Sequence record: NC_047995.1
DNA: 64,000 nucleotides
Strand: one strand, 5' to 3'
Made by a program: the position numbers and the translations under genes. Positions 1 through 64,000 of this stretch are shown here, piece after piece. How positions within the stretch are numbered: the stretch's first letter is position 1; each line of letters begins with the position of its first letter. Below the pieces are notes generated by a model. The model saw only the letters and a list, made by a program, of their open reading frames with translations, had not been told where the DNA came from and did not search any database.

Positions 1-1509
1 ATGGAAATGTTTTCGCTTGGCCTGGAAGTTCGGGCCATTCGAACTGTTACGAACCCAAAGATTAAGGAAGGATTCAGGACGGCCATGATGGGTCGTCTTG
101 GTCCAACTCACTTTAGTTCGGAAGTAACTCGCAAAGCATTCCGCCGCGTTACAAAGCTGGTGGAGTCTCGTAGCGAAATAATTGAATGGGAAGACTTGCT
201 GGAAGACCCGAACTTGTCCGAAGAGTTCAGGGACAGTCTGCGTGAAGCAGATGAAAAGCCAGCGAAGACCATGAAAGGCTTCGACAAGATATTCGACAGT
301 CTGGAGAAGTATCGCCAGCGTCGTGATATCATGAACCTCGGCAAGCAGATTGCTAAGGACTTTAGTGACGCTGACCCAGAGGAGTTCGACGAGCAAACGT
401 ACATGCAGGAGCTGGCTGATAAACTCGGTCAAGCGCAGCGTGGCACCCGTAAGACTGAGAAGGTTTGGTCATTCGGTGGCAAGAAGTCGAACGCCATGAA
501 GTTAGCGAAGCAGGTAATCACTAACCCGAAAGAGGTGATGTACAAGACTGGCTTCAAGACGTATGACAATAAGAACGGCGGTTGGCCTACGACTGGCGTT
601 GTGTTGTTGGCTGGTTCAACGTCTGGTGGTAAGTCTGTTATCTCAATGAACCTCGCTGATGCAATGGCGAAAGTAAACGGCATTCACTGTCTCAAGGTCA
701 CACTCGAAATGACCGCCGAGCAGGAAATGAAGCGTATGCTTTCGATGATCAGCGGCATCGACTTCTGGAAGATCAAGCAGGGCAAGTTGTCGAAACGCGA
801 GCAGACGCAGTTGCTGAAAGCCGCGAAGCAGTACGACAAGATCATGAAGAAGTCGAAGGGACGTAACTCATTCACGTCTCCTGAACGTGGCATGTCGATT
901 GATGACGTTCTGTGTATGTCGATTCCGTATGGCGTTCACGTAACCTTCATCGACTACGTTGGTCTGTTGGAAGGTATCGACAACGACAACCAGTGGCGCG
1001 AACTGTCTACGATTGTTCGTAAAGCGAAAGTACACGCGAACGCAACAGGCCAGCTTGTTGTTATCCTGTGTCAGCTTGATGACCAGACTGGACGTATTCG
1101 TTACTCTGGTGGTATGCGCGAACACGCCGACGTTGTGTGGGCATGGAACTACTCTGACCCTGAGATTCGTGAAGGCAAAGTGATTCCTGTTCAGGTAATG
1201 AAAGCGCGTGATGGTGAGTTGTTCGAGATGGCGTTGGAAGATGCGTTCGAGACAATGACCGTGCGTGATGCTGGTGCTGATGCAGAGGTGCCTAAGACCA
1301 ACAAGGTTATCTCTGTTGATGACATGGAAGGTAAAGGCGATTCCAAAAAGAAATTCGGGAAAGGTAATTTCAAGAAGAAAGATAAAATTGAGATTAAGAA
1401 GTCTCGTCGTGGTGCTGCTGCGTTCCTTAGTTCTGGATCTGATAGCGACGACGATGACGGCGATCTTCCGAAGAAGAAGAAAAAGCGTAAGTCCTACGCG
1501 GTTTCTTAA
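1..1509 (+). CDS. dnaB: DnaB-like replicative helicase (may begin upstream of the window)
   Basis: Walker A LLAGSTSGGKS, motif H1a TLEM, Walker B FIDYVGLL, H3 ILCQL, arginine finger KARDG; K/D-rich C-terminal tail. Confidence 0.9.
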   Translation: MEMFSLGLEVRAIRTVTNPKIKEGFRTAMMGRLGPTHFSSEVTRKAFRRVTKLVESRSEIIEWEDLLEDPNLSEEFRDSLREADEKPAKTMKGFDKIFDSLEKYRQRRDIMNLGKQIAKDFSDADPEEFDEQTYMQELADKLGQAQRGTRKTEKVWSFGGKKSNAMKLAKQVITNPKEVMYKTGFKTYDNKNGGWPTTGVVLLAGSTSGGKSVISMNLADAMAKVNGIHCLKVTLEMTAEQEMKRMLSMISGIDFWKIKQGKLSKREQTQLLKAAKQYDKIMKKSKGRNSFTSPERGMSIDDVLCMSIPYGVHVTFIDYVGLLEGIDNDNQWRELSTIVRKAKVHANATGQLVVILCQLDDQTGRIRYSGGMREHADVVWAWNYSDPEIREGKVIPVQVMKARDGELFEMALEDAFETMTVRDAGADAEVPKTNKVISVDDMEGKGDSKKKFGKGNFKKKDKIEIKKSRRGAAAFLSSGSDSDDDDGDLPKKKKKRKSYAVS

Positions 1510-1518
1510 GGAGTCTCT

Positions 1519-1761
1519 ATGGACGAAATCCAGTGGCTTGTCTTTGACGACGAAGCCAATCTTAACATAGACAAGGATTATGTCTATCACGTTCGCACCA
1601 AGGAGGGTGCAGAGCATTCTGGCATGTACCCGAACGGCGCTGGCTTTCACTGTCAGAACCCAGGACAGCCAGGCCGTGTATCAATGTCTGACGTAACGCA
1701 TTACGCTGTGCAGATGACATTCGACGATCACGCAGACAAGTTCGTATTCGGCCGTGAATAA
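1519..1761 (+). CDS. hypothetical protein
   Basis: 80 aa ORF, AGGAG RBS before the ATG, packed between neighbours. Confidence 0.65.
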   Translation: MDEIQWLVFDDEANLNIDKDYVYHVRTKEGAEHSGMYPNGAGFHCQNPGQPGRVSMSDVTHYAVQMTFDDHADKFVFGRE

Positions 1762-2545
1762 GTTCGAAGGCCCGTACGGACTCACTGAGTCTGATCAGAT
1801 GGTCCCACGCTGGACGTACCCTGTTAAGCATGGGCAGGTGCGTAGAGTAGAAGCGTGGGAACTCGATACAATGCCAAATACCACGCAGCAAGTACGCATG
1901 GTAAATGACATTCATGCAATTCATAACACACCTGTAGAGGACTATGATGACGCTCTCGACCTCGACGAAGAAGCTGCAAAGATCTCAAAAACTGAGTCCC
2001 GACTTCTTATCAAGCCTCGACTCAATGAAGTCCGTTCCCGTAAACACAAAGACCACATTGGTCCAGAGAACGTCTTCCCGGTCACCGACGAAGTAATTGA
2101 TGGTGCACTTGATAGCATCGACTCTTACTCGGAAACGTTCCGCGATTACCTGATGCACCATGTGTTCAGCCCGATACTTGGGTTTGACATTGCAGCAGGC
2201 GAAGTGGAAGCAATCGCCAAAGACTGTCTCAAGACGGACTTAGAGATTGACAGTGAGCTTGTGCCTTATATCGAGCGCGTAGGGCTTGCTAACATCATTG
2301 GTGTAATGCTCTCGAAGTCAAACTCTGTGCCTGAAACCGTTCGTGCTGATGTGCTGAAAGACTGGCTGATCAAATCGTTCGATGATGTACGCGCAGAACA
2401 TAAGCTGAAAGGCAATTCGTTGCGTGACCAGATTCGCAGATTGATGCACGGCAACACTGACCTTGTTGCTAAGGGTGCGGGTATAGGTACGACGCGCGGC
2501 TTCTCTGAATACAGGAAACAAATGACCGATAATGGCCAAGCCTAA
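1754..2545 (+). CDS. hypothetical protein directly upstream of terL (possible small terminase, by position only)
   Basis: 263 aa ORF overlapping the terL start; no diagnostic motif. Confidence 0.6.
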   Translation: MNKFEGPYGLTESDQMVPRWTYPVKHGQVRRVEAWELDTMPNTTQQVRMVNDIHAIHNTPVEDYDDALDLDEEAAKISKTESRLLIKPRLNEVRSRKHKDHIGPENVFPVTDEVIDGALDSIDSYSETFRDYLMHHVFSPILGFDIAAGEVEAIAKDCLKTDLEIDSELVPYIERVGLANIIGVMLSKSNSVPETVRADVLKDWLIKSFDDVRAEHKLKGNSLRDQIRRLMHGNTDLVAKGAGIGTTRGFSEYRKQMTDNGQA

Positions 2546-5360
2546 GAAGGGCCCAGCCTTCTCCTTACGTCCGAAACGCATTGCAGCCTTTGATGCGCTG
2601 CTCGGCGATGACGTAAAGGTGGAGACTTCTTCCGACATGGATTTCTTGTCAGATAATAGTTCAAGTGCGATTAACTTCTTGGAGAAGGGCGAGGTTAACA
2701 TCGTTGACTTGGTTGAAGGTGCGTTAGAGCAACGTACCCTCGTGCCACGCGATTTGAAGTTCGATGACAGTTCAATGCCCAAGGCGAAAAACTTCCTTGA
2801 GTGGTGTACGAGTCCCGACTTCTTAAAAGCCGAGCCGTATCTTGAACAGGCCTTGATTGGTCTACGTTTGTTCGGGGAGATTTGCGTCCGCTGTTCTCCA
2901 GACTTGCAATGGCAGCACACTGAGAACCACGAGCCGCAGGAAACTACAGCCGCAATCGAGGAACACTTGCACCTGTTACACAACGGTGTGTGCCCTCATT
3001 GCGGCGCTCGTCGTTCTGAGATGATTCGCAAGAAAGAGATGAACTTCTACAACGAGCTGGCCGTGAATGCCGGACAGCGTTGTGTGATCGCTTCAACTCC
3101 TGTTGTTACTTCTCGCGGCATCATGCCTATCGGTCATATGATGATCGGTCATTCAACACCTGGCTTTCACAAACCGCAGCGCAACTTCAATGCGCATAAC
3201 GGGCGTGAGATTAAGAACGTTCGTCAGGTGTACGTGTCAGATGAAAGCCCAACAAAGGTTGTGTCTCTCGCAAACGGCATGTGGATTGAAGCAACTCATG
3301 AGCACCCTGTGCGTACGGAGCAAGGCTTTAAGAAAGTGTCCAAGCTGCAAGCAGGCGACCGTGTTGAGATCAAACTCGGCACGAATGCGTGGGGTAAGAT
3401 TCAACGTCCTGTCAGTATCTACGATGCGGGCCTGTCAGTCCGTGAAGAAGCACTGCGCTACATTGCTGATCGCTCTCTCGCGTTCGGCGATAAGATGCAG
3501 TACGTGACCGAAGATGCAGACGCCCTACAGATGGTGTGGTCGATTCTTATCAACGCAGGTTACATGCCTCAAGTGTTGCATGACACGCGAAGCTGGAGCA
3601 TTGTGTATGACCTCACCGCTGAACCTGAGTGTCGCTCTGTTCACATCGAAGTGCAGGCTGTTGACGAAGGCACGCCGCAGGTCACATATGACTTGCAGAT
3701 GGAAGGACTCCCGCAGTTCGTAGCGTCTGGGCTTGTGCACCATAACAGCGGTAAGTCCGTTGTAGTTGCAATGATCTCGACCTACCTGACGCATAGACTG
3801 TTAATGTCGCAATCGCCTACGGGCATCCTGAGCATCGACAACACGACTGTCCTACACGGTACGTTCGTCGCACTGACTCAGAAGCAAGCGGCCGATACAC
3901 TCTGGACTCCTTACTTCAACTACATCATGGGTAGTCCCTGGTTCCAAGCGTACCACGATTTGATTCGCAAGCACGAACGCAAGTTCGGCATTGAAGTGAT
4001 GAAGATTCGTGACACGTTCGTTCTGTATGGACACAGGAACTTTGTTATCTACCCAGCGGGTCCCGATGGTCGTATTCTTCGTGGTCGAACCCGCGTACTG
4101 GCGGTGATCGATGAAGTGGCGTATTTCGATAACGACGCCCAATCCAAAAAGATCAAAGTCAGTGCTGGTGCAGTGTACGGCGCACTAGACCGTTCACTTG
4201 CGACCGTGCGAGCGAAAGAACGAAGGCAGGTGGAAGCTGGCTACGACGAGGCATTCACGGGCTACTTCTGCAACATCAGTAGCCCGGTACACGCTCGTGA
4301 TAAAATCAACGAGCTGTTGCGTATGTCCGTCGGTAGTGAGAAGCTGTTAGGCATTCATGCTCCTACGTGGAAGATGAACCCTGACATGCCACGCGACTCC
4401 GAGTTCCTTGTCGAAGCATTCAAGCGTGACCCTGTAGGTGCAGCGCGAGATTATGGCGCAGAAGCACCGTTGTCTGCTAACCCGTTCATCACGCAGCCTA
4501 CGTTTATCGCAGATGCTATACGTGAGAAGGGTCGTTCGATGTGTACCTATACGCATCACATCATTCGACACAAAGACGGTGAGCGCCAGCGCTATGGTGC
4601 TTTAGTCAAAGCAGCAACGACAACCAAAGCGTCTATCCTTGCGATTGATGCAGGCTTCTCGAATAACAGTTTCGCACTCGTAACAGGCTCACGCGGCGAT
4701 GACGGTATTATCAGTGTTGACTGTCTGGTGGAGATCGTTCCAAAGCCGGGCATCCCCCTGAACTATACCTTAATCTTCGATGAACTGCTTATACCCCTGT
4801 GTAAAGCGCGTAACGTCCGCGTAATGCTTGCTGACCAGTGGCAGTCACTCAAGTTGCTGCAAGATGCTAAATTGAAAGTGGACTCGATTGAAGAATCCGA
4901 TCAGTACAGCCTGAAATATCAGGACATGTGGACTGTGAAGACGATGTTCGAATCTACTCCGAGTCGCATCACACTGCCTCGCATGACGAACGCTAAGACG
5001 ATTATGGACACGCTGAAATACGATGGCGATGAATATCCTCAGTGCTTCGAGAACAAACCAACAGAGCACTTGATCATGCAACTCCAGACAGTGCAAGACA
5101 CTGGACGTAGCGTTATCAAGAACACAGGGGCAACCGATGACCTGTGGCGAGCAATGGCACTCATGGTCTATGGCTTCGAGTGTGGTAACTACGACGAGTA
5201 TCTGATCAAAGCGCCAGAAGTAACTATCAATCGTGACCCGAATCGTTTAGGCCGTGTAGCACACAGACTTAACTCAGGCTCAGCGTCAACAGGCCGTCCA
5301 CAACTTAGTGGTGGTCGTGTTCTTGGTTCTGCGCGTACTCGGATGATTGGCCGCAAGTAA
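2532..5360 (+). CDS. terL: terminase large subunit, intein-containing
   Basis: After intein removal Walker A reads AGQRSGKS; GRILRGRT, Walker B VIDEVAYFD, coupling motif NISSP, RNase H-like nuclease acidic residues AIDAG ... DDLWRA. Confidence 0.9.
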   Translation: MAKPKKGPAFSLRPKRIAAFDALLGDDVKVETSSDMDFLSDNSSSAINFLEKGEVNIVDLVEGALEQRTLVPRDLKFDDSSMPKAKNFLEWCTSPDFLKAEPYLEQALIGLRLFGEICVRCSPDLQWQHTENHEPQETTAAIEEHLHLLHNGVCPHCGARRSEMIRKKEMNFYNELAVNAGQRCVIASTPVVTSRGIMPIGHMMIGHSTPGFHKPQRNFNAHNGREIKNVRQVYVSDESPTKVVSLANGMWIEATHEHPVRTEQGFKKVSKLQAGDRVEIKLGTNAWGKIQRPVSIYDAGLSVREEALRYIADRSLAFGDKMQYVTEDADALQMVWSILINAGYMPQVLHDTRSWSIVYDLTAEPECRSVHIEVQAVDEGTPQVTYDLQMEGLPQFVASGLVHHNSGKSVVVAMISTYLTHRLLMSQSPTGILSIDNTTVLHGTFVALTQKQAADTLWTPYFNYIMGSPWFQAYHDLIRKHERKFGIEVMKIRDTFVLYGHRNFVIYPAGPDGRILRGRTRVLAVIDEVAYFDNDAQSKKIKVSAGAVYGALDRSLATVRAKERRQVEAGYDEAFTGYFCNISSPVHARDKINELLRMSVGSEKLLGIHAPTWKMNPDMPRDSEFLVEAFKRDPVGAARDYGAEAPLSANPFITQPTFIADAIREKGRSMCTYTHHIIRHKDGERQRYGALVKAATTTKASILAIDAGFSNNSFALVTGSRGDDGIISVDCLVEIVPKPGIPLNYTLIFDELLIPLCKARNVRVMLADQWQSLKLLQDAKLKVDSIEESDQYSLKYQDMWTVKTMFESTPSRITLPRMTNAKTIMDTLKYDGDEYPQCFENKPTEHLIMQLQTVQDTGRSVIKNTGATDDLWRAMALMVYGFECGNYDEYLIKAPEVTINRDPNRLGRVAHRLNSGSASTGRPQLSGGRVLGSARTRMIGRK
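3081..3746 (+). mobile_element. intein (222 aa, mini or degenerate) in terL Walker A
   Basis: Starts CVIASTPV, block B ATHEHPV, block F TYDLQMEG, ends VHHN followed by Ser; splicing restores GQR-SGKS. Confidence 0.9.
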
Positions 5361-5362
5361 GC

Positions 5363-5378
5363 TAATTTAGACGAGTCA
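5363..5378 (+). promoter_or_regulatory. candidate promoter motif TAATTT-n4-GAGTCA
   Basis: Intergenic after terL; same motif at 12537 and 27991 (+) and at 45264, 48416, 54569 and 63470 (-). Confidence 0.5.
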
Positions 5379-5399
5379 GTTCATACAAGGAATACGATC

Positions 5400-5612
5400 A
5401 TGAGTAAGCATTATAATCCGTTGCTTAACAACTCTGTAAAGTCAGAGTCAAGTGACAAGTCGGTTAAAAGCACCAGCGCTGCTTTCGCTGTTGAAAGCGC
5501 AAACGTGTGTCCGAAGTGTGCTTCATCTACCGTGCCTACACAACTGCTTTCAGGCGAAGGCGTTATGTTCTGCACGGGCTGCCGCGTAAGTCTCGCAATC
5601 CCTTTGAAGTGA
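5400..5612 (+). CDS. small zinc-ribbon protein
   Basis: CPKC ... CTGC, AAGGA RBS, between terL and portal. Confidence 0.75.
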   Translation: MSKHYNPLLNNSVKSESSDKSVKSTSAAFAVESANVCPKCASSTVPTQLLSGEGVMFCTGCRVSLAIPLK

Positions 5613-5619
5613 GGTAATT

Positions 5620-7554
5620 ATGGGCGTCCAGGTCGGGCGTCGTCAATTTGGCGATGCACCCTCGGAGCCTGCAAAGAAGAAACAAAATTCTCTCGGCGCA
5701 GCCTCCTTACCGCGCGAGATAGGCAAAGCAATCCGCAGCGAGAGTTCGAGGCGTAACATGAGCTTCGCCTCTCAGTCTGCGGGTGGCGCAGGTATGGCTG
5801 CCGGTAATATGCAAATTGGTTCAGTACCTCTTGATATCGACTTAGAGCCGATGATGGAAGGCATGGACTATGATGCTGACGACCGACAGCTATTCAATGT
5901 CTACCGCGATATGTATCACTTCGACCCAATCTGCGGCTCCTACGTGGACTTGTTCTCAACGCTGCCATTCTCCGATGTGAGTTTCAGTGGCGCGAAGGAC
6001 AGTGTGCTTGAGCCGTATTATGAAGTGAATGAACGTCTGTCACTGACGACCAGTATGCCGAACATCACAACTGATATTCAGGTTACTGGCGCGTTTGTTG
6101 GCTCGATGATCTACAACAAAGACCGTAAGAAGTTTATCGACTTGATGACGCACCGTTACGACAACATCGACGTAACGCCACTGCCGTTTATCAGTCAGGA
6201 CCCGATGTTCGAACTGCGCATCCCTCAATACGTGAAGTCTGCCTTTGCTAAAGAAGGTAAACGTATTGACGCGCTGAAAAAAGAGCTGGGCCCTGGGTTT
6301 GTTGATAAGCTCATGAACGACACCACGATGGAGCTTGACCCCATCGGTACGATCTACATCCCGCGTAAAACATTCAGCTTTGGCGAAGGTATCTCGGTGT
6401 TACGCCGTGTGCTGCCTATTTGGCTGATAGAGAAGAACCTCTATCGCGGTACGTTGATTGAATCAGGTCGTCGTCAACGCGGTATCTTACATGCCCAGTT
6501 GGGTGATGGTGATCAGTGGGAACCGTCGCAAGAAGAAATGGACTTTATGACCGACCTTCTTCTGTCTGCGGATAGTGACCCGATTGGATCTATCATCACG
6601 ACCCGACTCGGCGTGAACATCAGTGAGTTCCGTCAAGGCGGTGACTTCTGGAAGATTACGGATATCTGGGACCAGACTGCTCAATTCAAAATGCGAGCGA
6701 TGGGCATCAGTGAAGCGTTCCTCTCTGGTGAAGCGAACTATGACTCGGGTGCTGCTGGCCTGACTATCTTCGTTGAAGCGATGCGAGCGTTCCGTGATCA
6801 CCTGACGCGTAAAGTCTACTACGAGAAAGTCTTCCCACTTATCAGTATGATGAACGGCCTGGCTGTTCAGCGTAACGGTAAGATCATCAAAAAGAACAAC
6901 ATGATGGAAGGTGGCCTGACCGAAGTAATGTACAAGATGAATGACGGCTCTAAGCTGTTTATTCCGAACGTGCATTGGTCTAAGCAACTCCGTCCTGACG
7001 TTGATCAGGCGATGATGGAAAACTTACGTGCGATGACTGAGCTGGGTGTTCCAGTTCCGTTACGTGCTATCGCTGCGGCTGGCGGGTACAACTTCGACCA
7101 GATTCTTATGGATCAGGATGAAGACCTCGCAATGCGTCGTAAGCTGATGGCCTATCGCAAACGTCAGGCTGAAATCGATCAGGAGTTCGCTCCGCCTGAA
7201 CCAGGTGCTGGTGGTGATGGAGATAGCTTTAGCTCGGTCAGTTCTCTGTCTGCTGACCTGCAACGCCGTCGCCGTCACGTAGCTGGTATCGGTCTGTCTT
7301 CTGCTGTACTTGGTGGTGAGCAACGCAAGCTGCTTAATCGTGACTTCGGTGAACGCTCCGAAATCTTCGAACTGTCCAAGACAGGCAAGAAGAAGCACGT
7401 CTTCCGTCAGTCTGTCGCTAACTCCAAAGCGAACGACCAGATCTGGAAAGCTGCGAAGAACTATGAAGCCAACAAAACGATGCCGCTGGACGATGGTAAA
7501 GTGTCGTTCAAACCAACGCCAGGTGAGCTTCGTGCAATGTCGAGACTCCGTTAA
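5620..7554 (+). CDS. probable portal protein
   Basis: 644 aa, follows terL; YRDMYHFDPICGSYVDLFSTLPFS resembles the conserved N-terminal portal helix; GAGGT RBS. Confidence 0.7.
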   Translation: MGVQVGRRQFGDAPSEPAKKKQNSLGAASLPREIGKAIRSESSRRNMSFASQSAGGAGMAAGNMQIGSVPLDIDLEPMMEGMDYDADDRQLFNVYRDMYHFDPICGSYVDLFSTLPFSDVSFSGAKDSVLEPYYEVNERLSLTTSMPNITTDIQVTGAFVGSMIYNKDRKKFIDLMTHRYDNIDVTPLPFISQDPMFELRIPQYVKSAFAKEGKRIDALKKELGPGFVDKLMNDTTMELDPIGTIYIPRKTFSFGEGISVLRRVLPIWLIEKNLYRGTLIESGRRQRGILHAQLGDGDQWEPSQEEMDFMTDLLLSADSDPIGSIITTRLGVNISEFRQGGDFWKITDIWDQTAQFKMRAMGISEAFLSGEANYDSGAAGLTIFVEAMRAFRDHLTRKVYYEKVFPLISMMNGLAVQRNGKIIKKNNMMEGGLTEVMYKMNDGSKLFIPNVHWSKQLRPDVDQAMMENLRAMTELGVPVPLRAIAAAGGYNFDQILMDQDEDLAMRRKLMAYRKRQAEIDQEFAPPEPGAGGDGDSFSSVSSLSADLQRRRRHVAGIGLSSAVLGGEQRKLLNRDFGERSEIFELSKTGKKKHVFRQSVANSKANDQIWKAAKNYEANKTMPLDDGKVSFKPTPGELRAMSRLR

Positions 7555-7889
7555 TGTACAACGTTGCTACGTGTCCAATTGACGGTACTGAGAAGGTGGT
7601 TGTGTATCGCCACCCTATCTTTACTGACTATGGTATCGGGCTAAAGATTAATCGTGACGGTGAGATGCCTGTTGTCGAATGCAATATCGTGACAGGCACC
7701 ATTGACGGTCAATCCAAGCTGGAGACCATTTCCGATCATACCGCACCCCTCGAAGTTCAAGTGTGGTGTTTTACGTGTATGCTGACTCTGCGGGAATCTG
7801 TAAATATGCAGAGCCTATCATTAGATGCTTTATTCCCGAACAACGGGGGCATCGTTTACTACACACCTAATCAGGAGAGTACATCGTGA
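7554..7889 (+). CDS. hypothetical protein
   Basis: TAATG overlap with the portal stop. Confidence 0.7.
   Translation: MYNVATCPIDGTEKVVVYRHPIFTDYGIGLKINRDGEMPVVECNIVTGTIDGQSKLETISDHTAPLEVQVWCFTCMLTLRESVNMQSLSLDALFPNNGGIVYYTPNQESTS
7795..7806 (+). promoter_or_regulatory. candidate promoter motif AATCTGTAAATA
   Basis: Exact or near copies at 10448, 18230, 20530, 28356, 33509, 36445, 37006 and 41392, each upstream of a gene start. Confidence 0.55.
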
Positions 7890-8272
7890 GTGGATTATTC
7901 CCGCATCGCATTATTAAGCAGAAAGAAGGTTTCGTGTTTATCGTTCAGCCTGCTGACGATAACGATCAGGACTCGGTCGAAGCTGCACAGGAAGTTGAGA
8001 ACATCCTGACCGAAGCCTGGCCGACTGCACCTTCTGAGCTGTCTGTCGATGACGTGCGCGACCCAGAAGAAGCTGAACTGATTTACGCTGACGTTGTGCA
8101 ACTCCTGGAAGAAGCAGAGCGTGACGAATCAAATCAGATCGTTATCGGCGGTATCGTTATCGTCGGCAATCTGGTTGTTGTGACCTGTATGCTGACAGGC
8201 GAAGACCTCGATGACGAAGAGGAAGACGAAGACGATGATTCCGTTGAAGCCGACGAAGAAGACTTCGCTTAA
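7886..8272 (+). CDS. highly acidic hypothetical protein
   Basis: About 39 D/E vs 5 K/R in 128 aa; AGGAG RBS, GTG start. Confidence 0.7.
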   Translation: MSGLFPHRIIKQKEGFVFIVQPADDNDQDSVEAAQEVENILTEAWPTAPSELSVDDVRDPEEAELIYADVVQLLEEAERDESNQIVIGGIVIVGNLVVVTCMLTGEDLDDEEEDEDDDSVEADEEDFA

Positions 8273-8282
8273 CGTCTGTCGT

Positions 8283-8300
8283 GAGGACCTTCGGGTCCTC
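8283..8300 (+). promoter_or_regulatory. perfect cUUCGg hairpin covering a GAGGA sequence just before an ATG
   Basis: GAGGACC-TTCG-GGTCCTC, no U-tract, ATG at 8301. Confidence 0.55.
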
Positions 8301-8435
8301 ATGAATCTGACCGATTCGAATCCTGTGTACGCAGCCAAGTTCCTTTCGAACAAGACAGACGACGAAGCACGGACTCTGCTGGCTGCCCTCAATAACGATG
8401 AAGTAACATCACTGTACGATCTAATGGTGACGTGA
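8301..8435 (+). CDS. small hypothetical protein
   Basis: In-frame ATG of track ORF 8211..8435; fills the gap; GTGA overlap with the next gene. Confidence 0.45.
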   Translation: MNLTDSNPVYAAKFLSNKTDDEARTLLAALNNDEVTSLYDLMVT

Positions 8436-8932
8436 TGGACGAGAATACCGTGGACGAAAGTCCTAATAGCGCAAGGCATCGCATCTTCTTCAAGCAGCCG
8501 AAACGAGTACCTCCCTTCGATACAGCTTTCATCCGCTCCTCTAACAAGGAAGGTCTGAAAGTTCTCCTATCGGCTGCCCCTGAACATTGTCAGATTATTT
8601 TGTTTACGGACGGTCCCGGCGCTGCTTACGCCATGAAACGCCTCTTTAAGCGCAACTTCAAACTCTGTTCACAAGCATTGCAACTTGACCTTAGGACTCT
8701 TGCGTTCACAGGCCAAGTCGTTTACCAATTCACGCGTGGTGGCGCTCTCTATGACCCACTGGCGCGTTACTTCTGCGCGGGTGAAAGCTATCTGCACGAG
8801 CTGGCGCAGACAACGAAGCTGGGTAGTTCCGAAACAGATACGATTGATTTGTTCTGTTGCGGCTTGGCGTTTCATCGCGTATTACTGGAGCGTGGTCGAG
8901 GCCGTTCTCTCGTTTTCGCGGAGGAACAATGA
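8432..8932 (+). CDS. hypothetical protein
   Basis: 166 aa, coupled to the next gene by ATGA overlap. Confidence 0.65.
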   Translation: MMDENTVDESPNSARHRIFFKQPKRVPPFDTAFIRSSNKEGLKVLLSAAPEHCQIILFTDGPGAAYAMKRLFKRNFKLCSQALQLDLRTLAFTGQVVYQFTRGGALYDPLARYFCAGESYLHELAQTTKLGSSETDTIDLFCCGLAFHRVLLERGRGRSLVFAEEQ

Positions 8933-9957
8933 GTAGATCGTTTGCCTCTATTGGGAAGACCCCAGTAGCTGGCGCTGTCCAGAAGATGAAGATCAAGTAC
9001 GGCAAACAGCCCATGCTCCACGTCGTTGATGCGTCGAACTGGATGTGCCGTGCTTACTTCGCAACCCAAAAGAACCCGACGTATGCCAAAGACGGTACTC
9101 CGACTTACGGCCTGCGTCAGTTCATGTATATGGTCAAGGACCTGATTGATATCGCAGCGAAAGACCCGAACGGTCAATTCATTGCGTTCTGCTTTGACGT
9201 TAGCTCTGAGTCTACGTGGCGTTATCGCGCTATGCAGCAATGGGCAGCGGAGCACAAGAAGAAGTATATCCGTCAGGTGTTCAAAAAGAGTAGCGACTAC
9301 AAAGGCAATCGTGATCGCTCTCTGACCAAAGAGCTTGGCGTTCAGATGATGCTGGCGCGTGAGATACTCCAGATGGCTGGCTACTACGTTGGCCTGAAAT
9401 CTCCGTACGAGTGTGACGACGTTGTGGGCACGTTGAGTGACCGCTTCAAGTACGACTATCTGATCAAGCTGTACTCGCGTGACAAAGACTACGTGCAACT
9501 TGTTGACCACAAGAACGTGGAGCTTATCATGCAGGCGCAGTCCAATGCGGCCGAGCGTCGCTTCACTCTTAAAACTGCCAAAGGCTTCTTCGGTGTGCCA
9601 CCAGACCGTGTTATTGATATGCTCGCACTCTCTGGCGATAGCGTCGATAACGTTCCTGGGATTCCGGGCATCGGTGAGAAGACTGCCGCAGAGTTCATCA
9701 ATCGTTTCGGTGGTGCTCTTGAACTACGTGAAGCATTGTTGAGCGGGGATCTGAAATCAAATGCTGGTTGGGCGAAAGCACTAACTGGTAAGATCCCATC
9801 AATGGATATTGAATTGCAAATGGAGCTTGTAACTATCGACCGCAACGTGCCTACTCTGCCTAAGAGTATCGACGCGTTCGTGCCTGGCCGTCCAGATATA
9901 AAAGCGTTGAAAGCAGTTAAGAAACGCCTGGACCTGCCTCAACTATTACACGTCTAA
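8929..9957 (+). CDS. 5'-3' exonuclease / flap endonuclease (Pol I N-terminal, T4 RNase H-like)
   Basis: VVDASN, FCFD, YKGNR, YECDDVVGTL, SRDKDYVQL, H3TH motif LSGDSVDNVPGIPGIGEKTA; start placed at ATG 8929 after GAGGA. Confidence 0.92.
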   Translation: MSRSFASIGKTPVAGAVQKMKIKYGKQPMLHVVDASNWMCRAYFATQKNPTYAKDGTPTYGLRQFMYMVKDLIDIAAKDPNGQFIAFCFDVSSESTWRYRAMQQWAAEHKKKYIRQVFKKSSDYKGNRDRSLTKELGVQMMLAREILQMAGYYVGLKSPYECDDVVGTLSDRFKYDYLIKLYSRDKDYVQLVDHKNVELIMQAQSNAAERRFTLKTAKGFFGVPPDRVIDMLALSGDSVDNVPGIPGIGEKTAAEFINRFGGALELREALLSGDLKSNAGWAKALTGKIPSMDIELQMELVTIDRNVPTLPKSIDAFVPGRPDIKALKAVKKRLDLPQLLHV

Positions 9958-9966
9958 GAGGATATC

Positions 9967-10497
9967 ATGACGGACAAGATTACGCAGTTGGAGAAGTGGT
10001 ATGATGCAGCAAAGACGGCGTTCAAGATGGGACAACACAATCCCAATGGAAACATCGCGCTGCTGTTGAGTATTCTGGCTCGCCTGAACAAGACAGTTGA
10101 TGAAGCTGCTCCTGGTCCTGTGCGCGAACAGGCTGAGTTCGAACGCAACCAGTTCCTTGACGAGCTGGCTGCCGAAGTGAAGATGTACGAACTCATTCGC
10201 AAGCGCTTCAACAACGACCTGTACCCTGGTATTACTGTGAGCGAAGACGTGAAGGTGTACGTCGCGCTCATGTCCGATCGCCCTGGCTCTGCTGTGATGG
10301 CGATGACCTTCCTGCACCTTGCCCGTTGCTACACGCTCAAGGACATGATCATTAACTTTCTCCCGAATGGCTTTCCTGCTGAGGACGCACTTGGCCTCAC
10401 TTGGAGCATACAGAAAACAGACGCCGGAAACCTGGTGGATGATATTGATTCTGTAAATAGCCTGTATACTAAGATGTATAACTCTGGAGATAAGTAA
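9967..10497 (+). CDS. hypothetical protein
   Basis: 176 aa, GAGG RBS. Confidence 0.7.
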   Translation: MTDKITQLEKWYDAAKTAFKMGQHNPNGNIALLLSILARLNKTVDEAAPGPVREQAEFERNQFLDELAAEVKMYELIRKRFNNDLYPGITVSEDVKVYVALMSDRPGSAVMAMTFLHLARCYTLKDMIINFLPNGFPAEDALGLTWSIQKTDAGNLVDDIDSVNSLYTKMYNSGDK

Positions 10498-11090
10498 TGG
10501 ATTTATCTGCATTAGGTTACGCGCCGAAGCAGTTCCGAGTGATTCCCGTTGAGAACGGTAACCTCGTATCTGACTTCATCCACGGTAAGTTCCGCGTCAT
10601 TGGTGTTGAGTGCAACGCTCGCGGTGCTTACGGCAACCCGATTCAAAAGAGTATTGCTCGCCGCTTCCCCGAAGTCGTGAACCGCGTCAATGCCGTTGAC
10701 TACGAACACGAATTAACTATCGGTAAGACGCACATGATTCGCGTTAGCACTCAGCACCGTCGTGGTCTGTACGTTGCTAACATGCACATCGCTCGCGGCT
10801 TCGGTCTCGGTCTGAATGGTTCATCGGAGGGCGCTCACAAGCCCATCAATCGTTTCAGTGAACAACATCTGACACGCGCCTTTGATCATCTGCTGGAGCA
10901 GTGTGAGAAAGAGAACATTGCTCCAGACCGACAGATTGCTATTCAGCGTTTCTACGGCGGACTCGGCGGGGTTTCTTGGGAAGAGGTTTGTGTTGTGCTT
11001 GACGCTATCTGCGAGAAGCATCAGTTCAACATGTATGCCTATCTACCAAAGAACTACAATACTAACTACGTGCGGGGTTCCGCGCAATAA
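10497..11090 (+). CDS. macrodomain protein (Poa1p/DarG-like)
   Basis: ECNARGAYGNPIQKSIARRFP and IAIQRFYGGLGGVSWEEV match the macro consensus N..G.MG.G.A..I...FP and IA.P.IG.GLGGL.W..V. Confidence 0.7.
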   Translation: MDLSALGYAPKQFRVIPVENGNLVSDFIHGKFRVIGVECNARGAYGNPIQKSIARRFPEVVNRVNAVDYEHELTIGKTHMIRVSTQHRRGLYVANMHIARGFGLGLNGSSEGAHKPINRFSEQHLTRAFDHLLEQCEKENIAPDRQIAIQRFYGGLGGVSWEEVCVVLDAICEKHQFNMYAYLPKNYNTNYVRGSAQ

Positions 11091-11102
11091 CTCTGGGGTG
11101 TA

Positions 11103-11438
11103 TTGATGAACACAATACGCGGATTTGATTGGCTCTTTTACGGAGATGGAACCGATAGCGGCCAGCATTCAATTGCAAGTGTCGTTGTAGAAACATCGAC
11201 GAAATCAATTCAGGTAGAAGTAAAGCCAGGAGGCGCGGTACCTGTAATTCAAGCGATTCAGGACAATGACGTCCTGTACGTTCAGACCTCCGAAGGTCTA
11301 TACCGTATTCGTTATAGTTGCTCGTTCCGAACGCTGGATGCTAACGTTTTCCCTCCAAGTAAAACAGAGTTCCGCTTGAAGCTGATCGCCTGTGACTTCT
11401 TGGACGGTGTTACTACTCACGATAAACTTCTGGACTAG
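11103..11438 (+). CDS. hypothetical protein
   Basis: 111 aa ORF in operon. Confidence 0.6.
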   Translation: MMNTIRGFDWLFYGDGTDSGQHSIASVVVETSTKSIQVEVKPGGAVPVIQAIQDNDVLYVQTSEGLYRIRYSCSFRTLDANVFPPSKTEFRLKLIACDFLDGVTTHDKLLD

Positions 11439-11443
11439 CCGCT

Positions 11444-12142
11444 ATGATTACAGCAAAGAACGTTGAAAGCCGTTTGGCAAAAATAAACTATACTCGCCCT
11501 GACCCTTCACGGGAAGAGCTTGAGGAACTTGTTGGTCATGGCAAGACTCGTATTCTAAAGACCGCAGACATTAATGGCCTGTGTCCGCTGTCCAACCAAT
11601 ACTTTGAGTTCTGTCTAAAGCAAGTTGGTTCTTTCTGTACGGCATCGTACAACGCGGTTGAGATCGCAATGTGTGTGGGCATCCAACCTATCTACGTTGC
11701 TGCTGCGCTTCATCTCTACGGCGGTGACTGGGCATATCGTTTGCTCAAACTGAAACGCTTCGGTCGCCTCGATCGTGGTATTCATAGCGTGTGGGAATCA
11801 GGTGGTGCTTGGTTCTCGCTGGGTGAGTGTCGCAGTCGCATCGTAGGCTCGCAGACTGTTTCGCAGGGACAAGGCAACTTGAAGACTGCTATCCGTTTGG
11901 GTGACATGGAACTGATTCGTCAGATTGCTGCGAAGTTCCCACATCGCACCATGAGCGTACTCGCGCCTCGTATCGGACTTCTCTATACCGACCAACGTCG
12001 TGAAAAGAGTAAGCGTGACCTTGAAGCCAAGAAGAAAGCGCTCGCAGCCGAAGGTAAGAAGATGGCTGAACACGGATCGTATAGCGACCTCAGCCCTGTC
12101 TTCAACGGTTCGATAGCTAAACCTGATTACGACAGATTCTGA
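11444..12142 (+). CDS. hypothetical protein
   Basis: 232 aa ORF in operon. Confidence 0.7.
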   Translation: MITAKNVESRLAKINYTRPDPSREELEELVGHGKTRILKTADINGLCPLSNQYFEFCLKQVGSFCTASYNAVEIAMCVGIQPIYVAAALHLYGGDWAYRLLKLKRFGRLDRGIHSVWESGGAWFSLGECRSRIVGSQTVSQGQGNLKTAIRLGDMELIRQIAAKFPHRTMSVLAPRIGLLYTDQRREKSKRDLEAKKKALAAEGKKMAEHGSYSDLSPVFNGSIAKPDYDRF

Positions 12143-12149
12143 GGTACAA

Positions 12150-12533
12150 ATGGAAAAGAGCACTGTTAGTCTTCTCGTAGAAAGCATGACTGCCGAAGAG
12201 CGTGGTCTTGCTGGTAAGTACGCTGGCATGACTGCTGGTCAGATTGCTAAAGACGAGACAGGGATTGCGTTCATCGTTAACAACGCATTCGCTATGAATC
12301 ATCTTCTCTGGCTGCCTGATGCAGATTTGGATTGGTTCACTCCAATTGAGGAGCCTAGTCATCTGTCTGTAGGTCTTATTGGCCACGTAGGCGATACGCC
12401 TGTATACAGTGACTGGTACTACGGCAGTCCGTCTGATCGTCAGCGTCCTTGTGACCAAATCCCACGCGTCGGTGTGGTCAACGTGACAACCAATGAAATT
12501 TCTTTGATTACTGTTGAACAATTTGCTCGCTAA
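12150..12533 (+). CDS. hypothetical protein
   Basis: 127 aa, GAGGT RBS. Confidence 0.7.
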   Translation: MEKSTVSLLVESMTAEERGLAGKYAGMTAGQIAKDETGIAFIVNNAFAMNHLLWLPDADLDWFTPIEEPSHLSVGLIGHVGDTPVYSDWYYGSPSDRQRPCDQIPRVGVVNVTTNEISLITVEQFAR

Positions 12534-12536
12534 CGG

Positions 12537-12552
12537 TAATTTCGACAGGTCA
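12537..12552 (+). promoter_or_regulatory. candidate promoter motif TAATTT-CGAC-AGGTCA upstream of the cmoA operon
   Basis: Lies in the 41-nt intergenic gap; matches the motif upstream of virion genes. Confidence 0.5.
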
Positions 12553-12574
12553 AAACAAATAACGGAACACTATC

Positions 12575-13345
12575 ATGAGCAACGTTGATCAAACAATGCC
12601 ACAAGGCCGCTGGGAATTTAATGAGCCAGTTGCTGCTGTCTTCGATAACATGCTGCAAAACTCAATTCCATCGTATGACCGTATGCGTGATCTGACCTAC
12701 CGTCTGGGTCGTCAGTTCGTAACTCCAGGTACTGCGATTGTTGATTTGGGTGCGTCACTCGGTCGTGCTATCGAACCGTTCTGTGCTGAGTTCGGCGAGT
12801 ACATGTACCATCATGCGGCAGATCGTCCTGAGCCTGATTCTGAAACAGGTAACCACTACTGCTGCTACGAAGTAGCGCCTGCCATGCTTGAGCGCCTGCG
12901 CCAAAACGAAGTGCTGGCTAAAGCGAACGCCAAAATCAGTAGCGAGTCTCTGGTCGAAGTGGACACCTTCCGATTCGACGAGCAGGTTGAATGCTCACTT
13001 ATCCTGAGTGTACTGACTCTCCAGTTCACTCCTATCGAACACCGTCAACACATCCTTGAGAAGGTCTATGACTCTCTGGAGAAAGGTGGTGCTTTCATTC
13101 TGGTTGAGAAAGTGTTGGGTGACGACAACTTCCTTGACCGTCTGCTGGTAGACACCTACTACGGCATGAAAGGCGACAACGGTTACTCGCAGGAATCTAT
13201 TGCGACTAAGCGTAAAGCCCTTGAAGGCGTACTGGTGCCTGTGAAAGCTGCATGGAACGAAGAACTGCTGCGCAAAGCTGGCTTCAACCGTGTGGAATGT
13301 TTCTACCGCGACCTGAACTTTGCTGGATGGATCGCAGTCAAATAA
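12575..13345 (+). CDS. cmoA: carboxy-S-adenosyl-L-methionine synthase (CmoA-like)
   Basis: WEFNEPVAAVFDNMLQNSIPSY (E. coli [22 protein letters not shown]), DLGASLG, TLQF, LVEK, TKRKALEGVL with the Arg equivalent to E. coli R199, C-terminal LNFAGWIAVK. Confidence 0.88.
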   Translation: MSNVDQTMPQGRWEFNEPVAAVFDNMLQNSIPSYDRMRDLTYRLGRQFVTPGTAIVDLGASLGRAIEPFCAEFGEYMYHHAADRPEPDSETGNHYCCYEVAPAMLERLRQNEVLAKANAKISSESLVEVDTFRFDEQVECSLILSVLTLQFTPIEHRQHILEKVYDSLEKGGAFILVEKVLGDDNFLDRLLVDTYYGMKGDNGYSQESIATKRKALEGVLVPVKAAWNEELLRKAGFNRVECFYRDLNFAGWIAVK

Positions 13346-13356
13346 GGTAAACCGAT

Positions 13357-14412
13357 ATGAACGTAAGTGGTGATATCTATAACATCCCTCAACCGTTCGC
13401 CATGTATTGTGGCAACTGTGAAACTCGTGCTCAGGCTAAAGTAGCTGCGGGCACAATCGAATGGGCGCGTGATAAAGTCTGCTGTGTAGTCGCAGACGAC
13501 AACGGCCTATTCCCGGACATGCCTCATGTTAACGTGGCGAGTATTCATGCAACCGATGCTGAAACTCTGGTGATTGGCTGCGCCCCTTTTGGCGGTAAGA
13601 TCGACGAGCAAATGGATAGTGCAATTCGTAGCGCTATCTATCGTGGTCGCAACATCGCTGCTGCTATGCACACGCGTCTGGCAGATAATCCTGAATACGT
13701 TGAGCTGGCCGATCGCTACAACGTCAAGCTGTATGACTTCCGTCATCGTCCTGATGCGTACCCGCTCGGTACTGGCGAGAAGCGTAACGGCATTCGTCTG
13801 CTGACTGTAGGCACTGATAGTTCTTGCGGTAAGAAGTTCACGACGCTGACTCTGCATCGTGCGCTGAAAGAACGACACGACGACACGGTGTTCTGCTCTA
13901 CTGGCCAGACTGGTTTCCTGATTAGCGACTGCGGTATCAACAACGATACGCTGGTGGCTGACTTCCTTGCAGGTGCTGCTGAGTCGCTGTCTCCTGAAGG
14001 TCCAGTTGATCGTGTGTACCTGATTGAAGGTCAAGGTGCTATCACCCACCCAGCGTACACTGGCGGTAGCATGAGCCTGATTGCTGGCTCGCAGCCTGAC
14101 TACTTCATCATGTGCCATGCGTGGGAACGTAAGACTCAGCTTGGCGTTAATCGCGTACCTAACCTGGTGTTCGAACTGAAAGCCAACATGGACGCTGCTG
14201 CAATACACGGCCTGACGCCTAAGTATCTCGGCATCAGCATCAACTTCTCTGAGTGTGATGCGACTCTGGAACAACAGGACCAGATCATGCGTGACCTTGA
14301 AATAGAGTTCGGCATGCCTGTGTTCGACCCGCTGCGCAACGTCATGGTAGTTGAAGAACTGGCGAACGCCCTCCATGCAGAAGCAATGCGTCGGAGTGCA
14401 GAGAATGGCTAA
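13357..14412 (+). CDS. DUF1611 family P-loop protein (DgcN-like)
   Basis: LLTVGTDSSCGKKFTT, FCSTGQTG, DFLAGAAE, LIEGQGAITHPAY, GSQPDYFIMCH are DUF1611 hallmarks. Confidence 0.85.
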   Translation: MNVSGDIYNIPQPFAMYCGNCETRAQAKVAAGTIEWARDKVCCVVADDNGLFPDMPHVNVASIHATDAETLVIGCAPFGGKIDEQMDSAIRSAIYRGRNIAAAMHTRLADNPEYVELADRYNVKLYDFRHRPDAYPLGTGEKRNGIRLLTVGTDSSCGKKFTTLTLHRALKERHDDTVFCSTGQTGFLISDCGINNDTLVADFLAGAAESLSPEGPVDRVYLIEGQGAITHPAYTGGSMSLIAGSQPDYFIMCHAWERKTQLGVNRVPNLVFELKANMDAAAIHGLTPKYLGISINFSECDATLEQQDQIMRDLEIEFGMPVFDPLRNVMVVEELANALHAEAMRRSAENG

Positions 14413-15274
14413 ACATCCTCTTCGCAAGCTGTTCGAACAGCACGTAAAGAAAGAGGTCAAAGCCAAAGAAGTGGCCGTTCTGCTTTCGAGCGGCCTCGAT
14501 GGTTTGGTTAGCGCACTGGCTGCGCATGATCTCGGCATGAAAGTTCACGCCTTCACTTTTCAGATGGGCGAGGAGCAGAGCTTTGACAGCAAACACGCCC
14601 GCATCGTCGCAGAGAAGATGGGTTGGTCGTTCACTCTAGTCAAGGTGCCTACGTCTGACACGGCAATCGCCAAAGGCTGGAAACTGCTTCACGCAAACTT
14701 CCGCTGTTTGAAAAAGCGTGACTTCGAATGCGCGTACCCTATGGTGTACTGCTATAAAGCAATCAAAGACGCTGGCTTGAAGTATGTGCTGTCCGGTCTG
14801 GTGGCTGACGGTTACTTCCTGTATAACCGCAACACGCACATCCAGAAAGTAAGCGGCCCGCATTCCGTCGCTGAAAAGTACCATGCGTATCGCACTGAAT
14901 ACTTCCGACCGTGGATCAAAAGCGGTAAGAAGTCTCTCGGCGTTGATGGATATAACCCGAGCGGTATGCTGCAACACGAAATGCTATGTGATCACTTCGG
15001 CCTTGTTCACGTTAATCCGTGGATGCAGCCGAAAGTATTTGATTACTTCATCAAGTACACATGGCAAGAGTTAAATATGCCTAAGCAGAAAATGCCAATA
15101 ACAACGGCTTGGGCAGATCACATCGCTATTGTCGGGCATCGCCCGCATCGCGGCTATCAAACAGAAGCTGGAGTGCCTGCGCACTTCGAACGCTTACTGG
15201 ATAATCCTGAGATCAATTTCAACGGTCGCAAGCGCATCATGGATGTGGCCCGCGATTGGTCGACGAGGACTTAA
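14405..15274 (+). CDS. asparagine-synthetase C-terminal-domain-like PP-loop ATPase (no glutaminase domain)
   Basis: PP-loop VLLSSGLDG, VLSGLVADGYF (cf. VLSGEGADELF), GLVHVNPWMQ (cf. GLE.RVPFLD); ATG 14405 overlaps the DUF1611 stop. Confidence 0.75.
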   Translation: MAKHPLRKLFEQHVKKEVKAKEVAVLLSSGLDGLVSALAAHDLGMKVHAFTFQMGEEQSFDSKHARIVAEKMGWSFTLVKVPTSDTAIAKGWKLLHANFRCLKKRDFECAYPMVYCYKAIKDAGLKYVLSGLVADGYFLYNRNTHIQKVSGPHSVAEKYHAYRTEYFRPWIKSGKKSLGVDGYNPSGMLQHEMLCDHFGLVHVNPWMQPKVFDYFIKYTWQELNMPKQKMPITTAWADHIAIVGHRPHRGYQTEAGVPAHFERLLDNPEINFNGRKRIMDVARDWSTRT

Positions 15275-15275
15275 T

Positions 15276-15890
15276 ATGTTTGTACACATCATTGACGGTG
15301 GTATTGGTGGTCAGTATGTTTTCCACCAGTTGCAGGAAGCTGGCATCAACTGTCGTATTCACTCTCCGAACAACAATCGTGTTCGGGCAGTACATGCGCC
15401 TTACCCAGCTCTTTCTATGGGACACACGGAACAGGAAATTGAGAAGCATATCGGTAGCGTGTTAGGCACGTATCGCGGCCTTTTCCTGATCAGCAGTTAT
15501 GTAGGTTCGTTGATTGCTAATCAGATGCTTGACCAGTGCGGTCAGTCTGATAACATCATCACCTGCGACGATCTCAAGTGTGGCTCGATACCTGTCGTTG
15601 CTTCATCCATTTCTGTAAACGTATATCGTAAACAGAGACAACTCGGTCGCATAGCGCATCGCCTGAAACACTTCGACACTGACCATGAGTTCATTGTCGC
15701 AGACAAGGCTGTGCGCTTCGCTGCGGGTTCGGAGTTCGATGAACAAGACGCTCGTAAGGAATTCAACAACAACGCCAAGTTCCTTTCGAGTCCGTCATTG
15801 ATTGTTGCTGCACACAAACTCGGTGTGAAGAACAGTATGTATCACAACTATGCGGGGCTGGTGCGCGAGTTCCTTGAGAAGCGCCAGTAG
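15276..15890 (+). CDS. hypothetical protein with degenerate Rossmann-like N-terminus
   Basis: MFVHIIDGGIGGQYVFHQLQEAG resembles a beta-alpha GxGxxG dinucleotide-binding start; GAGGA RBS. Confidence 0.6.
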   Translation: MFVHIIDGGIGGQYVFHQLQEAGINCRIHSPNNNRVRAVHAPYPALSMGHTEQEIEKHIGSVLGTYRGLFLISSYVGSLIANQMLDQCGQSDNIITCDDLKCGSIPVVASSISVNVYRKQRQLGRIAHRLKHFDTDHEFIVADKAVRFAAGSEFDEQDARKEFNNNAKFLSSPSLIVAAHKLGVKNSMYHNYAGLVREFLEKRQ

Positions 15891-15908
15891 CAGTAACGCG
15901 AGGGCACG

Positions 15909-16172
15909 ATGATTAATCGCTTTCAACTGAAAAAGGTTCCTACGCTTGAAGCGTGTCAGTGGAACGGGGAGAACGTCGAGGAGATGGATAAGTTCCTCGG
16001 CGGTCATGGTTATGTCAAAGGACGTTACGTTGAGATTGGCTTGTTGGATAAGTATCAAAAGCCAACGCTTGCCAACGTGTCTGTAGGCAACTATGCAGTG
16101 AAGTACGAAGACGGTTCGTTCGGAGCACTGACTGCGAGTGAGCTGATGGACAAATACGTTCTGGCTGATTGA
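15909..16172 (+). CDS. conserved phage hypothetical protein
   Basis: KKVPTLEACQWNGEN ... VGNYAVKYEDGSF pattern typical of a widespread small phage family. Confidence 0.75.
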   Translation: MINRFQLKKVPTLEACQWNGENVEEMDKFLGGHGYVKGRYVEIGLLDKYQKPTLANVSVGNYAVKYEDGSFGALTASELMDKYVLAD

Positions 16173-16179
16173 GGACAAG

Positions 16180-16635
16180 ATGAATCTGTTTTCTATTTTA
16201 AAGCAGCAGGTGAAGAAAGCGCTATCGACCGAAGCGAATCACGAACCTGAGATTCGTGCGATGTTTGACTGGCGCTACTCTGTTGAGATCAAGGGCCAGA
16301 TGTACATCGTAGGCAAGACTGGAGCAAACACTTGCTTCTACGTTGAGCCTGGTACCGAAGAGCCCGTAGCGTGTTATCCTGACGCACTGCTTGCCAAGAT
16401 TGACGAGTGGGGTGCGAGCAAGTACGTGTCATTCGCAATCTACTTCAAGCGCTTCGATAGTCCTGTTGCCGAAAACATTAAGACAATCGAAAAGGCAATG
16501 ACAGGTAAACCGAAGACCTTTAAGAAAGGTTACTTCATCTGCGGGGTCACGCCTAAAGGCAAACGTATTAAGCTGTACCGTTTGCATCAAGGCCTGTCTG
16601 GTATGCAGTGGGTTGCAGTGGAGAATAAAGCATGA
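16180..16635 (+). CDS. hypothetical protein
   Basis: 151 aa, GAGGA RBS. Confidence 0.7.
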   Translation: MNLFSILKQQVKKALSTEANHEPEIRAMFDWRYSVEIKGQMYIVGKTGANTCFYVEPGTEEPVACYPDALLAKIDEWGASKYVSFAIYFKRFDSPVAENIKTIEKAMTGKPKTFKKGYFICGVTPKGKRIKLYRLHQGLSGMQWVAVENKA

Positions 16636-16841
16636 GTAAGCGCATTCAATTTCTCTTATCGTGGAGTGCGTTTATCTCCGGCTTGTTTTTGACTTTGGTG
16701 TTCTTCGCTTTGATTGTGTTCAATGTTGTTATGGATATATCGAAGGAAGTAACCACACCGTTGTTGATCGCTCTCGTTATCTGCTTCATTAACAACATGT
16801 CCACTGCGTTCTTGATGCGAAGCAACAACTCTAAACCTTAA
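16632..16841 (+). CDS. small two-TM membrane protein
   Basis: Two hydrophobic segments; ATGA overlap. Confidence 0.7.
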   Translation: MSKRIQFLLSWSAFISGLFLTLVFFALIVFNVVMDISKEVTTPLLIALVICFINNMSTAFLMRSNNSKP

Positions 16842-16872
16842 TCTCACGGTACTGTCCGTGTTAGGAGCAAGT

Positions 16873-17160
16873 ATGATTGACGACATTATTGTAGGCCACA
16901 TTTATAAATCATCTAATGGCTATCCATATAAAGTGGAAGGTCGCGCCGAACACGGACAAAACCCAGAAGACAATCGGGTGCAACTCCATAACTTGACCGA
17001 AACTCCCTTGTATACCAAAGGACATAAGTTCAGTATGCGAGAGTCCGAGTTCAAGGCAGCCTTCTCTGTGTATACAGAAGGAGAGTACCATGAACACAAC
17101 GTTAAGGCATCATCTGAAATGCCGCCACTTCGATCCTGCATTCTACCATTGCTGGGTTAG
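16873..17160 (+). CDS. DUF1653-like small protein
   Basis: GHIYKSSNGYPYKVEGRAEH ... MRESEFKAAF; AGGAG RBS. Confidence 0.55.
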   Translation: MIDDIIVGHIYKSSNGYPYKVEGRAEHGQNPEDNRVQLHNLTETPLYTKGHKFSMRESEFKAAFSVYTEGEYHEHNVKASSEMPPLRSCILPLLG

Positions 17161-17603
17161 CGAAACGCAAATGACCGTGCCGTTGTTCTCGTTTGATAGA
17201 GCAATGCGCGGTCTACAGGTCTACACACCAGATGCACCTAAGCACGATAAGAATCCGAAAGCCTGTCGTTACTTCACGCGAGCGTTCGGCGGCAAGCAGT
17301 TGGTGTGGGGATCAGAAATTAAACCTGAACGGGTCGACCGTGTTCTTAACTGAGTCTGTCTTCAAGGCGTGTGCGTTACATCGTCTTGGACTCAATGCTT
17401 GGTCCGTTCTTGGTTCAAACGTGAGCGAGTACCTGCACCACCAGCTTCGCATGTTGGGTCTACGTTTCGTCTGCTTAGGCGATAACGATAAAGCAGGGCA
17501 GGAGTTTAGTCAGACGTTTGGACTAGGCGCTGTCAGCAATGACCTTGACGAGATGCCTGATGAACAGCTACTCGATCTAACTTTACCCTTCCTGAGGAAG
17601 TAG
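17090..17603 (+). pseudogene. small primase-like TOPRIM protein split by a +1 frameshift near 17316-17318
   Basis: ORF 17090..17353 gives the N-half (MTVPLFSFDRAMRGLQVY ... RYFT ... VWGSE). The overlapping frame gives TOPRIM VFLTESVFKA ... VLGS ... LGDNDKAG ... NDLDE. Removing one A from GAAATTA fuses them. Confidence 0.7.
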
Positions 17604-17605
17604 AA

Positions 17606-18034
17606 ATGTCACGAGAAGTTATTGTCCGTATCTTAGGACCTGTTGGTGTTGGCAAGTCGGCTGTGTACGCGACTTTGGTTAACGCTCTATCTCAAATCGG
17701 TGTTAGCGTTAAACACGCAGACGAGAAAGCGTGGACAGCACTGGAGAACGCTGGTGAAGTTGAGCTGTCTGCCGAAACGCTGAACGAACTCACTCCTGTT
17801 GTGACCTTCGAAGAAGTTGGTATTCGTACCGACGCTGCTGCTTCTCCAAATCAGATCATGCAGTATTTCGCATACGCTCACCTGCCGCCACATCTGCAAG
17901 CGGTAAGCAAGCCGTTCGCGTTGCTGGCACAAGAGATGGATCAGAACCTGCCAAACGGTCCTGAGAAGTCTACTGGTCTGCGCAAGTTGCTCGAAGCGAA
18001 AGACTGCATGGTACGTCAACTCGTAGCGAAGTAA
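17606..18034 (+). CDS. two-domain protein: P-loop-like N-terminus plus helical C-terminal domain (possibly Acb2-like)
   Basis: ILGPVGVGKS; C-terminal YFAYAHLPPHLQAVSKPF ... GPEKSTGLRKLLEAKDCMVR. Confidence 0.7.
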   Translation: MSREVIVRILGPVGVGKSAVYATLVNALSQIGVSVKHADEKAWTALENAGEVELSAETLNELTPVVTFEEVGIRTDAAASPNQIMQYFAYAHLPPHLQAVSKPFALLAQEMDQNLPNGPEKSTGLRKLLEAKDCMVRQLVAK

Positions 18035-18045
18035 TGGAGGCGATC

Positions 18046-18072
18046 ATGAGCGATTGGTTCTACGGCGGTTAA
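18046..18072 (+). CDS. possible 8-aa micro-ORF MSDWFYGG
   Basis: GGAGG RBS 5 nt before the ATG; followed by a terminator. Confidence 0.3.
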   Translation: MSDWFYGG

Positions 18073-18082
18073 TCTGCATAAC

Positions 18083-18107
18083 AAAGGGTGCCCTCGGGTG
18101 CCCTTTT
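18083..18107 (+). terminator. intrinsic terminator
   Basis: AAAGGGTGCC-CTCG-GGTGCCCTTTT hairpin with T-tract. Confidence 0.8.
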
Positions 18108-18150
18108 CTGATCTTAGACAACTAAAATAAGCCCAAAAGGACCATGCAGA

Positions 18151-18192
18151 ACCGTGCGTAAACAGTATAGAACCATGTGTAGGCAGCGTAGA
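18151..18192. repeat. degenerate 21-nt tandem repeat in intergenic DNA
   Basis: ACCGTGCGTAAACAGTATAGA / ACCATGTGTAGGCAGCGTAGA, 15/21 identical, plus a partial ACCATGCAGA at 18141. Confidence 0.35.
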
Positions 18193-18229
18193 AACACCAC
18201 CTTTTTTCTAAGCAGCATCAAGCGCTTGA

Positions 18230-18241
18230 AATCTGTAAATA
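18230..18241 (+). promoter_or_regulatory. candidate promoter motif AATCTGTAAATA
   Basis: Exact copy 18 nt before the dam ATG, followed by AAGGAG. Confidence 0.6.
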
Positions 18242-18259
18242 CTGATAAAGGAGAGAAAA

Positions 18260-19102
18260 ATGACAGTAATAAGTCCAATCCGTTATCAGGGCAATAAGCG
18301 CAGCCTCATTCCTATTATTCTCGAAAACACACCGTCAGTAAAAGACTGTCCACGGATGGTCGATGTGTTTGGTGGTAGCGCTACTGTCTGTGCGAACATG
18401 CCGCAGAAGTTTCGCGTATACAACGAACTTAGTCCTCAGGTATTTGATATCGTCAAGATGCTGGTGGAACAGGAGCCTAAGAAAACGTTGGGCCAAGTCA
18501 AGCGACTGGTCAAACACTGGTGCCTGACGAACAGCAACGAAGAAAACTACGATGCGTTCCGTACAGTCGTCCAGAAGAAGCGCACGGCAATCCTGCATTA
18601 CGTTGCACATCGACACGCGCACTCGAACATGCTGCGCTTCAATCAGCAAGGCGTGTACAACGTGGGCTTTGGTGATCGTGGTCTGATTGGTAAGTTCGAC
18701 GAACTCGAACACGAACTCACGTCCTTCCACCAGCACATGAAAGGCGTTCACCTGACGAACATGAAGTACGGTAAGTTGCTTGGTCGTCTCGGCAATCAAC
18801 TGGACTGCAACACGTTCTGCTACTTCGACCCGCCTTATCTGGCGAGTGGTGCAATGCAGTACGGTAAGTGGACCGAAGCTAACGAACGCAACCTGCTGGC
18901 AACGCTTGAACAACTGAACCGCTTGGGCGTACCGTGGATGTTGAGCAACGTCATAGAGCACCGAGAGTTCTCGAACGATCTGCTAAAGCGTTGGCTAAAG
19001 AAACACGCGACGACCGTGCTCTACCCAAACAAAAGTTATGCGATGAACAACGGCCAGAGTGGTTCGCATAGTACGATTGAAATTCTGGCGATGAACTACT
19101 GA
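18260..19102 (+). CDS. dam: Dam-like (D12 class) N6-adenine DNA methyltransferase
   Basis: SPIRYQGNK, DVFGGS, RFNQQGVYNVGFG, CYFDPPY, WMLSN. Confidence 0.9.
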   Translation: MTVISPIRYQGNKRSLIPIILENTPSVKDCPRMVDVFGGSATVCANMPQKFRVYNELSPQVFDIVKMLVEQEPKKTLGQVKRLVKHWCLTNSNEENYDAFRTVVQKKRTAILHYVAHRHAHSNMLRFNQQGVYNVGFGDRGLIGKFDELEHELTSFHQHMKGVHLTNMKYGKLLGRLGNQLDCNTFCYFDPPYLASGAMQYGKWTEANERNLLATLEQLNRLGVPWMLSNVIEHREFSNDLLKRWLKKHATTVLYPNKSYAMNNGQSGSHSTIEILAMNY

Positions 19103-19109
19103 GGAAGCA

Positions 19110-19799
19110 ATGATGGAACAAGAAATGAAAGACATGCCTGTACATATCGTTAACGGTTTCCAGTTCAGCGATAACTCCGCGCACCTCCTGTCCTACGCTC
19201 TGGACATGGCACGACTCGGCGGTAAGATTGGTCCTGAGTTCTGGGAAACCCACATCGTTGAGAACGTTGGTAAAACTTCAATGTCTGACATTATGCTGAT
19301 CAGCGGGCCTGTTATTCGTGCTAAAGATTTTAGCATGTTCGACAACATCGAACAGTGCTGCAAAGATGCGCAGGTTGTTTTCGAAGCTCTGTTGTACGGC
19401 TTTGATACGCTGATGCAGGAGTTCCGCACGGCGTTTGTAGACGAGGCTCCACACAAGCCTTGTGCCAGCATGTTGGTCAGTAAGGCTTTCAGTAACGAAC
19501 TGCTGTCATACCTGACGCGCCCCGCCGAAGAAGGTGATATGGAACTGCTGGACGTGTATCGCCGTCAAGCGTGTGCTCTGGTGGACGGCGAGCCTGTCAT
19601 CATGCGACTGCGACTGCCAGGCAATACGCAGTATCTCTGGAACGGTGAATGGCGTGCGCATTGCAAATCCGTAGAAGATGTTCGCGCACAACACTTCAAT
19701 AGTTGGTACTACAACCACGCGTTCACTAAGCATCGTATGCAGGCTCTGTCCAACAGCTACCTGTACACCAAACACTCTGAACACTTCAACCGAGGTTAA
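19110..19799 (+). CDS. hypothetical protein
   Basis: 229 aa, GAGGA RBS. Confidence 0.75.
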   Translation: MMEQEMKDMPVHIVNGFQFSDNSAHLLSYALDMARLGGKIGPEFWETHIVENVGKTSMSDIMLISGPVIRAKDFSMFDNIEQCCKDAQVVFEALLYGFDTLMQEFRTAFVDEAPHKPCASMLVSKAFSNELLSYLTRPAEEGDMELLDVYRRQACALVDGEPVIMRLRLPGNTQYLWNGEWRAHCKSVEDVRAQHFNSWYYNHAFTKHRMQALSNSYLYTKHSEHFNRG

Positions 19800-19801
19800 T
19801 C

Positions 19802-20278
19802 ATGATTGGTATCAATGAACTGCGTGGTCGTCTAGCCGTTGCCCTCTGCTTAGAAGTGAAGACAGCGGCAACGGCTGATATCGAATACTACGTTGACTCT
19901 GACGGACTGCCTATGGGTCTGGTGAAAGACTGGCGTCCTGATGCACCTGAGAAAATCCTTCAGGTCATCGAGCAGTACGGTCTGCGTGTCGAGCGTGTTG
20001 TTAAGCCAGGTATCCCTAAGCCAATCGACGCTGATAACGTTCAGTGGACGTATCACGTCTGGTCGCGTCATCCTGTATATCGCTTGCTGTCTGTCGATAA
20101 CTTTGCCCGACGCGAAGGCCCTCGTGTCGCAGGTGAAACACTGACGCTCGCCGTACTGACTTGGGCAGTGCTCCGTGCAGAGCGCATCAAAGAACTACGG
20201 GCATGTCCTGTGCAGTCCAAGTCATATAACTTCGAACGCTTACAGGAGCGTGTGTATGTATCATCCGTTGGGGGATAA
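19802..20278 (+). CDS. hypothetical protein
   Basis: 158 aa, GAGGT RBS. Confidence 0.7.
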   Translation: MIGINELRGRLAVALCLEVKTAATADIEYYVDSDGLPMGLVKDWRPDAPEKILQVIEQYGLRVERVVKPGIPKPIDADNVQWTYHVWSRHPVYRLLSVDNFARREGPRVAGETLTLAVLTWAVLRAERIKELRACPVQSKSYNFERLQERVYVSSVGG

Positions 20279-20666
20279 AGCAACCGACTCCGAAGTACGT
20301 GCGTACTACCAGAAGCAACATGATCGGGCAGAAGCCACTATGCGAGAAATCTGGGCGCTGCGTGGTTGGACGATTCGCTGGGAATGGCACAATGGAGTAT
20401 GTGACGACTGCGAGTTCCTATTTGATGAAACAGGCAAGCAGATGTTCCCGTACCATGACGCGATTCCGCAGACACATTCGATTGGCAGTTATATTGAGAA
20501 GCATCGCCTCAATGTTACGTTCACGAAGAAATCTGTAAAATTGATTAACAAGCAAGACCCCAACCCAGTTGAAGGTAAAGCCGACACATTACGTCAGGCA
20601 TATCTCAACTGGTTGCTTGCACTGGAAAAGCAGAAAGCTGAGGAGAAAACGTGCGCTGCGATCTGA
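20256..20666 (+). CDS. hypothetical protein
   Basis: In-frame ATG 20256 after AGGAG within track ORF 20175..20666. Confidence 0.65.
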   Translation: MYHPLGDKATDSEVRAYYQKQHDRAEATMREIWALRGWTIRWEWHNGVCDDCEFLFDETGKQMFPYHDAIPQTHSIGSYIEKHRLNVTFTKKSVKLINKQDPNPVEGKADTLRQAYLNWLLALEKQKAEEKTCAAI

Positions 20667-21172
20667 AAGAATTACCATTAGCATTAGACCAAGCTGAACA
20701 TATCATGGCGAGTGTTTTCACGCTGGCCGCTTCATCTAAATCGAAGCGTCGTGCAACTGCCGCCCTGCTCATCCATTTCCACAACGGCTTCCCGACTATT
20801 GTGAGTAGTGGTGTTAACGGCACTGAGCCTGGCACAAGCAACGTCATGGAGAACGATGATCTGACGCTCTCGCTCAACACTGTCATCCATGCTGAGGAGA
20901 ACTGCCTCAATCGCATGGAAGAATACAGTCTGTGGGCGAACGAAGAGGACATCCTGTTCTGCACAGATTCCCCTTGCCCTAATTGTCTGGCTTACCTTGA
21001 GTGCGAAGGCGTTAAGACCGTTGTGTATGCGCGTGAGTACCGCCTGACTGATCATCTGGACGCATCTGATATCAAGATGTTCTGTCTGGACATGAAGTCA
21101 GTAGAGCATCGTATGCTTCGCGGCATCGAGCGCATGAACGAAGTTATCGCAACAACACCAGCGTCTGAATAA
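20651..21172 (+). CDS. dCMP deaminase
   Basis: GVNGT, zinc motifs HAEENCL and SPCPNC, YAREY. Confidence 0.9.
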   Translation: MRCDLKELPLALDQAEHIMASVFTLAASSKSKRRATAALLIHFHNGFPTIVSSGVNGTEPGTSNVMENDDLTLSLNTVIHAEENCLNRMEEYSLWANEEDILFCTDSPCPNCLAYLECEGVKTVVYAREYRLTDHLDASDIKMFCLDMKSVEHRMLRGIERMNEVIATTPASE

Positions 21173-21193
21173 GACCAATAAGAGGTACTAACC

Positions 21194-21868
21194 GTGCAAG
21201 AGAAAATCTATCATCACGGCCTGAACAACAAAGTGTTGACCAGAGCCGAGCAGGACGAAATGTTCCGTGAACTGAATCGTATGCAACAAGATCGTATGCG
21301 TCACTTCGCAGAGCTTCTGGCAAATGAACCACGGTTAGTAGCTCAAGGTCCTAGCGGCTTGTTCAACCTGTCTGCGTTGGAAGAACGTGTCCACCTTCCA
21401 CTGCATACTATGTTTGCTGAAAAGGGACGTGACCCTGAAGGCCAACTGTCTGGTACACTCCGCTACGGCGGTACTGTTCGCGGTGTTGTGCATCGCTATC
21501 CGCACATGTCTGACAATTTGCCGAAAGGTACGATTAAGGTTGATCGGTCAGATGTGAATGTGCGCGTCACTCATGACGGACCTAATGGTGACGACTGGTT
21601 TCGCGCTATGGCATTCGGCTTGACTATGGACCAGATGGGAGCTGTCACGTTGGATAGCACACCTCCTGAAGGTTCAAATATTGTTGTCGATTACAAAACA
21701 ACTGGTGGTCCGATTGGTCCACAGTCAACGGGTAGAGCACTGCGTATCCCGCGTGAACCTGTTTGGCAAAGCAGCCAGCGCGACCGTGCTGCAACGTCTG
21801 CGCCAGCACGTAAGAAACTCCGTTCAAAGACACGCGCACAAAAGAAAGCGCGCCGTAAACAACGCTAA
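21194..21868 (+). CDS. hypothetical protein with basic C-terminal tail
   Basis: 224 aa, GAGGT RBS, GTG start, tail RKKLRSKTRAQKKARRKQR. Confidence 0.7.
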   Translation: MQEKIYHHGLNNKVLTRAEQDEMFRELNRMQQDRMRHFAELLANEPRLVAQGPSGLFNLSALEERVHLPLHTMFAEKGRDPEGQLSGTLRYGGTVRGVVHRYPHMSDNLPKGTIKVDRSDVNVRVTHDGPNGDDWFRAMAFGLTMDQMGAVTLDSTPPEGSNIVVDYKTTGGPIGPQSTGRALRIPREPVWQSSQRDRAATSAPARKKLRSKTRAQKKARRKQR

Positions 21869-21877
21869 GGAACTATT

Positions 21878-22360
21878 GTGGAACCTTTCCTGAAAGATAT
21901 CAAAGATCGTTTCGCTGCCGCACTGGGCATTGACCCTAAGATTCTCGATGCACCTGTGGACGAAGAATCTGTTGAACGTTTTAGCGCGTTCATGCGTGAA
22001 GACCAACGCAAAATCAAAGTGGGCATTGCACTCTGCCACCTTCAAATTCCAGATGATGTTCGATACGACCTGTTGCACAATCATCTGGACACGACTGAAC
22101 GCTTACTGCGTGAAACGTTCGACGGCCTCGCTGCCCAACTCGTTGCTGTTAACGGCACAGGTGGTGGCGATGAAAAACAAGCGGCGTCTGGTGCGTATCG
22201 TCTAGCTATGCTGATGAACATCCTGGGCTTCGACAACGAAACACTGAAAGGTGTGCTTACCGACCCAAGCCTTACTCGTCAGGCTGGTCTTATCGCTATG
22301 ACTGGCCTGAACGATATGGGTCAGAAAATCCAACAACTGTACGACGAGAAAACAAAATGA
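21878..22360 (+). CDS. hypothetical protein
   Basis: 160 aa, AAGGA RBS. Confidence 0.7.
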   Translation: MEPFLKDIKDRFAAALGIDPKILDAPVDEESVERFSAFMREDQRKIKVGIALCHLQIPDDVRYDLLHNHLDTTERLLRETFDGLAAQLVAVNGTGGGDEKQAASGAYRLAMLMNILGFDNETLKGVLTDPSLTRQAGLIAMTGLNDMGQKIQQLYDEKTK

Positions 22361-22521
22361 GCAACCCGACCAATCCATTAGCAGATTACTTTGATGCAGA
22401 CGCAGTTATCCCAGGTGTAGACGATGCAGAAGATCGCGTTGAAACTATGCGTGACGGTGGTGGCGAAGTCGTTGACGAGAAAGATGCTGATGGCTGTGAA
22501 AGCGGCGCCTGCAAAATCTAA
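22357..22521 (+). CDS. 54-aa acidic peptide ending in the NrdA C-terminal redox motif
   Basis: MSNPTNPLADYFDADAVIPGVDDAEDRVETMRDGGGEVVDEKDADGCESGACKI; ATGA overlap with the upstream gene; terminator right after; too short for the ORF track. Confidence 0.8.
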   Translation: MSNPTNPLADYFDADAVIPGVDDAEDRVETMRDGGGEVVDEKDADGCESGACKI

Positions 22522-22524
22522 CTC

Positions 22525-22552
22525 ATGGGGCCTAGTGCCCCATTTCTGTTTT
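22525..22552 (+). terminator. intrinsic terminator
   Basis: ATGGGGC-CTAGT-GCCCCAT followed by TTCTGTTTT. Confidence 0.7.
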
Positions 22553-22561
22553 GAGGGAATC

Positions 22562-23101
22562 ATGCAAACAGCATACCGTTGTAAGCATTGTAAGTACGTC
22601 CACGTAGGCAAGGTGAGTAGCTGCGACTGCAACAACGCTCGTTTTGAATACACGTTGGTGCATATCATCGACGTGCCTGAAAACGAGGAGCAGGTACCTC
22701 CGTTCAAAGACTTGCGCCACTCTCGTGAGCAAATGATCGTCAACTACAAAGACGGTCAGACGGGAAATGGCATCTATGCCTATCTCGGTACGCGTGAATC
22801 AATAGCTGGTGGTACTCGTCCTGACACTCAAATGCTTGGTACTATGTCAAGTACGATTGAACGTGGCAGTCAGACCTATCGCCAGCAAGAAGCGAACCAA
22901 AGAGCTAACTGCGTGTTGGCTGCCGCTGGTCCTGAGTTGCTGGAAGTCGCCTACATGTGCTATCAGTATTTCAATTTGAAACGCGAAGTGCAGGGCAGTT
23001 CTATCAAGAACGATAGCCGTATTTCCATTATCGCGGAGACCATTCGCAAGGCGACTGATATCTCCGTTTACGACACACCACAGGACTTCAAATATGATTA
23101 A
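22562..23101 (+). CDS. hypothetical protein with N-terminal CxxC/CxC zinc motif
   Basis: YRCKHCK ... SCDCN; ATG 22562 after GAGGGA. Confidence 0.7.
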   Translation: MQTAYRCKHCKYVHVGKVSSCDCNNARFEYTLVHIIDVPENEEQVPPFKDLRHSREQMIVNYKDGQTGNGIYAYLGTRESIAGGTRPDTQMLGTMSSTIERGSQTYRQQEANQRANCVLAAAGPELLEVAYMCYQYFNLKREVQGSSIKNDSRISIIAETIRKATDISVYDTPQDFKYD

Positions 23102-23690
23102 ACGTCTGAAAGATAAACTGGCTGCATACGGTCTGGCCCTGCACAACAGGCGCCAAGAAAATCGTAAGCGCCTCGCTGCCCTTCGCGTCATTCAGGACGG
23201 TGTGATTCATGGAGGTCAGGTGTGGACGTCGAAAGAAAACGGCGTAAACTACCAGATACTGTTTCTGACCAACCTGTACACCGACGGTTCGATTCAGGTT
23301 GTTTTCTCTAAGCACTGGGCGTATATCTCCTCAATGCCTGTTGAAGACTTCCTCGAACAGTTCACGCACAACGGTGAGATTGATAACTCGCTACCGCCTG
23401 CGTCTGACGACTTCATGGCTATGGCCACCAACATGTTTGGGCGCAGCACTATACGCAAGCCACAAGAGGGTGAGTATTGGTCGCGTGTTGATCGTAGGCC
23501 AAGCGGGTTCGATGAACATCGTATGCCTGTGTTCCGTGATCATAAGGTCACTATTCAGGTTCGTGGTATCGTGCACCAGACTCCTTCTCAACCCTTCGTG
23601 TTGTACAAAGAGAACGGCGAAGATCTTGTACTGAACATGCACCAATTCTTAAACCGCTACAGCCCGGAGCCCGAAGAAAATGTTGATTGA
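23094..23690 (+). CDS. protein with two DUF1653/SH3-like modules
   Basis: GQVWTSKENGVNYQILFLTN ... VVF ... MPVEDFLEQF and GEYW ... FVLY ... LNMHQFLNRY. Confidence 0.7.
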   Translation: MIKRLKDKLAAYGLALHNRRQENRKRLAALRVIQDGVIHGGQVWTSKENGVNYQILFLTNLYTDGSIQVVFSKHWAYISSMPVEDFLEQFTHNGEIDNSLPPASDDFMAMATNMFGRSTIRKPQEGEYWSRVDRRPSGFDEHRMPVFRDHKVTIQVRGIVHQTPSQPFVLYKENGEDLVLNMHQFLNRYSPEPEENVD

Positions 23691-24333
23691 TATTCTGAAA
23701 GCAGTACCTGCTATCGTCCTGTGTTACATCATCTGGCGTTGGTTGCTGAACAAGCGCGATCACAAACGCAATCTGGAACGTGCGCACAAGCATTACATGG
23801 ACGGTGATTTGAAGTGGGGTAACGTCTGGATTCACCGCAAGTCTGGTCGTCCTTACACTGTGCTGTGGTTGACTAATACAGGCACTACCAAATCAGACTG
23901 GAAGATATATAACGATTGGGAAATCAACGTTGTCTATACGCATGACTTCCAACAGATCTACAGTCGCCCATACGGTGAGTTCTGCCAGAAGTTCTTCCAC
24001 ACCAGTCGCGGCCAGAACGAAGAACACTTCGATAAGATTCTGACAGAAGTGCAGATGATTAACAACACTCGTCTGGAACTGCCTCGCGAAGGTGAGATGT
24101 GGTTCGAAGGGACTGTTCACGCTACACCTCCAGAGCTTGTCGCTAAGGGTCATGCCGCGCAGGTCGTGTCTCAGCGTCGTGCGCGTATCGACTTGGTGCT
24201 GGGTGTGGGAGAAGCGCATCCTGTTGTCGTATATACTGTAAATGATAAGCAGACAGCAATGCTGCTTTCGCAGTTCATCTTCATCTTCCGCAAAGAGGTT
24301 TCTTTCGATGGGACAGTCAGCTCTTGTATTTAA
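23680..24333 (+). CDS. N-terminal TM protein with two DUF1653/SH3-like modules (paralogue of previous gene)
   Basis: TM helix; GNVWIHRKSGRPYTVLWLTN ... VVY ... RPYGEFCQKF and GEMW ... VVVY ... MLLSQFIFIF. Confidence 0.7.
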   Translation: MLIDILKAVPAIVLCYIIWRWLLNKRDHKRNLERAHKHYMDGDLKWGNVWIHRKSGRPYTVLWLTNTGTTKSDWKIYNDWEINVVYTHDFQQIYSRPYGEFCQKFFHTSRGQNEEHFDKILTEVQMINNTRLELPREGEMWFEGTVHATPPELVAKGHAAQVVSQRRARIDLVLGVGEAHPVVVYTVNDKQTAMLLSQFIFIFRKEVSFDGTVSSCI

Positions 24334-24652
24334 GTATGTGATGTTCGTCCGTACGCGTAACAAAGAACGTGACGACGGCGTCCACATGCCAGTCATCTTC
24401 CCTACTCATATCATGCACTCCGATATGGGCGAAGCGATGGTAGGCTATGCAATCCAGAACGGTATGATCGAAAACAAATACTATCAGCGTATGACTCCCG
24501 TCAGTGCTGGCTTCATCGATCTGAATGACCTGCGTTGCTTCGGTGAGTCCGAGTCTCTGGACCTCAAGTCGCGTGAGCAGGACAGTGAGATCATCCGTGA
24601 GTACATGAAGACTCAGGGCAAAGGCGCGGATAAGCCGGAGATCGACGAATGA
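24308..24652 (+). CDS. conserved phage hypothetical protein
   Basis: KYVMF ... PVIFP ... PVSAGF ... CFGESESLDLKSR; ATG 24308 after GAGG. Confidence 0.7.
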   Translation: MGQSALVFKYVMFVRTRNKERDDGVHMPVIFPTHIMHSDMGEAMVGYAIQNGMIENKYYQRMTPVSAGFIDLNDLRCFGESESLDLKSREQDSEIIREYMKTQGKGADKPEIDE

Positions 24653-25029
24653 AAGAGTTCTTGTTGTCTATCTGGAACGCGCCTTTCTGGGACGAGCCTG
24701 TTAGCGCGTTCGTCGTGCCTGTGTGCGTCATCTCGTACTTTGTGATCGAACACTATCTGGAGAAACGTGCGCTGCGTCTGTCTCGCGCTGTGTTTGCTTC
24801 GGGCTGGAATCCTGTCAAAGGCACGGAGTACCGTCATCGCTTTCTGCCTTGGCGTGCCTGTCGTCTGTGCTACACGTCGAACAGCCCGAATGATAAGTTC
24901 ATGCCGTCTGTCGTGATTGATGTTGAGCGTGGTGGTATCGTAGAGCTGCCAGCACACGTCTTCCGTTTTCGCTATAGAGAGATTGAAAATGCCAACTCCA
25001 GTGATTCTACTCAAACAGCAGACTCGTGA
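24649..25029 (+). CDS. hypothetical membrane-anchored protein
   Basis: ATGA overlap; hydrophobic segment at residues 17-32. Confidence 0.65.
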   Translation: MKEFLLSIWNAPFWDEPVSAFVVPVCVISYFVIEHYLEKRALRLSRAVFASGWNPVKGTEYRHRFLPWRACRLCYTSNSPNDKFMPSVVIDVERGGIVELPAHVFRFRYREIENANSSDSTQTADS

Positions 25030-25333
25030 TCTGCTGTTGAAGATGTTCGGTCAGAACAAGCCGTTCATCGTCGTGCGTCGTGATGCCATTGTTGAAGAAG
25101 GAAAATCATTCGGAGATCGTGTGTACTTCTCCAACGGTACCAACACTGTTACTGTGCCAAACATTCAGGGCCTTGACCTGGGTGATAAGCTCTACGTCGC
25201 AGAAGACGGTGACGTGTATGAGTGGCATCCTCATTTCGAGCGTCCGTACGAAGCTGTGTCAAACAATCAGACCGAAGCGCTCGCGTTTGGTCTTCATCCC
25301 ATTATCTTCCATACTGACAGTCGGAATATCTAA
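24983..25333 (+). CDS. hypothetical protein
   Basis: 116 aa; TAATG coupling to thyA. Confidence 0.65.
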   Translation: MKMPTPVILLKQQTRDLLLKMFGQNKPFIVVRRDAIVEEGKSFGDRVYFSNGTNTVTVPNIQGLDLGDKLYVAEDGDVYEWHPHFERPYEAVSNNQTEALAFGLHPIIFHTDSRNI

Positions 25334-26430
25334 TGTCACAACCTCTTGATCTACGCAACCCAAACCACTTCGAACTGTACTCCCTGCACTGTGTTGACGA
25401 GCAGTACATCAACCTGTGTGACGCTATCATTGCTACAGGTACGCAAGAGTCTGACCCTGCGCGTACCACTGACGAATGGCTGACGCTGATCGGCGTTGGC
25501 TTCCAGTTGCAAAATACCCACATCGCTTTCCCTGCGCTACTCGGCGCACGTAAGAACTGGTCGGCTGCCGTCGATGAATCATGCTGGATGATGCGCGGTG
25601 AAACGAACATCGAATCACTCAACTCTAAAATCTGGGACTTGTGGGCAGACGAATCTGGTGAGTGTGGGCCAATCTACGGCGAACAGTGGCGCCGTTGGCC
25701 TGATATCAAAGCGTTTCACGACTTCACCAAACCTTCTGGTGTTTGTCCTTCGGCGGACGCTATTCGTGTGCGTGATGAAATCCTGCGTATGCGTGAAGAC
25801 GGCTATATCGAAACGCAACTAGCTGACGGTCGCATCCTGTTTGAAGGTCAGATCGATCAGTTTGCCAATGCGCTGTACCAGATTAAAAGCCGCTCGCGTT
25901 CTCGTCGCATACGTGTTCAGGCGTTCAATCCTTCTTATGTGAATATGCAGGGCTTGCCTCCGTGCCACACAGAGTTTGAGTTTAACGTAACGAAGTCAAC
26001 TCGCTACGAACAGGCTCAGGCAGAAGCACGGGGACAAGTTGTTGCAGAAGACAGTCTTCATATCACGGTCCAGCTCAGATCAAATGATTGTCTACTCGGG
26101 CGCCCATTTAACATCATGGGCTACAGCGCAATGCACCAGATGATCGCGAAGTGGGCCGGTCTGAATGTTGGTGGCTTTACGCTTAACTCTACCAACACTC
26201 ACCTGTATACGCACCACATCGAAGCGTATCAGACGCAACGCGCTCAGTGGATGCTGTTGCGTGAGCGTATGCAGAAGACTGGTGAGCCTGTTAAATACCC
26301 TATTCTGGAAATCAGCGACGACATTCTCGGCCTGACGCCAGAGCAGTTACTCGATAACGCAAACGTAGACTGGTTCGAGCTGGTGGACTACAGCCCTCAG
26401 CCTGCGGTCAAAGGACGTGTGACCAAATGA
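25333..26430 (+). CDS. thyA: thymidylate synthase
   Basis: IWDLWAD, GPIYGEQWR, catalytic LPPCH, LRSNDCLLGRPFN (Asn = dUMP specificity), THLYTHH. Confidence 0.93.
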   Translation: MSQPLDLRNPNHFELYSLHCVDEQYINLCDAIIATGTQESDPARTTDEWLTLIGVGFQLQNTHIAFPALLGARKNWSAAVDESCWMMRGETNIESLNSKIWDLWADESGECGPIYGEQWRRWPDIKAFHDFTKPSGVCPSADAIRVRDEILRMREDGYIETQLADGRILFEGQIDQFANALYQIKSRSRSRRIRVQAFNPSYVNMQGLPPCHTEFEFNVTKSTRYEQAQAEARGQVVAEDSLHITVQLRSNDCLLGRPFNIMGYSAMHQMIAKWAGLNVGGFTLNSTNTHLYTHHIEAYQTQRAQWMLLRERMQKTGEPVKYPILEISDDILGLTPEQLLDNANVDWFELVDYSPQPAVKGRVTK

Positions 26431-27083
26431 AAAACATCATGTTGATCCAGCGTATCAGCGCCTTCCTGTACGTCGGCTTTGCAGAAAACATCCCTGACAT
26501 TCCTCGTCGCGGTGTTGAGAAGTTCGACGTGCTGATTCCTGACGGCCGTGGCTTTGAGGAGCACGGTCCTATCCTGACGATGAAGGCGCGTTGCATCTAC
26601 CACCTGACTCACAACTGCTTCCTGATTCAGCGTACTAATGATGATAACAGTGGCGCACACGAACATCCTGCGCTGATGAAGTCTCACTGCAAGTACAACA
26701 TGGAACTGTTCCAGCGTTCCGAGCACGGCCGTGAGCAAATCGCGGTGCAGCAGATTCTGAACGAGCTGCATGATGCAGAAGTGCAGCATCCTCAGTGGCC
26801 GGAAGAAGCGATTCACGCGGCGTCTATCGTTACGGAAGAAGCGGGCGAGTTGCTGCGCGACTGCGCTACCTTCGAAGAAAATGGTGACCAGCGTCTGATC
26901 GTTAACATGCTGGGTGAAGCTACGCAGGTCGGCGCAATGGCAGTTCGCTTCATGAAGAATCTGCCTACCTCTCAGCGTCGTACTATCCCTAACAATGCGC
27001 TGCGCTCAATCCTGGACTCTGACATGACGCCAGAGCAACAACTGATTGAAGTGCGCCGCCTGATGAATGACGGAGTTCAGTAA
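26427..27083 (+). CDS. MazG-like NTP pyrophosphohydrolase domain protein with N-terminal extension
   Basis: IVTEEAGEL ... GEATQVGAMAVRF helical EExxE-type motif. Confidence 0.65.
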   Translation: MKNIMLIQRISAFLYVGFAENIPDIPRRGVEKFDVLIPDGRGFEEHGPILTMKARCIYHLTHNCFLIQRTNDDNSGAHEHPALMKSHCKYNMELFQRSEHGREQIAVQQILNELHDAEVQHPQWPEEAIHAASIVTEEAGELLRDCATFEENGDQRLIVNMLGEATQVGAMAVRFMKNLPTSQRRTIPNNALRSILDSDMTPEQQLIEVRRLMNDGVQ

Positions 27084-27973
27084 TGCGTTTACTCTCATAC
27101 GGAGCATGTGGTGGTACACCCTTTCGTCGTCTGGTAGTTAAAGACGATGGCCAGTTTGAAGTCGGCGTTCATCCTAAGATTGAAGCGTTCGGCTGTGTGT
27201 TCACTAACGTTAACGTCGGTCGTATTGCTGATGATGCCGTAGAGTTCGATCTGCCCGATTCTGGTGACTGGGCTATCGACATGGCTGATTACTTCCTGTC
27301 GCCTGAATACAAGCAGTGGGTAGGTGGACATACTCCACGTATCGAAACGATGCTGGATGCGCACGTCATCAAAGGCAAGCTGCCTACGCTGGTGCAGGAC
27401 TACGATGCGTTCTATGCTGACCTCCAGCAGAAGATCAACGCGCTCGATCTGCCTGACATTGTGTTTGAACACAACACGATTAAGCAGACGAGCCTGAACC
27501 AAAAGTTCGATGTGTGGATGCTGTACAAGTACAACCTGATGCTTGACGGCAAGATCTCTGTTACGCGTTCGAACGTAGGTGAGCTGGTCTTCCAAGAAGA
27601 CTTCATCTCCGCTAAAGGCACAACGTGGTGGTTGCGTGAGCACAACAAGCAACTGATGGAGCTGGCTGCGCGTCATGACATGCTGGCTGCATTCATTACG
27701 TTCGGCGTATCGCATCGCAACCAACAAGAGTTCTTCTACTCGTTTATCACAAACGAAGGTGATCAGACGCAGCGTCCTGTTGAACCCGCCGAGTTCCTCC
27801 ACATGTCGGTGCACGGTCAGTTCCCAGAGCTGGTCATCACTGATCGTGGTAAGGACTACAATCTGGCAGTTAACTACAGACAGTTCTTCCCAGAGTCGTA
27901 TCACACTCTGAAAGACGCCGTTCACATAACCATTGGCAGTAACTACGCACTGAACCTCTTGCGCTTTATCTGA
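27083..27973 (+). CDS. hypothetical protein
   Basis: 296 aa, TAATG coupling. Confidence 0.75.
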   Translation: MRLLSYGACGGTPFRRLVVKDDGQFEVGVHPKIEAFGCVFTNVNVGRIADDAVEFDLPDSGDWAIDMADYFLSPEYKQWVGGHTPRIETMLDAHVIKGKLPTLVQDYDAFYADLQQKINALDLPDIVFEHNTIKQTSLNQKFDVWMLYKYNLMLDGKISVTRSNVGELVFQEDFISAKGTTWWLREHNKQLMELAARHDMLAAFITFGVSHRNQQEFFYSFITNEGDQTQRPVEPAEFLHMSVHGQFPELVITDRGKDYNLAVNYRQFFPESYHTLKDAVHITIGSNYALNLLRFI

Positions 27974-27990
27974 TGGCCAGAGTCTCTCAG

Positions 27991-27996
27991 TAATTT
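27991..27996 (+). promoter_or_regulatory. candidate TAATTT promoter motif upstream of the 28022-ParB-MTase operon
   Basis: In the 48-nt intergenic gap, CAGTAATTTAAG context as in the other copies. Confidence 0.45.
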
Positions 27997-28021
27997 AAGT
28001 TTCAACAAAGGGAGACTCGCC

Positions 28022-28357
28022 ATGCAATACGATAAGACGAAAGATTTTCAGCCATTCCGCTATCTGGGCGCGCCTAAGCTGCCCACTGTTGGGTTCATCG
28101 CTAACACTGTGATGCTTGTCGAGCAGGATGTACTGATCGGCCACGACGAGTGTGAGTTCCAGTTCACTGTGGAGCAGATGAACACGATGGACAGAGGTAC
28201 TGTGACGTTCCGTGCGAAAGATATGGGCGGCGGTATCACGATAAAGAAATGCTCGGTCTCTGGATTGAAAATGGTAATTAAGCTGGACAGACGTGTAGTG
28301 CAGTTCGGCAAAGTACAAGTCGAGTGGTCTACTGTCAGCCGCAAATACCTTTATTAA
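28022..28357 (+). CDS. hypothetical protein
   Basis: 111 aa, GGGAG RBS. Confidence 0.7.
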   Translation: MQYDKTKDFQPFRYLGAPKLPTVGFIANTVMLVEQDVLIGHDECEFQFTVEQMNTMDRGTVTFRAKDMGGGITIKKCSVSGLKMVIKLDRRVVQFGKVQVEWSTVSRKYLY

Positions 28358-28399
28358 TCTGTAAAGACAGAGAAAGAGCAACCACAAGAGATACGACTA

Positions 28400-29101
28400 A
28401 TGGCAAAAATTGCTAAAGCAAAGGAAGGGAAAAAGAAAAGCGCTATGAAGTTTGACTTGGGAAAACTCAAGACAGCTTCACAACTGAAAGGCGCTGACTA
28501 TAACCCGCGTTTTATTACCGACAGTCGCCTGCGAGCACTCGAAAGTTCTTTGGGTAGCTTCGGTGACCTGTCTGGTATTGTGTTCAACAACAGCGTAAAG
28601 TCTGGCGTGTTGATCTCAGGCCACCAGCGCTTGAAATCAATTGACGGTTGGAAGACTCGTATCGAGATTCAACCTGCGTCCGATAAGCACGGCACTGTTG
28701 GTCTGGGCTACATTCATGCCACGCACCCGAAGAAAGCAGAGAAGGTAATCAGCATCCCTCTGCGTGTCGTTAACTGGAACGATAAGAAGTCCGAGTATGC
28801 TGCGAACATCGCGGCGAATGCTCATGGCGGTGAGTTCGATAACAAGAAACTCGCCAAGCTGGTGGAGAAGCTGGACTTGACCACAATCAAGCCTCAGTTA
28901 CTCGGCCTTGACCCGCTGGAAATTCGCGGTCTGCAACAGAAGCTGAAAGGTCAGGCTGCCGTTGTCGATCAGGAACGTGCTGGTAAGACTACTGGTCAGA
29001 TGAACGGTAGTAGCGGTTCGTTCAAAGAGTACGGCGCTGACGATGTAGGTGAGAGCCTGAACTGCACCTGCCCGCGTTGTGGATTTAAGTTCGAGGGATA
29101 A
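28400..29101 (+). CDS. ParB/Sulfiredoxin-like N-terminal domain protein with C-terminal CxCPxC zinc motif
   Basis: ADYNPR, SLGSFG, LISGHQRL, NIAAN ... GGEFD; ends CTCPRCGFKF. Confidence 0.8.
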   Translation: MAKIAKAKEGKKKSAMKFDLGKLKTASQLKGADYNPRFITDSRLRALESSLGSFGDLSGIVFNNSVKSGVLISGHQRLKSIDGWKTRIEIQPASDKHGTVGLGYIHATHPKKAEKVISIPLRVVNWNDKKSEYAANIAANAHGGEFDNKKLAKLVEKLDLTTIKPQLLGLDPLEIRGLQQKLKGQAAVVDQERAGKTTGQMNGSSGSFKEYGADDVGESLNCTCPRCGFKFEG

Positions 29102-29102
29102 T

Positions 29103-31232
29103 ATGATCATCAAGCCGCCTACTATGAAGGAAATCAACAAGCTGGATAAACCCTGGCGTGGTATGAGTTTCTTCGCAGGTTGCGGTGGGTCTTCTACCGG
29201 TCACAAGATGGCCGGTATCAACATCCTGTTGAGTAACGAGTTCGTGGACTCTGCCCGCGAATCTTACGAAGCAAACCATCCGACCACCAAAGTGCTGCCT
29301 CATGATATCCGTCGTCTGGACCCAAGCAAGCTCATGCGTTATTGTGGCTTGGCGAAAGGCGAGCTGGATTTACTTGATGGTAGTCCTCCGTGCTTTACCG
29401 AAGACACGATCATTCATACAGCAGACGGCATGAAGTTCATCTCGGACATGAATGTCGGCGATCAAGCAATGACCTCAGTTGGTCGTTACTTCCCTGTGTA
29501 CGATACGATGGTGCGTCCATACGTCGGTACGATGCACAAGATCGAAACGCTGATTAGCACGAACAACGCAACTCCCGAGCATCCATTCTTCGTGCGTCGT
29601 AGCACTGCACCTGGCGAATATAGCGAGCCATTCTGGTGTGATGCAAAAGACGTGCAAGAAGGTGACTTAGTTGGTACTCCGCGCACGACGCCTGACATGG
29701 GCCTCGCTGTGTATGAAGATCAGCTGGCACAACTGCCGAAGCAGATTGCAGAGTGGGTAACATTCCCAGAGTTCTGGTGGATGATTGGTCACTGGTGTGA
29801 TCGTGGTTCAATTGAAACTGTTAGCGGCGTTGAAGTCGTTAGCTTTGAATCGCATTCAAGCCTTGAGAATGCGATGATTGAGCAGGCGTTTGATGCGATG
29901 AAGATCAGCAGCCTGAATCGTATTGACACGATGACAGCACAACGCAAAACGTTCCGTATCGTTATGGACGCAGAGCTGGTGCAGTTCTTACGTCGATTCG
30001 TATCTCAAGGCTACAACAAATTCTCTCGTCGTCTGCCTGCGATTATCTTCCACATCTCGCAGGAACTAAAGCAGCAATTCATTCTCGGTTGTGCTGGTCA
30101 TGACTACGTGACTGCGATGGGTGCTGGTCTGTCTATCACGTCTGACTCACGCCGCTTCCTGCTTGAGATGAACTACCTGTGCTGTTCTGCATTCAACAGA
30201 CCTCTGTTCGATGGTCTGACTTGGGGTGACGTGTACTTCGGCCATGCGATGACTCCACGTGATCGTAACAGCTCGAAGCCTCTTATCGGTTACCTGTTCC
30301 TGCAGGACGAGCACAACTTCTTCTATGAGTTCGGTCTGGACGATCCCCACCTGTGGACAGAAGTGATTGAGAACCTCGCGTATCAGGCGACCTGTGACGT
30401 GTACAACTTCTCCGTTGAGACGGACGAGACATACGTTGCTAACAGCGTGGTCGTTCACAACTGCAAAGGCTTCTCTACTGCGGGTGTGAAAGAAGAAGGC
30501 TGGGGCAAGGAAGTTAAGTACAGCGATAACAAGTATCAGCAGGTTGATGACCTGTTCGATCAGTATTGCCGTATGCTCGAAGGTATGCAGCCGAAAGTGT
30601 TCACTGCGGAAAACGTTAGCGGCCTCGTTAAAGGTGCGTCGAAAGGCTACTTCATTGAAATCATGAAGGAGTTCGACCGTCTGGGCTATTACGTGCGAGC
30701 GCCTATGCTCAATGCAGCGTGGCTTGGTGTGCCGCAATCCCGTGAGCGTATCATCTTCATGGGCGTCCGCAAAGACGTAGCGAAAGCACTCGGGTACACA
30801 ACGGCTGCTAAGGCTGTGCCTGATGTTATTCCGTGTGATAGCATGGCATTCCTTGCAGACGCTCTGCCTCACATACAGCGTTACAAGTCAACGAAGAAAG
30901 ATATCATCACCTATCTTCCTGCGATGAATGGTCCGATGCCTACGATTACTGCCGCCGATGCGATTGCGTATGAGACTGCGCGATTCTCGTCTGCTGGCTT
31001 TGTCGAAGATAACAAAGGCCACAGGCGTAAGTTGACTATCGACGAACTCAAAGTGATCTCTGGCCTGCCGTCAGACTACAAACTGAAAGGCAAGTTCGAG
31101 GAGCAGTGGGAACGTCTTGGTCGTATCTGTGTGCCTGCAATGACACACGCTGCGGCTAAGGCTCTTATCGAACACATCCTGATTCCTTATGCGAAGAAGC
31201 GTAAGAAGAAGCCAGGCGATATCTTCAAGTAG
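29103..31232 (+). CDS. C5-cytosine DNA methyltransferase-fold enzyme, probable carboxymethyltransferase, intein-containing
   Basis: Motif I FFAGCGG, motif IV GSPP|C after splicing, motif VI AENV, motif VIII QSRER, motif X LGRIC (Arg where Asn is normal, codon 31122-31124); ATG 29103 after GAGGG. Confidence 0.9.
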   Translation: MIIKPPTMKEINKLDKPWRGMSFFAGCGGSSTGHKMAGINILLSNEFVDSARESYEANHPTTKVLPHDIRRLDPSKLMRYCGLAKGELDLLDGSPPCFTEDTIIHTADGMKFISDMNVGDQAMTSVGRYFPVYDTMVRPYVGTMHKIETLISTNNATPEHPFFVRRSTAPGEYSEPFWCDAKDVQEGDLVGTPRTTPDMGLAVYEDQLAQLPKQIAEWVTFPEFWWMIGHWCDRGSIETVSGVEVVSFESHSSLENAMIEQAFDAMKISSLNRIDTMTAQRKTFRIVMDAELVQFLRRFVSQGYNKFSRRLPAIIFHISQELKQQFILGCAGHDYVTAMGAGLSITSDSRRFLLEMNYLCCSAFNRPLFDGLTWGDVYFGHAMTPRDRNSSKPLIGYLFLQDEHNFFYEFGLDDPHLWTEVIENLAYQATCDVYNFSVETDETYVANSVVVHNCKGFSTAGVKEEGWGKEVKYSDNKYQQVDDLFDQYCRMLEGMQPKVFTAENVSGLVKGASKGYFIEIMKEFDRLGYYVRAPMLNAAWLGVPQSRERIIFMGVRKDVAKALGYTTAAKAVPDVIPCDSMAFLADALPHIQRYKSTKKDIITYLPAMNGPMPTITAADAIAYETARFSSAGFVEDNKGHRRKLTIDELKVISGLPSDYKLKGKFEEQWERLGRICVPAMTHAAAKALIEHILIPYAKKRKKKPGDIFK
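29391..30461 (+). mobile_element. intein (357 aa) with degenerate LAGLIDADG region, in the MTase catalytic PC motif
   Basis: Starts CFTEDTII, block B ATPEHPF, block F VYNFSVE, ends VVHN followed by Cys; WMIGHWCDRGS and FILGCAGHD look like decayed blocks C and E. Confidence 0.92.
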
Positions 31233-31239
31233 GTGAATC

Positions 31240-31341
31240 ATGTTCTGGACAGGGCTTGTATTAGGTATCGTGATAGGCGTAGTGGCTACACTTGGCTTCG
31301 CATGGTACCACCTCAGAGGCTTTTCAGTATTTAAGCCTTAG
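31240..31341 (+). CDS. 33-aa single-TM peptide
   Basis: MFWTGLVLGIVIGVVATLGFAWYHLRGFSVFKP; AGGTG RBS; below the track cutoff. Confidence 0.6.
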   Translation: MFWTGLVLGIVIGVVATLGFAWYHLRGFSVFKP

Positions 31342-31415
31342 CGACAATCTGTGTGATACTCTCCGAAGCGGTCGCGATTTAAAGGCCAGAATGTTTCTGG
31401 CTAGGAGATATCACT

Positions 31416-31565
31416 ATGAAAAACGAAAACTGGTATGAAGCAGACGACGAGCAATTGACCGTAGAGCAAATCGAAGCTATTCAACGAAAAGCGAACGAAG
31501 ACGCTATACGGTCAGGCAAGCCTCTGCCCGACGCAGATGACCCGTGTTGGGTTCGTCTGTTCTAA
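31416..31565 (+). CDS. 49-aa hypothetical protein
   Basis: MKNENWYEADDEQLTVEQIEAIQRKANEDAIRSGKPLPDADDPCWVRLF; AGGAG RBS. Confidence 0.65.
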   Translation: MKNENWYEADDEQLTVEQIEAIQRKANEDAIRSGKPLPDADDPCWVRLF

Positions 31566-31607
31566 CCTAGCTTAACAAACAGGACAAGGACGTCCAGGAG
31601 ATTTAAA

Positions 31608-32174
31608 ATGTCATACTGTTTGATTAAGAATATCATGGTGGCGTATGTACGCAACGGCCAACTGGTATGTGCGAAAGTCAAAGTGAAATTGAGCGGCGAT
31701 GATTCCGTCGTGCTCTACAACACGATGCACCGTATTCATCATGATACGTGCGGTCGCATTCTGCTTGAGCAAGAATCTGATCGTGACTTCCTGCCGACGA
31801 TTCTCTATCGTGAACGTGCGGAAGTGATTGAAGGTCAGGGTGGTGTGTTAAAACGCATCGAGCAGTTCGCCAAGAGCGTCGGCCTAGACTGCCGTGTTGT
31901 TGACCTGTTCAAAGATTCTGTGTTGAGCATCGGCTTCCTGTTCTACCTGAACCAGCCTAACGCTGTAGTCTGTCAGATCATTGAGACAGATAAGGAAGAA
32001 CTCGCGGGTAAGACGCTGTTCATTGGCGCAGACCCTGACGTGGATTACGTTGGTGCGAATGTTGTTCCTATGCCTGTCGATGAAAACTTCGACGTTGACG
32101 ACAAGCTGTTGGGCAACAAAATCTACTCCCTGAACGATGACCAGAACAAGATGTTGGTCTCGGTAGGCAAATAA
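31608..32174 (+). CDS. hypothetical protein
   Basis: 188 aa, AGGAG RBS. Confidence 0.75.
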   Translation: MSYCLIKNIMVAYVRNGQLVCAKVKVKLSGDDSVVLYNTMHRIHHDTCGRILLEQESDRDFLPTILYRERAEVIEGQGGVLKRIEQFAKSVGLDCRVVDLFKDSVLSIGFLFYLNQPNAVVCQIIETDKEELAGKTLFIGADPDVDYVGANVVPMPVDENFDVDDKLLGNKIYSLNDDQNKMLVSVGK

Positions 32175-32175
32175 G

Positions 32176-32343
32176 ATGATACGCTACCTGATCGTTTTCT
32201 TCGCTACATGGATTCTGGTAGCGTACTCTCTATCGACACTGGACGTTCCCTCTGAGTGGTGTGATAGGCTTGCGCTAGTTAGTGCCGCATTCGTCACGCA
32301 CTTCGAAATGAAATGGCAACGCTTCATCAAGGAGCAACAATGA
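32176..32343 (+). CDS. 55-aa membrane peptide
   Basis: MIRYLIVFFATWILVAYSLSTLDVP...; stop overlaps the next ATG (ATGA). Confidence 0.6.
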   Translation: MIRYLIVFFATWILVAYSLSTLDVPSEWCDRLALVSAAFVTHFEMKWQRFIKEQQ

Positions 32344-32753
32344 GCAAGCGCCAAGACGCAATTGCTGTACTGAAAGAGTTTTACTTCGACCACCAGCGTG
32401 GCTTCATTCGCTTCTCGCGCTCGGACGACTTCTTATCTGCGTTCCAGTTCCATCTGGACGAGATTCGTGAAGTCAACATTCATCGTGGCGAAGGTGTTAA
32501 CGAAACTGACGGTAGCTTCATCACCGTTGCGCGTGTGAACATCGACCTGATTGGCGGCGGTAGCGCCCACTCCTGTGTACTGCATCCAGTACGCGGTGCC
32601 GAACAATTAGAGCGTCTTGCGGCAGCCCTTCTGTTGTTGCGTGATGCGTCGTGTGGTCTCCCTTACGCTAAGTACGAAGTGAAGACCATCGACACCAAGT
32701 TCTACCTCAACCCGCCAGTTGTTAGATGGCCTGTTGAAACTCCCGCCGAGTAA
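32340..32753 (+). CDS. hypothetical protein
   Basis: ATG 32340 after AAGGAG within track ORF 32313..32753. Confidence 0.7.
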   Translation: MSKRQDAIAVLKEFYFDHQRGFIRFSRSDDFLSAFQFHLDEIREVNIHRGEGVNETDGSFITVARVNIDLIGGGSAHSCVLHPVRGAEQLERLAAALLLLRDASCGLPYAKYEVKTIDTKFYLNPPVVRWPVETPAE

Positions 32754-32811
32754 TCGGCATTCGGTGTGCAACACAAAAGTGATTGCACCCTCTACCTAAA
32801 AGGTATGTACT

Positions 32812-33468
32812 ATGACTAAGCAACACACTTCCTACAGCTCTGCTTTCGCAATCGGTGAAATGGCTTTGTTGTCTCTCGATAACTTTGGGGAGAACAAAGT
32901 ACCGTACGGCGTAGTTGACGGCTGCATGGCTTATGGCGAACAACGCATGTATCGTGTCTCGCTGTTTGTGAACGAGGGTCCTGAGTCTAAACCTACTGCG
33001 TTCCTGCATCAGGGTCGTCCAGTCGATGGCTTCCTCGCGTCTGACCTGAAAGCAATCAAAGAGCAGTACATTGATCACATCGGTCATGTTGGTCGTTTCG
33101 AATCGCCGCACCATAAGTTGGGTGACTCGCTGTTCGTGTCAGGCCAGCTGGTGGAAGTTGATATCGACCTCGAACTGCCGGGTGAGTATGACAAGTTCAA
33201 CATCCCTGTGCTGATCACTGGCGTTACTTACGTCGAAGGTAAAGTGATGTACGAAGTCAGTATTCAACGTGCGTACTACACCAATGGCGTTATCACTAGT
33301 GGTCGTTTGGTGCGTGATACACTGAGCAACATCGACAGCATCTACATCAAGCCTATGGAAGGTTGGCCGAAGACAGTTCTCGGTGATACCACTGCTATTG
33401 GCTCTGTAGTGTCAGGCCGAACGTCTGGCCTCGTAGAGAACCAGAGCAACGCGCCTCGTTCTAAGTAA
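32812..33468 (+). CDS. hypothetical protein
   Basis: 218 aa, AAAGGT RBS, ends before a terminator. Confidence 0.75.
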   Translation: MTKQHTSYSSAFAIGEMALLSLDNFGENKVPYGVVDGCMAYGEQRMYRVSLFVNEGPESKPTAFLHQGRPVDGFLASDLKAIKEQYIDHIGHVGRFESPHHKLGDSLFVSGQLVEVDIDLELPGEYDKFNIPVLITGVTYVEGKVMYEVSIQRAYYTNGVITSGRLVRDTLSNIDSIYIKPMEGWPKTVLGDTTAIGSVVSGRTSGLVENQSNAPRSK

Positions 33469-33475
33469 CTAAATG

Positions 33476-33500
33476 TGGGTGGCTTCGGCTGCCCATTTTT
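33476..33500 (+). terminator. intrinsic terminator
   Basis: TGGGTGGC-TTCG-GCTGCCCA-TTTTT. Confidence 0.85.
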
Positions 33501-33508
33501 GTATCTGA

Positions 33509-33520
33509 AATCTGTAAATA
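33509..33520 (+). promoter_or_regulatory. candidate promoter motif AATCTGTAAATA
   Basis: Exact copy right after a terminator and before the AGGAGGTG RBS. Confidence 0.65.
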
Positions 33521-33537
33521 TCAGACAGGAGGTGAAT

Positions 33538-33876
33538 ATGGAAAAGAAAGTAGAAGAATTGAGGCAGTACGTGCTCAAGCGTGTCAACGAGACCGCAGAC
33601 AAAGATTTAAACATAAGTGGAGATGCGCTTAACAGTCATGCGCGTGACATTGTTGAGGGCGTAATGAAGTCCCTGTCAGAGGACGCGACCAAAGGCTACA
33701 AGGTTGTGTGCGACAGTTCAAACAACCCGCAGTTCAATATCGACAACAACATCCTGACGCTGGATATCCTAGTCAGTGACCCGACAATCATTCGTCAACT
33801 CTTTGAAGGAAACAACAATGCTAAAACGTCTGTTAGCTTTATTCAAACGGAAGCCATCGTCCCAAAAGACGTTTGA
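33538..33876 (+). CDS. small protein resembling the tail-sheath C-terminal domain
   Basis: GYKVVCDSSNNPQFNIDNNILTLDILV matches the sheath motif V.CD..NN....ID.N.L...I; ATG 33538. Confidence 0.6.
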   Translation: MEKKVEELRQYVLKRVNETADKDLNISGDALNSHARDIVEGVMKSLSEDATKGYKVVCDSSNNPQFNIDNNILTLDILVSDPTIIRQLFEGNNNAKTSVSFIQTEAIVPKDV

Positions 33877-34270
33877 AGAAAAGCTGGAGCAATTGGGTGA
33901 TTACGATCGGACTGCGCGTGTTGATCGTCAGGGCAATACTCGTTTCGCTAAGGACGAGCAGGCTGTTCGTATGCACCGCGCTCTACACCCAGGGCACCAG
34001 CCACGTCCTAATCAACGTCCACCAGCGCATCCGAAACGGCAGCAGGTCGAAGCTCCGACTCGTCGTGGTATGACGCGCAATACACACGTAGATAACCACA
34101 TGCGTAACGATGATTTGATGTTGAACACTATGATGGCTCACACGATCATTAACACACCTTCTCCTACGCGTTCGTATGACGCCGATACGTGTCGTGCACC
34201 GAGCGGTGGGTATGACACAAGCCCTTCTGATAGTGGCGGTAGCTTCGACGGTGGAGGTTCATGTGATTAA
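33818..34270 (+). CDS. hypothetical protein with Ser/Gly/Asp-rich C-terminus
   Basis: ATG 33818 after AAGGA; ends SGGSFDGGGSCD, a common phage pattern. Confidence 0.7.
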   Translation: MLKRLLALFKRKPSSQKTFEEKLEQLGDYDRTARVDRQGNTRFAKDEQAVRMHRALHPGHQPRPNQRPPAHPKRQQVEAPTRRGMTRNTHVDNHMRNDDLMLNTMMAHTIINTPSPTRSYDADTCRAPSGGYDTSPSDSGGSFDGGGSCD

Positions 34271-34601
34271 ACGTCTAATGAACTGGATAGGCTTGATGCT
34301 TATCTCTGAATCAAACAAGCGCAAGCTCTACCAACACGAAGTGATGATGCGTACCTGCACTGATGTATACGACTGGTGTGGTGCAGACTTCCCACAAGCG
34401 GCCGAAGCTGTTGAGTATGTGCGTACACGCGCTCTTGGTTACGAAGGTCGCTTGAACTACAACAACAATATCATGAGTCCTTACGACTGCCATTTAGGCA
34501 TTAGTGATTGGCGAGAAGCGATGCGCCGTAAGTACAAAGATATGCCTGTACTGGACTTCGACGGCAAGGACTTTCGCACAAAGAGCATAGCAGTAGACTA
34601 A
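34263..34601 (+). CDS. hypothetical protein
   Basis: GTG after GGAGG within track ORF 34176..34601. Confidence 0.6.
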   Translation: MIKRLMNWIGLMLISESNKRKLYQHEVMMRTCTDVYDWCGADFPQAAEAVEYVRTRALGYEGRLNYNNNIMSPYDCHLGISDWREAMRRKYKDMPVLDFDGKDFRTKSIAVD

Positions 34602-34610
34602 GGAGACGCT

Positions 34611-34796
34611 ATGAGTAAGGCTGGTGATCGCGAGAAACTCCAAGAGTTCCGCGACGAGTTAGATCAGGACTGCGATCAGCAAGAAGAGGAGGACTTCGAC
34701 TTCTCTGACAACGATCCTCTGCTGGACGCCTGCTGTGCTGCACCTCATTGGGATGAAGACGGAGTGTGTACGCACTGCGGCTCAGATCCACGTTAA
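34611..34796 (+). CDS. small acidic protein with C-terminal Cys cluster
   Basis: CCAAPHWDEDGVCTHCG; AAGGAG RBS. Confidence 0.7.
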   Translation: MSKAGDREKLQEFRDELDQDCDQQEEEDFDFSDNDPLLDACCAAPHWDEDGVCTHCGSDPR

Positions 34797-34821
34797 CTGA
34801 CCAAACATATACCGAGAATAA

Positions 34822-35289
34822 ATGATGGAAATGAACAAAGACACGAACATTGTGGTCATGGACAAAGACATGTACCGCACGTTATTACAATACGCACATT
34901 GCGGTGAACGCGATTGCGGGCAAGCATTCTTCGGGAAGACCGTGAACGAAATCGAAAAGCATGTAAGCCGCTTCAACATCGTGCAGCACGACCAGCATCT
35001 GGCTTCGTTGGAGATAGCGCGTTTGGGCAAAGCAGAACGTCGCCGTCTGATTAAGGCAGCACGTCGCATGAGTTCGCAGCGTGAAACAGTACGCTACATG
35101 GTCGACCACGACCAGCAACTCATTTTCCCTGTGCTGGTTATCGGCAAGACTACTGACCAACTGCGCTTGAAGTACCGCAGCCTGTGTGATGGTTGGGAGT
35201 CTACGGTTCGCCTGCCGTACATCTTCGAGACATACGAAGAACTCCCTCAGCATTACCGTTTGGTTCAGGAAGGAGAGCGCATCGAATGA
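34822..35289 (+). CDS. hypothetical protein
   Basis: 155 aa. Confidence 0.7.
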   Translation: MMEMNKDTNIVVMDKDMYRTLLQYAHCGERDCGQAFFGKTVNEIEKHVSRFNIVQHDQHLASLEIARLGKAERRRLIKAARRMSSQRETVRYMVDHDQQLIFPVLVIGKTTDQLRLKYRSLCDGWESTVRLPYIFETYEELPQHYRLVQEGERIE

Positions 35290-35486
35290 AACCGCACGAG
35301 ATTATATTCGTTACCAGCACATTCGCCTGCATTATGACGTGGTGTTTGTATCAGAACGATCTGTGGTGTGAACGCAACATCATGTCGCACCAGCGTTCTA
35401 CCAAGATACGTTGGGCGTTCATAATCTGCACGGCAATCTTCTTTGCTAGCCTGAGTTACAACGCATATCTGGAGTGGCAACGATGA
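35286..35486 (+). CDS. small two-TM protein
   Basis: ATG 35286 (ATGA overlap, AGGAG RBS); two hydrophobic segments. Confidence 0.6.
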   Translation: MKPHEIIFVTSTFACIMTWCLYQNDLWCERNIMSHQRSTKIRWAFIICTAIFFASLSYNAYLEWQR

Positions 35487-35887
35487 AAGCACTGTCTATC
35501 CGTCAACCCTGGGCGTGGTTGATTACTCAAGGCTATAAGAAGATTGAGAATCGCACGTGGGACACGAAGAAGCGCGGACGTTTCCTTGTTCACGCCAGCT
35601 CTAAGCGTCCGTCTGATCACGACATGCAGGTAGCCAAAGAAATCTGCGACGGCCTGAATATTGCTCTGCCTGAAAAGCAGGACTTCGTTCTTGGTGCTAT
35701 CGTCGGTTACGCCACTGTCTGCGGTACGATCACGCAATCAGACGATCCATTCTTCTTCGGGCCTGTAGGCATTCAGTTGAAAGACTGTCGTGCTGTCGAA
35801 CCAATTCGTTTCAAAGGCGCTCTTAGTTTCTTCAACACACCGTTCTGTGTCATAGGCGGTAAGGTCGTACAGTCACCGCGATGCTAA
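35483..35887 (+). CDS. ASCH domain protein
   Basis: MKALSIRQPWAWLI..G.KKIENRTW ... GRFLVHAS ... GAIVG. Confidence 0.9.
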   Translation: MKALSIRQPWAWLITQGYKKIENRTWDTKKRGRFLVHASSKRPSDHDMQVAKEICDGLNIALPEKQDFVLGAIVGYATVCGTITQSDDPFFFGPVGIQLKDCRAVEPIRFKGALSFFNTPFCVIGGKVVQSPRC

Positions 35888-36096
35888 GACCCATACTCGT
35901 ACCTCAGCAAGGCAAGCTCGTTATAGCGCATCTTGTCAATGAAGACCGCTCGGAGGTTTACTTCGTGCGTCACTTTAAAGTGAGAGGTGTGGCTATGTGC
36001 ATGGTGGGACTCGTGCCTGTTGAAAGCGTAACGTTTCTGTACGGCTACTCGCCTACAGCCGACGATTACGAAGTTGTAAAGCAGATGCGTAAATAA
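35881..36096 (+). CDS. hypothetical protein
   Basis: 71 aa, ends before a terminator. Confidence 0.6.
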   Translation: MLRPILVPQQGKLVIAHLVNEDRSEVYFVRHFKVRGVAMCMVGLVPVESVTFLYGYSPTADDYEVVKQMRK

Positions 36097-36100
36097 CAAC

Positions 36101-36125
36101 AGGGTGGCCTTCGGGGCGCCCTTTT
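36101..36125 (+). terminator. intrinsic terminator
   Basis: AGGGTGGCC-TTCG-GGGCGCCCTTTT. Confidence 0.75.
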
Positions 36126-36142
36126 CTCGTTTAAGGATTAAC

Positions 36143-36544
36143 ATGCTTCCGTTAGCTCCAAAGACCAGAGTAGTTAGTATGCGTAACGGCAATAAGGACT
36201 ATGATGTTCGTATTGACCGAGAGACCAAGTGGGGCAACAAGTTCTATATGGTCAGTGAGACAGTCAAGGAACGTGATCGTGTATGCGACGAGCATGAGGA
36301 AGATTTGTGGAAGAAGATCGAGAACGGCGAGATACTGCTGCGTCACCTTCTCGAACTCTACGGGAAGAGATTAGGCTGTTGGTGCAGTCCTAAGCGCTGT
36401 CACGGTGATGCGTTAGCGCGAGCCGCTGAATGGGCATATCAGCTAAACTGTAAATATGAGCGTATCAAAGCTACTTATAGGAAACGCAGACGTGCTAATA
36501 AAACCAGAGCAAACAATATCAAGAAGAAAGTTTCTCGGTCGTAG
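36143..36544 (+). CDS. DUF4326 domain protein
   Basis: VRIDRETKWGNKF ... LYGKRLGCWCSPKRCHGDAL; ATG 36143 after AAGGA. Confidence 0.85.
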   Translation: MLPLAPKTRVVSMRNGNKDYDVRIDRETKWGNKFYMVSETVKERDRVCDEHEEDLWKKIENGEILLRHLLELYGKRLGCWCSPKRCHGDALARAAEWAYQLNCKYERIKATYRKRRRANKTRANNIKKKVSRS

Positions 36545-37049
36545 TCCTTCAATGAAAGCCATTAGCTGGGAAGTGTTCCAGTCTCAACGTGGTGATGGTG
36601 TGTACGGTCAGTTCCGCCTAGCATGGGGTGCTGACTGTATTACCATTCATGCTCTCGACCAGACACGCAAAGACTATGAGTATGAGTATCTGGAGAAGCT
36701 GGATAAGATCATCGAAGCACTCAAAGGCTATGCACCAGTACTTGGTACAAAGAACCACGCATCATATCGTGAATGGCTTAACCCTATCGAGACAGGCGCT
36801 ACAGGCAGTCTGGCATATCACTATGATGTAGTGTCTCCTGAGAACCTCATATTCTTTGAACTGGCCTCATGTGACGGTAAGGTCAGAATCTATCCCCATC
36901 ATTTTGGGCGCCAACCACTGCGTAAGATGCAGAGCTGTTTGGACGCTATCCGTGTGGAGTTAGTCAACCACAGGGCGTCATTCGTGCTTCTGATGAAAGC
37001 CATAGAATCTGTAAAGAATAGCTATACAGAACAAAACAAGGTGGTTTGA
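36456..37049 (+). CDS. hypothetical protein (true start may be ATG 36552)
   Basis: 197 aa ORF. Confidence 0.6.
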   Translation: MSVSKLLIGNADVLIKPEQTISRRKFLGRSPSMKAISWEVFQSQRGDGVYGQFRLAWGADCITIHALDQTRKDYEYEYLEKLDKIIEALKGYAPVLGTKNHASYREWLNPIETGATGSLAYHYDVVSPENLIFFELASCDGKVRIYPHHFGRQPLRKMQSCLDAIRVELVNHRASFVLLMKAIESVKNSYTEQNKVV

Positions 37050-37051
37050 CT

Positions 37052-37387
37052 ATGGCTCTAAATCATTTGCAGTATGCCCTTGGTCTGTTGGCCAAAGCAA
37101 GCGCACAAGTATCACAGGCAGCACTTGACTGCCAGCAGCACGGCTTCGATCACGTAGACCATAAAAGTCTTGTGGCACTGACAGCGCGTGAGCATCTACT
37201 CAGCGGTCTGGACGATGTTGCTGCGGCTGTGTTGTTCGTCGAGCGTGAAGCTGGTCCTAATTTCGAGTTCGTGCCAGACACTCGCCGCGCCCTTAACAAG
37301 ATGGACCAGTTGCGTTCCCAGCTAGGCTTCGCTATTGAGTCTGGTCATGCGGAAGGTTACGAAGACGAAGAGGACGAAGACGAATGA
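37052..37387 (+). CDS. hypothetical protein
   Basis: ATG after AAGGTGG; acidic tail. Confidence 0.65.
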   Translation: MALNHLQYALGLLAKASAQVSQAALDCQQHGFDHVDHKSLVALTAREHLLSGLDDVAAAVLFVEREAGPNFEFVPDTRRALNKMDQLRSQLGFAIESGHAEGYEDEEDEDE

Positions 37388-37896
37388 GCTACACAATGAT
37401 CGTTCAGCACAACATCAAGCTGAAAACTGATACGCCCAAGAAAGTGATCAACAAAATTCGTGCGTGGCATAAAACACCGTGGGCGTTTGACTATCTTGAT
37501 CGTCATTTCAAGATCAGCGTCAGTAAAGCGCTGGGCGCAGGCTGCGGTGGTGTGTACTGCAATCTGGAATGTGAGCGCATCTTTAACACAGGCAGCGGCG
37601 TCGTTCCTCACATTCGCACAACTGCTATGTTCAATCGAGGCCGCGAAGGCGCAGAAGTCCTGCAACAATTCTTCGACTGCCTTGCCGAGTACATCGCTAA
37701 CACTGACGAAGTGATTGCGGTTATTCGCGGCGAGGATAATCTTTATGACCGTAACGAAGGCATGTCCAACATGTTTGAGGCGATACCACCTTCGTACGGT
37801 TACTATGAAGTGCGCATCGTAAACAACCACGCTAAAATCGAATGGGTTGTCAACGATCTCTATGAACAATTACCTTGGGTAACCTATGCTTACTAA
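37384..37896 (+). CDS. hypothetical protein
   Basis: 170 aa, ATGA overlap. Confidence 0.7.
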   Translation: MSYTMIVQHNIKLKTDTPKKVINKIRAWHKTPWAFDYLDRHFKISVSKALGAGCGGVYCNLECERIFNTGSGVVPHIRTTAMFNRGREGAEVLQQFFDCLAEYIANTDEVIAVIRGEDNLYDRNEGMSNMFEAIPPSYGYYEVRIVNNHAKIEWVVNDLYEQLPWVTYAY

Positions 37897-38563
37897 CATT
37901 GCTCGACTTGTCGCTACACAAGCACACGAAGGTCAGTTCCGTAAATTCAACGGCGAACCCTACATCAATCACCCTGAACGTGTATCAGCATGGCTGGCGC
38001 AGTTCAATGTAGGTGAGTTGATCGAAGCTGGTGCTCTCTGCCACGATGTTCTGGAAGACTGCGATGTGTCGCACAACACGCTGTCTCTGCTGGTGGATAT
38101 GCCTGTCGCAGATCTGGTGCAGGAAGTGACTAATCGCACCTACCCTGAAGGTACACCCCGCATCAAGAAGTTCTGGGGCAATATCGTCAAGCTGATTACA
38201 GCCAGTCATCAGGCGCAGACTCTCAAGTGCGGTGACGCTTACGATAACTGCAAAGACGTATACGAGAAAGACCCTGTATACGGTGCGCAGTACATCGCAG
38301 AGAAGTTCTTCCTCGTCTGCCTGTTCACCCGAGCACAAGCTGATGTTAAGCAAGCGCTGTTGGACCTGCTTAATGATATTTACCATAACCGCATGACTGA
38401 CGAGCATCGCACTTATGCGTGGGAATATCTTGGACGTTTAGACGCCGAGTGTCCTATCGAGTACCGCCAGCTCTACGAAGAAACAAGTCGTGAAGCTCGC
38501 AGTCTGTCTCGCGCAGGGCTTGTCTTTGGAGATCACAATGGAACTGCGACTGCCTCCGTTTAA
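37886..38563 (+). CDS. HD-domain hydrolase, RelA/SpoT-hydrolase (Mesh1/SAH)-like
   Basis: AHEGQFRKFNGEPYINHPERV, LCHDVLEDC, LVQEVT, LKCGDAYDN. Confidence 0.85.
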   Translation: MLTNIARLVATQAHEGQFRKFNGEPYINHPERVSAWLAQFNVGELIEAGALCHDVLEDCDVSHNTLSLLVDMPVADLVQEVTNRTYPEGTPRIKKFWGNIVKLITASHQAQTLKCGDAYDNCKDVYEKDPVYGAQYIAEKFFLVCLFTRAQADVKQALLDLLNDIYHNRMTDEHRTYAWEYLGRLDAECPIEYRQLYEETSREARSLSRAGLVFGDHNGTATASV

Positions 38564-38912
38564 AACTCGTAACGTGTTAGTGGAGCACATGGAAGTCAAA
38601 CACAAACACGCTACTGCTGTGGTCGATGTGACAGAGACAAGCTGGTGGGGCTATCGTAAGCGCCAGTTGCGTGTTGCAATGAAGTGCGACAAGATTAATC
38701 GTAAAGAGCCTAAGTGGTCTGCACTTGTTCGTTGGGACGACGGCTACATCGTTGCTCCAATCTGTGAGGACAGTGAAGTCCTGACGGTAGCAACCAATAC
38801 ACTACGCGATATGCGCAACATGAACATGACGCACTTTGACCAGTTGCTTGCGCATCGCCTTTCAATCCATTTGAGGAAGCATCATGGCCGCTCTCTCCCT
38901 GCACCTGTTTGA
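38538..38912 (+). CDS. hypothetical protein
   Basis: ATG 38538 after GGAG. Confidence 0.65.
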   Translation: MELRLPPFKTRNVLVEHMEVKHKHATAVVDVTETSWWGYRKRQLRVAMKCDKINRKEPKWSALVRWDDGYIVAPICEDSEVLTVATNTLRDMRNMNMTHFDQLLAHRLSIHLRKHHGRSLPAPV

Positions 38913-39267
38913 AAAGATTGACGACGAAAAGGCTTTCACCGAACGTCGCTTCCACAAAAGCATTATGTTCATGCACGGTGTGTCGTCCAACAGTCCGTAC
39001 GCCAAAGACAGCCAGCCTGTAACGTTCGCCGTGTACGAAGTGGGTGATACTCGCACGTATGCTGCAACCGTTGGTCACAAGCTGTCGGAGCAACTGCAAT
39101 ACGCGATGAACCTTGAGCCTGTGCGTGTTTGGCAGTTGGTGCGTCGCGGTAACAACGTCTATTTTGTCGGTGATAGCTCCGAAGCGATTGTTGCTGATAA
39201 CGTAGTGCCTATGGAAATTCGTGTCGAAGGAGGGCAAGATGCAGAACGATGCTGGGCTACATCTTGA
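38884..39267 (+). CDS. hypothetical protein
   Basis: 127 aa, GAGGA RBS. Confidence 0.7.
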   Translation: MAALSLHLFEKIDDEKAFTERRFHKSIMFMHGVSSNSPYAKDSQPVTFAVYEVGDTRTYAATVGHKLSEQLQYAMNLEPVRVWQLVRRGNNVYFVGDSSEAIVADNVVPMEIRVEGGQDAERCWATS

Positions 39268-39877
39268 GTTAACGACGAAGGATGTGGATGCGTACTGGAA
39301 GGGACGTGTCTTTATTGAAGCGGCTCGCATGGCGCATGATGCACACGAGGATAAGCAGGCTAACACTCTGACTTATCAGGCGATTGAGTCGTACCTCGAA
39401 CAGGGCCGTGCTGTCATTGACCCTATTCGTGAACAGCACGAAGGTGATCTACCTGACGCGGTGTTTGAAGAAGGTGAAACACTCGAACCTCGTTTCGTTG
39501 TCATGCTGGCTCTGATGCTTGAAAGCGAAAATCAGCAAATCGGTGGGAAGACGATTAAGTCTATGGCGTATCTGTCTTCCGCTACCCGTGACAAGAAGAT
39601 CGTGTTGGTGCTAAACAAACACAACACGGCACTCTCTCGGCATCTGGCGCTGGAGTCTGGCTTTGAGGTACGTGAGTCAGGTCTTATCGAAGTTGCCGAG
39701 GCCATTCGAGATAAGATGACTGGGTTCTTTGAGCTGGACACTCCTCGTATCGAGAAAGAGCCTGATCATAACCTGAGAGCTGTTAGACAGAAGCACAACC
39801 GTGTTGGTCGTCACTCAGGCAATCAGCGTTTCAATGCGAAGCCTGCACGGCAGAACTTCAAAGGACGTGGACGCTAA
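39239..39877 (+). CDS. hypothetical protein with basic C-terminal tail
   Basis: ATG 39239 after GGAGGG. Confidence 0.7.
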   Translation: MQNDAGLHLELTTKDVDAYWKGRVFIEAARMAHDAHEDKQANTLTYQAIESYLEQGRAVIDPIREQHEGDLPDAVFEEGETLEPRFVVMLALMLESENQQIGGKTIKSMAYLSSATRDKKIVLVLNKHNTALSRHLALESGFEVRESGLIEVAEAIRDKMTGFFELDTPRIEKEPDHNLRAVRQKHNRVGRHSGNQRFNAKPARQNFKGRGR

Positions 39878-40224
39878 TGCTACATGAAACGTATGCGATT
39901 GAGTACGTGGATAATGTGCCTCAACGTGTTCACGTTTTCCGTCCAGAGAAAGACACACAGCAGTCCGACTATCAAGCGCTCGTCAGTATGGGAGCGTTCG
40001 ATAAGCGTATGTGTCAGGTCTGTGCCAGAGACCCAAAAGCTATGCGCTTCTGGCTTCAACGTAAGCATGAGTGGGATCAACTTGTCGAAACAGACAGGCG
40101 CTTCCTACGCATCAACATGAAGCCAGGTTTCATTAACCTGCCTAAGCAGATTCACGATGACCTTTGGGCTTTCTATCGAGCAATCGGCTGGGACTACAAG
40201 AGCAAGCGCTTTATTGAAAAATAA
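39877..40224 (+). CDS. hypothetical protein
   Basis: 115 aa, TAATG coupling. Confidence 0.7.
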   Translation: MLHETYAIEYVDNVPQRVHVFRPEKDTQQSDYQALVSMGAFDKRMCQVCARDPKAMRFWLQRKHEWDQLVETDRRFLRINMKPGFINLPKQIHDDLWAFYRAIGWDYKSKRFIEK

Positions 40225-40370
40225 ACCATCTCTACCGTGTGAAGTGCAGAGCCTGATCACGGTATCAACGCGCAGCGGGAAGTATCTCGAAGTGCTGAAT
40301 AATAACATCATACCAGCTGGGCAAAGTATCAGTCATGTTGTCGATGCCGCCCTTGGTCAGGAGACTGAAC

Positions 40371-40718
40371 ATGGATCTGAAAGACTGGCTGATAACAACG
40401 CAGACAATCGTCCATAAGATGGTTGTTGATACCACCGACGGTACTGCTGTTGGTTTGGTTGAAACTGTATACTACGGACCGAAGCGTCTTGGTGGTAAGC
40501 GTCTTCATGGTACGGTGTTGTCCTGCATCTGCCACGATATCTACCGTCGTCATTTGACGTGGACGGATGTGAATGGCATGGATGACCTGTTGCCTAAGTA
40601 CAACACTGCGAAGTCACTATGTCGTCGGCTACGCACGGAAATAAATCAACTCGTAGCTGAGGGGAAAATCAATGGCGAGTCCATTATCAGAAATGCAGAT
40701 CGGCAGCCCGTTGCCTGA
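40371..40718 (+). CDS. hypothetical protein
   Basis: ATG 40371 after AGGAG. Confidence 0.65.
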   Translation: MDLKDWLITTQTIVHKMVVDTTDGTAVGLVETVYYGPKRLGGKRLHGTVLSCICHDIYRRHLTWTDVNGMDDLLPKYNTAKSLCRRLRTEINQLVAEGKINGESIIRNADRQPVA

Positions 40719-41400
40719 TCACAAAGACCTGGTGTCGAAGCAACTTATCGACGGTCAGATTGAGTTCCTGTCAGGTATTGCTGACCTGCATGAACACAGC
40801 GCTGTCCAGTTGCGTAACACTTGCAGTATCGGTCTGGATTCACTGAACGGTACGTGGATCTATACTCCGCGCTACATGTATGAGAATCGTCATCCACTCT
40901 CATACACGTTCGGTCATATGCAGCATGGTGGCGATGAAGAAGGTTACGTTGCTCTGCTTAAAACGCTGGCGCAGAAAGCCGAGCATGAGTTCTATTACGG
41001 TCCGTTGATCGCTGTGCGCAAGTTCCTTATTCAGCACGACAAGGTAAGCGGTAAGACTGATTTGATGATGCCTGACGCGTGGTCAGTTGTGATCAACGAC
41101 GACCTAAAGATGGCCGACTTCATGGGTGTCATTGAAGGTTACGTTCAGTCAGAGCAACGCCAGATCATCTGCGCGGCCGTGTACGAGCAATACTATTCCA
41201 CGTTGCGTAATAACAGTGACCTTCCTGTCAGGCTGTTGTTCAGTCGGAATAAACTGACTCTGGTTGATGCAGGTGCTGCATTGGTTGGTGCTGGTAGCCT
41301 GTTCGACTTGACGCCTATCATGCGCTTCATTTCGAACCCTAAAGGTCACGGCCTGACGCAAGAGATCTTCCGCGCTTATCGCAAGCTCGTAAATCTGTAA
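40672..41400 (+). CDS. hypothetical protein
   Basis: 242 aa, GAGGGG RBS. Confidence 0.75.
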   Translation: MASPLSEMQIGSPLPDHKDLVSKQLIDGQIEFLSGIADLHEHSAVQLRNTCSIGLDSLNGTWIYTPRYMYENRHPLSYTFGHMQHGGDEEGYVALLKTLAQKAEHEFYYGPLIAVRKFLIQHDKVSGKTDLMMPDAWSVVINDDLKMADFMGVIEGYVQSEQRQIICAAVYEQYYSTLRNNSDLPVRLLFSRNKLTLVDAGAALVGAGSLFDLTPIMRFISNPKGHGLTQEIFRAYRKLVNL

Positions 41401-41403
41401 ATA
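41392..41403 (+). promoter_or_regulatory. candidate promoter motif AATCTGTAAATA
   Basis: Exact copy overlapping the upstream stop, 55 nt before the next ATG. Confidence 0.6.
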
Positions 41404-41458
41404 CTGATTGCTAAAGTTATCTGTCTAATCTAACTATCAACTATGTAAGGAAAGTAAC

Positions 41459-42148
41459 ATGGCTTCTACTAATGGCGGTACTCGCGGTGCAGGCTCTCGT
41501 TCTGGTGTTGTAGATAACAGCGCTAAGTCTGCTAAAGCTGCTCGTTCCGATCGTCCTATCGCTGCCGCATCTGCTTCACCTGCGTACTCTCAGGTGAATG
41601 TTGCTATTGCTGCTGGTAGCGTTGCGGTTTCTCTGTCTGCTCGTGCTACTAACATCAGTGTAGCTAACGAAGACCTGACTTCCGTGTTGAGTCGTCTGGG
41701 TCTGTACGAACCAACTCCTTCCACCCGCGAAGATTTCCCGATCACCGAGAACGTCCTTGAAGTGTTGACCTCTCAGGTGACTGTTAATATCCGCAGTCTG
41801 CAACGTATGCTGGAAACCTCCATCAACGGTCCTGATTGCGGTGAGAAAGACTGCGAAGATGATCAGGAAGAAGCGACTGGCAACATCTCTCAAACTTCTT
41901 ACGGCCGTAGCTTCTTCTATGCTGCCGATACCGCAAGCGCTCAGTTGCGTGATGTTCGCCGCAAGCTGGAACGTCTGCGTACTTCTCTGCTGGGTGAACG
42001 TCCTACTGCTGAACTGAAAACTGCGGCGAACGATGGTACAGGCAGTCTGTATGCGTCAGTCTCTGTCCTGTGTGACAACATGGACAACACCGTTAACCAG
42101 ATTAACGAACTGGTCGCTGAAATCCGCAACACGCTGCTCGGCGAGTAA
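41459..42148 (+). CDS. hypothetical protein, Ser/Ala-rich N-terminus and coiled-coil C-terminus
   Basis: 229 aa, AAGGA RBS; codon choice (CTG, GCT, ACT, TCT) suggests high expression. Confidence 0.8.
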   Translation: MASTNGGTRGAGSRSGVVDNSAKSAKAARSDRPIAAASASPAYSQVNVAIAAGSVAVSLSARATNISVANEDLTSVLSRLGLYEPTPSTREDFPITENVLEVLTSQVTVNIRSLQRMLETSINGPDCGEKDCEDDQEEATGNISQTSYGRSFFYAADTASAQLRDVRRKLERLRTSLLGERPTAELKTAANDGTGSLYASVSVLCDNMDNTVNQINELVAEIRNTLLGE

Positions 42149-42150
42149 TC

Positions 42151-43113
42151 GTGCCTACCCTTAATCCTGTTGGAGAAATAGTCGTGATTGATTTTGAAAA
42201 CACTGTTATTCGTTTCGACGAAGAACGCCGCCCGTACTACACTGCTCGTGGCGCTAAAGGTAAGTTCGAGCGCGTATATCTGAACGATGCAGAACAGCAA
42301 GCGCACAAAGAGCACGAAGTGGAAAAACGTGATCGTCTGAACAGCGCTGAGGTAGCTCCTGCTCGTGGCCACCATGAAAGTGGTTGCACAGGCGCCGTTG
42401 GTCCTGGTCCATGTCCTGTAGGCGCAATCGGTACCGAAGGCGTTACTGGTCTGAACGTACCTCTGTCTCTGGAAGAGAACGTTGCGGACAATCTGCCTGT
42501 TGCTGATTGCCTGGCTTCACGCACTGTAAGCCTGATCAACTCTATGGGCAATCTGTCGGGTGCTCTGTATGCGTTCGGTGTGCTGGACAACAATCACGTC
42601 GGCAATCTGATGCACCAAGTACTAACCTACGACGAGCGCAACGAACACGAAGCGGAAGATGAAAACAACGGTCTGGTATCTGCTCGCGCGTTCACTGATC
42701 GTATTGCGTACCACATGTGGGATGCGTACCGCGATGATCGTTCTGCCAGCCCGATGTTTGTTGTGGCGCAGCAAGTAACTCCTGTTGTGACGCTGATGCA
42801 GTACCTGATGGGTATCTCGTTCCCTGACAGCGACATGGCTGTACGTGCGCAGCAACAGGGCCTGATGTTCCGTAAGACAGAAGACCTGCGTACTCTGGTT
42901 GAAGATCTGCACACTGTCTACAACAACATTCAGGCTGACCTGGGTTACATGGGCGAAACGTTTATCGGCACCGTCCCAGAAGAGATTGGTGGCGACACTA
43001 ATCTGCCTGAAGGCCTGTCTAAAATCGGTCTGGTACGCGCTGTAGACGAAATGGTTTCATACCTGATTCGTCGCACTGACAACCTGGTCGATCTGCTGAA
43101 TGCAGAAATGTAA
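42151..43113 (+). CDS. hypothetical protein
   Basis: 320 aa, last gene of the + strand block. Confidence 0.8.
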   Translation: MPTLNPVGEIVVIDFENTVIRFDEERRPYYTARGAKGKFERVYLNDAEQQAHKEHEVEKRDRLNSAEVAPARGHHESGCTGAVGPGPCPVGAIGTEGVTGLNVPLSLEENVADNLPVADCLASRTVSLINSMGNLSGALYAFGVLDNNHVGNLMHQVLTYDERNEHEAEDENNGLVSARAFTDRIAYHMWDAYRDDRSASPMFVVAQQVTPVVTLMQYLMGISFPDSDMAVRAQQQGLMFRKTEDLRTLVEDLHTVYNNIQADLGYMGETFIGTVPEEIGGDTNLPEGLSKIGLVRAVDEMVSYLIRRTDNLVDLLNAEM

Positions 43114-43128
43114 TTCTCTGTAGAAATG

Positions 43129-43165
43129 AAAAAGGGCGGCCCTCAATCAAGAGAGTCGCCCTTTT
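43129..43165. terminator. bidirectional terminator at the convergent junction
   Basis: AAAAAGGGCGGCCCTC-AATCAA-GAGAGTCGCCCTTTT. Confidence 0.8.
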
Positions 43166-43169
43166 CGCG

Positions 43170-43634
43170 TTATAGCGCTAATCCAATACCAATGGCTGCT
43201 GCGATACGTGTCATCCACAGCTGGAAGTTTGCTGCCTTTTGGTCTTCAATGCGAGCTTTACGCTCTGCCACTAAATCCTCAGACAAACCGTTAGCCCTCA
43301 CTTCTTCTGCTTGGGCCAAACGCAATAGCTTGTTGCGTTCATCAATCGTGAGGTTGAGAACATCAATCAGCTTGTTGCGTTCTTCGGTACGGTCTTCTCC
43401 CGCCTTGTATAGATTGATCAAATCAACCATACCCTTATTGTCCAGCACCGCCACCTTTCTGTCATCAATCACTTTGATCTTAACAGTCGGCTTCGCAGGT
43501 ACCTTCTCGGGTGTCCACTCAACTTTGTTTATCTGCTGAATGTCCTGCATGGTTGTTTTGTGTTGCTCGTTAATGCCTGACAGCGAACTGCAACCAGAAA
43601 CGAGCAACAACAGGAGTAACGTGATTATTCTCAT
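43170..43634 (-). CDS. lipoprotein, probable o-spanin
   Basis: Signal peptide MRIITLLLLLLVSG|C with lipobox; coiled-coil body. Confidence 0.65.
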   Translation of the reverse strand: MRIITLLLLLLVSGCSSLSGINEQHKTTMQDIQQINKVEWTPEKVPAKPTVKIKVIDDRKVAVLDNKGMVDLINLYKAGEDRTEERNKLIDVLNLTIDERNKLLRLAQAEEVRANGLSEDLVAERKARIEDQKAANFQLWMTRIAAAIGIGLAL

Positions 43635-43927
43635 AGCTTATTGTACCTGTCTACCAGCTCTTCCATGCTGTCATCTTCGGACGGTGGCTTACTAACAGTC
43701 TCAGGCTTCCGCTCGTTCAGGTCCTTCACCGCATCATTAACAGTCTTGCTGTCATCGACTTGGTTCTTGATTGCCTGTTCACGCGTATTCTCAGCGGCTT
43801 TCTGCTCACCTGTCGTAGTCGAGGGCTTGGCGTTAGGGCGACGTAGCAACAACGCCGAAACGATAAGCACCGCAACAGATGCGAAAACCTTCCAGTATTT
43901 CTTAAACAACTCAATAGCCTTAGACAT
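43631..43927 (-). CDS. probable i-spanin
   Basis: N-terminal TM (WKVFASVAVLIVSALLL) then a polar periplasmic segment; overlaps the lipoprotein start. Confidence 0.55.
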   Translation of the reverse strand: MSKAIELFKKYWKVFASVAVLIVSALLLRRPNAKPSTTTGEQKAAENTREQAIKNQVDDSKTVNDAVKDLNERKPETVSKPPSEDDSMEELVDRYNKL

Positions 43928-43942
43928 AATCAGCACTCCCCG

Positions 43943-44251
43943 CTATTCTTGTTCTTCTTTCTTTGTAGCCTTGGTGGTCTGCGTGTTAATCAGGTTCTCA
44001 ACGGTAAACGCAAGGCTAAAGTAGGTCAGATGGTCAGTCTGTCCTGCTGTCAGCATACCGATGAACATGCCTGTAGACACGAACACTGCGGCGATGGAGG
44101 AGATTGGATTCGAAGTCCAATACTCTTTCCAGTTAAGGCCTTCCCGCTTGGTCTTGATCACATAGTTCATCAAGACTCCGCCAACGTATGAAAGCAAGAA
44201 GGCTACGATTTGAATCGGCGGTAGGCTTGGTACGATATCACCCATTTTCAA
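43943..44251 (-). CDS. probable holin
   Basis: 102 aa, 2-3 TM segments, charged C-terminus, next to spanin-like genes. Confidence 0.5.
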   Translation of the reverse strand: MKMGDIVPSLPPIQIVAFLLSYVGGVLMNYVIKTKREGLNWKEYWTSNPISSIAAVFVSTGMFIGMLTAGQTDHLTYFSLAFTVENLINTQTTKATKKEEQE

Positions 44252-44274
44252 TACTCCGTATCGTCAAAGAAAAG

Positions 44275-44949
44275 CTACATGAACACTGTAGCGCGTTGTT
44301 GTGGACCTACATTCATAACAGGCACGTCGAAACTTCCTTGATAACGTGCGCGAGCGGAGAGACCTGTAAGGATTGTTTGCGTATACACCTTAGAGATATC
44401 TCCTGTATTACCTTTGCGTGTGTTGCGCCGTGGTCCGATGTTATTGAGCACGTAGCTCACGTTGCCTACTGCGTCCACATAGGCGTTGAACTGTTTGCGT
44501 AGCTTCACAGGCACGCCATTTATGTATGCGGTCAACGTACCCGAGCGACGAACGAAAGCCATGTGCGTCAGGCTATTAAAGTCCGTGCGCGTTAACTGTA
44601 ACGTGAACGTGTTAGGGTGATTGGAGCTATTTTGCTGCTGGCCGTCCCAACTGAACACAAGAGCCACGTATGCCCCGAAGCCTGTATCGGTGAACATCAG
44701 ATCAAGAGCATCGCCGTCATTGTTGAGACGGTCGAATGCCAAGAACGTGCTGTATTGGTTCTGCGGATTAGTCACGTCAGACACACGAAAGTATGCCTCT
44801 ATGGTGAAGTCACCTCCACCGATAGAGATTCCTATTGGGTCCTGCATTGTCAGAGCTGCATTAGACATAGGCTGTTCTGTATAGAAGTCAGGAGAGTCAG
44901 TCCATGCGGTACGTCCAGGACGAGCAGGTAAACTGTATTGCATACACAC
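44275..44949 (-). CDS. LamG/concanavalin A-like domain virion protein
   Basis: GDFTIEAYF ... THMAFVRRSGTLTAYING. Confidence 0.75.
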   Translation of the reverse strand: MCMQYSLPARPGRTAWTDSPDFYTEQPMSNAALTMQDPIGISIGGGDFTIEAYFRVSDVTNPQNQYSTFLAFDRLNNDGDALDLMFTDTGFGAYVALVFSWDGQQQNSSNHPNTFTLQLTRTDFNSLTHMAFVRRSGTLTAYINGVPVKLRKQFNAYVDAVGNVSYVLNNIGPRRNTRKGNTGDISKVYTQTILTGLSARARYQGSFDVPVMNVGPQQRATVFM

Positions 44950-44958
44950 CCCGATACG

Positions 44959-44984
44959 AAAAAGGGAGAGCCTAAGCCCTCCCT
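44959..44984 (-). terminator. intrinsic terminator
   Basis: Minus strand AGGGAGGGC-TTAG-GCTCTCCCTTTTT. Confidence 0.7.
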
Positions 44985-44989
44985 ATAGA

Positions 44990-45229
44990 TCAAAGTTGAT
45001 CAGCGGTAATCTGACCTTCTTTGTACAGTTCGCGTTTACGCTCTTTCCACGTAGAAGTAAGCTCGGAGAAGAACTCTTTCATGCGGTCATCGTCCAGCTC
45101 GAAAGGTTGGTTCACCTCGTACTTGCTGCACAGGCCGTTGAACGTAGTCGCATATTCCTGTTGAAGGAATGATTTATCAGCACTAACGCTGAGATACTGC
45201 TGAGCCGACAGGGCTACTGATACTTGCAT
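44990..45229 (-). CDS. small hypothetical protein
   Basis: 79 aa, GAGGA RBS, own TAATTT motif and terminator. Confidence 0.75.
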   Translation of the reverse strand: MQVSVALSAQQYLSVSADKSFLQQEYATTFNGLCSKYEVNQPFELDDDRMKEFFSELTSTWKERKRELYKEGQITADQL

Positions 45230-45248
45230 GATACCATCCTCTTAGTTT

Positions 45249-45264
45249 TGACTCACTTAAATTA
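45249..45264 (-). promoter_or_regulatory. candidate promoter motif TAATTT-AAGT-GAGTCA
   Basis: Intergenic, 19 nt upstream of the ATG at 45229. Confidence 0.55.
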
Positions 45265-45864
45265 TTAAGCGAATTTCAAAACGAGGTCGTTGACGATAAC
45301 AGCTTTTGACTGGTCCGCAGGCGCAGCGCTATTGTTATAGACTTTGCCTCCCACCAGCTTCAAGTCTGCATTGGAGTTCTCGTCGCCGACAGAGCACACA
45401 GCCATGAACGCGGCAGGCACATCAGTAACACCAGTCTGCACGTTAATCGTGGTAGTCGACCCACCAAGAACGATACACCAAGTAGGCGTAGCGTCTGCCT
45501 TGAAGTAGCTCGCACGATAGTCCGAGTATGTTGCGTTGAGGCGCATGTTTAACGCTGAGGCCAACAGCACAGGAACGTTGTTAGCGTTCAGTGTCATGGC
45601 CGCCTTGTTGCCCGTAACTCCACCAACGTAATCTGCAACACGCGCAGTCGTCAGAAGACCTGGGCGATGGTACAGGGCGTTGGTGCTCGTGAGCTGCGTA
45701 CCTTCTGCGATAAGTGCGTTCAGTTCAGCTTTGGTTGGCATGGCCCCTGTATAAAACAGAATGGCGTTAGCAACCGCAGTGAATACAGTAGGCGTAGCCG
45801 ATTGTACTAGGGCGCTGTATGCGTTACGCTCCATGGCGTTCACAGTAGCAGGTAGCATTCTCAT
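45265..45864 (-). CDS. virion structural protein, short paralogue family
   Basis: LFYTGAMPT ... TPTW ... VGDENSNADLKLVGG. Confidence 0.8.
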   Translation of the reverse strand: MRMLPATVNAMERNAYSALVQSATPTVFTAVANAILFYTGAMPTKAELNALIAEGTQLTSTNALYHRPGLLTTARVADYVGGVTGNKAAMTLNANNVPVLLASALNMRLNATYSDYRASYFKADATPTWCIVLGGSTTTINVQTGVTDVPAAFMAVCSVGDENSNADLKLVGGKVYNNSAAPADQSKAVIVNDLVLKFA

Positions 45865-46775
45865 TACACGCCCTCCAGGAAGTTATCTGCGATACGAATC
45901 GTCAGGTCAGGAACAGCCATCTGACCAAACTGTCCGATAGATGCAGTGCCTGGCACAAGGTCAGTACCAATGTCCAGAACGATACCGAAGTAGTCCTCCT
46001 GTAACTGACTCATGTAGCTCTGAGTTGATGCGGCATACGCCTGAGTTAAAGGTACCAGCACCACATGAGACAGCGCAGCAACAACGAAGTCGCTACCACG
46101 TTCAGCATACGGAGTGAAGATCATGTTATCGGAGGCTGCCGTGCCGTTCATGGTCAGTCGCAGTTTACGTGCAACGAAGTCAAGACCGTCGTTCATGCCT
46201 GCAACCACGACAATGCGAGTCCACACCAGAGTGGTTGGGTCTTGATACTCCAGACGAACGTTGCCTGCGTTAATGCCTGCAATGGTTGGGATGAATAGCG
46301 AGCGGAAGCGCAAGGTACGACCGTAGTCATACTCAAGAGCATCGTTAGCGCTCCACGTACCAGCGACGCTTGGATTTATTTCGGCACCAGCACTAACCAT
46401 AGCCATAATCTGCTGAGGTGATTTGCTAACACCTGGAGTCAGCGTCAGACGACTGTACTCTGGATATACAGCAACGGTCTGGACGTTCTTCTGCGTAGTC
46501 TTGTCAAAGACAGTACGACCTTGACCATAACCACCAATAGGCATCAGACTGCGACCACGAGAGAACACACGGCAGAGCGTGTTGTTAGGATCGGCTGTCT
46601 GTTGTTGGTACTTATACTCGATAGCGCAGCGGCTGGTGGCCACTAGATCGAGAAACGATTTAGGTACGTTGTTGCTACTACCATTACGGAAGAATGCAGC
46701 GAACCCATGAGTGTTTGCTGTAGTGCCTACCGTCTGCAATAGCTGATACAGCGCAACTTTTTCAGAGACTAACAT
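45864..46775 (-). CDS. virion structural protein, long paralogue family
   Basis: LEYDYG module; TAATG coupling. Confidence 0.75.
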   Translation of the reverse strand: MLVSEKVALYQLLQTVGTTANTHGFAAFFRNGSSNNVPKSFLDLVATSRCAIEYKYQQQTADPNNTLCRVFSRGRSLMPIGGYGQGRTVFDKTTQKNVQTVAVYPEYSRLTLTPGVSKSPQQIMAMVSAGAEINPSVAGTWSANDALEYDYGRTLRFRSLFIPTIAGINAGNVRLEYQDPTTLVWTRIVVVAGMNDGLDFVARKLRLTMNGTAASDNMIFTPYAERGSDFVVAALSHVVLVPLTQAYAASTQSYMSQLQEDYFGIVLDIGTDLVPGTASIGQFGQMAVPDLTIRIADNFLEGV

Positions 46776-46786
46776 TGAGCGCCTCC

Positions 46787-47320
46787 TTAGTATTTGATGC
46801 GCATGTCAGAAAGACGCAGAGGCTGGGCAGCAGTAACGGTACCACCAAGAATCTTCATGTCCGCCGCAGAGTTTTCATCACCAACAGTACCGACGATGAT
46901 AACCTGTGCTGAGCCTGCAACTGTGAAGCCTGCAAACGTGTCAGCAGCAGAGGCAGTGGTGTTCAGACGCATCATGAACCACGTAGGAGTTCCTGACAGA
47001 GCGATGGTCGCTAAGTTCTGCTGGGCACTGAAAGGCAACTGGATAACGTTGTTCTCAATGTCCATAGGGATGTTCATGATCCCGCAAGTCACGTCACCCA
47101 AGAAGTTCGCCGCAGTAGCATACCCGCTGATAGCAGCAGCAGACCAGCCGACGCCATTGGCCACGGTGGTAATCAGCGCCATCAATTGATCATCGGTGGG
47201 CATAGTGCCTGAGAACAAGCCAATGTGGATGTTGTTCGCACCTGTGTTAGAGGAAGGAGGCATTCGTGTATTGATTGCACACATGGCGCCAAACGAGTTG
47301 TATGCTTTAGATACGCGCAT
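46787..47320 (-). CDS. virion structural protein, short paralogue family
   Basis: IGLFSGTMPT ... GTPTWF ... VGTVGDENSAADMKILGG. Confidence 0.8.
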   Translation of the reverse strand: MRVSKAYNSFGAMCAINTRMPPSSNTGANNIHIGLFSGTMPTDDQLMALITTVANGVGWSAAAISGYATAANFLGDVTCGIMNIPMDIENNVIQLPFSAQQNLATIALSGTPTWFMMRLNTTASAADTFAGFTVAGSAQVIIVGTVGDENSAADMKILGGTVTAAQPLRLSDMRIKY

Positions 47321-47321
47321 A

Positions 47322-48383
47322 TTAGTATACCTCCAATGTAATAGGTTTGTACGATACAGTGAACGAGCTAACAGCCTGCTCCTGCCCTGGATAAGCAGTG
47401 GTGTCAGTCATCAACAGGTCGAAGTTCGCTGCCTGTTTGATATCGTCAGTGATAGTCAGACCGTAGTGCGGGAAGAAGCGCCCGTACGAGTTCTGTGCCA
47501 TGGAATTAGACATAGCAGGCATGCCGTATGCAGTACCGAAGCCGTGGGGGAACATAACAGCGTGTTGCACTTTTCCCAGAGTACGCAGCGAAGTACCCGA
47601 AGCGTAGTCACCATAGAAGTGCAGAGCGAACGTACCGATGCCGATGAAGAACGGGTTGGTTGCGGCTTTCGATACGATACGGAAGCGACGGCCCTGAACA
47701 GTAGCAGGCAGTTGGAAGAACTTCTCAACGTTCGTCTGAGTGTTATACAGGTTAGCCTGCAGGTTCGTCACATCCGTCCAAGAGCTACCGTTCTGCACCT
47801 GCAAGAACAGCATGTTTGCTGCAACGTTAGTGAAGAGGTTGTTGTTTGCGGTAGTCAGCGTCAGGCCAGCCAGAGAATTGACAACTACATCGGCACCGAA
47901 GTCGTACTCGGCAAGAGTCCACGAACCATCAGCGTTCTTCGTCTTGACTGTAGGAACAGAAGCACCTGCAGGAGGAGCAGTACACGGAGCAATGGTGGCC
48001 GTTGAAGTAGACGCAGCACGGTGCCACAGGATTGTAGCGAACAGCATATCCAGCTGCTGCTGCGCACTCGCAATACCTGTATCAACAAGATCCTGATAGG
48101 ACGTGCTGTATGAGGCGAACGTTACTTTTGGCAGAACGCGTTTGCCACGAAAACCAGGAACGGTAGTCCATGCCGGATATGGAGAGCACTGGAGACTTGC
48201 CGCTGTAGTGGGCAGTAACTGGTGTTGACCAGCACCCAGCTGAGTCTGCAAGAACGCACGTCCACTGAGCATGTTGTTCAGGACAGTCTGCATGTCGTAG
48301 TTGACAGGGTTAGGAAGATTCCCTTCCATGAAAGCACCGAACATTACGGTCGGAGTGTTTTGATAAATCGGTAGAATTTTCAT
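47322..48383 (-). CDS. virion structural protein, long paralogue family
   Basis: AEYDFGA ... ITDDIKQAANFDLLM, shared with 48966..50057. Confidence 0.8.
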   Translation of the reverse strand: MKILPIYQNTPTVMFGAFMEGNLPNPVNYDMQTVLNNMLSGRAFLQTQLGAGQHQLLPTTAASLQCSPYPAWTTVPGFRGKRVLPKVTFASYSTSYQDLVDTGIASAQQQLDMLFATILWHRAASTSTATIAPCTAPPAGASVPTVKTKNADGSWTLAEYDFGADVVVNSLAGLTLTTANNNLFTNVAANMLFLQVQNGSSWTDVTNLQANLYNTQTNVEKFFQLPATVQGRRFRIVSKAATNPFFIGIGTFALHFYGDYASGTSLRTLGKVQHAVMFPHGFGTAYGMPAMSNSMAQNSYGRFFPHYGLTITDDIKQAANFDLLMTDTTAYPGQEQAVSSFTVSYKPITLEVY

Positions 48384-48453
48384 ATCATGCCCTTGGTTTA
48401 AAGACAGTTCAAATTAATGAGGTGACGCCCGTTCAAGGACGCCACCCGCAGCA

Positions 48454-48969
48454 TTACAGTTGGATAGTCTGATCGAGGAAGCGGTACGCTTGCCCAGTCT
48501 TAATCTGACCGCCAATGAACTGGAGTTCAGCATCAGAGCCTTCCGCACCAACAGTACCAATCCACACAGGACCTGCAAGGGCTGCGCTATAGTTGAAGCC
48601 TACCCACGTTGCTAAGGTGTTCGCAGGACAAATACGTGCAATGTAGTACGTAGGCGTACCGTCTGCCACACCTGTCAGCGTACTAACCATACCACCGAAC
48701 GGCAGCGTCACTGTACGAGCACCTACGTTAACGATAGGCGTCATCGCAGAACAAGCAACGGAACCCAGGTAGTCCGCCTGCAACACACCCAGAGTGGTAA
48801 GCACCGTCTGGAAGTTAAGAGCAGGGCTGGCTGCCATAATGTTGAAGATCTTATTTAGATCTGGACGTGTGCCTTTAAACAGACCGATATGCAACGTGTT
48901 AACTGCGATTGCGGTAGCAGGGAACGCAGCATTCATTGCTGAGAGTGAAGCACCTTTGTTGCTAATCAT
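48454..48969 (-). CDS. virion structural protein, short paralogue family
   Basis: IGLFKGTRP ... GTPTYY ... IGTVGAEGSDAELQFIGG. Confidence 0.8.
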   Translation of the reverse strand: MISNKGASLSAMNAAFPATAIAVNTLHIGLFKGTRPDLNKIFNIMAASPALNFQTVLTTLGVLQADYLGSVACSAMTPIVNVGARTVTLPFGGMVSTLTGVADGTPTYYIARICPANTLATWVGFNYSAALAGPVWIGTVGAEGSDAELQFIGGQIKTGQAYRFLDQTIQL

Positions 48970-50057
48970 ACGCCCCTCCCGACGATTGTGGACAGCTTAA
49001 CGCGAAACGTCGGCACGTCAACCAGACCAAACGTCGTCAGATTGTACTGTGCTTTCTGCATCAGGATATCAAAGTTCGCGGCCTGCTTGAGGTCATCCGT
49101 GATAGAATAGTGTGACATTGTGCAGTAGCGACTCTGAACCGTAGCAGGCGCAGCAGGCACATTGAATGTCCAACCACTGGTATTCACGTAGGATGAGGCC
49201 CACTGTAACTGTAGCGCCGTCATGTGCTTGAACTTGCCTAACGTGCGCGGCTTGATGCCTGTGTACGTACCGTAGAATTGCAGAGCGAATGGATAGAAGC
49301 CTGTAGTTCCCCAAGGCCATGTGACAGCCTTGTTGACTAGTCTAAACTTCTGGGCTTTAAACGTATTCGGCAGATCGTACAGCACCACTGTGTTGTTCGC
49401 AGTTGTGCGCAGATTGTCATACGTGTGAATAACATCCGTCCATACGTCATCAACCAGCGCCTGAATGTAGGTCTGCTGTGTACCGAGAATCATCTGCGCT
49501 GCCGCTGCCGCTCCCATAGAGAACGCTGCAAAGCTACCCAGTTCAATCTCCGCACCGAAGTCATACTCAGCACACAGGAACCAACCCTCTTGCGTCAGGT
49601 TATACTGGGAGCTTAGGTTATGGCCTGCCATGTTAACCAGGAAGCTATCTCCAGTTATGCCAGTACGATGCGCCAGCATACATGTAGCGATGCCTTCGAG
49701 ATATGTGTTAGCAGTGCCTGCAAAGCGAGCGTCCAGAGGTGGTAGTTTAATCTTCGGAATGATGCGCGTCTTCGTTTTCAGCGGAGCCATGTAGCCTTGA
49801 TTGAGCGCACTGCTGGTCAGCTCAATCCACGCAGGATATAGGCGTGCTGTGTCAAATCCTGGAGCTGCATAAGGCAGATACTGCAAGCGGCCTGGAGAAG
49901 TGGTCAGGCCGCTACGCACGAACATACGCAAAGCAATGGCTTCGTTGATAGCGCTATGCAGTGACTTTTCACCGTTCTCAGGAGCATCTGTATCATACAG
50001 AAGACCTAAACTGATAACGGAGCCCATGTTCAAATTCGCGTAAGGAAAAAGTTCCAT
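48966..50057 (-). CDS. virion structural protein, long paralogue family
   Basis: AEYDFGA ... ITDDLKQAANFDILM. Confidence 0.8.
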   Translation of the reverse strand: MELFPYANLNMGSVISLGLLYDTDAPENGEKSLHSAINEAIALRMFVRSGLTTSPGRLQYLPYAAPGFDTARLYPAWIELTSSALNQGYMAPLKTKTRIIPKIKLPPLDARFAGTANTYLEGIATCMLAHRTGITGDSFLVNMAGHNLSSQYNLTQEGWFLCAEYDFGAEIELGSFAAFSMGAAAAAQMILGTQQTYIQALVDDVWTDVIHTYDNLRTTANNTVVLYDLPNTFKAQKFRLVNKAVTWPWGTTGFYPFALQFYGTYTGIKPRTLGKFKHMTALQLQWASSYVNTSGWTFNVPAAPATVQSRYCTMSHYSITDDLKQAANFDILMQKAQYNLTTFGLVDVPTFRVKLSTIVGRGV

Positions 50058-50058
50058 G

Positions 50059-50637
50059 TTAGCTCCATACGATGTTGTTGAGGTTGATAGTACCCGTCAA
50101 GCTGAAAGTACCGTCACCGTTGTCCGTTAACGGAGCGCCCATAGCAATCAAATCCTGAGGTGTGAACTCGAAGACAGATGCAATGCCTGCGGTTGCTGGT
50201 GCGAGCGCTGTCGTGTTCTGACTGATGAACAGGTACATGCGATTGAAAGGCTTCGCGTAGCTGAAACGTCCGAGCAGGTTGTTCAGGTCGAGCATACGCT
50301 TGCCTTGACCTAAGTTGACGACACGCACGTTACCGGTAGAGGCCATGGTAGTGTCCATCACGCAGCCCGGCACGTTAGCGGCAAGATATGTACGCAACGT
50401 GTTCAGACTAAACAGTGCTTGCGCTTGGTTTGCCCACGTAGTGTCAGGGATTGTTGTGCCAGCAGAGAACGCGATTGCACCAGCAGGTTCAGCAGAGATA
50501 GGACTGCCACCGCCCTGAACAGTACCTGCGTTGAACGCGACAACAGTGTTAGGCATCCACGGTGAATCCACAGCAGGGTTAGCCACAGAGCCGAGAGCAT
50601 CACCGCGCATATTGAGCATAGCTTTTGAAACGTACAT
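50059..50637 (-). CDS. probable virion structural protein
   Basis: 192 aa, MYVSKA start like 46787..47320 (MRVSKA). Confidence 0.7.
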   Translation of the reverse strand: MYVSKAMLNMRGDALGSVANPAVDSPWMPNTVVAFNAGTVQGGGSPISAEPAGAIAFSAGTTIPDTTWANQAQALFSLNTLRTYLAANVPGCVMDTTMASTGNVRVVNLGQGKRMLDLNNLLGRFSYAKPFNRMYLFISQNTTALAPATAGIASVFEFTPQDLIAMGAPLTDNGDGTFSLTGTINLNNIVWS

Positions 50638-51536
50638 TAGTTGCTCCTCTGGCTAAAGCGCAGTTTAGGACAGTACATGACTGTCTTCTGAGCTGGGATG
50701 ATATCGCCAATGATCTTGAACGGACCCTGCGTACCAACAGCATCGGCAGCAAACATAATCTCGTCGCTGTAGTTGATATCACCGTGCGTGAGTGTGTTGC
50801 AGTGCGCCAGTGCTGCCCATGTAGGAGCAGTTGCCGGTGAGGACGAAGGTACATCCACAGCAGACAGTAGAATCATCGGAGCCTGCGCAGCAACGCCATC
50901 AGGTTTCAAACGATATTTCTTAGACGCGACAGGAGCAGACAGCACCAGACAGTTAGCATCACCAGGAAGGACTGAACTTGTGCCGAGAGCGGACTCTACG
51001 CCTTCATCGCTAACAGCAAGCAGGGCGAAACCGTTAGTAGGCGCCGACCCGTACTTGAGGTACTTGATTGTCACAGGCGTATCGAACTCGAAGTCAATCG
51101 CTGCTCCTGCAAGACGCGCATTAGGAACCGCGTAGCTGCCGCCACCCATCAGTGTTGCGATACTCCGATCAGTATAATCTGATCGCACGATACGATGAGG
51201 CACAAGCTGATAAACCACAGTGTTAGCGCTGCCAATGGTCCCATAGTACGAAGCTCCCTTAGGGATATACTGAGACTGCAAGGCAAGAGTGAGAACGTTT
51301 CCGTTTTCAAGACCGCTAATAGGTGCACGAATCATGCCGATGGATTTGTTGAACATATCCGCGACTGATTTGTTATTGAAGGCTGCTTCAAAGCCCTCTT
51401 TGGACGTAGGCAGTTTACCTGTGAAAGCAAAGATGTTCCAACCAGCACCAACGTTAGGGTCATTAACTAACGTGGCTGTGTTTGCACCTGTACCTAGAAC
51501 TGACTGCGCCATGATGCGATTATTGATAATCTTCAT
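50637..51536 (-). CDS. probable virion structural protein (paralogue family)
   Basis: FAFTGKLPT and IDFEFDTPV modules. Confidence 0.7.
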   Translation of the reverse strand: MKIINNRIMAQSVLGTGANTATLVNDPNVGAGWNIFAFTGKLPTSKEGFEAAFNNKSVADMFNKSIGMIRAPISGLENGNVLTLALQSQYIPKGASYYGTIGSANTVVYQLVPHRIVRSDYTDRSIATLMGGGSYAVPNARLAGAAIDFEFDTPVTIKYLKYGSAPTNGFALLAVSDEGVESALGTSSVLPGDANCLVLSAPVASKKYRLKPDGVAAQAPMILLSAVDVPSSSPATAPTWAALAHCNTLTHGDINYSDEIMFAADAVGTQGPFKIIGDIIPAQKTVMYCPKLRFSQRSN

Positions 51537-51991
51537 TAGCTCACCACCGGTGCTACAGATTTGTTGTTAGCTTTAGTGTCAGACAGGTCAAGCTCACCAA
51601 CAGTTACACGGAAGACGATGTTATCAAACAGCGCGTCGATTGTCTGCGTCGTAACGAACTGGCCACTAACGAGCGGAATATCCTGACGAGGCACCGCGAG
51701 ATTTGATGCAAAGGTACGCGGCGTGAACTTACTTGCCACCTGACCGAGGACAAGAGCAACAAGAGCGATCTGGTCGTTCGCAGAAATCTGCTGGCGCTGC
51801 ATCCACGTCCACTTATTCGCCGAGTAGCCTGCTGAGGCAACGTCGTTAACACGTTGATCAGGCACGAGGGAAACCGACTCGTTGGTAACACGCGTATAAG
51901 GCTGCGAGGCAGAACTTATTTCAAGCTGCGACATGACGAACACGAAGTCCGCAAACATATCTGGGTCATATGCAATGACTGGCACAAACAT
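51536..51991 (-). CDS. probable virion structural protein
   Basis: 151 aa in the coupled array. Confidence 0.7.
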   Translation of the reverse strand: MFVPVIAYDPDMFADFVFVMSQLEISSASQPYTRVTNESVSLVPDQRVNDVASAGYSANKWTWMQRQQISANDQIALVALVLGQVASKFTPRTFASNLAVPRQDIPLVSGQFVTTQTIDALFDNIVFRVTVGELDLSDTKANNKSVAPVVS

Positions 51992-51993
51992 GA

Positions 51994-53082
51994 TTAGGCT
52001 CCTTGGCGTAATGCGTAGTTGTCGATGATAGGCGTGTACGCAGCGTTACCGCCACCATAGCCACCCGTAATCTGCACACCCTGACCGACAGGCTTGAGTA
52101 CACGGTACGTGAACGTATCGACCACAGCTCCGTTGATAGATACGGTATGTGTTGCCGTAACATCGTCGTACTCATACTTGAGATGCACAACGCTTCCGCC
52201 CCACAGAGCAGCGTAAGGTGAGATAGCACGAGCAACTTTAACACCAGCAGAACCGCCACCAACGTTGTTCCAGATCACCAAACCTCTTTCGTTCGATCTG
52301 TCAAAAGAGATCGTGAAGCGGTCCGACAGTGACGTACTGGAACGGAACAAAGACCACTCCGCATAATCAGCATTACCCGTCTGGTGATAGTCACACTCGA
52401 TGGTGAAGGATTTGCTTGGGTCAAACGTAGCAACAGTCGTGATAGCAATCAGACCATTAGTGCCCAGGTCAACGCCCAATCCATCAGCAGCAGGTTTGGC
52501 GTTACCTGTAACGGCCACCGCATTCCCGTTGAGATCGGTGAACGAGCCTGTGTTGAAGTTACTGAATGAGAAAGCAACCTGCTCGGTGCCTGTCAGCCAA
52601 TCTACTTCGGAAGTTTCCGCCCACATCTGCGTCAGATTTACTGAGAACGCATTGATCGTTACCTGAGTCTTGTATCCGTTCGGGTCATAGCGAACAACAA
52701 GGTCAGGATAGAGCAGCGTAACATCAGGCCCGACCTGCAGGCAGATAGGTAAGATGCCACCGAGAATCAGGTGAGTAGGAACGCCCTCCGCAGTAGCAGT
52801 CAACTGGCAGTCAGAGATAGACAGTTTGGTGCGCGAGATACTACGGACGCAGTTTGTGCCTTTAGCAAGCACGGTACAGATGCCACTCGACGCAGCAAGC
52901 GCAGCATCAAACACATAGCCAGCACCTGTAGCAGCCTGGAAGTTTAGGCACTTGTTCAGGTCTGCCTCAACGAATCCACTGTTCAGCTTAACCAGATAAC
53001 AGGACTTGTCGTCTGCCGTGGCATGAGAAAACAATCGTGATAGTTGAGGCACGACAGAGTTTGCGAATAACTTATAGTTCAT
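51994..53082 (-). CDS. virion protein with C-terminal LamG/ConA-like domain
   Basis: ATG 53082 after GAGGT; SFTIECDY ... HTVSINGAVV. Confidence 0.7.
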   Translation of the reverse strand: MNYKLFANSVVPQLSRLFSHATADDKSCYLVKLNSGFVEADLNKCLNFQAATGAGYVFDAALAASSGICTVLAKGTNCVRSISRTKLSISDCQLTATAEGVPTHLILGGILPICLQVGPDVTLLYPDLVVRYDPNGYKTQVTINAFSVNLTQMWAETSEVDWLTGTEQVAFSFSNFNTGSFTDLNGNAVAVTGNAKPAADGLGVDLGTNGLIAITTVATFDPSKSFTIECDYHQTGNADYAEWSLFRSSTSLSDRFTISFDRSNERGLVIWNNVGGGSAGVKVARAISPYAALWGGSVVHLKYEYDDVTATHTVSINGAVVDTFTYRVLKPVGQGVQITGGYGGGNAAYTPIIDNYALRQGA

Positions 53083-53083
53083 G

Positions 53084-54040
53084 TTATACCTCGGTAGACA
53101 GACGAAGCTGGGCAACAGAAGCGAAATCACCAGGGCCGAGTGCTGTAGCCAACAACTCAATTGGTTTGCCGCTACCGATTGCGCCTACTTCACATGCGAA
53201 GTAAGTCGGTATGTAGTTGCCGTTAGCCAGAGCGCCGTAGTTGGTGTCCTGAATTACAACAAGAGCACTACGCATAGTTTTGTATGCAGCAGTACGACCA
53301 ACATCAGACGCAGTAACAGGCAGCACACGACGAGTGCCAGAAGTCTGGATGAAGCGATAGCGTTTGCCTGCAGGGATAGCAGTAGCAATCGCGTTACCTT
53401 CCTGATTTGCAGCCAGAGTCCATGCAACAGCAGTGCCTACTGTACCAGCACCGTCGATAGGGGCAATCGTACCAGCAGCGGCAGAAGTCATGTCACCCAC
53501 AGCAGACAGCACGGCGTTGATGGTAACATCGTAGTCGAACGTCAGGTCAGTGGTAGACAGGTGAATGCCTGGCATCAGGCTATCATGCGGAACACCTGCG
53601 TAATCCCATGCGCGATATCCAGCAGGACCAATGCCCCACAGTGCTTTGTTGCCCGCATCATTGCTGGTGGCGTATGCAGTGTTGATCTGAACAGATGCAG
53701 CACCGTTATAGCCTACAGGAGTTGCTTTCGAAGGGTAGTGGATAGTGGCGCCGTTCTTGATCTCGTACACATGACCAGAACGTGCCTTCCAACCTTCCTG
53801 TAGATCAGCGAGAGGCAACAGGCCTTCTGTAGTAGGATGCAGTACGATACGCGTCGCGGCCACAGCGTTGTTGGTTAGGTTGCGTAAGTCGAGCAGGTGC
53901 TGCGAGAAGTCACCCTGATCAGCGATTGCTGTATCAAAGAAGAAGCAGTTAGCAACGATGCCGGTAGCAGCACCCGACGCCCAACCACTTCCCAGATTCA
54001 GTACGCTGAAAGGGAGCAAGTTGTGTCCTAAGATACGCAT
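53084..54040 (-). CDS. probable virion structural protein (paralogue family)
   Basis: C-terminal CEVGAIGSGKPIELL. Confidence 0.75.
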   Translation of the reverse strand: MRILGHNLLPFSVLNLGSGWASGAATGIVANCFFFDTAIADQGDFSQHLLDLRNLTNNAVAATRIVLHPTTEGLLPLADLQEGWKARSGHVYEIKNGATIHYPSKATPVGYNGAASVQINTAYATSNDAGNKALWGIGPAGYRAWDYAGVPHDSLMPGIHLSTTDLTFDYDVTINAVLSAVGDMTSAAAGTIAPIDGAGTVGTAVAWTLAANQEGNAIATAIPAGKRYRFIQTSGTRRVLPVTASDVGRTAAYKTMRSALVVIQDTNYGALANGNYIPTYFACEVGAIGSGKPIELLATALGPGDFASVAQLRLSTEV

Positions 54041-54537
54041 TAGAACTCCTTAGAATCTTTGACGACGGTTGCTAAGAATTTACCGTTACGCAGGTTAGCT
54101 GAGGTCAGAATCAAATCTGCACCAGAGCCAGCGGCGCCGATAGTAAGAATCAGGAAGCCGCCGTATGGAGTGCTCGCAATATCTTTGTTGAAGACAATCA
54201 CGTTGTACGTGCTCAACAGAGTTGCGAGGTCACCTGCGAATGTTCCTTGCAGGGTAGCAGACAGACGGAAGCGATACTTATTGCCCTGGCCGTGAATCCA
54301 GCGCACAGGGTTAATGTTAGCGCTAGTCAGGTCGAGTACCGCAGTAGCTCCGATTGCTGTTTGCACTGTAGTACCGTCAGCAACAACGATGTTGGCTGGG
54401 TCAGGAACTTTGGCGAAGCAGATTGTTTTCTGCATGTTGGACAGGCCGTACTTCAACGGCGGATCAGATGCTGGGCGTTTGCCTGCTTCTGGAATCGTGA
54501 TGCCGTTGGCGACCAGAGGGAACGAAACTATTTCCAT
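54040..54537 (-). CDS. probable virion structural protein (short paralogue family)
   Basis: C-terminal LTIGAAGSGADLIL. Confidence 0.75.
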   Translation of the reverse strand: MEIVSFPLVANGITIPEAGKRPASDPPLKYGLSNMQKTICFAKVPDPANIVVADGTTVQTAIGATAVLDLTSANINPVRWIHGQGNKYRFRLSATLQGTFAGDLATLLSTYNVIVFNKDIASTPYGGFLILTIGAAGSGADLILTSANLRNGKFLATVVKDSKEF

Positions 54538-54552
54538 TGCTATATCTCCAGT

Positions 54553-54569
54553 TGACTCGCGTTAAATTA
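54553..54569 (-). promoter_or_regulatory. candidate promoter motif TAATTT-AACGC-GAGTCA
   Basis: Intergenic, upstream of the GGAG RBS and ATG 54537. Confidence 0.55.
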
Positions 54570-54593
54570 CTGAAAACTCATTTCACTTAGGAA

Positions 54594-55607
54594 TCACAGG
54601 TGGTACGTGTCCGCGATAACAGGGAGTGGAATGTCTTTTATGCTTAGACTAAACTGTTGGCCTACAACGCAGTCCGCGTCCTGCGTGATATCCGCCGTGC
54701 CATCACCAACGTCGAATACCTCACACATAAAACTAATGCCGTTGAACACAGGACATGCCGCTTTCGTTAAGCGGTAGTCAGGTGTATTGGCGACTGTACC
54801 AGAAATCTGACCGTACATGTGAGTAGAACATTTGAAGTTTGTCATCGGTCCATTGTACACGTAGTACCACACGTTGGGGAAGATAACTTGCGACCTAGAC
54901 ATGCGCGGCACTATGCCAAGTATCGCAGCATTACGCATCTGACCGGTATCGGACAGAAACGCATACGGAACGTTAGCAGTAAGCGGATTGGATTCCTCTT
55001 TGGCGCCTTTCGTATACGTGCCGTCCTGCTTCCACGACATTGTGCACCAGTTAGTCTTTGTCGTTACGTTTGAGGACGACGAGGACGTAGGCACACCCTG
55101 AGCTGGAACGAACGAGTAGTACGAGATGTTAGCGCCCATGAAGTCAGGATGGATGTAGGCATAGCGCGGCTTGAAATATTGATTGGTCTCGCTGTCTGAC
55201 ACCTCAGCGCGAATGTTACTGCCTTTACCTTCTGGATATTTTACGGTGCTCTCGTCACGTCCGTACACGGAACATTGTCGCACTGCCCGCCATGACATAT
55301 CCAACCCATCACCATTTAGCGTATCGTCGAACAACATGTTGTAGCCACTAGGTGGTGTTTGAAATTCTCGGAGCGCGCCGCTCAACGCTGGGTAGTATTT
55401 ATTGTCTTTGACACCAGATGCTTGCATACAGTTAACAGTCTGGCCGTCATTACTCCACGCACACGACTTTGCTTTCTGACATGCTCCAACCCAATCAAGG
55501 CCGCTCTTAATCTGCGACATATCAATCTGGTCGAACATGAATAACGACTTCCGTGCTATCGGAATATCGTTGCGCATCTTTATTGCACCCGTCGAAACAA
55601 AAAGCAT
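54594..55607 (-). CDS. virion protein, MLFVS paralogue 1
   Basis: MLFVS start, ARKSLFMF, TPDY motif. Confidence 0.75.
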   Translation of the reverse strand: MLFVSTGAIKMRNDIPIARKSLFMFDQIDMSQIKSGLDWVGACQKAKSCAWSNDGQTVNCMQASGVKDNKYYPALSGALREFQTPPSGYNMLFDDTLNGDGLDMSWRAVRQCSVYGRDESTVKYPEGKGSNIRAEVSDSETNQYFKPRYAYIHPDFMGANISYYSFVPAQGVPTSSSSSNVTTKTNWCTMSWKQDGTYTKGAKEESNPLTANVPYAFLSDTGQMRNAAILGIVPRMSRSQVIFPNVWYYVYNGPMTNFKCSTHMYGQISGTVANTPDYRLTKAACPVFNGISFMCEVFDVGDGTADITQDADCVVGQQFSLSIKDIPLPVIADTYHL

Positions 55608-55619
55608 AGAATTTCCTTA

Positions 55620-56675
55620 TTACATCAAATGTTTTCGCGTAATGATAGCTTCCTGCTGGTTGTTGCGTGAAAGAACAGGCTTAACGTTTGGACCAGCCAA
55701 TCCCGTTTGAACAAAATCTATGTCGGCACGAGAGACAACAACGTAAACAGGAGCACCGTAGGCAAACGCGATAGACATAGCACCCCAAGCGATGGGATAG
55801 TCTGGCGTATCGGCGTGAGTGCCTTTTCCGTAATAGAATAGAGTTGAAGCGTAAGCACTGCCGTAAGAGCCATACGAGTAAGAGGTTGAGTACGACCAAC
55901 CGCCTCCTGAGAAATACGTTGTCCCATATACAGCAGTGCGGAACGTTTGGAAGATGCGTGGCGCTTCCTTGAACGAATATGCCGTGTGCGTGTACTCTGC
56001 GCCTGCTCCTGTGTAAGGAACACCTGCGTTGTACGCGGATATCGTTGCCGTGTCTGTTTTGTAGTCGAGCGAGGTCAGACCAAGTGTCTGCAACGTCGAT
56101 GAAGTCTCGCGTGTCCAGCGACCGATACCACTACCTCCACCACCGTATATCGTTCCGCCCTCGGATAAATTTGGGTTGAATGCACTGTCGGACACAGAGT
56201 ACATGCCCAGCGAATAGCTCGAACCATCAAATGGAGGCAGAACCATATCGAGTAGAGGAGGTACAGTCGGCGTAGGGTTGCCGTTGGTGACAGTGTTGAG
56301 CAAACTACCAACAGAACCTATAGCACCATAGCTGTCATCATCTTTTCCTATCGCATAGTAGCGACAGAAGTGATTGAATGCAGTCACATTGCGAGAGGAC
56401 GCGTTGTAATCAAAACTACCATCACGCCTGACGTTTGGCACATAGTTATAGAACAGCTTGTTGGCCGACCAGCCCGCTCCTCTTGTGCATTGCATCTTAC
56501 CGTCCGCATCTATGCGGTAGCAGAACGAACGCGACTTGTTGGTCTTCTCCCACATATCCTGAAAGGAAGACAGGTTGGTAGGTATAGGCACATCGTCAGA
56601 GAACAAGAACATGCGCTGTCTGGCTAACGCTATCTTCTTCTCCAACAACTGCGCTCCGTTCGATACAAAAAGCAT
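55620..56675 (-). CDS. virion protein, MLFVS paralogue 2
   Basis: MLFVS ... ARQRMFLFSD ... LFYNYVP ... DTPDYPIAWGAM ... QTGLAGPNVKPV. Confidence 0.8.
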   Translation of the reverse strand: MLFVSNGAQLLEKKIALARQRMFLFSDDVPIPTNLSSFQDMWEKTNKSRSFCYRIDADGKMQCTRGAGWSANKLFYNYVPNVRRDGSFDYNASSRNVTAFNHFCRYYAIGKDDDSYGAIGSVGSLLNTVTNGNPTPTVPPLLDMVLPPFDGSSYSLGMYSVSDSAFNPNLSEGGTIYGGGGSGIGRWTRETSSTLQTLGLTSLDYKTDTATISAYNAGVPYTGAGAEYTHTAYSFKEAPRIFQTFRTAVYGTTYFSGGGWSYSTSYSYGSYGSAYASTLFYYGKGTHADTPDYPIAWGAMSIAFAYGAPVYVVVSRADIDFVQTGLAGPNVKPVLSRNNQQEAIITRKHLM

Positions 56676-56690
56676 ATCAACTCCTTAGAC

Positions 56691-57734
56691 TTACATTAGA
56701 ACTTTCTTGGTCATCGCCAGTTCCGGCAATTGCTTCATACTCATAACAGGCTTAACTCCAGGTCGGGCCAATCCTGTCTGCTCAAAATCGTCATCAGCCT
56801 GAACGATCAGAGCGTACATCGGCACGTTTGGTTCTTGACCTACCATAGGCATCATTCCCCACGTAAGCGCATAGTCAGGTGTGTCTTCTTTCGAGCCTGT
56901 TCCGTAGATTAGGTTCGTGTCAGTTACAGCAGCACTGCGCAACGGTCCATTGCTGTACGTCGTACTTGAGCCTGTTACTGTCTCACTGTACGGACTTCTT
57001 GTCACTGTGTAGTTCTGCGTGGACATTGACAGAGTGCGAGGACCAACAGTCGCATTGTCTGTCCCGTAAGAAGAACTCGACTGAGCCAACACCGTTCGCT
57101 TGAGCGTCGCACGGTCAGCAGTAGGATTCAACTCCGTGACTTGGAGATGCGTGGCTATCGTCGTGATGGTTTCTTCATGTCTGCCTGTAACGATGCCCAA
57201 GCTGGTGGTTGTATTCCACGAACGCGAGCTACTGAGAGACACGGAGAGTTGGGTGCTTAATCCAGTAGAGATAGAGGTCAGCGGTGTACCGTCACATGGA
57301 GGCAGTATCATCACACCATCGAGAGGACTCGTAGGCGCCTTGTCATTGACGACAGTAATCAGACTGGCAGGTGTTGTAGTCCACGTACCTGCGCCTGCTC
57401 GGCCTATGCTGTAGTATTTGGCGAACACGTCAAAGATTGTCTGCTGGACAGTTGTCGCAGTAGTTTCAATGGCTGTGCTTGGTACGACTAATGCGGGCAC
57501 GTAGTTGTAATAGAGCGATCTACCACGCCAGCCAGCAGATCGTACACATGACATGGATAGGTCCGTGTTGACCTTAGCGCAGAATCCACGAGAAGCATTA
57601 ATCTTGGTCAGGACTTCAAACATCGGCGTCGTATCGAGCGGCGGTTCGACGTTATCGGAGAACAAGAACATTCTCTGACTGGCCACTTCCATCTTCTTCT
57701 TTATAGCAGCAGGTGCAGCCGACACGAATAGCAT
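56691..57734 (-). CDS. virion protein, MLFVS paralogue 3
   Basis: MLFVS ... ASQRMFLFSD ... LYYNYVP ... DTPDYALTWGMM ... QTGLARPGVKPV. Confidence 0.8.
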   Translation of the reverse strand: MLFVSAAPAAIKKKMEVASQRMFLFSDNVEPPLDTTPMFEVLTKINASRGFCAKVNTDLSMSCVRSAGWRGRSLYYNYVPALVVPSTAIETTATTVQQTIFDVFAKYYSIGRAGAGTWTTTPASLITVVNDKAPTSPLDGVMILPPCDGTPLTSISTGLSTQLSVSLSSSRSWNTTTSLGIVTGRHEETITTIATHLQVTELNPTADRATLKRTVLAQSSSSYGTDNATVGPRTLSMSTQNYTVTRSPYSETVTGSSTTYSNGPLRSAAVTDTNLIYGTGSKEDTPDYALTWGMMPMVGQEPNVPMYALIVQADDDFEQTGLARPGVKPVMSMKQLPELAMTKKVLM

Positions 57735-57765
57735 CTAAACTCCTTGAAAATCTCTGATACAAGGT

Positions 57766-57796
57766 AAAACGGCCCGTACCATTACGATACAGGCCA
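57766..57796 (-). terminator. probable intrinsic terminator
   Basis: Minus strand GGCCTGTATC-GTAAT-GGTACGGGCC-GTTTT. Confidence 0.6.
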
Positions 57797-57802
57797 TGCG
57801 GG

Positions 57803-58384
57803 TTACACTAAGAGGCGTCCAGCGATAGTAATAGCAACGCCATTCAGTGTTGTATCAGCAGTGTCAGGTGCGATGATACGCAACTGGTCACCAGACACAA
57901 GAATGATCTCTTGATCTTGATACGCAACCAAAGGTGCAAACACACCAACCTTCGAACCAGCACCGAACGATACAGTACCAAGCTGAATGACAGCGGAAGT
58001 TGCAGAGTCATACGCGCTGATCTTGAAAACAGCAGCGGCAGTCGCAGCAACGTCAGCCGCAGCCATAGAGCCTGCGAAGTTTTTGGCGATTGCAGTTGTA
58101 CGCACAGACAGGTAACGCGCAATCTCCTGACCACCAGCATAACGCTTGAGAACAGACAGACCTACGTCATATGGATTTACAGACTGGAGTTGATTAACCC
58201 ACTTGTTACGCACCTGACTGAACACATACAGACCAGGTTGGTTCTGACCAGATACAGCAGTCAGGTACCAGACGCGTCCATTAACAGGTGACGCTGGGAA
58301 GGTTGGGCCAGAGGAGTTCGGGTCGCCCGGAGCACGAACGATTTGAGCCTGTTCACCCGCGAGCTGTAGACCATAAGTTAACAT
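57803..58384 (-). CDS. probable virion/fibre protein
   Basis: GPTFPASPVNGRVWYLT fibre-type segment; GGAG RBS. Confidence 0.75.
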   Translation of the reverse strand: MLTYGLQLAGEQAQIVRAPGDPNSSGPTFPASPVNGRVWYLTAVSGQNQPGLYVFSQVRNKWVNQLQSVNPYDVGLSVLKRYAGGQEIARYLSVRTTAIAKNFAGSMAAADVAATAAAVFKISAYDSATSAVIQLGTVSFGAGSKVGVFAPLVAYQDQEIILVSGDQLRIIAPDTADTTLNGVAITIAGRLLV

Positions 58385-58395
58385 TGTTTATCTCC

Positions 58396-58617
58396 TTAGG
58401 CGATTCGCACTTCGCCCGTAACAGGGTACGGGAAAGTCACTTTGATGGTATTGTTATCCACAATGATAACGTCCAGAGGCAACACTTGATGGAGTTTACC
58501 ATCAGGCTGCATCGTACACGTAGTCACTGCAACCATACGACCGAAGTTGTGCGTAATCACCCATTCAGCAGCGGGCGTTTCTTGTTTGTAAGAACGCCCC
58601 ATCGAATAGTTGAGCAT
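58396..58617 (-). CDS. small virion protein made of one W.ITHN.G module
   Basis: EWVITHNFGR ... LPLDVIIVDNNTIKVTFPYPVTG. Confidence 0.75.
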   Translation of the reverse strand: MLNYSMGRSYKQETPAAEWVITHNFGRMVAVTTCTMQPDGKLHQVLPLDVIIVDNNTIKVTFPYPVTGEVRIA

Positions 58618-58630
58618 AAGTTCCTCGTTA

Positions 58631-59563
58631 TTAAAGATTGTAGATTGCCGCAGGCCGGCGGATCAGCGGGAGAGCGTCTGCGAATGTTCCCTGGTAAACA
58701 TCTCCAGGAATCATATCAGCAGGTACTGTGAAGTCACTCGCGTCCAACCGATACATCAGAAGGTCATTCGTCCCGGTGGAGACAACGACAGCAGCCCACG
58801 CGAGGTTCACTGATTCGTCAGTTGATGCAGCAACAGGCAGACTTGCAGTACGTTTGTCAACAGGACCACTTGTGACCGTTGGAAAGCTCGTTGTCCTAGT
58901 TGCATTATTGAACGTAATGCCTCGCAGAGTTTTCGTATTAACGGTCAGACCTGCGTTAATGCTGTAGTACAGGTACTGGCCCCTATAGTTCTCGTAGGTC
59001 TGCCCGAAAGCCGCAGACTGAGAGTTTGACGCATCAAAGTGAGAGACAGCGGTCACAGCCATAGTGGTGTACGTCGGATAGGAGCTTGCATAGAAGTATG
59101 AGGTGATACCCACTTGAGGTATCGAGATACGCACACTCACATCCAATGCTCGCACCACATCAGGCACAAGGTAGATTGCGCTCGGTGAATTTGTACCAAA
59201 CGTAACGCCATAGCCGCCAGCCCAAGAAGGTCCAATGTCACTCAAGAATGCCGTATGACCTCTACGAGAGTATTCCTTAGTGCCACCCTCCATGGGGATA
59301 GCGGAGAGTGAGAACTGATCGTCTGAGCTGAAATCCACATCGCTCGACATGTACGACAATTTCGTGAGGAAGTACGTGCTGCCCAATCTACCTCTGATTG
59401 GATTCAGCCGGAACGTCCTGCCCGTCATATCGTACACTGTAGCGCGAGCCTCACCCTGCTTCGCCCTCCAATCCGCAAGAGACTTAATGTCCTTTGAGGT
59501 TGTTTCATCGAAAAACGATGCGTATCGCAGAACACTATCTGTAGAAAGAAGTGCCATCTGCAT
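58631..59563 (-). CDS. probable virion structural protein
   Basis: ATG 59563 after GGAGG; C-terminal VNLAWAAV echoes the WGAM/WGMM motif of the MLFVS family. Confidence 0.7.
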   Translation of the reverse strand: MQMALLSTDSVLRYASFFDETTSKDIKSLADWRAKQGEARATVYDMTGRTFRLNPIRGRLGSTYFLTKLSYMSSDVDFSSDDQFSLSAIPMEGGTKEYSRRGHTAFLSDIGPSWAGGYGVTFGTNSPSAIYLVPDVVRALDVSVRISIPQVGITSYFYASSYPTYTTMAVTAVSHFDASNSQSAAFGQTYENYRGQYLYYSINAGLTVNTKTLRGITFNNATRTTSFPTVTSGPVDKRTASLPVAASTDESVNLAWAAVVVSTGTNDLLMYRLDASDFTVPADMIPGDVYQGTFADALPLIRRPAAIYNL

Positions 59564-59576
59564 ACAGACCTCCAAA

Positions 59577-60173
59577 TCAATACAGAATCACGGTGCCTGT
59601 TTGTGCAGCGTCGAACGTGATTGTAAGCTGGCTGGTGCTATCATGTACGATAGACTTCGGCTGCACTTCCTTCGTACCCTGCATGATACGCACTGCTGGG
59701 TTGTAGCCCAGGTTGTGAGTAACGACCCACACAGCTTCGTCAGTGAAGGAGGCAGTGAATGCTACGGTAGGAGTAGGCAGACCGCTTTCGATACCAGACA
59801 GCAGCACGGCGGTACCTGCGACAGGTTCAGGGAACAGCACAACAGTTGTGTTGGCGTCCTGCGAGTGGATTGAGGAAGGCATAACAACATCACCGTTCTC
59901 GTCGTAGCACTGAACGACAGGCGTACCCGTGTTCATGTTGTGCGCGATTTCCCAACGGCTAGATGCAGACGGTTGCGAGTAGCGGAACATCGTCATCTGT
60001 TGTGTCAGCGGTACCCAGATAGGCAGGTCAGCAAGTTCCACACAGAACATCAGACGCTTGTCCATGAAGATAGCCATACCAGGCTGCGGGTTAGTCGGCC
60101 AGTCTTGCACTTCATCAAATTTGAAGTTCTTGATCGAGCCAAACTCTAAGTCTAAAGTCCCAACGACTTTCAT
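59577..60173 (-). CDS. virion protein with two HN.G modules
   Basis: WEIAHNMNTG and WVVTHNLGY modules; N-terminal GTLDLEFGSIKNF shared with 60247..61869. Confidence 0.8.
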   Translation of the reverse strand: MKVVGTLDLEFGSIKNFKFDEVQDWPTNPQPGMAIFMDKRLMFCVELADLPIWVPLTQQMTMFRYSQPSASSRWEIAHNMNTGTPVVQCYDENGDVVMPSSIHSQDANTTVVLFPEPVAGTAVLLSGIESGLPTPTVAFTASFTDEAVWVVTHNLGYNPAVRIMQGTKEVQPKSIVHDSTSQLTITFDAAQTGTVILY

Positions 60174-60192
60174 AAATCATCTCCTGAAAGGT

Positions 60193-60221
60193 AAAAAGGG
60201 CAGGCAGAAGCCCACCCCTTT
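60193..60221 (-). terminator. probable intrinsic terminator
   Basis: Minus strand AAAGGGGTGGGCTTCTGCCTGCCCTTTTT. Confidence 0.65.
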
Positions 60222-60246
60222 ATTATGTTACGGCTGTCGTTGTTGC

Positions 60247-61869
60247 TTACGCTTCTGGCTCAACGTAAGAGTTGGTACCAGTTACGAATGCAATCGCAAC
60301 TTTCTTCGCGGTGGTCAGCTCAACACGCAGGCTGTTCGCGTCGATGAACACAACTTCATCAGGGATGATCTGGTAGCCAGTGTCATCAACAACGGTAACA
60401 ACACCGAACTTGTGGCCAGCGTTGTGGGTGAAGGTGTGTGCAGTGTTAGCCACGTCACCGCTCGCAGTCTTATCGTACTGATAGACTTTACCAGCAGAAC
60501 CGCCAGAGCCAGCAGCGATAGCGTCGTCAACATATTTCTTGCTAACGACAGACGCATCAACCAGAGGGTCGGTACCGGTCAGGGTCAGCGCTTCGACTGC
60601 ACCGCCTTCGGCGTCGATGAAGCCACCAGCAGTTTTAACCGCAGCAACGTCAACGATGATTTTGCTGTTGTCTACGTCCTGTTTCAGGCCGGTGCCCAGA
60701 ACAGCAGCAGCAATCTGCTCGTAACCAACACCGCCGTCGGTGATTGCGATACCGTCTACAGAGCGAGACAGGGTAGCGCCGTCCAGTTTAACACGGGTAG
60801 AACCAGCGTTATCTTCCAGACCGCCGTTAGCGTCCAGTTTAGCAGTCACTGCGTTAGAAGTGATCTGAATACCAGCGCCAACTTTAACGTTGACAACGTT
60901 ACCAGCTTTTTCCAGACCGTCACCAGCGTTGAACTCAGATGCACCACCGAAGGTAGTCCAAACAGTGCCGTCAAAACGACGATACTCTTTGATATCTTTA
61001 ATCCAGGTAACAGCGCCGCCAGCTTCGCTATCAGTCGGGTCAAACACGATAACGAATGCAGTGCCGTTGTAGGACACGATCATGTTATCGGTCAGGCCGG
61101 TGATGGAGCCGAAGTTCGGGTTGATGGTGTCAGCATCAAGAATCAGATACTGCTTACCGTTTTCCAGAACTGGTTCCAGAGTACCGTCGGTCTGAATACC
61201 GTCGGAGTCTTTCAGCCAGTCGATACCAGCGATTGCGTTGTCGATATCGATCTTACGAGCGGCATCGTTCGGGTTTGCTGGAGCAGCCAGGTTAGCAACG
61301 GTGTTACCGTTAGCATCGAGGTCGCCAGTCAGTTGACCGTTAGCAGCATTCAGCTTGCCTTCCAGTGCAGTTTCGTTCGCGTTAGCTTTGTTGCTAACAG
61401 CGGTGATCTGAGACTGGATGTTAGAGCTTGCGCCGGACAGATAGCCCAGCTCGGCAGCAGTGACGCTAGAGCTTTGCAGTTCTGAATCAGCACCTGCGAT
61501 AACAACTGCGTTCTCGGTCAGGCCGTCGATTTTGTCTTGCTTGGTAGCAACAACGGTTTCAACGTGTTTCTTAGAAACAGCCGCGTTGTCAGCAGAAGCA
61601 GACTGGTCAGGACCAGACAGTTCGAGATCAGCAGTCATTGCCACAGAGCCGTCAGCCAGGATAACGCCTTCTACTGAACCGCCGCTGCCGCCCAGCTCTT
61701 TGATCACAGTGCCGTTGAAGTATTTGTACTTGTCTTCGGTGCTGTTGTACCAGATACGTGCTGTCTGGGTAGCAACCAGATCACCAACTACAGGGTCAGC
61801 AGCCAGAACCTCAGGACGGAAGTTCTTAATCTGGGCGCCGAGCATTAAATCAAGATTACCAGTACGCAT
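60247..61869 (-). CDS. tail-fibre/whisker-like protein
   Basis: 540 aa; VSKKHVET/VSKKYVDD and DAARKIDID fibre repeats, coiled-coil, AGDGL..GN repeat, C-terminal FTHNAG module. Confidence 0.8.
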   Translation of the reverse strand: MRTGNLDLMLGAQIKNFRPEVLAADPVVGDLVATQTARIWYNSTEDKYKYFNGTVIKELGGSGGSVEGVILADGSVAMTADLELSGPDQSASADNAAVSKKHVETVVATKQDKIDGLTENAVVIAGADSELQSSSVTAAELGYLSGASSNIQSQITAVSNKANANETALEGKLNAANGQLTGDLDANGNTVANLAAPANPNDAARKIDIDNAIAGIDWLKDSDGIQTDGTLEPVLENGKQYLILDADTINPNFGSITGLTDNMIVSYNGTAFVIVFDPTDSEAGGAVTWIKDIKEYRRFDGTVWTTFGGASEFNAGDGLEKAGNVVNVKVGAGIQITSNAVTAKLDANGGLEDNAGSTRVKLDGATLSRSVDGIAITDGGVGYEQIAAAVLGTGLKQDVDNSKIIVDVAAVKTAGGFIDAEGGAVEALTLTGTDPLVDASVVSKKYVDDAIAAGSGGSAGKVYQYDKTASGDVANTAHTFTHNAGHKFGVVTVVDDTGYQIIPDEVVFIDANSLRVELTTAKKVAIAFVTGTNSYVEPEA

Positions 61870-61892
61870 TATAAATCTCCTGTTGCGTGGGA

Positions 61893-62636
61893 TTAGAAGT
61901 ACAGACTATCACAGTCATCAAGGCTGCAACGCAGTGCTTGGTAGGCCGAGACACGTTCTTCCGTTAGATTGATATACTTATCGTCAATATTGTACTTCAC
62001 TCGCATAGGCACTTCGTACCCATCAAGTAAGCCATGTCGCTTATATGCGTTCAGGCGTAGCACAGGTGAACTGACCCGACCAAGTTCCATGATGTTCAGG
62101 TCAATCTTGTCAGCGTATATGAAAGGCCGCTCCCGCTTACACAAGATGTAATCTATCTCATGCAAATTAAAGAGTGTGAAATTCATATAGCCAATAATGA
62201 ACTCCGCAATCAGCCTGAACGATTCGAACATGTCAGGCCTAAATTGTTGTGTGAGAATCTGATCAACGTAGGGTCTGATCTCGGTACGCATCTCGTACCA
62301 ACTCTCACAGAACAATGCAGGGAAGTCTTCAGGGTGATGGGCCATAAGGCCCAACACTTCTTTCTCTGTATCTGCGAAAGAGTATAGGATGTCGGTAACG
62401 TCATCGGACGCCTCGACACCTCTACCCGTGGAAATGAAACGTCGCTCAATGTCTCGTAACCACGACTCTGATGCAGATAGGTATTGAAGCAGTGTTTCTC
62501 TAGCGGCTGCCGAGAACTCATGCCTGTTTGAGTCAAGAACCTCACCAAGCATGAAGGCTTTCGCTTTGTAGAAATCACTATAGCGTTCGGCGGTGAATCG
62601 TCGGAACCCTATGTTATTCCTCAAATAGCCCATCAT
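61893..62636 (-). CDS. hypothetical protein
   Basis: 247 aa, ATGA overlap. Confidence 0.7.
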   Translation of the reverse strand: MMGYLRNNIGFRRFTAERYSDFYKAKAFMLGEVLDSNRHEFSAAARETLLQYLSASESWLRDIERRFISTGRGVEASDDVTDILYSFADTEKEVLGLMAHHPEDFPALFCESWYEMRTEIRPYVDQILTQQFRPDMFESFRLIAEFIIGYMNFTLFNLHEIDYILCKRERPFIYADKIDLNIMELGRVSSPVLRLNAYKRHGLLDGYEVPMRVKYNIDDKYINLTEERVSAYQALRCSLDDCDSLYF

Positions 62637-63139
62637 CGCAATGCCCTCAGATCATTCAACTCCGTGTTGCCTTGAGCGTTAGGAGTTGTATATAGAGAAC
62701 TGGAGATACTCTGCAACCGAAGCCCGAGCTTCTCAAGTTCTTGCTGGTTGCCGCCTAACTTATCAAGGACCTCGCGCATGAGATCGACAGACCCTTGATG
62801 GTCACGGGATTGCTGAGAGATGATTCGTTCGAAACGCTGCATCGCGCGGAGAACAGAGTTCAATCCCTCTTTCATGTCCAAATTATCGACTGGCGCGGAA
62901 TCAGAGATTGACTGAATCATCCTCATCATCTGCGTCAAGTCGGCCTGTAGCTCGTCGTTGTCTGGATTGCTAATGATGCCGCTCTCCAGCTCTGCGTTAC
63001 GTGCTTTAACTTGCTCCAGTTCTTCCAGCTGAGGCAGTAGTTTCCACCAAACGTAGGCACCGCCCACGATCAGTAAGACAACCGAACCGACAGTCGCGTA
63101 GTTGGACGCAAGCAACTTGTCTAAAATTTCCGCCCACAT
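62633..63139 (-). CDS. membrane-anchored coiled-coil protein
   Basis: N-terminal TM (VGSVVLLIVGGAYVWW), heptad-rich remainder. Confidence 0.7.
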   Translation of the reverse strand: MWAEILDKLLASNYATVGSVVLLIVGGAYVWWKLLPQLEELEQVKARNAELESGIISNPDNDELQADLTQMMRMIQSISDSAPVDNLDMKEGLNSVLRAMQRFERIISQQSRDHQGSVDLMREVLDKLGGNQQELEKLGLRLQSISSSLYTTPNAQGNTELNDLRALR

Positions 63140-63144
63140 TATAT

Positions 63145-63429
63145 TCAACCCTTACAGGTGTTATCGTTGAGATCAACAATGACTCGTTGAGCACCTGGTT
63201 CGTTTACGTCAGTGGTTTTGTACGTGTGCGCCATCCGAGGCTTGAACTCTAAGCAGCTCTGTCCGTATCTTCCATCTACTACACAAATGGCAGACAAGCA
63301 ACTAACATCTTCCTTGAGAATTAAATTTTCAGGAGATTGGTTAACACTCCTAACGGCAGTGATCACAAAGCCCACCACAGCGATAGCAATGACAACCACA
63401 ATGGCAATCCTAATTCGCTTGGCTTGCAT
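63145..63429 (-). CDS. membrane-anchored small protein with four Cys
   Basis: N-terminal TM; GAGGT RBS; TAATTT motif at 63470-63465. Confidence 0.7.
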   Translation of the reverse strand: MQAKRIRIAIVVVIAIAVVGFVITAVRSVNQSPENLILKEDVSCLSAICVVDGRYGQSCLEFKPRMAHTYKTTDVNEPGAQRVIVDLNDNTCKG

Positions 63430-63495
63430 TTCTGGTTCTACCTCATGGTCCTTTCATCTGACTGAAATTAGCGAACCACAAGCTATCGGAGGATT

Positions 63496-63999
63496 TTATT
63501 CCTCCAATACACCACTAATCTCCGCAAACATATTTTTGTACACTAAACTACCATCGAGCATGTCCAGCCTGGCTGCCTGTACATAGAGCTTGGGTGTCGT
63601 GCGCATGTTAGCCCACGTCTTCTCGTTCGGGTCAAGGCCGCCCAACATCGGGACGATGACCATGCTAAGGTTGTGGTTAGCACGAACGAAACCAATGTCC
63701 ATGTGTTTCCTGTTTATGGTTCTGATTAGCTTGTTGATTGCGTCCAAACCAACTGGCTTATTGAATTCCGTATCATTGACAGTGTTGACCAGACTAACGA
63801 GAACTCCCTTATCTAAACCGGAGATCTCAAACAGATCCGACTTGAGATCAGCCTGAGTTGTTGCCGAGAAGTACGACACGTCATGGCCAAGATCTTTCAA
63901 GCAGGAGCCGAGAGCGCGTGCCGACTCGATGTGCGCTATGTTGTCATCACGAATAATGTACATAGGTGCATCGGGCTGGTACGTGCGTTTCGTTACCAT
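63496..63999 (-). CDS. hypothetical protein, possibly truncated by the window end
   Basis: ORF reaches the last bases of the window. Confidence 0.65.
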   Translation of the reverse strand: MVTKRTYQPDAPMYIIRDDNIAHIESARALGSCLKDLGHDVSYFSATTQADLKSDLFEISGLDKGVLVSLVNTVNDTEFNKPVGLDAINKLIRTINRKHMDIGFVRANHNLSMVIVPMLGGLDPNEKTWANMRTTPKLYVQAARLDMLDGSLVYKNMFAEISGVLEE

Positions 64000-64000
64000 G

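Follow-up and report, generated by a model that had tools for sequence, protein, structure and literature searches.

The CmoA-CmoX-CmoY system for cytosine modification, including its association with ParB-domain proteins, was published in Nat Commun in December 2025, and comprises the formation of 5-carboxymethylcytosine (5cxmC) and then 5-glycylcarboxymethylcytosine in the Synechococcus phage S-B43 (PMC12783734, PDB 8YF3). In the S-B43 virions the glycine amide was found, while 5cxmC was not (PMC12783734). SpCmoX (PDB 8YF3), the natural cytosine carboxymethyltransferase that a preliminary description of the present DNA had correctly mentioned as a cyanophage enzyme, accepts carboxy-SAM (Cx-SAM) only, and the crystal structure shows its R350 in contact with the carboxymethyl group (PMC12783734). 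As cited in the same paper, a C5-methyltransferase (C5-MTase) can use Cx-SAM when its motif X Asn is replaced by a basic residue, as in M.MpeI N374K. In the Cx-SAM synthase CmoA from E. coli (EcCmoA), R199 forms a salt bridge with the carboxylate of the cofactor (PMC3663124).

The window analyzed herein, i.e., the whole 64-kb stretch of DNA, matched positions 1-64000 of the jumbo phage vB_EamM_Alexandra of Erwinia (NC_047995.1; genome of 266.5 kb) with 100% identity, and its relevant features are summarized in Table 1. Since the gp046 extein was nearest to SpCmoX and carried an Arg at the R350 position, Alexandra was assigned to the CmoA-CmoX-CmoY system. Judging from the sequence, we estimate a probability of about 0.75 that it carries a variant cassette of this cytosine hypermodification pathway, operating post-replicatively and spread over two loci. 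The system is already known as a kind from the December 2025 publication; the Alexandra version appears peculiar in the intein inside the transferase and in an extra enzyme (DgcN/DUF1611), which hints at a still-undescribed final base. The preliminary description had recognized only two parts, a CmoA and an MTase, at loci approximately 16 kb apart; the distance agreed with the coordinates, but a CmoY-type ligase (gp019) and a DgcN-like protein (gp018) had been overlooked. The thymidylate-synthase homologue of the phage retained the dUMP-specifying Asn and is thus no dCMP hydroxymethylase, leaving cytosine available as the substrate. A literature search for the DNA composition of Alexandra gave no report.

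Table 1. Features of the Alexandra window relevant to the predicted pathway
Feature	Position	Strand	Basis
GTAATTT, motif of the preliminary description	12536..12542	+	upstream of cmoA; TAATTT 38 nt before ATG (12537)
gp017, CmoA homologue (predicted Cx-SAM synthase)	12575..13345	+	4GEK, TIGR00740, alignment
gp018, DgcN/DUF1611 homologue, Rossmann-like N domain and P-loop C domain	13357..14412	+	Pfam DUF1611_N, DUF1611; NF041892; 7XRJ
gp019, predicted CmoY-type AMP-forming amide ligase, "type I"	14405..15274	+	blastp to SpCmoY, Pfam Asn_synthase
gp020, 205-aa protein	15273..15890	+	clade homologues
gp022, orphan-fold protein, 151 aa	16180..16635	+	repeatedly present within cmoA/cmoY clusters from distant phages
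GTAATTT	27990..27996	+	upstream of gp044; loop of hairpin covering gp044 ribosome-binding site
gp045, ParB-like domain protein	28400..29101	+	directly upstream of transferase gene; PHROG 620
gp046, predicted CmoX-type cytosine C5-carboxymethyltransferase precursor with intein, 709 aa	29103..31232	+	8YF3, Pfam DNA_methylase
Intein, 357 residues (residues 97-453 of gp046)	29391..30461	+	splice motifs, TIGR01443, Pfam
Arg674 codon (Arg317 after splicing), canonical Asn position of motif X	31122..31124	+	alignment with SpCmoX R350 and Dcm "GNSV" Asn

Comparison with described systems

Alexandra shares with S-B43 all three families, at identities of 30% (CmoA), 35% (CmoX), and 33% (CmoY), as well as the Arg at the R350 position, the SPPC motif, a ligase without a glutaminase domain, and the lack of cmoB, and its ParB-domain neighbour has a counterpart in the ParBc-CmoX association reported for many CmoX contigs (PMC12783734). 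Whereas the S-B43 genes form one operon, those of Alexandra, a 266-kb jumbo phage of an enterobacterium, lie at two loci 16 kb apart, with an intein at the catalytic Cys of the transferase and a DgcN/DUF1611 gene between cmoA and the ligase gene. Moreover, the Alexandra ligase is of a separate type, in which the PP-loop is altered and 13 residues are inserted, and its amine may thus be other than glycine.

The closest relatives outside the clade were those of the Pseudomonas jumbo phage PaBG, whose predicted cluster comprises a ParB-like protein, C5-MTase, CmoA, gp179, and Asn synthase. The likeness extended to the transferase (49% identical), CmoA (43%), the ParB-like protein (44%), a gp022 homologue (33%), and the GR motif. 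In contrast to Alexandra, the PaBG genes are contiguous, with neither intein nor DUF1611, and the ligase is of another type (25% identical to gp019).

M.MpeI N374K and gp046 are alike in that a C5-MTase scaffold carries a basic residue in place of the motif X Asn; the former, however, is a methyltransferase-derived enzyme with an engineered Lys acting at CG, whereas gp046 bears a natural Arg and is of the CmoX lineage. The bacterial CmoA/CmoB pathway for tRNA cmo5U employs the same Cx-SAM synthase family with the same carboxylate-binding Arg, but Alexandra lacks CmoB, and the acceptor would be C5 of DNA cytosine instead of tRNA ho5U. As in the 5hmdU/5hmC-handle cassettes, in which a reactive handle on the pyrimidine C5 is followed by variable tailoring enzymes (PMC12783734, discussion), the predicted pathway would proceed via a handle, which in Alexandra would be a carboxylate derived post-replicatively from Cx-SAM and tailored by amide ligation.

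The CmoA homologue gp017

Among solved structures, E. coli CmoA (4GEK) was the best relative of gp017 (E 1e-30), and TIGR00740 CmoA was the best NCBIfam family (E 6e-43, below the equivalog cut-off). The identity was 30% with the assayed SpCmoA and 43% with the PaBG homologue, and 7 of the 12 cofactor-contact residues of EcCmoA, as listed in PMC3663124, were identical in gp017, with a further 3 conservatively replaced. In line with the preliminary description, the equivalent of R199 was retained, as R213 (codon 13211-13213) aligned with it. Nevertheless, the assayed SpCmoA has a Glu flanked by Lys at this position, and thus an Arg there is no strict marker. RefSeq calls gp017 "tRNA methyltransferase".

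A tblastn search of the 64-kb window with E. coli CmoB found nothing (best E 3.7), confirming the reported absence of cmoB, and a survey of 50,697 phage records found cmoB in one 3.4-kb Salmonella fragment only and in no real phage record. In one metagenomic contig with a related ligase cluster, a gene for DAHP synthase (TIGR00034, above cut-off) adjoins the ligase gene, which points to a demand for prephenate, i.e., to product demand over substrate destruction.

The transferase gp046 and its intein

gp046 matched Pfam DNA_methylase (E 1e-38), and its joined extein (352 aa) gave SpCmoX 8YF3 as the best match among solved structures (E 7e-60), with HaeIII second at 7e-20. The identity was 35% with SpCmoX and 49% with the PaBG MTase. 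Motifs I, IV, VI, and VIII were intact in the alignment, and the segment between motifs VIII and IX was unlike that of SpCmoX. In a MAFFT alignment, motif X read "FGNSVVVP" in Dcm (E. coli), "LGRICVPA" in gp046, "VGRMVPPL" in SpCmoX, and "LGRSVPPL" in PaBG, and "ERLGRICVP" of gp046 paired with the R350-containing "ERVGRMVPP" of SpCmoX. The LGRIC motif of the preliminary description, with GR for GN, was thus verified, and Arg674 fell on the Asn of Dcm GNSV and on SpCmoX R350. ERLGR was conserved in all five clade members compared.

The insertion point of the intein directly precedes the motif IV catalytic Cys (SPP/C...VVHN/CKGFS), and this Cys (codon 30462-30464) doubles as the +1 splice nucleophile. 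In addition to Cys1, ATPEHPF (TxxH), VVHN, and the +1 Cys, a TIGR01443 intein_Cterm match was identified (23.7 bits, above the cut-off of 15.6), together with matches to Pfam Hint_2 and Intein_splicing, the latter below its cut-off; no homing-endonuclease domain was recognizable in the intein. The splice residues were unchanged in AD1, Y3, Yoloswag, and fHe-Yen9-02, while the intein identity was only 36-39% in Yoloswag and fHe-Yen9-02. Such invariance despite diverged cores suggested that the gp046 intein is likely active.

The ligase cassette

gp019, encoded two genes after cmoA with gp018 in between, consists of an Asn-synthetase-like PP-loop domain without a glutaminase domain, the same single-domain architecture as the assayed SpCmoY (33% identity by blastp, E 2e-48), and matched Pfam Asn_synthase at residues 6-138 (E 9e-14). 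Its PP-loop reads SSGLDG, not SGGxDS. The presence of this CmoY-type ligase, together with the amide-only virions of S-B43, suggested that 5cxmC in Alexandra is most likely an intermediate handle as well, not the end product. The earlier proposal that the phage makes Cx-SAM and writes 5cxmC post-replicatively is therefore supported by homology to experimentally characterized proteins as far as the reactions are concerned, but not with respect to 5cxmC as the final mark.

gp018 showed similarity to NF041892 DgcN (E 2e-82; 277 bits, below the equivalog cut-off of 480 bits) and to PDB 7XRJ (E 3e-50), and has the same two-domain DUF1611 architecture as DgcN of the DgcN-DgcA D-glutamate pathway; it differs in lacking a DgcA partner and in residing within a phage DNA-modification cassette. 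The 34 phage records having a gp018-type gene were exactly the type I CmoY carriers (34/34), and in metagenomic phage contigs the DgcN-like gene (44-54% identity) still adjoins the Asn_synthase gene. gp018 may thus act as an accessory to the type I ligase, although its placing and role in the pathway are guesses, since an N-acetyltransferase would find no obvious substrate once the ligase has used the sole amine of a simple amino acid. In fuller phage cassettes the racemase-like neighbour hints at a D-amino-acid theme; Alexandra lacks both this gene and the 400-aa gene of such cassettes.

Co-occurrence and cassette exchange

Among 58 related jumbo-phage records, found by the gp011 homologue, CmoA, CmoY, and CmoX were all present in the same 51 and all missing in the remaining 7, namely six Dickeya JA-type records and phage NCTB. 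The co-occurrence of cmoA with the MTase gene, proposed earlier as a check, accordingly held throughout this sample; the contrast of JA11 with AD1 and Y3 had already been noted (PMC6143709, Table 5). The CmoA, CmoX, and ligase genes form one contiguous block in PaBG and S-B43 as well as in the metagenomic contig L030, and this arrangement and the all-or-none inheritance indicated that the two Alexandra loci are functionally linked. A ligase gene comes after cmoA in 51/51 clade records as well as in PaBG, S-B43, and the contigs L027 and L030.

CmoA identity was 92-95% across Alexandra, AD1, SNUABM_35, and SNUABM_1, and CmoY of Alexandra and SNUABM_35 shared only 24% identity. The neighbours of the ligase also varied: some cassettes have DUF1611, either alone or together with a 420-aa protein and a racemase-like protein, some have a 2OG-Fe(II) oxygenase, and others have no additional gene. 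Close relatives thus exchange at least three types of ligase as cassettes, and the final base probably differs between sister phages.

Proposed pathway and alternative explanations

Sequence homology, the positions of key residues, the order and co-occurrence of the genes, and the exchange of cassettes are demonstrated above; from these we infer the enzymatic activities, splicing, amine identity, and biological role as follows. gp017 would convert SAM and host prephenate into Cx-SAM. The gp046 precursor, an 80-kDa-class protein, would have to excise its intein, joining SPP and CKGFS into motif IV, and the spliced enzyme, probably with ParB-like gp045, would flip out cytosines. The motif IV Cys would attack C6, and the carboxymethyl group of Cx-SAM would be transferred to C5, with Arg317 holding the carboxylate in place of the Asn of ordinary methyltransferases. 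The carboxylate would be adenylated by gp019 and joined to an amine as an amide, and gp018 may either N-acylate a free amino group on the appended moiety or prepare the amine donor, which in the fuller cassettes is probably a D-amino acid from an alanine/serine-racemase-like enzyme. The bulky base so formed may shield the genome against host nucleases.

It appears unlikely that the pathway ends at 5cxmC, as described preliminarily, with gp018 and gp019 being unrelated metabolic genes beside cmoA. While the same CmoA and CmoX evidence applies and the off-consensus PP-loop of gp019 would be consistent with this, the clear homology of gp019 to SpCmoY, the constant position of the ligase gene behind cmoA within and beyond the clade, and the amide-only virion DNA of S-B43 argue against it. 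We regard as very improbable an RNA role, in which the CmoA homologue raises Cx-SAM for tRNA U34 modification by host CmoB, with gp046 as a conventional 5mC methyltransferase. cmo5U synthesis is the classical role of CmoA and accords with the RefSeq name of gp017, and E. coli has CmoB, which is presumably present in the enterobacterial host; however, the motif X Asn is replaced by Arg, the nearest solved structure is that of SpCmoX, which uses Cx-SAM only, CmoA of the clade never occurs without CmoX and CmoY, phage records lack cmoB apart from the Salmonella fragment, and no tRNA genes were found in the 64-kb window.

The chief function of gp017 might also be to deplete SAM against SAM-dependent host defences, with DNA modification being secondary. 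This possibility, raised as open by the authors of PMC12783734 and compatible with the pathway preferred here, seems improbable given the strict co-inheritance of CmoA with the transferase and ligase and the DAHP synthase beside the cluster of a relative. Hardly credible is a disabled gp046, whose intein would no longer splice and from which no transferase would be made: the sub-threshold Intein_splicing match and the lack of a recognizable homing-endonuclease domain would fit such a relic, but the frame is open across 709 codons, five homologues with overall identities down to 54-57% all share Cys1, TxxH, HN, and the +1 Cys, and the extein identity is kept at 75-83%.

Upstream motif and neighbouring genes

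The two loci had also been linked by a shared TAATTT upstream motif, which did not withstand inspection. The second copy (27991) is upstream of gp044, which is followed first by the ParB gene and then by the MTase gene, and not directly of either of these, and the + strand of the window contains 5 copies versus ~14 expected from base composition. By our estimate, ~0.1 common 7-mers are expected by chance in two ~45-nt upstream regions. No sigma-70-like promoter was predicted at either site, and Dickeya phage AD1 retains both copies, but the surrounding DNA is equally conserved. The motif thus appears to be no more than chance and provides no demonstrable link between the loci.

gp020 comes after the ligase cassette in all clade relatives (57-86% identity in AD1, SNUABM_35, SNUABM_1, and Y3; 30% in fHe-Yen9-02) and had no match in Pfam, PHROG, or NCBIfam; its membership in the system is uncertain, and RefSeq probably places its start (15129) too far upstream. 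gp045 matched PHROG 620 ParB-like (E 2e-31) and was 44% identical to the ParB-like protein preceding the PaBG MTase. The AF2 model of gp022 (pLDDT 94) had no match in the PDB. The gp022 family comprises 83 cluster representatives; gp022 was 33% identical to PaBG_179, which sits between cmoA and asnS, and shared 46% identity with an L027 gene, and its distant relatives are located between CmoA and Asn_synthase in L030, after Asn_synthase in L031, and after a TAGT glycosyltransferase in L032.

CmoA and CmoX homologues of Erwinia phage Alexandra

The window matched Erwinia phage vB_EamM_Alexandra over bases 1-64000 without a difference. This jumbo phage (genus Alexandravirus, 266.5 kb) has as relatives the pEa_SNUABM phages, Dickeya phage AD1, Y3, Yoloswag and Yersinia phage fHe-Yen9-02, and no account of DNA chemistry in the clade was found in the literature. 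The preliminary description, which had proposed a phage DNA carboxymethylation system consisting of a CmoA-like carboxy-SAM (Cx-SAM) synthase and a distant C5-methyltransferase (C5-MTase), proved to rest on a real observation, and the system is of an already published kind. In Synechococcus phage S-B43, CmoA produces Cx-SAM, CmoX forms 5-carboxymethylcytosine (5cxmC) at GC sites with Cx-SAM as the sole accepted cofactor, and CmoY, a ligase that resembles Asn synthetase and lacks the glutaminase domain, attaches glycine to the carboxylate, the amide being present and 5cxmC absent in virion DNA (PMC12783734, Nat Commun, December 2025). Natural 5cxmC and its glycine amide were demonstrated in this one cyanophage in late 2025, with reported [M+H]+ values of 286.1 for 5cxmdC and 343.1 for the amide, other amide decorations were predicted and not identified, and a survey yielded 5,615 CmoX candidates, many beside CmoA, ligase and ParB-domain genes (PMC12783734). 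The Cx-SAM-to-5cxmC chemistry of the preliminary description was right as far as it went, but the pathway probably does not end at 5cxmC. That paper makes no mention of Erwinia phages, DUF1611 or inteins, and no CmoX publication later than it was found in the literature. New here are a transferase split by an intein, a distinct ligase type strictly paired with a DgcN-like enzyme, cassette exchange among near-identical phages, and the gp022 family.

Features of the window of Erwinia phage Alexandra discussed in the text (the genes of the region lie on the + strand)
Feature	Position	Assignment	Remark
gp013	10497-11090	Weak Macro-domain match	E 0.02
gp017	12575-13345	CmoA homologue	TIGR00740, 4GEK
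gp018	13357-14412	DUF1611 protein	Between cmoA and gp019
gp019	14405-15274	CmoY-type amide ligase	Two genes past cmoA
gp020	15129-15890		RefSeq start TTG, overlapping gp019 by 146 nt
gp022	16180-16635		33% identical to PaBG protein between cmoA and ligase gene
Non-coding stretch	16842-17089		248 nt
Two short ORFs	17090-17603	Annotated 'DNA primase'	87 aa each
Non-coding stretch	18035-18259		225 nt; GC-rich hairpin, then T run
Adenine methyltransferase gene	18260-19102	Dam family	TIGR00571 E 3e-29, below cut-off
dCMP deaminase gene	20651-21172	dCMP deaminase	
gp041	within 25333-27973	Thymidylate-synthase homologue	365 aa
Intergenic hairpin	27974-28021		AGTCTC...GAGACT
gp045		ParB-like protein	Directly upstream of gp046; 44% identical to PaBG protein at equivalent place
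gp046	29103-31232	CmoX-type C5-MTase homologue, intein inside	Pfam DNA_methylase E 1e-38

The best family for gp017 was TIGR00740 (E 6e-43; 147 bits, under the 193-bit equivalog cut-off), NF011995 scored 112 bits against a cut-off of 285, and the top solved relatives were the CmoA structures 4GEK, 4IWN and 1IM8 (E 1e-30 for 4GEK from E. coli). As had been described, gp017 retains the equivalent of R199 in E. coli CmoA (EcCmoA), the Arg forming a salt bridge to the cofactor carboxylate (PMC3663124): R213 was placed opposite it by phmmer and MAFFT alike, and the Arg (codon 13211-13213) is kept in the Erwinia and Pseudomonas phage homologues. Among 12 EcCmoA contact residues (R199, Y39, D62, G64, S66, A70, D89, N90, D117, I118, N132 and F137), seven were identical and three conservatively replaced in gp017; the N90 and N132 equivalents are Val in gp017 and Leu in the assayed S-B43 CmoA. 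Since the latter active enzyme (5962-6657 of the S-B43 sequence L003) aligns a Glu flanked by two Lys at the R199 position, R199 is no strict marker of Cx-SAM synthases. On the basis of these alignments, gp017 is predicted to form Cx-SAM from SAM and prephenate. The reported absence of a cmoB-like gene was borne out, as the E. coli CmoB query matched nothing in the window; across 50,697 phage records its sole match was a 3.4-kb Salmonella fragment.

The transferase gp046 reads LGRIC where E. coli Dcm has FGNSV, so that the altered motif X noted earlier was reproduced. Its Arg aligned both to the Asn of the Dcm GNSV motif and to R350 of the S-B43 transferase (SpCmoX; structure 8YF3), the phage sequence ERLGRICVP pairing with ERVGRMVPP of SpCmoX. 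R350 touches the carboxymethyl group, and its counterpart in M.HhaI is Asn304 (PMC12783734). The filter for CmoX candidates used in that survey combined an SPPC motif with Arg at the R350 position, and gp046 has both. The other C5-MTase motifs in the alignment were FAGCGGSS, SPPCKGFS (post-splicing), AENV and QSRER, and the joined extein of 352 aa retrieved SpCmoX 8YF3 from the PDB with an E of 7e-60, as compared with 7e-20 for M.HaeIII, 1e-11 for DNMT1 and 5e-10 for HhaI. These similarities suggest that gp046 would carboxymethylate cytosine with Cx-SAM rather than SAM.

An intein at the catalytic Cys of gp046

Of the 709 residues of the gp046 product, 357 (residues 97-453) constitute an intein, for which the TIGR01443 match exceeded its cut-off and which shows C97 (Cys1), a TPEH block B and the terminal VVHN453, followed by C454 at position +1. 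As the intein is inserted precisely at the SPP/CKGFS junction, the +1 splice nucleophile coincides with the motif IV catalytic Cys, and therefore no active site can exist until splicing; the protein is thus a neat example of an enzyme inactive until spliced. The intein was carried by all 51 clade records that have the system, and the homologue in the Pseudomonas jumbo phage PaBG is without it. Compared with Alexandra, the inteins of Yoloswag and fHe-Yen9-02 were 36-39% identical and the exteins 75-83%. That the splice residues remained invariant in five homologues and the ERLGR motif unaltered despite such divergence argues for an old intein that is probably still splicing. For its central ~200 residues, Pfam and PDB sequence searches gave no match of any kind, a homing endonuclease included.

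One system at two loci

Homologues of the flanking gene gp011 defined a clade of 58 phage records, in which CmoA, CmoY and CmoX homologues were each found in the same 51 (48 Erwinia, 2 Dickeya AD1 and 1 Yersinia) and were all missing from the same seven, namely six Dickeya JA11/13/29/33 records and phage NCTB. The co-occurrence of cmoA with the motif-X-Arg MTase proposed as a check was therefore complete, both being present in 51/51 and neither in 7/7. The AD1 paper had likewise recorded these three genes, together with the ParB-like gene as a fourth, in AD1 and Y3 and not in JA11 (PMC6143709). Because the system genes are adjacent in PaBG, S-B43 and the metagenomic contig L030, the two Alexandra loci, 16 kb apart, are one system in a rearranged layout.

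The preliminary description had tied the loci together by a shared upstream TAATTT, and this link did not hold. Only two copies occur in 9000-36000, both intergenic, and the second precedes gp044, not the MTase or ParB gene; the 7-mer match was within chance, and the hexamer is less frequent in the window than expected. No sigma-70 promoter was predicted at either site, promoter-like sites in the region being fewer than in shuffled sequences.

The intergenic hairpin before gp044 carries GTAATTT in its loop, and its 3' arm overlaps the ribosome-binding site of that gene. Its counterpart in Dickeya AD1, with the stem GTCTCCTGT/ACAGGAGAC, is retained with changes on both arms, and the element may exert translational or transcriptional control. 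Between the two loci also lies the Dam-family gene, and the Alexandra genome probably bears 6mA as well.

Ligase cassettes behind cmoA

The two genes that follow cmoA, gp018 and gp019, were missed in the preliminary description, as was the ParB-like gene gp045 ahead of the transferase gene. The ligase gp019 (289 aa) was 33% identical to the assayed S-B43 CmoY over 276 residues (E 2e-48) and, like it, is a single-domain, Asn-synthetase-like protein without a glutaminase domain: the Pfam Asn_synthase match, at residues 6-138, was the sole domain found. No PDB entry matched gp019 by sequence. Its PP-loop reads SSGLDG in place of the canonical SGGxDS; the Ser, Gly and Asp were invariant in all nine aligned ligases, and type I ligases have Gly for the final Ser in addition to an insertion and motif changes of their own.

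Such types, three within the clade, became apparent on comparing Alexandra, AD1, SNUABM_35 and SNUABM_1, whose CmoA proteins are 92-95% identical, with only 24% identity between the adjoining ligases of Alexandra and SNUABM_35. Type I, present in Alexandra, AD1 and the SNUABM_1 and SNUABM_7 groups, is always accompanied by DUF1611; at a criterion of at least 80% identity to gp019, it was counted in 34 records, and precisely those 34 have the DUF1611 gene. Some type I cassettes additionally encode a 420-aa protein, for which Pfam, PHROG and NCBIfam gave no match, and a 314-aa alanine/serine-racemase-like protein, and that of Alexandra is reduced to the ligase and DUF1611 only. Type II (SNUABM_35, fHe-Yen9-02 and also PaBG) comes without an extra enzyme, and type III (Y3 and Yoloswag) with a 2OG-Fe(II) oxygenase.

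Metagenomic phage contigs with DUF1611 proteins 44-54% identical to gp018 also carried type I ligases (58-70% identical), in the order ~400-aa GT1-like protein, DUF1611, racemase-like protein and ligase. One of them, L027 (SRR26596593_43232), has CmoA upstream (56% identity), a gp022 homologue and, directly past the ligase, a 287-aa DAHP synthase (10943-11806; TIGR00034, 180 bits, cut-off 173). DAHP synthase feeds the shikimate pathway, which leads to prephenate, the co-substrate of CmoA, and the gene looks like an auxiliary one raising prephenate supply for Cx-SAM.

The DUF1611 protein gp018 matched the Pfam domains DUF1611_N (E 1e-17) and DUF1611 P-loop (E 8e-48), 7XRJ over residues 10-329 (E 3e-50), and NF041892 (DgcN; E 2e-82). 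As the latter score of 276.7 bits falls short of the 480-bit equivalog cut-off, we term it DgcN-like, not DgcN. DgcN N-acetylates D-glutamate using acetyl-CoA. It is described as the key enzyme in a racemization route for D-acidic amino acids (PMC12363236). Its partner racemase DgcA is absent beside gp018, the adjoining genes being cmoA and the ligase gene, and fuller cassettes have the alanine/serine-racemase-like PLP protein in place of DgcA. When IMG/VR was searched with an alignment of DUF1611 proteins, nothing beyond Alexandra's own clade was retrieved.

After every cassette type in the clade comes gp020. Its relatives start at an ATG equivalent to 15273; from there the protein has 205 aa and begins MFVHIIDGGIGG, possibly a dinucleotide-binding turn; Pfam, PHROG and NCBIfam returned no family match.

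The gp022 family

A profile search with gp022 collected 83 cluster representatives of 83-183 aa, except for a single protein of 1881 aa in which partial matches recur eight times, and a word-based search found close relatives only. In L030 the member lies between CmoA and Asn_synthase genes with a C5-MTase near, in contig L031 after Asn_synthase, and in L027 after DAHP synthase; two more looked-up members were on short, uninformative contigs. Because a distant member in contig L032 (1717-3007) directly follows a gene for a TAGT-family (TET/JBP-associated) base glycosyltransferase, the family may serve base hypermodification in general, beyond the carboxymethyl route. An AF2 model from a 44-sequence alignment reached a pLDDT of 94, compared with 63 for a first model from seven sequences. 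It had no Foldseek match in the PDB at E ≤0.001, its sole BFVD match was the PaBG homologue, and Pfam, PHROG and NCBIfam assigned gp022 to no family.

Proposed mechanism

Homologies, residues, synteny and co-occurrence were observed here, whereas all enzymatic activities, the amine identity and a protective role in the following route are inferred. Cx-SAM would be supplied by gp017; gp046 would splice first and then carboxymethylate C5 of cytosine with the carboxylate held by Arg317; gp019 would adenylate the carboxylate and convert it to an amide; and gp018 would either tailor the product or prepare the amine donor. The last is the least secure step: a simple amino acid has no free amine once ligated, yet an N-acetyltransferase requires one, and therefore a second amine must be present on the appended group, unless gp018 works ahead of the ligase or its activity is different. 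A dCMP hydroxymethylase, a role considered and rejected for gp041, would remove the substrate of the C5-transferase; gp041 keeps the catalytic Cys and the Asn specifying dUMP, which argues against cytosine replacement at the nucleotide level, and cytosine would still be available.

Taken together, a swappable cassette behind cmoA, a base not described before, gp022 as a fourth component and a splicing-gated transferase form a reading that we hold tentatively, at a probability of about 0.4. If it is true, the Alexandra base would be made by the type I ligase and the DgcN-like acyltransferase and might, for instance, be 5cxmC joined through an amide to a diamino acid or a D-amino acid and afterwards N-acylated; its sister phages, whose cassettes are of type II or type III (2OG oxygenase), would have different bases; and gp022 would belong to carboxymethyl-cytosine systems generally. 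Both gp022 and the DgcN-like enzyme may have new DNA-tailoring activities. The culturable Erwinia, Dickeya and Yersinia phages of the clade provide a natural comparison panel: since their genomes are nearly syntenic, some without the system (JA11 type) and others with a ligase cassette, of which there are at least three, decoration chemistry and anti-restriction value are directly comparable. The phages are, in addition, candidates for the biocontrol of fire blight, and heavy cytosine adducts would alter sequencing, restriction mapping and escape from host defence.

Other genes in the window

The thymidylate-synthase homologue gp041 has two insertions, exceeds E. coli ThyA in length by ~100 residues and is followed by gp042 and gp043; no family match for gp042-gp044 was obtained in Pfam, PHROG or NCBIfam. 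The gp041 region may serve either the ordinary synthesis of dTMP or the making of a second modified pyrimidine. The non-coding flanks of the two 'DNA primase' ORFs are unusually long, and this area may represent gene remnants or a regulatory region. Orthologues of gp013 in AD1 and Y3 are annotated as O-acetyl-ADP-ribose deacetylase, and gp013 could possibly counter host defence by ADP-ribosylation.

Follow-up and report, generated by a model that had tools for sequence, protein, structure and literature searches.

Phages with modular 5-hydroxymethylpyrimidine cassettes decorate a 5hmdU or 5hmdC handle by glycosylation, amination or acylation, using interchangeable tailoring enzymes. The closest described relative of the locus analyzed here uses a different handle: in Synechococcus phage S-B43, CmoA, CmoX and CmoY together make 5-carboxymethylcytosine (5cxmC) and its glycine amide (Yang et al., Nat Commun, December 2025, PMC12783734). 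In experiments, SpCmoY ligated glycine to 5cxmC in DNA, and it activates and ligates alone, with no partner required; the same study reports an association of ParBc with CmoX on many contigs (PMC12783734). A preliminary description of the present locus had taken such a pathway to be undescribed, a statement superseded by that publication. Two further systems serve for comparison with the accessory genes: the glutamate racemases MurI and RacE, and the catabolic pair formed by the D-glutamate N-acetyltransferase DgcN (EC 2.3.1.312, as cited in PMC11747546) and the N-acetyl-D-glutamate racemase DgcA (EC 5.1.1.25).

We analyzed bases 1–64000 of Erwinia jumbo phage vB_EamM_Alexandra (NC_047995.1), hereafter the window. 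As a whole, the locus at 12575–15890 is best explained as that half of a CmoA/CmoX/CmoY-type DNA hypermodification system which provides the cofactor and the tailoring steps, with a DUF1611 protein as a dedicated fourth enzyme, a reading to which we assign a probability of roughly 0.7.

Organization of the Alexandra locus

The genes considered here are the following:

gp017, 12575–13345, + strand: CmoA-like carboxy-SAM synthase, 256 aa
gp018, 13357–14412, + strand: DUF1611/DgcN-like protein, 351 aa
gp019, 14405–15274, + strand: CmoY homologue of the PP-loop asparagine-synthetase family, 289 aa
gp020, 15276–15890, + strand: protein with a glutamate-racemase (MurI/RacE)-like predicted fold, 204 aa
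gp021, 15909–16172, + strand: 87-aa protein encoded between gp020 and gp022, matching PHROG 36935
gp022, 16180–16635, + strand: 151-aa protein recurrent in Cmo modules, with a VGKtGANT motif
gp045, 28400–29101, + strand: ParB-like protein, encoded 5′ of the CmoX gene
gp046, 29103–31232, + strand: CmoX-type DNA cytosine-C5 carboxymethyltransferase homologue with a 357-aa intein

Genes gp017–gp020 lie on the same strand with gaps of 11, −8 and 1 nt, in agreement with the coordinates of the preliminary description, which had read this packing as a four-gene operon. The spacing is real, but it is equally tight across gp011–gp023, 13 consecutive genes that run in one direction throughout with gaps of about −8 to 41 nt, and is thus not peculiar to these four genes. 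Not until 16841, past gp023, is there a large gap (248 nt), and promoter and terminator scans gave no signal above chance. Because gp011–gp023 are all tightly packed, we argue for a functional unit from conservation in other genomes and not from spacing. All four genes are present in this unit, but the unit is wider than first proposed and takes in gp022 as well as CmoX and the ParB-like gene 13 kb away.

Alexandra encodes homologues of CmoA, CmoX and CmoY

Protein gp017 matches the CmoA models TIGR00740 (E 6e-43, 147 bits; curated cut-off 193) and PRK15451 (E 3.5e-32, 112 bits; curated cut-off 285), and shares 32% identity over its full length with E. coli CmoA (E 8e-37) and 30% identity with the experimentally active SpCmoA. 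RefSeq labels gp017 a tRNA methyltransferase; no CmoB homologue was found in the phage records searched, the whole Alexandra genome included. In sister modules, prephenate-supply genes stand next to cmoA, encoding a DAHP synthase in L007 and a chorismate mutase in L022.

The scheme in the preliminary description needed an Arg-type C5-methyltransferase, and gp046 places one within the window. This protein matches Pfam DNA_methylase (E 1e-38) together with Intein_splicing and Hint_2, and its intein (about 29391–30461, SPP/CFTED to VVHN/CKGFS) is inserted immediately ahead of the catalytic Cys in SPPC (residues 94–97). The intein has canonical residues at its ends (Cys1, His-Asn at the C terminus and Cys at +1), and an intact CmoX would require its splicing. 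The predicted spliced protein (352 aa) shares 35% identity with SpCmoX (E 9e-70) with SPPC conserved, and in the pairwise alignment its ERLGRICVP aligns with SpCmoX ERVGR350MVPP, placing an Arg at the R350 position where ordinary C5-methyltransferases have Asn. The product of the preceding gene, gp045, matches the ParB-like family PHROG 620 (E 2e-31).

Protein gp019 matches Pfam Asn_synthase (E 9e-14) in the synthetase part only, covers just positions 235–387 of TIGR01536 with no glutaminase domain, and carries the PP-loop SSGLDG at residues 28–33. Homology with SpCmoY extends over the full length (33% identity, E 2e-49, residues 14–287), and in the CmoY tree gp019 falls within a sister clade of SpCmoY (support 100/99), all members of which are linked to DUF1611. 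These results support the earlier proposal that a PP-loop enzyme of asparagine-synthetase type, encoded beside cmoA, forms an amide on the carboxymethyl group of DNA. Alexandra shares with S-B43 full-length homologues of all three enzymes, the SPPC motif and carboxylate-binding Arg of CmoX, a CmoY without a glutaminase domain, and a ParB-like gene before CmoX as noted for many contigs in PMC12783734. Unlike S-B43, it carries these genes in two loci 13 kb apart, has an intein at the catalytic Cys of CmoX, and adds DUF1611/DgcN-like, MurI-fold and gp022-family genes, none of which occurs in the S-B43 locus.

Comparison with other phages indicates that the two Alexandra loci are halves of one system. 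The ParB–CmoX pair recurs at 43–47% identity in PaBG, L022, L025, L026, L037 and L038, where it is contiguous with CmoA/CmoY. The related Dickeya phages JA11, JA13, JA29 and JA33 (portal 70–75% identical) are without cmoA, CmoY, gp020 and gp022, and JA11 is also without the C5-methyltransferase (Table 5, PMC6143709). Because the CmoX half and the CmoA/CmoY half are contiguous elsewhere and absent together from JA11, we consider them coupled. Gene-neighbourhood conservation had been put forward as a check on the locus, and many unrelated phage backbones do carry the gene set again beside CmoX.

A DUF1611 protein as a probable dedicated partner of phage CmoY

Protein gp018 holds both DUF1611 domains (PF07755 / PF17396; Pfam DUF1611_N E 1e-17, DUF1611_C E 8e-48) and matches PDB 7XRJ (E 3e-50), an entry that is probably DgcN although deposited under a different name. 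The P-loop and EGQG motifs named in the preliminary description are both found, as GTDSSCGKK at residues 152–160 and EGQG at residues 224–227, and in a 19-sequence alignment gp018 keeps every family-invariant motif (GTDxxxGKK, TGQTG, ADFxxGAAE, EGQG and GSQPD). Against the NCBIfam DgcN model (NF041892) it scores 276.7 bits, below the equivalog cut-off of 480, and we assign it to the DUF1611 family but not to the DgcN equivalog. Compared with the DgcN–DgcA pair, gp018 is alike in its two domains and invariant motifs and differs in its score (277 bits versus 480), in having no enolase-type racemase partner, in belonging to a separate phage clade and in its position beside CmoY.

In all phage contexts examined, the DUF1611 gene lies directly 5′ of the CmoY gene, with an Alr-like gene in between in some cassettes, and the DUF1611 and CmoY genes often have overlapping stop and start codons. 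This arrangement is seen in Alexandra-like phages, the SNUABM_1 and SNUABM_7 groups, L005, L007, L021, L022, L023, L025, L026, L037 and L038. The 12 phage DUF1611 proteins tested form a single clade (support 99/100) apart from bacterial DgcN genes; in the trees, CmoY subclades follow the accessory genes and the DUF1611 and CmoY subclades co-vary. Among 80 metagenome loci with bacterial DUF1611, an MR_MLE (enolase-type) racemase gene is adjacent in 52 and cmo genes are beside it in none, and an MR_MLE-like (DgcA-like) partner gene is absent from the 64-kb window. Since the phage gene adjoins CmoY, its copies form one clade, bacterial copies pair otherwise and the subclades track accessory genes, sequence and gene order place DUF1611 within a variant of the Cmo system. 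The role proposed for it in the preliminary description thus holds in part: it stands beside CmoY everywhere examined and belongs to the system, but its characterized relatives are acetyl-CoA-dependent D-glutamate N-acetyltransferases and not BioD/CobQ-type ligases.

gp020 has a predicted glutamate-racemase-like fold

For gp020, an ATG start at 15276 fits better than the RefSeq TTG at 15129, because every homologue is 202–216 aa long with its first residue at the corresponding Met, and because a GAGGA stands 8 nt upstream. Sequence searches of Pfam and NCBIfam gave no family hit for gp020, the 17 family members had no Pfam match even at E up to 10, and the family profile searched against the PDB gave no MurI match. 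The AlphaFold2 model of gp020 (pLDDT 92.4, pTM 0.89) was compared with the PDB using Foldseek, and the best 10 matches are all glutamate racemases (MurI/RacE; E 6e-5 to 4e-3, probability 1.0, TMq 0.53–0.62). The ORF had been described as Rossmann-like; its ATG start is upheld, but the predicted structure has a glutamate-racemase-like two-domain α/β fold and not a plain Rossmann fold.

The resemblance extends to an N-terminal motif and appears to stop at the predicted catalytic residues. HIIDGGIGG in gp020 aligns with MurI FDSGVGG, so that D-G-G-x-G-G resembles D-S-G-x-G-G, and the profile alignment is reliable for this motif alone. Two invariant residues of gp020, S74 and S172, come after strands 69–72 and 168–170 and, judged by position rather than by superposition, appear to occupy the places of the two catalytic Cys of MurI (ACNTA and GCTHYP). 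Ten MurI structures superpose with the model of gp020 (TMq up to 0.62), but gp020 is about 50–80 residues shorter than MurI/RacE, has no sequence-level family match and has invariant Ser at the mapped Cys positions. Given an apparent Ser for both catalytic Cys and no sequence match to racemases, gp020 may racemise nothing. Its homologues are confined to this jumbo-phage lineage and always follow cmoA and CmoY. They also accompany CmoY types without DUF1611 and are missing in the SNUABM_7 group, and the link of gp020 to the pathway is therefore one of position.

Proposed pathway and alternative roles for DUF1611

The core steps of the proposed pathway have been shown for homologues and are assigned here by homology. 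CmoA (gp017) would convert SAM and prephenate to carboxy-SAM, spliced CmoX (gp046) would place the carboxymethyl group on cytosine C5 in the phage DNA, and CmoY (gp019) would adenylate the carboxylate in an AMP-forming reaction and couple an amine, probably that of an α-amino acid because its closest characterized relative uses glycine. From gene context, gp018 would most likely carry out N-acyl transfer onto a D-configured amino group that the attached amino acid carries, either as acetyl capping of the free amine or as a share in the coupling itself. The MurI fold of gp020 and the Alr-like PLP enzyme of sister cassettes suggest that the side chain contains a D-amino acid, as does the DgcN-family membership of gp018; the Alr-like (alanine/serine-racemase-like) gene encodes a PLP-Lys motif and is seen only between DUF1611 and CmoY, in DUF1611 cassettes. 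The end product would be a 5cxmC amino-acid amide other than the published glycine adduct, presumably shielding phage DNA from host nucleases. The final base of Alexandra DNA thus probably differs from the published one, and our prediction is an amide of 5cxmC that contains a D-amino acid and may be N-acylated. Two counterpoints apply: SpCmoY ligates glycine unaided, so DUF1611 may never touch the DNA adduct, and if a simple α-amino acid is attached, no free amine remains for an N-acetyltransferase.

DUF1611 could instead be the coupling enzyme, an alternative that we regard as rather unlikely but that draws on much of the same evidence. CmoY would then do no more than activate the carboxylate of 5cxmC, in the form of an adenylate or CoA thioester, and the DgcN-like protein would transfer it to the amine of a D-amino acid, for example D-Glu, D-Ala or D-Ser, that comes from the racemase-like proteins or from host peptidoglycan precursor pools, to give a D-aminoacyl amide of 5cxmC. 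Judging from the EC 2.3.1.312 reaction, the product geometry fits, as DgcN yields N-acetyl-D-glutamate and the carboxymethyl group is a substituted acetyl. The adjoining DUF1611 and CmoY genes with their frequently overlapping codons, the co-variation of their subclades and the restriction of the Alr-like gene to DUF1611 cassettes are likewise in its favor. SpCmoY, however, activates and ligates alone and the gp019 clade is its sister, handing a DNA-bound adenylate between enzymes would be awkward, and CoA-thioester formation is not known in the asparagine-synthetase family.

It is unlikely that DUF1611 acts on free metabolites only, either readying or protecting the amine, for example by N-α-acetylating a diamino acid, or removing a competing D-amino acid. 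Such a role does not by itself account for the strict adjacency to CmoY, although the characterized family member uses a free amino acid and the invariant motifs are common to phage and bacterial enzymes. Capping of the attached amino acid by gp018 and this free-metabolite role are inseparable by genomics because both lead to the same final adduct.

In line with the preliminary description, which likened DUF1611 to BioD/CobQ-type ligases, the protein could be an ATP-dependent, ADP-forming second amide ligase that extends the α-carboxylate of the attached amino acid with another amine. A free carboxylate would be on hand after the CmoY step, and the GTDxxxGKK P-loop of gp018 resembles those of the BioD type. 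We nonetheless judge this role improbable, as ligase activity is not known in the DUF1611 family and the sole biochemically characterized relatives are acetyl-CoA-dependent N-acetyltransferases (NF041892, EC 2.3.1.312). That the locus is a set of unrelated auxiliary metabolic genes in a packed early region (a CmoA that raises tRNA cmo5U with CmoB provided by the host, an asparagine synthetase and an enzyme of D-glutamate catabolism) fits the RefSeq label of gp017 and the equal tightness of 13 consecutive genes, but is highly improbable in view of the lack of CmoB in the phage records searched, the full-length CmoY homology of gp019 without a glutaminase domain, the recurrence of the set by CmoX on many unrelated backbones, its joint absence from JA11-like phages and the absence of a DgcA-like partner from the window.

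gp022 and the tailoring genes of related cassettes

Each of the 53 relatives in the phage collection that carry cmoA also encodes a gp022 homologue, and further homologues lie inside compact modules on other backbones, namely those of PaBG (between CmoA and CmoY), L007, L022, L023, L025, L026, L037 and L038. The VGKtGANT motif is conserved in the gp022 alignment, and searches of Pfam and the PDB with gp022 gave no match. It is a steadier companion of Cmo systems than gp018 or gp020, and its gene context suggests a recurrent component of the system.

In the Cmo context, the DUF1611 clade and the gp020 and gp022 families appear to be new and unmentioned in PMC12783734, whose main text mentions neither DUF1611 nor DgcN. 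We tentatively propose, at slightly less than even odds, that phage DUF1611, the Ser/Ser MurI-fold protein and gp022 are three unreported families of 5cxmC hypermodification that make an undescribed base, a D-amino-acid and/or N-acylated 5cxmC amide that is glycosylated further in sister phages. If so, the phage protein would be the first DUF1611 member to act on, or for, a nucleic-acid substrate. Related cassettes carry a swappable set of tailoring genes, encoding DUF1611, the Alr-like protein, a possible glycosyltransferase, a 2OG-Fe(II) oxygenase and a 190-aa protein. The combination of a fixed handle-installing core and a hot spot where tailoring genes are exchanged is shared with the 5-hydroxymethylpyrimidine cassettes, in a comparison that draws in part on the discussion in PMC12783734; the Cmo handle differs in being a carboxylate installed from carboxy-SAM after replication and not a hydroxymethyl group, and the tailoring families differ.

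Two observations concern the genes downstream of gp020. The gp022 gene (16180–16635) lies outside the interval covered by the preliminary description. The intervening gp021 is absent from modules on other phage backbones and conserved in Erwinia, Yersinia and L009 relatives.

Gene organization of the Alexandra locus

Comparison of the window with Erwinia amylovora jumbo phage vB_EamM_Alexandra showed 100% identity to the first 64 kb of the genome and confirmed four ORFs at 12575-15890, gp017 to gp020, separated by 11, -8 and 1 nt. The genes considered here are:

12575-13345: gp017, matching CmoA models under their curated cut-offs
13357-14412: gp018, carrying both DUF1611 domains and matching the NCBIfam DgcN model at 277 bits (cut-off 480)
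14405-15274: gp019, with an asparagine synthetase match confined to the synthetase half
15276-15890: gp020, with no sequence-level family matches
16180-16635: gp022, encoding a 151-aa protein and lying beyond the interval of the preliminary description
29103-31232: gp046, encoding a C5-methyltransferase split by an intein

The preliminary description took the tight spacing of gp017 to gp020 as a sign of an operon. We reject this argument because all 13 consecutive genes from gp011 to gp023 are similarly packed, with gaps between -4 and 41 nt, and scans for promoters and terminators stayed at chance level. RefSeq places HOT49_gp020 at 15129-15890 with a TTG start and a 146-nt overlap with gp019; we prefer the ATG at 15276, since gp020 homologs (202-216 aa) each begin at the equivalent methionine, and a GAGGA ribosome-binding site supports this start.

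Alexandra encodes homologs of the phage S-B43 Cmo enzymes

A pathway of this kind, previously thought undescribed, was published in December 2025 by Yang et al. in Nat Commun (PMC12783734). In Synechococcus phage S-B43, CmoA forms carboxy-SAM, the C5-methyltransferase homolog CmoX, with an SPPC motif and Arg350, yields 5-carboxymethylcytosine in DNA, and the asparagine-synthetase-like CmoY uses ATP to ligate glycine onto this base. The authors describe 5-carboxymethylcytosine as a natural handle, with one amide (glycine) characterized and further adducts expected. The [M+H]+ values they give are 286.1 for 5cxmdC and 343.1 for its glycine amide. Alexandra gp019 aligns with S-B43 CmoY over essentially its full length (33% identity, E 2e-49), and the earlier proposal that a PP-loop enzyme amidates the carboxymethyl group was thus right in kind. 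gp017 shares 30% identity with S-B43 CmoA and 32% with E. coli CmoA, and gp046 spliced in silico shares 35% identity with S-B43 CmoX (E 9e-70), with ERLGR aligned to the ERVGR350 of that enzyme. The gp046 intein (357 aa, 29391-30461) lies directly before the catalytic cysteine of SPPC and has the ends Cys1 and His-Asn followed by a +1 Cys; CmoX homologs of Pseudomonas phage PaBG and the contigs L022, L025, L026 and L037 are 335-423 aa, the intein-free length.

The methyltransferase gene lies elsewhere in the window, preceded by ParB-like gp045, and a ParB-CmoX association is reported in PMC12783734. ParB, CmoX, CmoA and CmoY are contiguous in PaBG and in the unrelated contigs L022, L025, L026, L037 and L038. 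The related Dickeya phages JA11, JA13, JA29 and JA33, with portal proteins 70-75% identical, all lack cmoA, CmoY, gp020 and gp022, and according to a published genome comparison JA11 is also missing the C5-methyltransferase gene and the one next to it (PMC6143709). The ParB-CmoX and CmoA/CmoY halves belong together. A tRNA role of gp017 is argued against by the lack of a CmoB homolog in any phage record, the complete Alexandra genome included. Assignment of these genes to a Cmo DNA hypermodification system is well supported.

A four-gene extent was incomplete, both for the distant CmoX and for gp022, which recurs with Cmo modules. Homologs of gp022 occur in all 53 cmoA-positive relatives and also inside compact modules on other backbones, making it the most constant uncharacterized partner. 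The family has no Pfam, NCBIfam or PDB match, and its sole PHROG match is a function-unknown family. Its alignment contains a conserved VGKtGANT motif; a possible likeness to the motif of AroH-type chorismate mutases found no support.

DUF1611 is a recurrent partner of phage CmoY

The main text of PMC12783734 does not name DUF1611 or DgcN. The only isolated phages with DUF1611 are Alexandra-like jumbo phages of Erwinia and Dickeya (34 records), and DUF1611 adjoins a CmoY homolog in every one of nine metagenomic or IMG/VR contigs with different backbones (L005, L007, L021, L022, L023, L025, L026, L037 and L038), where the compact order ParB-CmoX-DUF1611-CmoY-CmoA-gp022-like was seen repeatedly. 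As a contrast set we used a JGI metagenome scan that retained 80 loci from 598 DUF1611 matches, all bacterial DgcN-type and none a new phage context. Whereas phage DUF1611 is partnered with CmoY, the bacterial protein is paired with an enolase-superfamily racemase in the DgcN-DgcA arrangement (52 of the 80 loci, and L027), and cmo genes are found at 0 of 80. In a maximum-likelihood tree, 12 phage Cmo-linked DUF1611 proteins form one clade (99/100) separate from 16 bacterial DgcA-linked proteins. The CmoY tree likewise places the Alexandra-type CmoYs, all DUF1611-linked, in a single clade (100/99) sister to the S-B43 glycine ligase, and the remaining CmoY subclades follow their own accessory genes. 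Phages appear to have acquired a DgcN-like DUF1611 enzyme on a single occasion, with later diversification alongside CmoY. The standing of DUF1611 as a real, previously unreported Cmo-system component is well supported.

gp018 retains all family-invariant motifs and matches PDB 7XRJ (E 3e-50), and judged by sequence it probably keeps the basic chemistry of the family. Characterized DUF1611 members perform only acetyl-CoA-dependent N-acetylation of D-glutamate (NCBIfam NF041892), an activity cited as EC 2.3.1.312 in PMC11747546. System membership, as first suggested, is borne out by the position of DUF1611 beside CmoY in all phage contexts examined, but the likeness then drawn to BioD/CobQ-type ligases was inexact, as these relatives are N-acetyltransferases.

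gp020 has a predicted glutamate racemase fold

Homologs of gp020 are confined to this jumbo-phage lineage. A first model built with 14 close homologs was poor (pLDDT 49), and an AlphaFold2 model made after adding three distant homologs from a representative search reached pLDDT 92. When this model was compared with the PDB in Foldseek, each of the ten best matches was a glutamate racemase (E 6e-5 to 4e-3, probability 1.0, TMq up to 0.62), so that the label Rossmann-like gives way to a predicted MurI fold. The N-terminal HIIDGGIGG of gp020 aligns with FDSGVGG of MurI; sequence comparison with racemases gave nothing significant in Pfam at E up to 10, in profile searches of the PDB or in hhalign against E. 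coli MurI. From the order of secondary structure elements, rather than a superposition, we read the invariant S74 and S172 as probably occupying the places of the two catalytic cysteines of MurI, a mapping kept provisional because hhalign aligned only the N-terminal motif. A MurI fold with serines at the mapped cysteine positions, in a family invisible to sequence profiles, suggests that gp020 may bind or epimerize an amino acid or use the scaffold for something else. PaBG gp305 (203 aa), encoded at the same position, was not supported as a gp020 homolog (hhalign probability 8%, poor alignment).

Accessory genes vary at a single hot spot

Related jumbo phages differ in the genes inserted after cmoA, ahead of a conserved downstream set.

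Cassette types at this position
DUF1611, CmoY, gp020: Alexandra, AD1 and others
420-aa possible glycosyltransferase, DUF1611, Alr-like, CmoY, gp020: pEa_SNUABM_1 group
Possible glycosyltransferase, DUF1611, CmoY: pEa_SNUABM_7 group
CmoY, gp020: pEa_SNUABM_2, pEa_SNUABM_5 and locus L009
CmoY and 2OG-Fe(II) oxygenase, with or without gp020: Y3, Yoloswag
CmoY, 190-aa protein, gp020: Yersinia phage fHe-Yen9-02 and locus L014

Models of serine and alanine racemases match the Alr-like protein, whose PLP-lysine motif is VVKGNFYGHG, and its gene was seen only between DUF1611 and CmoY. A 398-420-aa protein between cmoA and DUF1611 (L002:4016-5278 in pEa_SNUABM_1; also L003, L007 and L021) gives weak glycosyltransferase signals (Pfam Glycos_transf_1 E 5e-4 in one copy, PDB E 0.13, BshA E 1.5e-3); it is possibly a GT-B enzyme, and the adduct may be glycosylated in phages that encode it. 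Beside cmoA, related loci encode a short DAHP synthase above the TIGR00034 cut-off (L007:10943-11806) and an AroQ-type chorismate mutase (L022:4622-5089), with which these phages apparently raise the availability of prephenate, the CmoA co-substrate. At the same hot spot, a 2OG-Fe(II) oxygenase gene follows a different CmoY subtype in Y3 (L012:5595-6233) and Yoloswag (L020:5105-5746), suggesting an oxidative tailoring branch of the Cmo system.

Proposed pathway

By analogy with their homologs, gp017 would make carboxy-SAM, gp046 would carboxymethylate C5 of cytosine in DNA, and gp019 would adenylate the carboxylate and couple an amine, probably an alpha-amino acid. For candidate amines, the calculated [M+H]+ of the 5cxmdC amide would be 285.12 (NH3), 357.14 (Ala), 373.14 (Ser), 415.15 (Glu), 400.18 (Orn), 414.20 (Lys) and 458.19 (diaminopimelate), with the N-acetyl forms of the last three at 442.19, 456.21 and 500.20, a shift of +42.01. 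Genomic context tentatively suggests that DUF1611 performs an N-acyl transfer involving a D-configured amino group of the coupled amino acid. DUF1611 might cap a leftover free amine, such as that of a diamino acid, with acetyl, or might catalyze the coupling itself, with the carboxymethyl group acting as a substituted acetyl; coupling by DUF1611 would give a product closely analogous to the N-acetyl-D-glutamate of DgcN. A side chain containing a D-amino acid would agree with the racemase-like proteins, which have a predicted MurI fold here and are Alr-like in sister phages. We give a probability of about 0.7 to the broad reading of a Cmo-type system with DUF1611 as a component; the specific chemistry of the DUF1611 step is far more tentative.

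The CmoA/CmoY core was already known, and what is new is the recurrent monophyletic DUF1611 branch of the carboxymethylcytosine system, together with two more uncharacterized partners. Taken with around twelve related contexts, the locus points to a concrete, recurrent second branch of 5-carboxymethylcytosine chemistry, in which racemase-like genes, a possible glycosyltransferase and genes for prephenate supply are frequent companions. This branch predicts an undescribed DNA base, opens an experimental route to new DNA bases, places the poorly understood DUF1611 family in a second biochemical context and offers candidate new enzymes for DNA functionalization. We found no literature report on restriction resistance of DNA from these phages; at a single syntenic hot spot, jumbo phages of Erwinia and Dickeya carry at least six types of cassette, a natural swap series that could tie cassette content to adduct chemistry and restriction resistance.

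Other genes

A radical SAM gene (AD1_267, Y3_272) is common to AD1 and Y3 and absent in JA11, like cmoA, CmoY and CmoX (PMC6143709, Table 5), and might be a further co-inherited part of the system; a search of the final 22 kb of the Dickeya phage AD1 record did not find it. gp013 (10497-11090) has a weak macro-domain match, with Y3 and JA11 orthologs annotated as O-acetyl-ADP-ribose deacetylase, and is probably unrelated to the Cmo system because it is kept even in phages without that system. Two kilobases downstream of the cassette, 18260-19102 encodes a Dam-type N6-adenine methyltransferase with a DPPY motif (MethyltransfD12 in relatives), and by its sequence Alexandra probably carries adenine methylation besides the cytosine adduct. 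Annotation divides a small primase-like protein at 17090-17603 between gp024 and gp025, which overlap, and in some relatives one gene of 123 aa is present; a frameshift or a split gene may be responsible.

Follow-up and report, generated by a model that had tools for sequence, protein, structure and literature searches.

A small acidic protein of the giant Erwinia phage vB_EamM_Alexandra ends in the redox tail of enterobacterial ribonucleotide reductase

The Erwinia phage vB_EamM_Alexandra encodes a 54-residue protein, gp034, whose final 10 residues match the C-terminus of Escherichia coli NrdA without exception (BLASTP E 6e-6 in a pairwise comparison), NrdA being the alpha subunit of class I ribonucleotide reductase. 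The formation of DNA precursors is gated by ribonucleotide reductase, and two cysteines in the tail of E. coli NrdA, which we take to be residues 754 and 759, carry electrons from thioredoxin or glutaredoxin to the active site; to our knowledge, the C-terminal tail is the sole route by which these electrons reach it, and the only partners of the NrdA tail known to us are thioredoxin, glutaredoxin and the NrdA active site itself. It is probable that Alexandra taps the DNA-precursor supply of its host through gp034, by a route that has not been described. The stretch of DNA that was analysed, referred to here as the window, corresponds to bases 1-64000 of the Alexandra genome (266,532 bp; MH248138 / NC_047995; 100% identity). 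Among giant phages, Alexandra belongs to the PaBG/Lu11-related group and not to the nucleus-forming phages (PMC7412058; bioRxiv 10.1101/2023.02.24.529968).

The gene had been proposed in a first-pass annotation of the window as a free-standing, acidic reading frame of 54 codons that ends exactly as NrdA does, and both the translation (15 Asp and Glu, 4 Lys and Arg, 2 Cys, pI ~4.05) and the ending, compared with that encoded by a retrieved E. coli nrdA, bear this out. It had not been overlooked by annotators, as was then supposed, since GenBank and RefSeq already carry it as Alexandra_34 and HOT49_gp034, a 'hypothetical protein'. The ATG of gp034 overlaps the TGA of gp033, an arrangement that suggests translational coupling of the two genes, and a terminator-like hairpin followed by a run of T begins 3 nt past the gp034 stop codon (Table 1). 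Both features, likewise noticed at first pass, are retained in relatives down to 65% protein identity, the TGA within the ATGA being confirmed as the stop of the upstream gene in Alexandra alone.

Searches with phmmer returned no match to gp034 among PDB sequences or in Pfam, where no family was reached even at E 1; the tail match is too short for the phmmer and Pfam filters, and the E. coli nrdA end was retrieved via a blastn hit. When supplied with the family alignment, AlphaFold2 gave a mean pLDDT of 61, with a lone helix and the remainder as coil at low confidence, and this low-confidence model fits a largely disordered protein. With a single predicted helix, and with no Pfam or PDB sequence match, gp034 shows no sign of a thioredoxin fold. 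The GGGE motif that follows the predicted helix probably lends flexibility at this point, as a hinge for the tail.

Table 1. Positions of gp034, of its parts and of other features discussed in the text (window coordinates unless another record is named)
Feature	Coordinates	Strand	Description
gp005	5400..5612	+	70 aa; RefSeq 'DNA ligase'
Two adjoining 87-aa ORFs	17090..17603	+	both RefSeq 'DNA primase'; 14-nt overlap
gp031	20651..21172	+	dCMP deaminase (PF00383, E 5e-10); two genes upstream of gp034
gp033	21878..22360	+	160 aa, unknown function; coupled to gp034 (suggested by the overlap)
ATGA start/stop overlap	22357..22360	+	gp034 ATG over gp033 TGA
gp034	22357..22521	+	54-aa acidic protein; relatives match PHROG 10239
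Predicted helix, gp034 residues 21-34	22417..22458	+	AlphaFold2 with family alignment
GGGE motif, gp034 residues 34-37	22456..22467	+	invariant in 32-sequence alignment
Last 10 codons of gp034 (DGCESGACKI)	22489..22518	+	same as enterobacterial NrdA C-terminus
Intrinsic-terminator-like hairpin and T-run	22525..22553 (hairpin 22525..22543)	+	7 bp, 5 G-C
gp035	22562..23101	+	past the terminator; PHROG 1273 match (function unknown)
gp041	25333..26430	+	thymidylate synthase (PF00303, E 7.5e-58); 2.8 kb downstream of gp034
gp046	29103..31232	+	annotated hypothetical
gp100	61893..62636	-	RefSeq 'ABC transporter'
PCH45 NrdB	record 124783..125889		80% identical to E. coli NrdB
phiR1-37 g117	L029:2459-2614		most divergent family member, without GGGE

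The gene sits between those for a dCMP deaminase and a thymidylate synthase, all three on one strand. The latter, gp041, is annotated as a 'hypothetical protein' and, at 365 aa, exceeds a typical thymidylate synthase by about 100 aa. The upstream neighbour gp033 resembles Y3_037 (52% identity) and was not found beside the module in other lineages; as a client of the tail it was discarded, since it is not kept next to the module beyond the Alexandra/Y3 lineage. On the other side, gp035 carries two N-terminal, zinc-ribbon-like Cys-x-x-Cys pairs. Elsewhere in the window, gp046 is a C-5 cytosine DNA methylase with matches, in its N-terminal part, to Hint and intein-splicing domains, and looks like an intein-containing methylase; the paired 'DNA primase' frames may represent a split gene or over-annotation; and the RefSeq names given to gp100, for which no Pfam match was found at E 0.001, and to gp005 look unsupported.

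The resemblance to NrdA is exact and short. In a blastn search, the DNA encoding the tail found its match at the 3' end of nrdA in all but one of 5426 complete E. coli genomes (5425), and a degenerate DNA pattern for the decapeptide and its stop codon found at least 120 matching stretches, with one match each, in a set holding one genome per species; among the matches listed (at least 120), all are ends of enterobacterial nrdA, with several Erwinia and Pantoea species included. From these Erwinia congeners we infer that the tail would also be identical to that of NrdA in the actual host, E. amylovora. Profile-profile comparison of the family with NrdA tails (hhalign) aligns the last 12 columns with a probability of 94.5% and E 7.6e-8, and significant likeness is limited to the last 10-12 residues of gp034; hhalign gives no support for carrying the likeness further upstream, as far as the 'RDG' at the end of the NrdA fold. 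DNA identity to nrdA amounts to 26-32 of 33 nt (the best match, 32 of 33, being to a Pantoea species) and is limited to about 33-36 nt, with flanks at random level on both sides. A recent capture from host nrdA was not retained as an explanation, since such a short identity fits micro-conversion or convergence alike. The module of gp034 very probably has its origin in the 3' terminus of an nrdA gene.

The resemblance could in principle be convergent, the Cys pair binding Zn or Fe or serving some other purpose than thiol exchange, with the NrdA match a coincidence or a by-product. The likeness does span just 12 residues, the spacing of the two cysteines ranges from two to four among relatives, and metal binding is conceivable for an acidic peptide that has two Cys. 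However, ten identical terminal residues, including non-Cys positions and the final Lys-Ile, lie far beyond chance, a metal site formed by no more than two Cys would be a poor one, and the spacing in natural reductase tails likewise ranges between two and four residues; convergence is thus considered improbable.

Like the tail of E. coli NrdA, then, gp034 has at its very end a pair of cysteines, presumably redox-active, with four residues between the cysteines and an acidic, flexible stretch before them. It differs from NrdA in having no catalytic body (its 54 residues include neither the N- nor the C-terminal domain of the large subunit, nor an ATP-cone), in its N-terminal motifs and GGGE hinge, which NrdA does not have, and in being encoded by a phage free of reductase. 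For want of catalytic domains, gp034 falls outside the NrdA family; what it carries is the terminal module of NrdA. The idea of a bipartite mimic, joining an NrdB tail to an NrdA tail, was rejected, since the N-terminal half is no closer to the NrdB tail than are composition-matched shuffles (z -1.2 for gp034, mean z 0.3 for the family), a lone subgroup reaching p 0.002-0.09.

Local tblastn with E. coli and phage NrdA and NrdB found no class I reductase alpha or beta in the 266 kb of Alexandra, the single match of these queries being gp034 itself. The annotation of the genome names no reductase, thioredoxin or glutaredoxin, and a heuristic scan for thioredoxin and glutaredoxin active-site motifs yielded zinc-ribbon-like contexts only. 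The early remark that no nrdA body is adjacent to the gene can therefore be extended to the whole genome, and a split or decayed phage nrdA was rejected because reductase sequence occurs nowhere in it. Whether an nrdA of this phage lacks its tail, which the first-pass annotation wished to see checked, does not arise, as tblastn and the annotation find no nrdA in Alexandra; its suggestion that the peptide complements a tail-less phage reductase is excluded for this phage by the same absence. It follows that the copied tail can act only in trans, on components of the host.

A decayed remnant of a phage nrdA, or a spurious frame devoid of function, would be a more trivial explanation, and an origin of the module in the 3' end of some nrdA would accord with it, as would the near silence in RNA-seq of the homologue in phage phiR1-37 (described below). 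Yet pN/pS at gp034 lies between 0.04 and 0.2 in every pairing of seven close relatives for which 5 or more synonymous differences were counted, several deep phage lineages have kept the gene, including invariant motifs beyond its NrdA-like part, its start overlap and terminator are kept, and the Alexandra genome holds no other trace of nrdA. The codon comparisons indicate that gp034 is under purifying selection and is a real gene, and decay, which the first-pass annotation had named as fatal to its reading, is scarcely credible.

The search for homologues that had been proposed at first pass revealed, by tblastn and profile searches, many phages in which the Cys pair and the terminal Ile are conserved. 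Homologues were detected by tblastn in about 70-86 phage records, while a word-indexed search of 5.8 billion proteins gave 31 family clusters and an exhaustive profile search of 1.84 billion representative proteins gave 38. Several relatives match the profile of PHROG 10239, a group with no described function or link to reductase (Yoloswag gp34 at 1e-10, Miami_244 at 2e-4 and PCH45_264 at 5e-4); gp034 itself does not reach E 0.01 against this profile, and is joined to the same three proteins by BLASTP at 1e-10 to 1e-12. The C-terminal Cys pair is present in all 61 family representatives; four residues lie between the cysteines in 49 of them, while 6 have a gap of three and another 6 a gap of two. 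The last residue is Ile in 59 of the 61, and the last two are Lys-Ile in 43. GGGE occurs within the last 30 residues of 57 of the 61, about 10 residues upstream of the ending, and is preceded in the family by a conserved acidic/hydrophobic N-terminal segment and a predicted helix; invariant motifs are also found outside the NrdA-like part. The exact host-type ending CESGACKI is seen in 5 of the 61 representatives, and the Cys spacing is not constant even within one host: Y3 and Alexandra, which share theirs, differ in it.

Judged from these sequences, the family is spread over several deep lineages of large Enterobacterales phages. Carriers related to PaBG include Alexandra, Y3, Yoloswag, Dickeya AD1 and JA11/JA29; those that form a nucleus include Serratia PCH45 and Klebsiella Miami; and further members occur in phiR1-37, in the SA002/SNUABM_37/FBKp24 group, in fHe-Yen9-02 and in metagenomic contigs of about 105-295 kb. 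The recorded hosts of isolated carriers are nearly all Enterobacterales, where the NrdA ends examined have the same tail, and the Pseudomonas phages within the PaBG group yielded no detectable homologue. One carrier, phage BUCTxx100, is recorded from Stenotrophomonas; it is nearly identical to Klebsiella phage Miami, with the same gene layout and a tail protein one residue apart, and on these grounds the recorded host looks doubtful. A metagenomic contig of ~105 kb, from a phage well below 200 kb, encodes a family member with the exact host-type ending (10001-10141 of its locus). This gene adjoins a family A DNA polymerase, and an anaerobic reductase NrdD, its activase and ThyX lie within 7 kb of it; since such contigs carry an anaerobic reductase, the carriers are not uniformly reductase-free. 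The homologue in phiR1-37, g117, has its own annotated ribosome site and terminator. Published RNA-seq shows hardly any transcript of it: its values are 3.9, 1.5 and 1.2, where most genes near it reach tens to tens of thousands (PMC4848604 supplement); these expression data cover one family member only, the most divergent of all (Table 1).

The module stands at the extreme C-terminus of every family member, whether free-standing or fused, and 13 of the 38 clusters have it as the last part of a larger protein (up to 462 aa). At least two unrelated N-terminal domains recur in such fusions, in addition to others: a domain X of ~110 aa (P0032, P0034, P0038, P0039), and a domain Z of ~200 aa with invariant His and Pro (P0033, P0037, P0040, P0048, P0058, P0061; L032:1793-2641). 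X and the tail form a single protein in SA002_0950 and are encoded by separate genes, 00102 and 00103, in SNUABM_37, where that for X lies upstream. X and Z both lack Pfam matches and conserved Cys, and since there is no invariant Cys, the tail cannot serve a disulfide of its own domain there. AlphaFold2 modelled a Z-tail protein with a pLDDT of 72, for which Foldseek found no informative PDB match and, in BFVD, uncharacterised phage proteins only.

This architecture evokes the possibility of a portable C-terminal dithiol tag unrelated to reductase, which would recruit thioredoxin or glutaredoxin, or provide a redox-active or redox-sensing end, acting in cis when fused and through the N-terminal motifs when free. 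The variety of unrelated partners and the fusion and fission of the same parts are what such a tag would lead one to expect. However, X and Z, apart from their want of conserved Cys, belong to no recognisable fold or family and are missing from both Alexandra and PCH45, and the exact host tail in the Alexandra clade, together with the near-restriction of the family to phages of Enterobacterales, points to the partners of NrdA, which makes a generic tag rather unlikely. The invariant run of three Gly ahead of a short, Cys-containing C-terminal part also recalls a ribosomal peptide precursor, in which an acidic leader ending in Gly-Gly would be cleaved to release a disulfide-looped peptide of 16-20 residues. 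No processing peptidase, exporter or modifying-enzyme domain was found among the neighbours of gp034, though, the 'ABC transporter' gene of the window has no Pfam support, and the longest fused forms are unlike a leader-core design; this reading is very unlikely.

The carrier PCH45 offers an informative comparison, as it encodes an NrdB close to that of E. coli (Table 1) with no NrdA in its whole genome (212.8 kb). Having beta without alpha, it must rely on the host alpha for its beta to work. PCH45 reportedly leaves the chromosome of its host undegraded (bioRxiv 10.1101/2023.02.24.529968), and so this phage depends on de novo precursor synthesis. An orphan beta and a free alpha tail thus occur together in this phage, the state of beta without alpha being established for PCH45 alone. 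Orphan phage NrdB proteins, including those of PCH45, of Erwinia RAY and Ea35-70 and of phiEcoM-GJ1-like phages, resemble gp034 in that the phage gives one part of class Ia reductase, a mobile or limiting one, and the host the rest; they differ from it in being whole folded subunits, whereas gp034 supplies the tail only. Host-like NrdB of ~74% identity was also seen in many other nucleus-forming phages and in the 52-kb phiEcoM-GJ1-like phages, and a review lists reductase beta among the genes conserved in more than half of giant phages (PMC13282480).

These comparisons lead us to propose, tentatively and on the strength of sequence, that gp034 may mimic the redox tail of NrdA in trans, entering the thiol relay of the host and raising or securing the output of the host reductase. 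Host thioredoxin or glutaredoxin would reduce the Cys pair of gp034, as they do that of the NrdA tail, and the protein would join the thiol-disulfide relay by which the NrdA active site is re-reduced after each turnover. Its acidic/hydrophobic N-terminal segment and helix would provide an anchor and GGGE the hinge, and gp034 would thus be an extra shuttle with a pro-synthesis effect, more or safer DNA precursors being drawn from the host reductase during infection. It is known that a free NrdA tail peptide is accepted in vitro by glutaredoxin 1, and that in the yeast reductase an alpha monomer can be served by the tail of its neighbour. Phage genes are otherwise known to act in the electron supply of reductase, as do T4 NrdC and the NrdH-type redoxins; these have a thioredoxin fold and a Cys-x-x-Cys motif, whereas gp034 is predicted to be disordered and resembles the acceptor of electrons rather than their donor.

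The same sequence evidence would serve equally well for a competitive decoy, an abundant free tail that soaks up reduced thioredoxin or glutaredoxin, or fills the route by which the tail docks at the NrdA active site, and in so doing damps the host reductase or other thioredoxin-dependent processes of the host. Peptides derived from the reductase tail are classical competitive inhibitors, and the additional conserved N-terminal motifs could supply the affinity that an inhibitor needs. Furthermore, the fungal proteins Sml1, Spd1, Hug1 and Dif1, which like gp034 are small, disordered and free-standing, are inhibitors of reductase, and Sml1 interferes with the regeneration of the active site by the alpha tail; they are, however, cellular proteins with no sequence relation to gp034 and no copy of the tail Cys pair. 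Since these known small, disordered regulators inhibit, a boost of the reductase is a weakly founded direction for the effect. A supporting role is nonetheless favoured over inhibition because the phage depends on the host alpha, because the neighbours of gp034 are genes of precursor synthesis, and because PCH45 pairs the module with an extra beta. For Alexandra, with no reductase, or for PCH45, with beta only and a need for de novo synthesis, a blocked host alpha would mean starvation, and a decoy is accordingly held to be unlikely, if less so than a generic tag.

Several observations nevertheless weaken the proposal of a tail that works in trans. A free tail competes poorly with a tethered one unless it is anchored, and the similarity to NrdA spans just ~12 residues. 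Most members of the family are inexact copies of the host tail; since the exact ending is confined to so few representatives and the Cys spacing varies, exact mimicry is not required. The fusions to unrelated domains fit a generic redox tag too, the phiR1-37 homologue is almost untranscribed, and one member is found in phage contigs with an anaerobic reductase.

In the searchable literature there is no account of a free-standing reductase tail, and no paper that joins giant phages with the C-terminal tail of reductase or contains the letters of the tail. In a wider, and slightly more speculative, form of the same idea, large Enterobacterales phages that lack alpha might commandeer the alpha subunit of the host by means of a detached redox arm, and in PCH45 by an orphan beta as well. 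If this is correct, viruses would have a way of governing deoxynucleotide supply that has so far gone undescribed, and no natural free-standing tail of a reductase would have been known before. A free tail maintained by selection in phages that rely on the host enzyme would show that such a tail functions, or is open to blockage, in trans inside the cell, and in gp034 biochemists who study reductase would have a natural tool with which to probe re-reduction. The gene would also stand for a new class of tiny viral genes acting on host metabolism that are invisible to domain-based annotation, and would provide the first functional lead for PHROG 10239, a family common to nucleus-forming and other giant phages.
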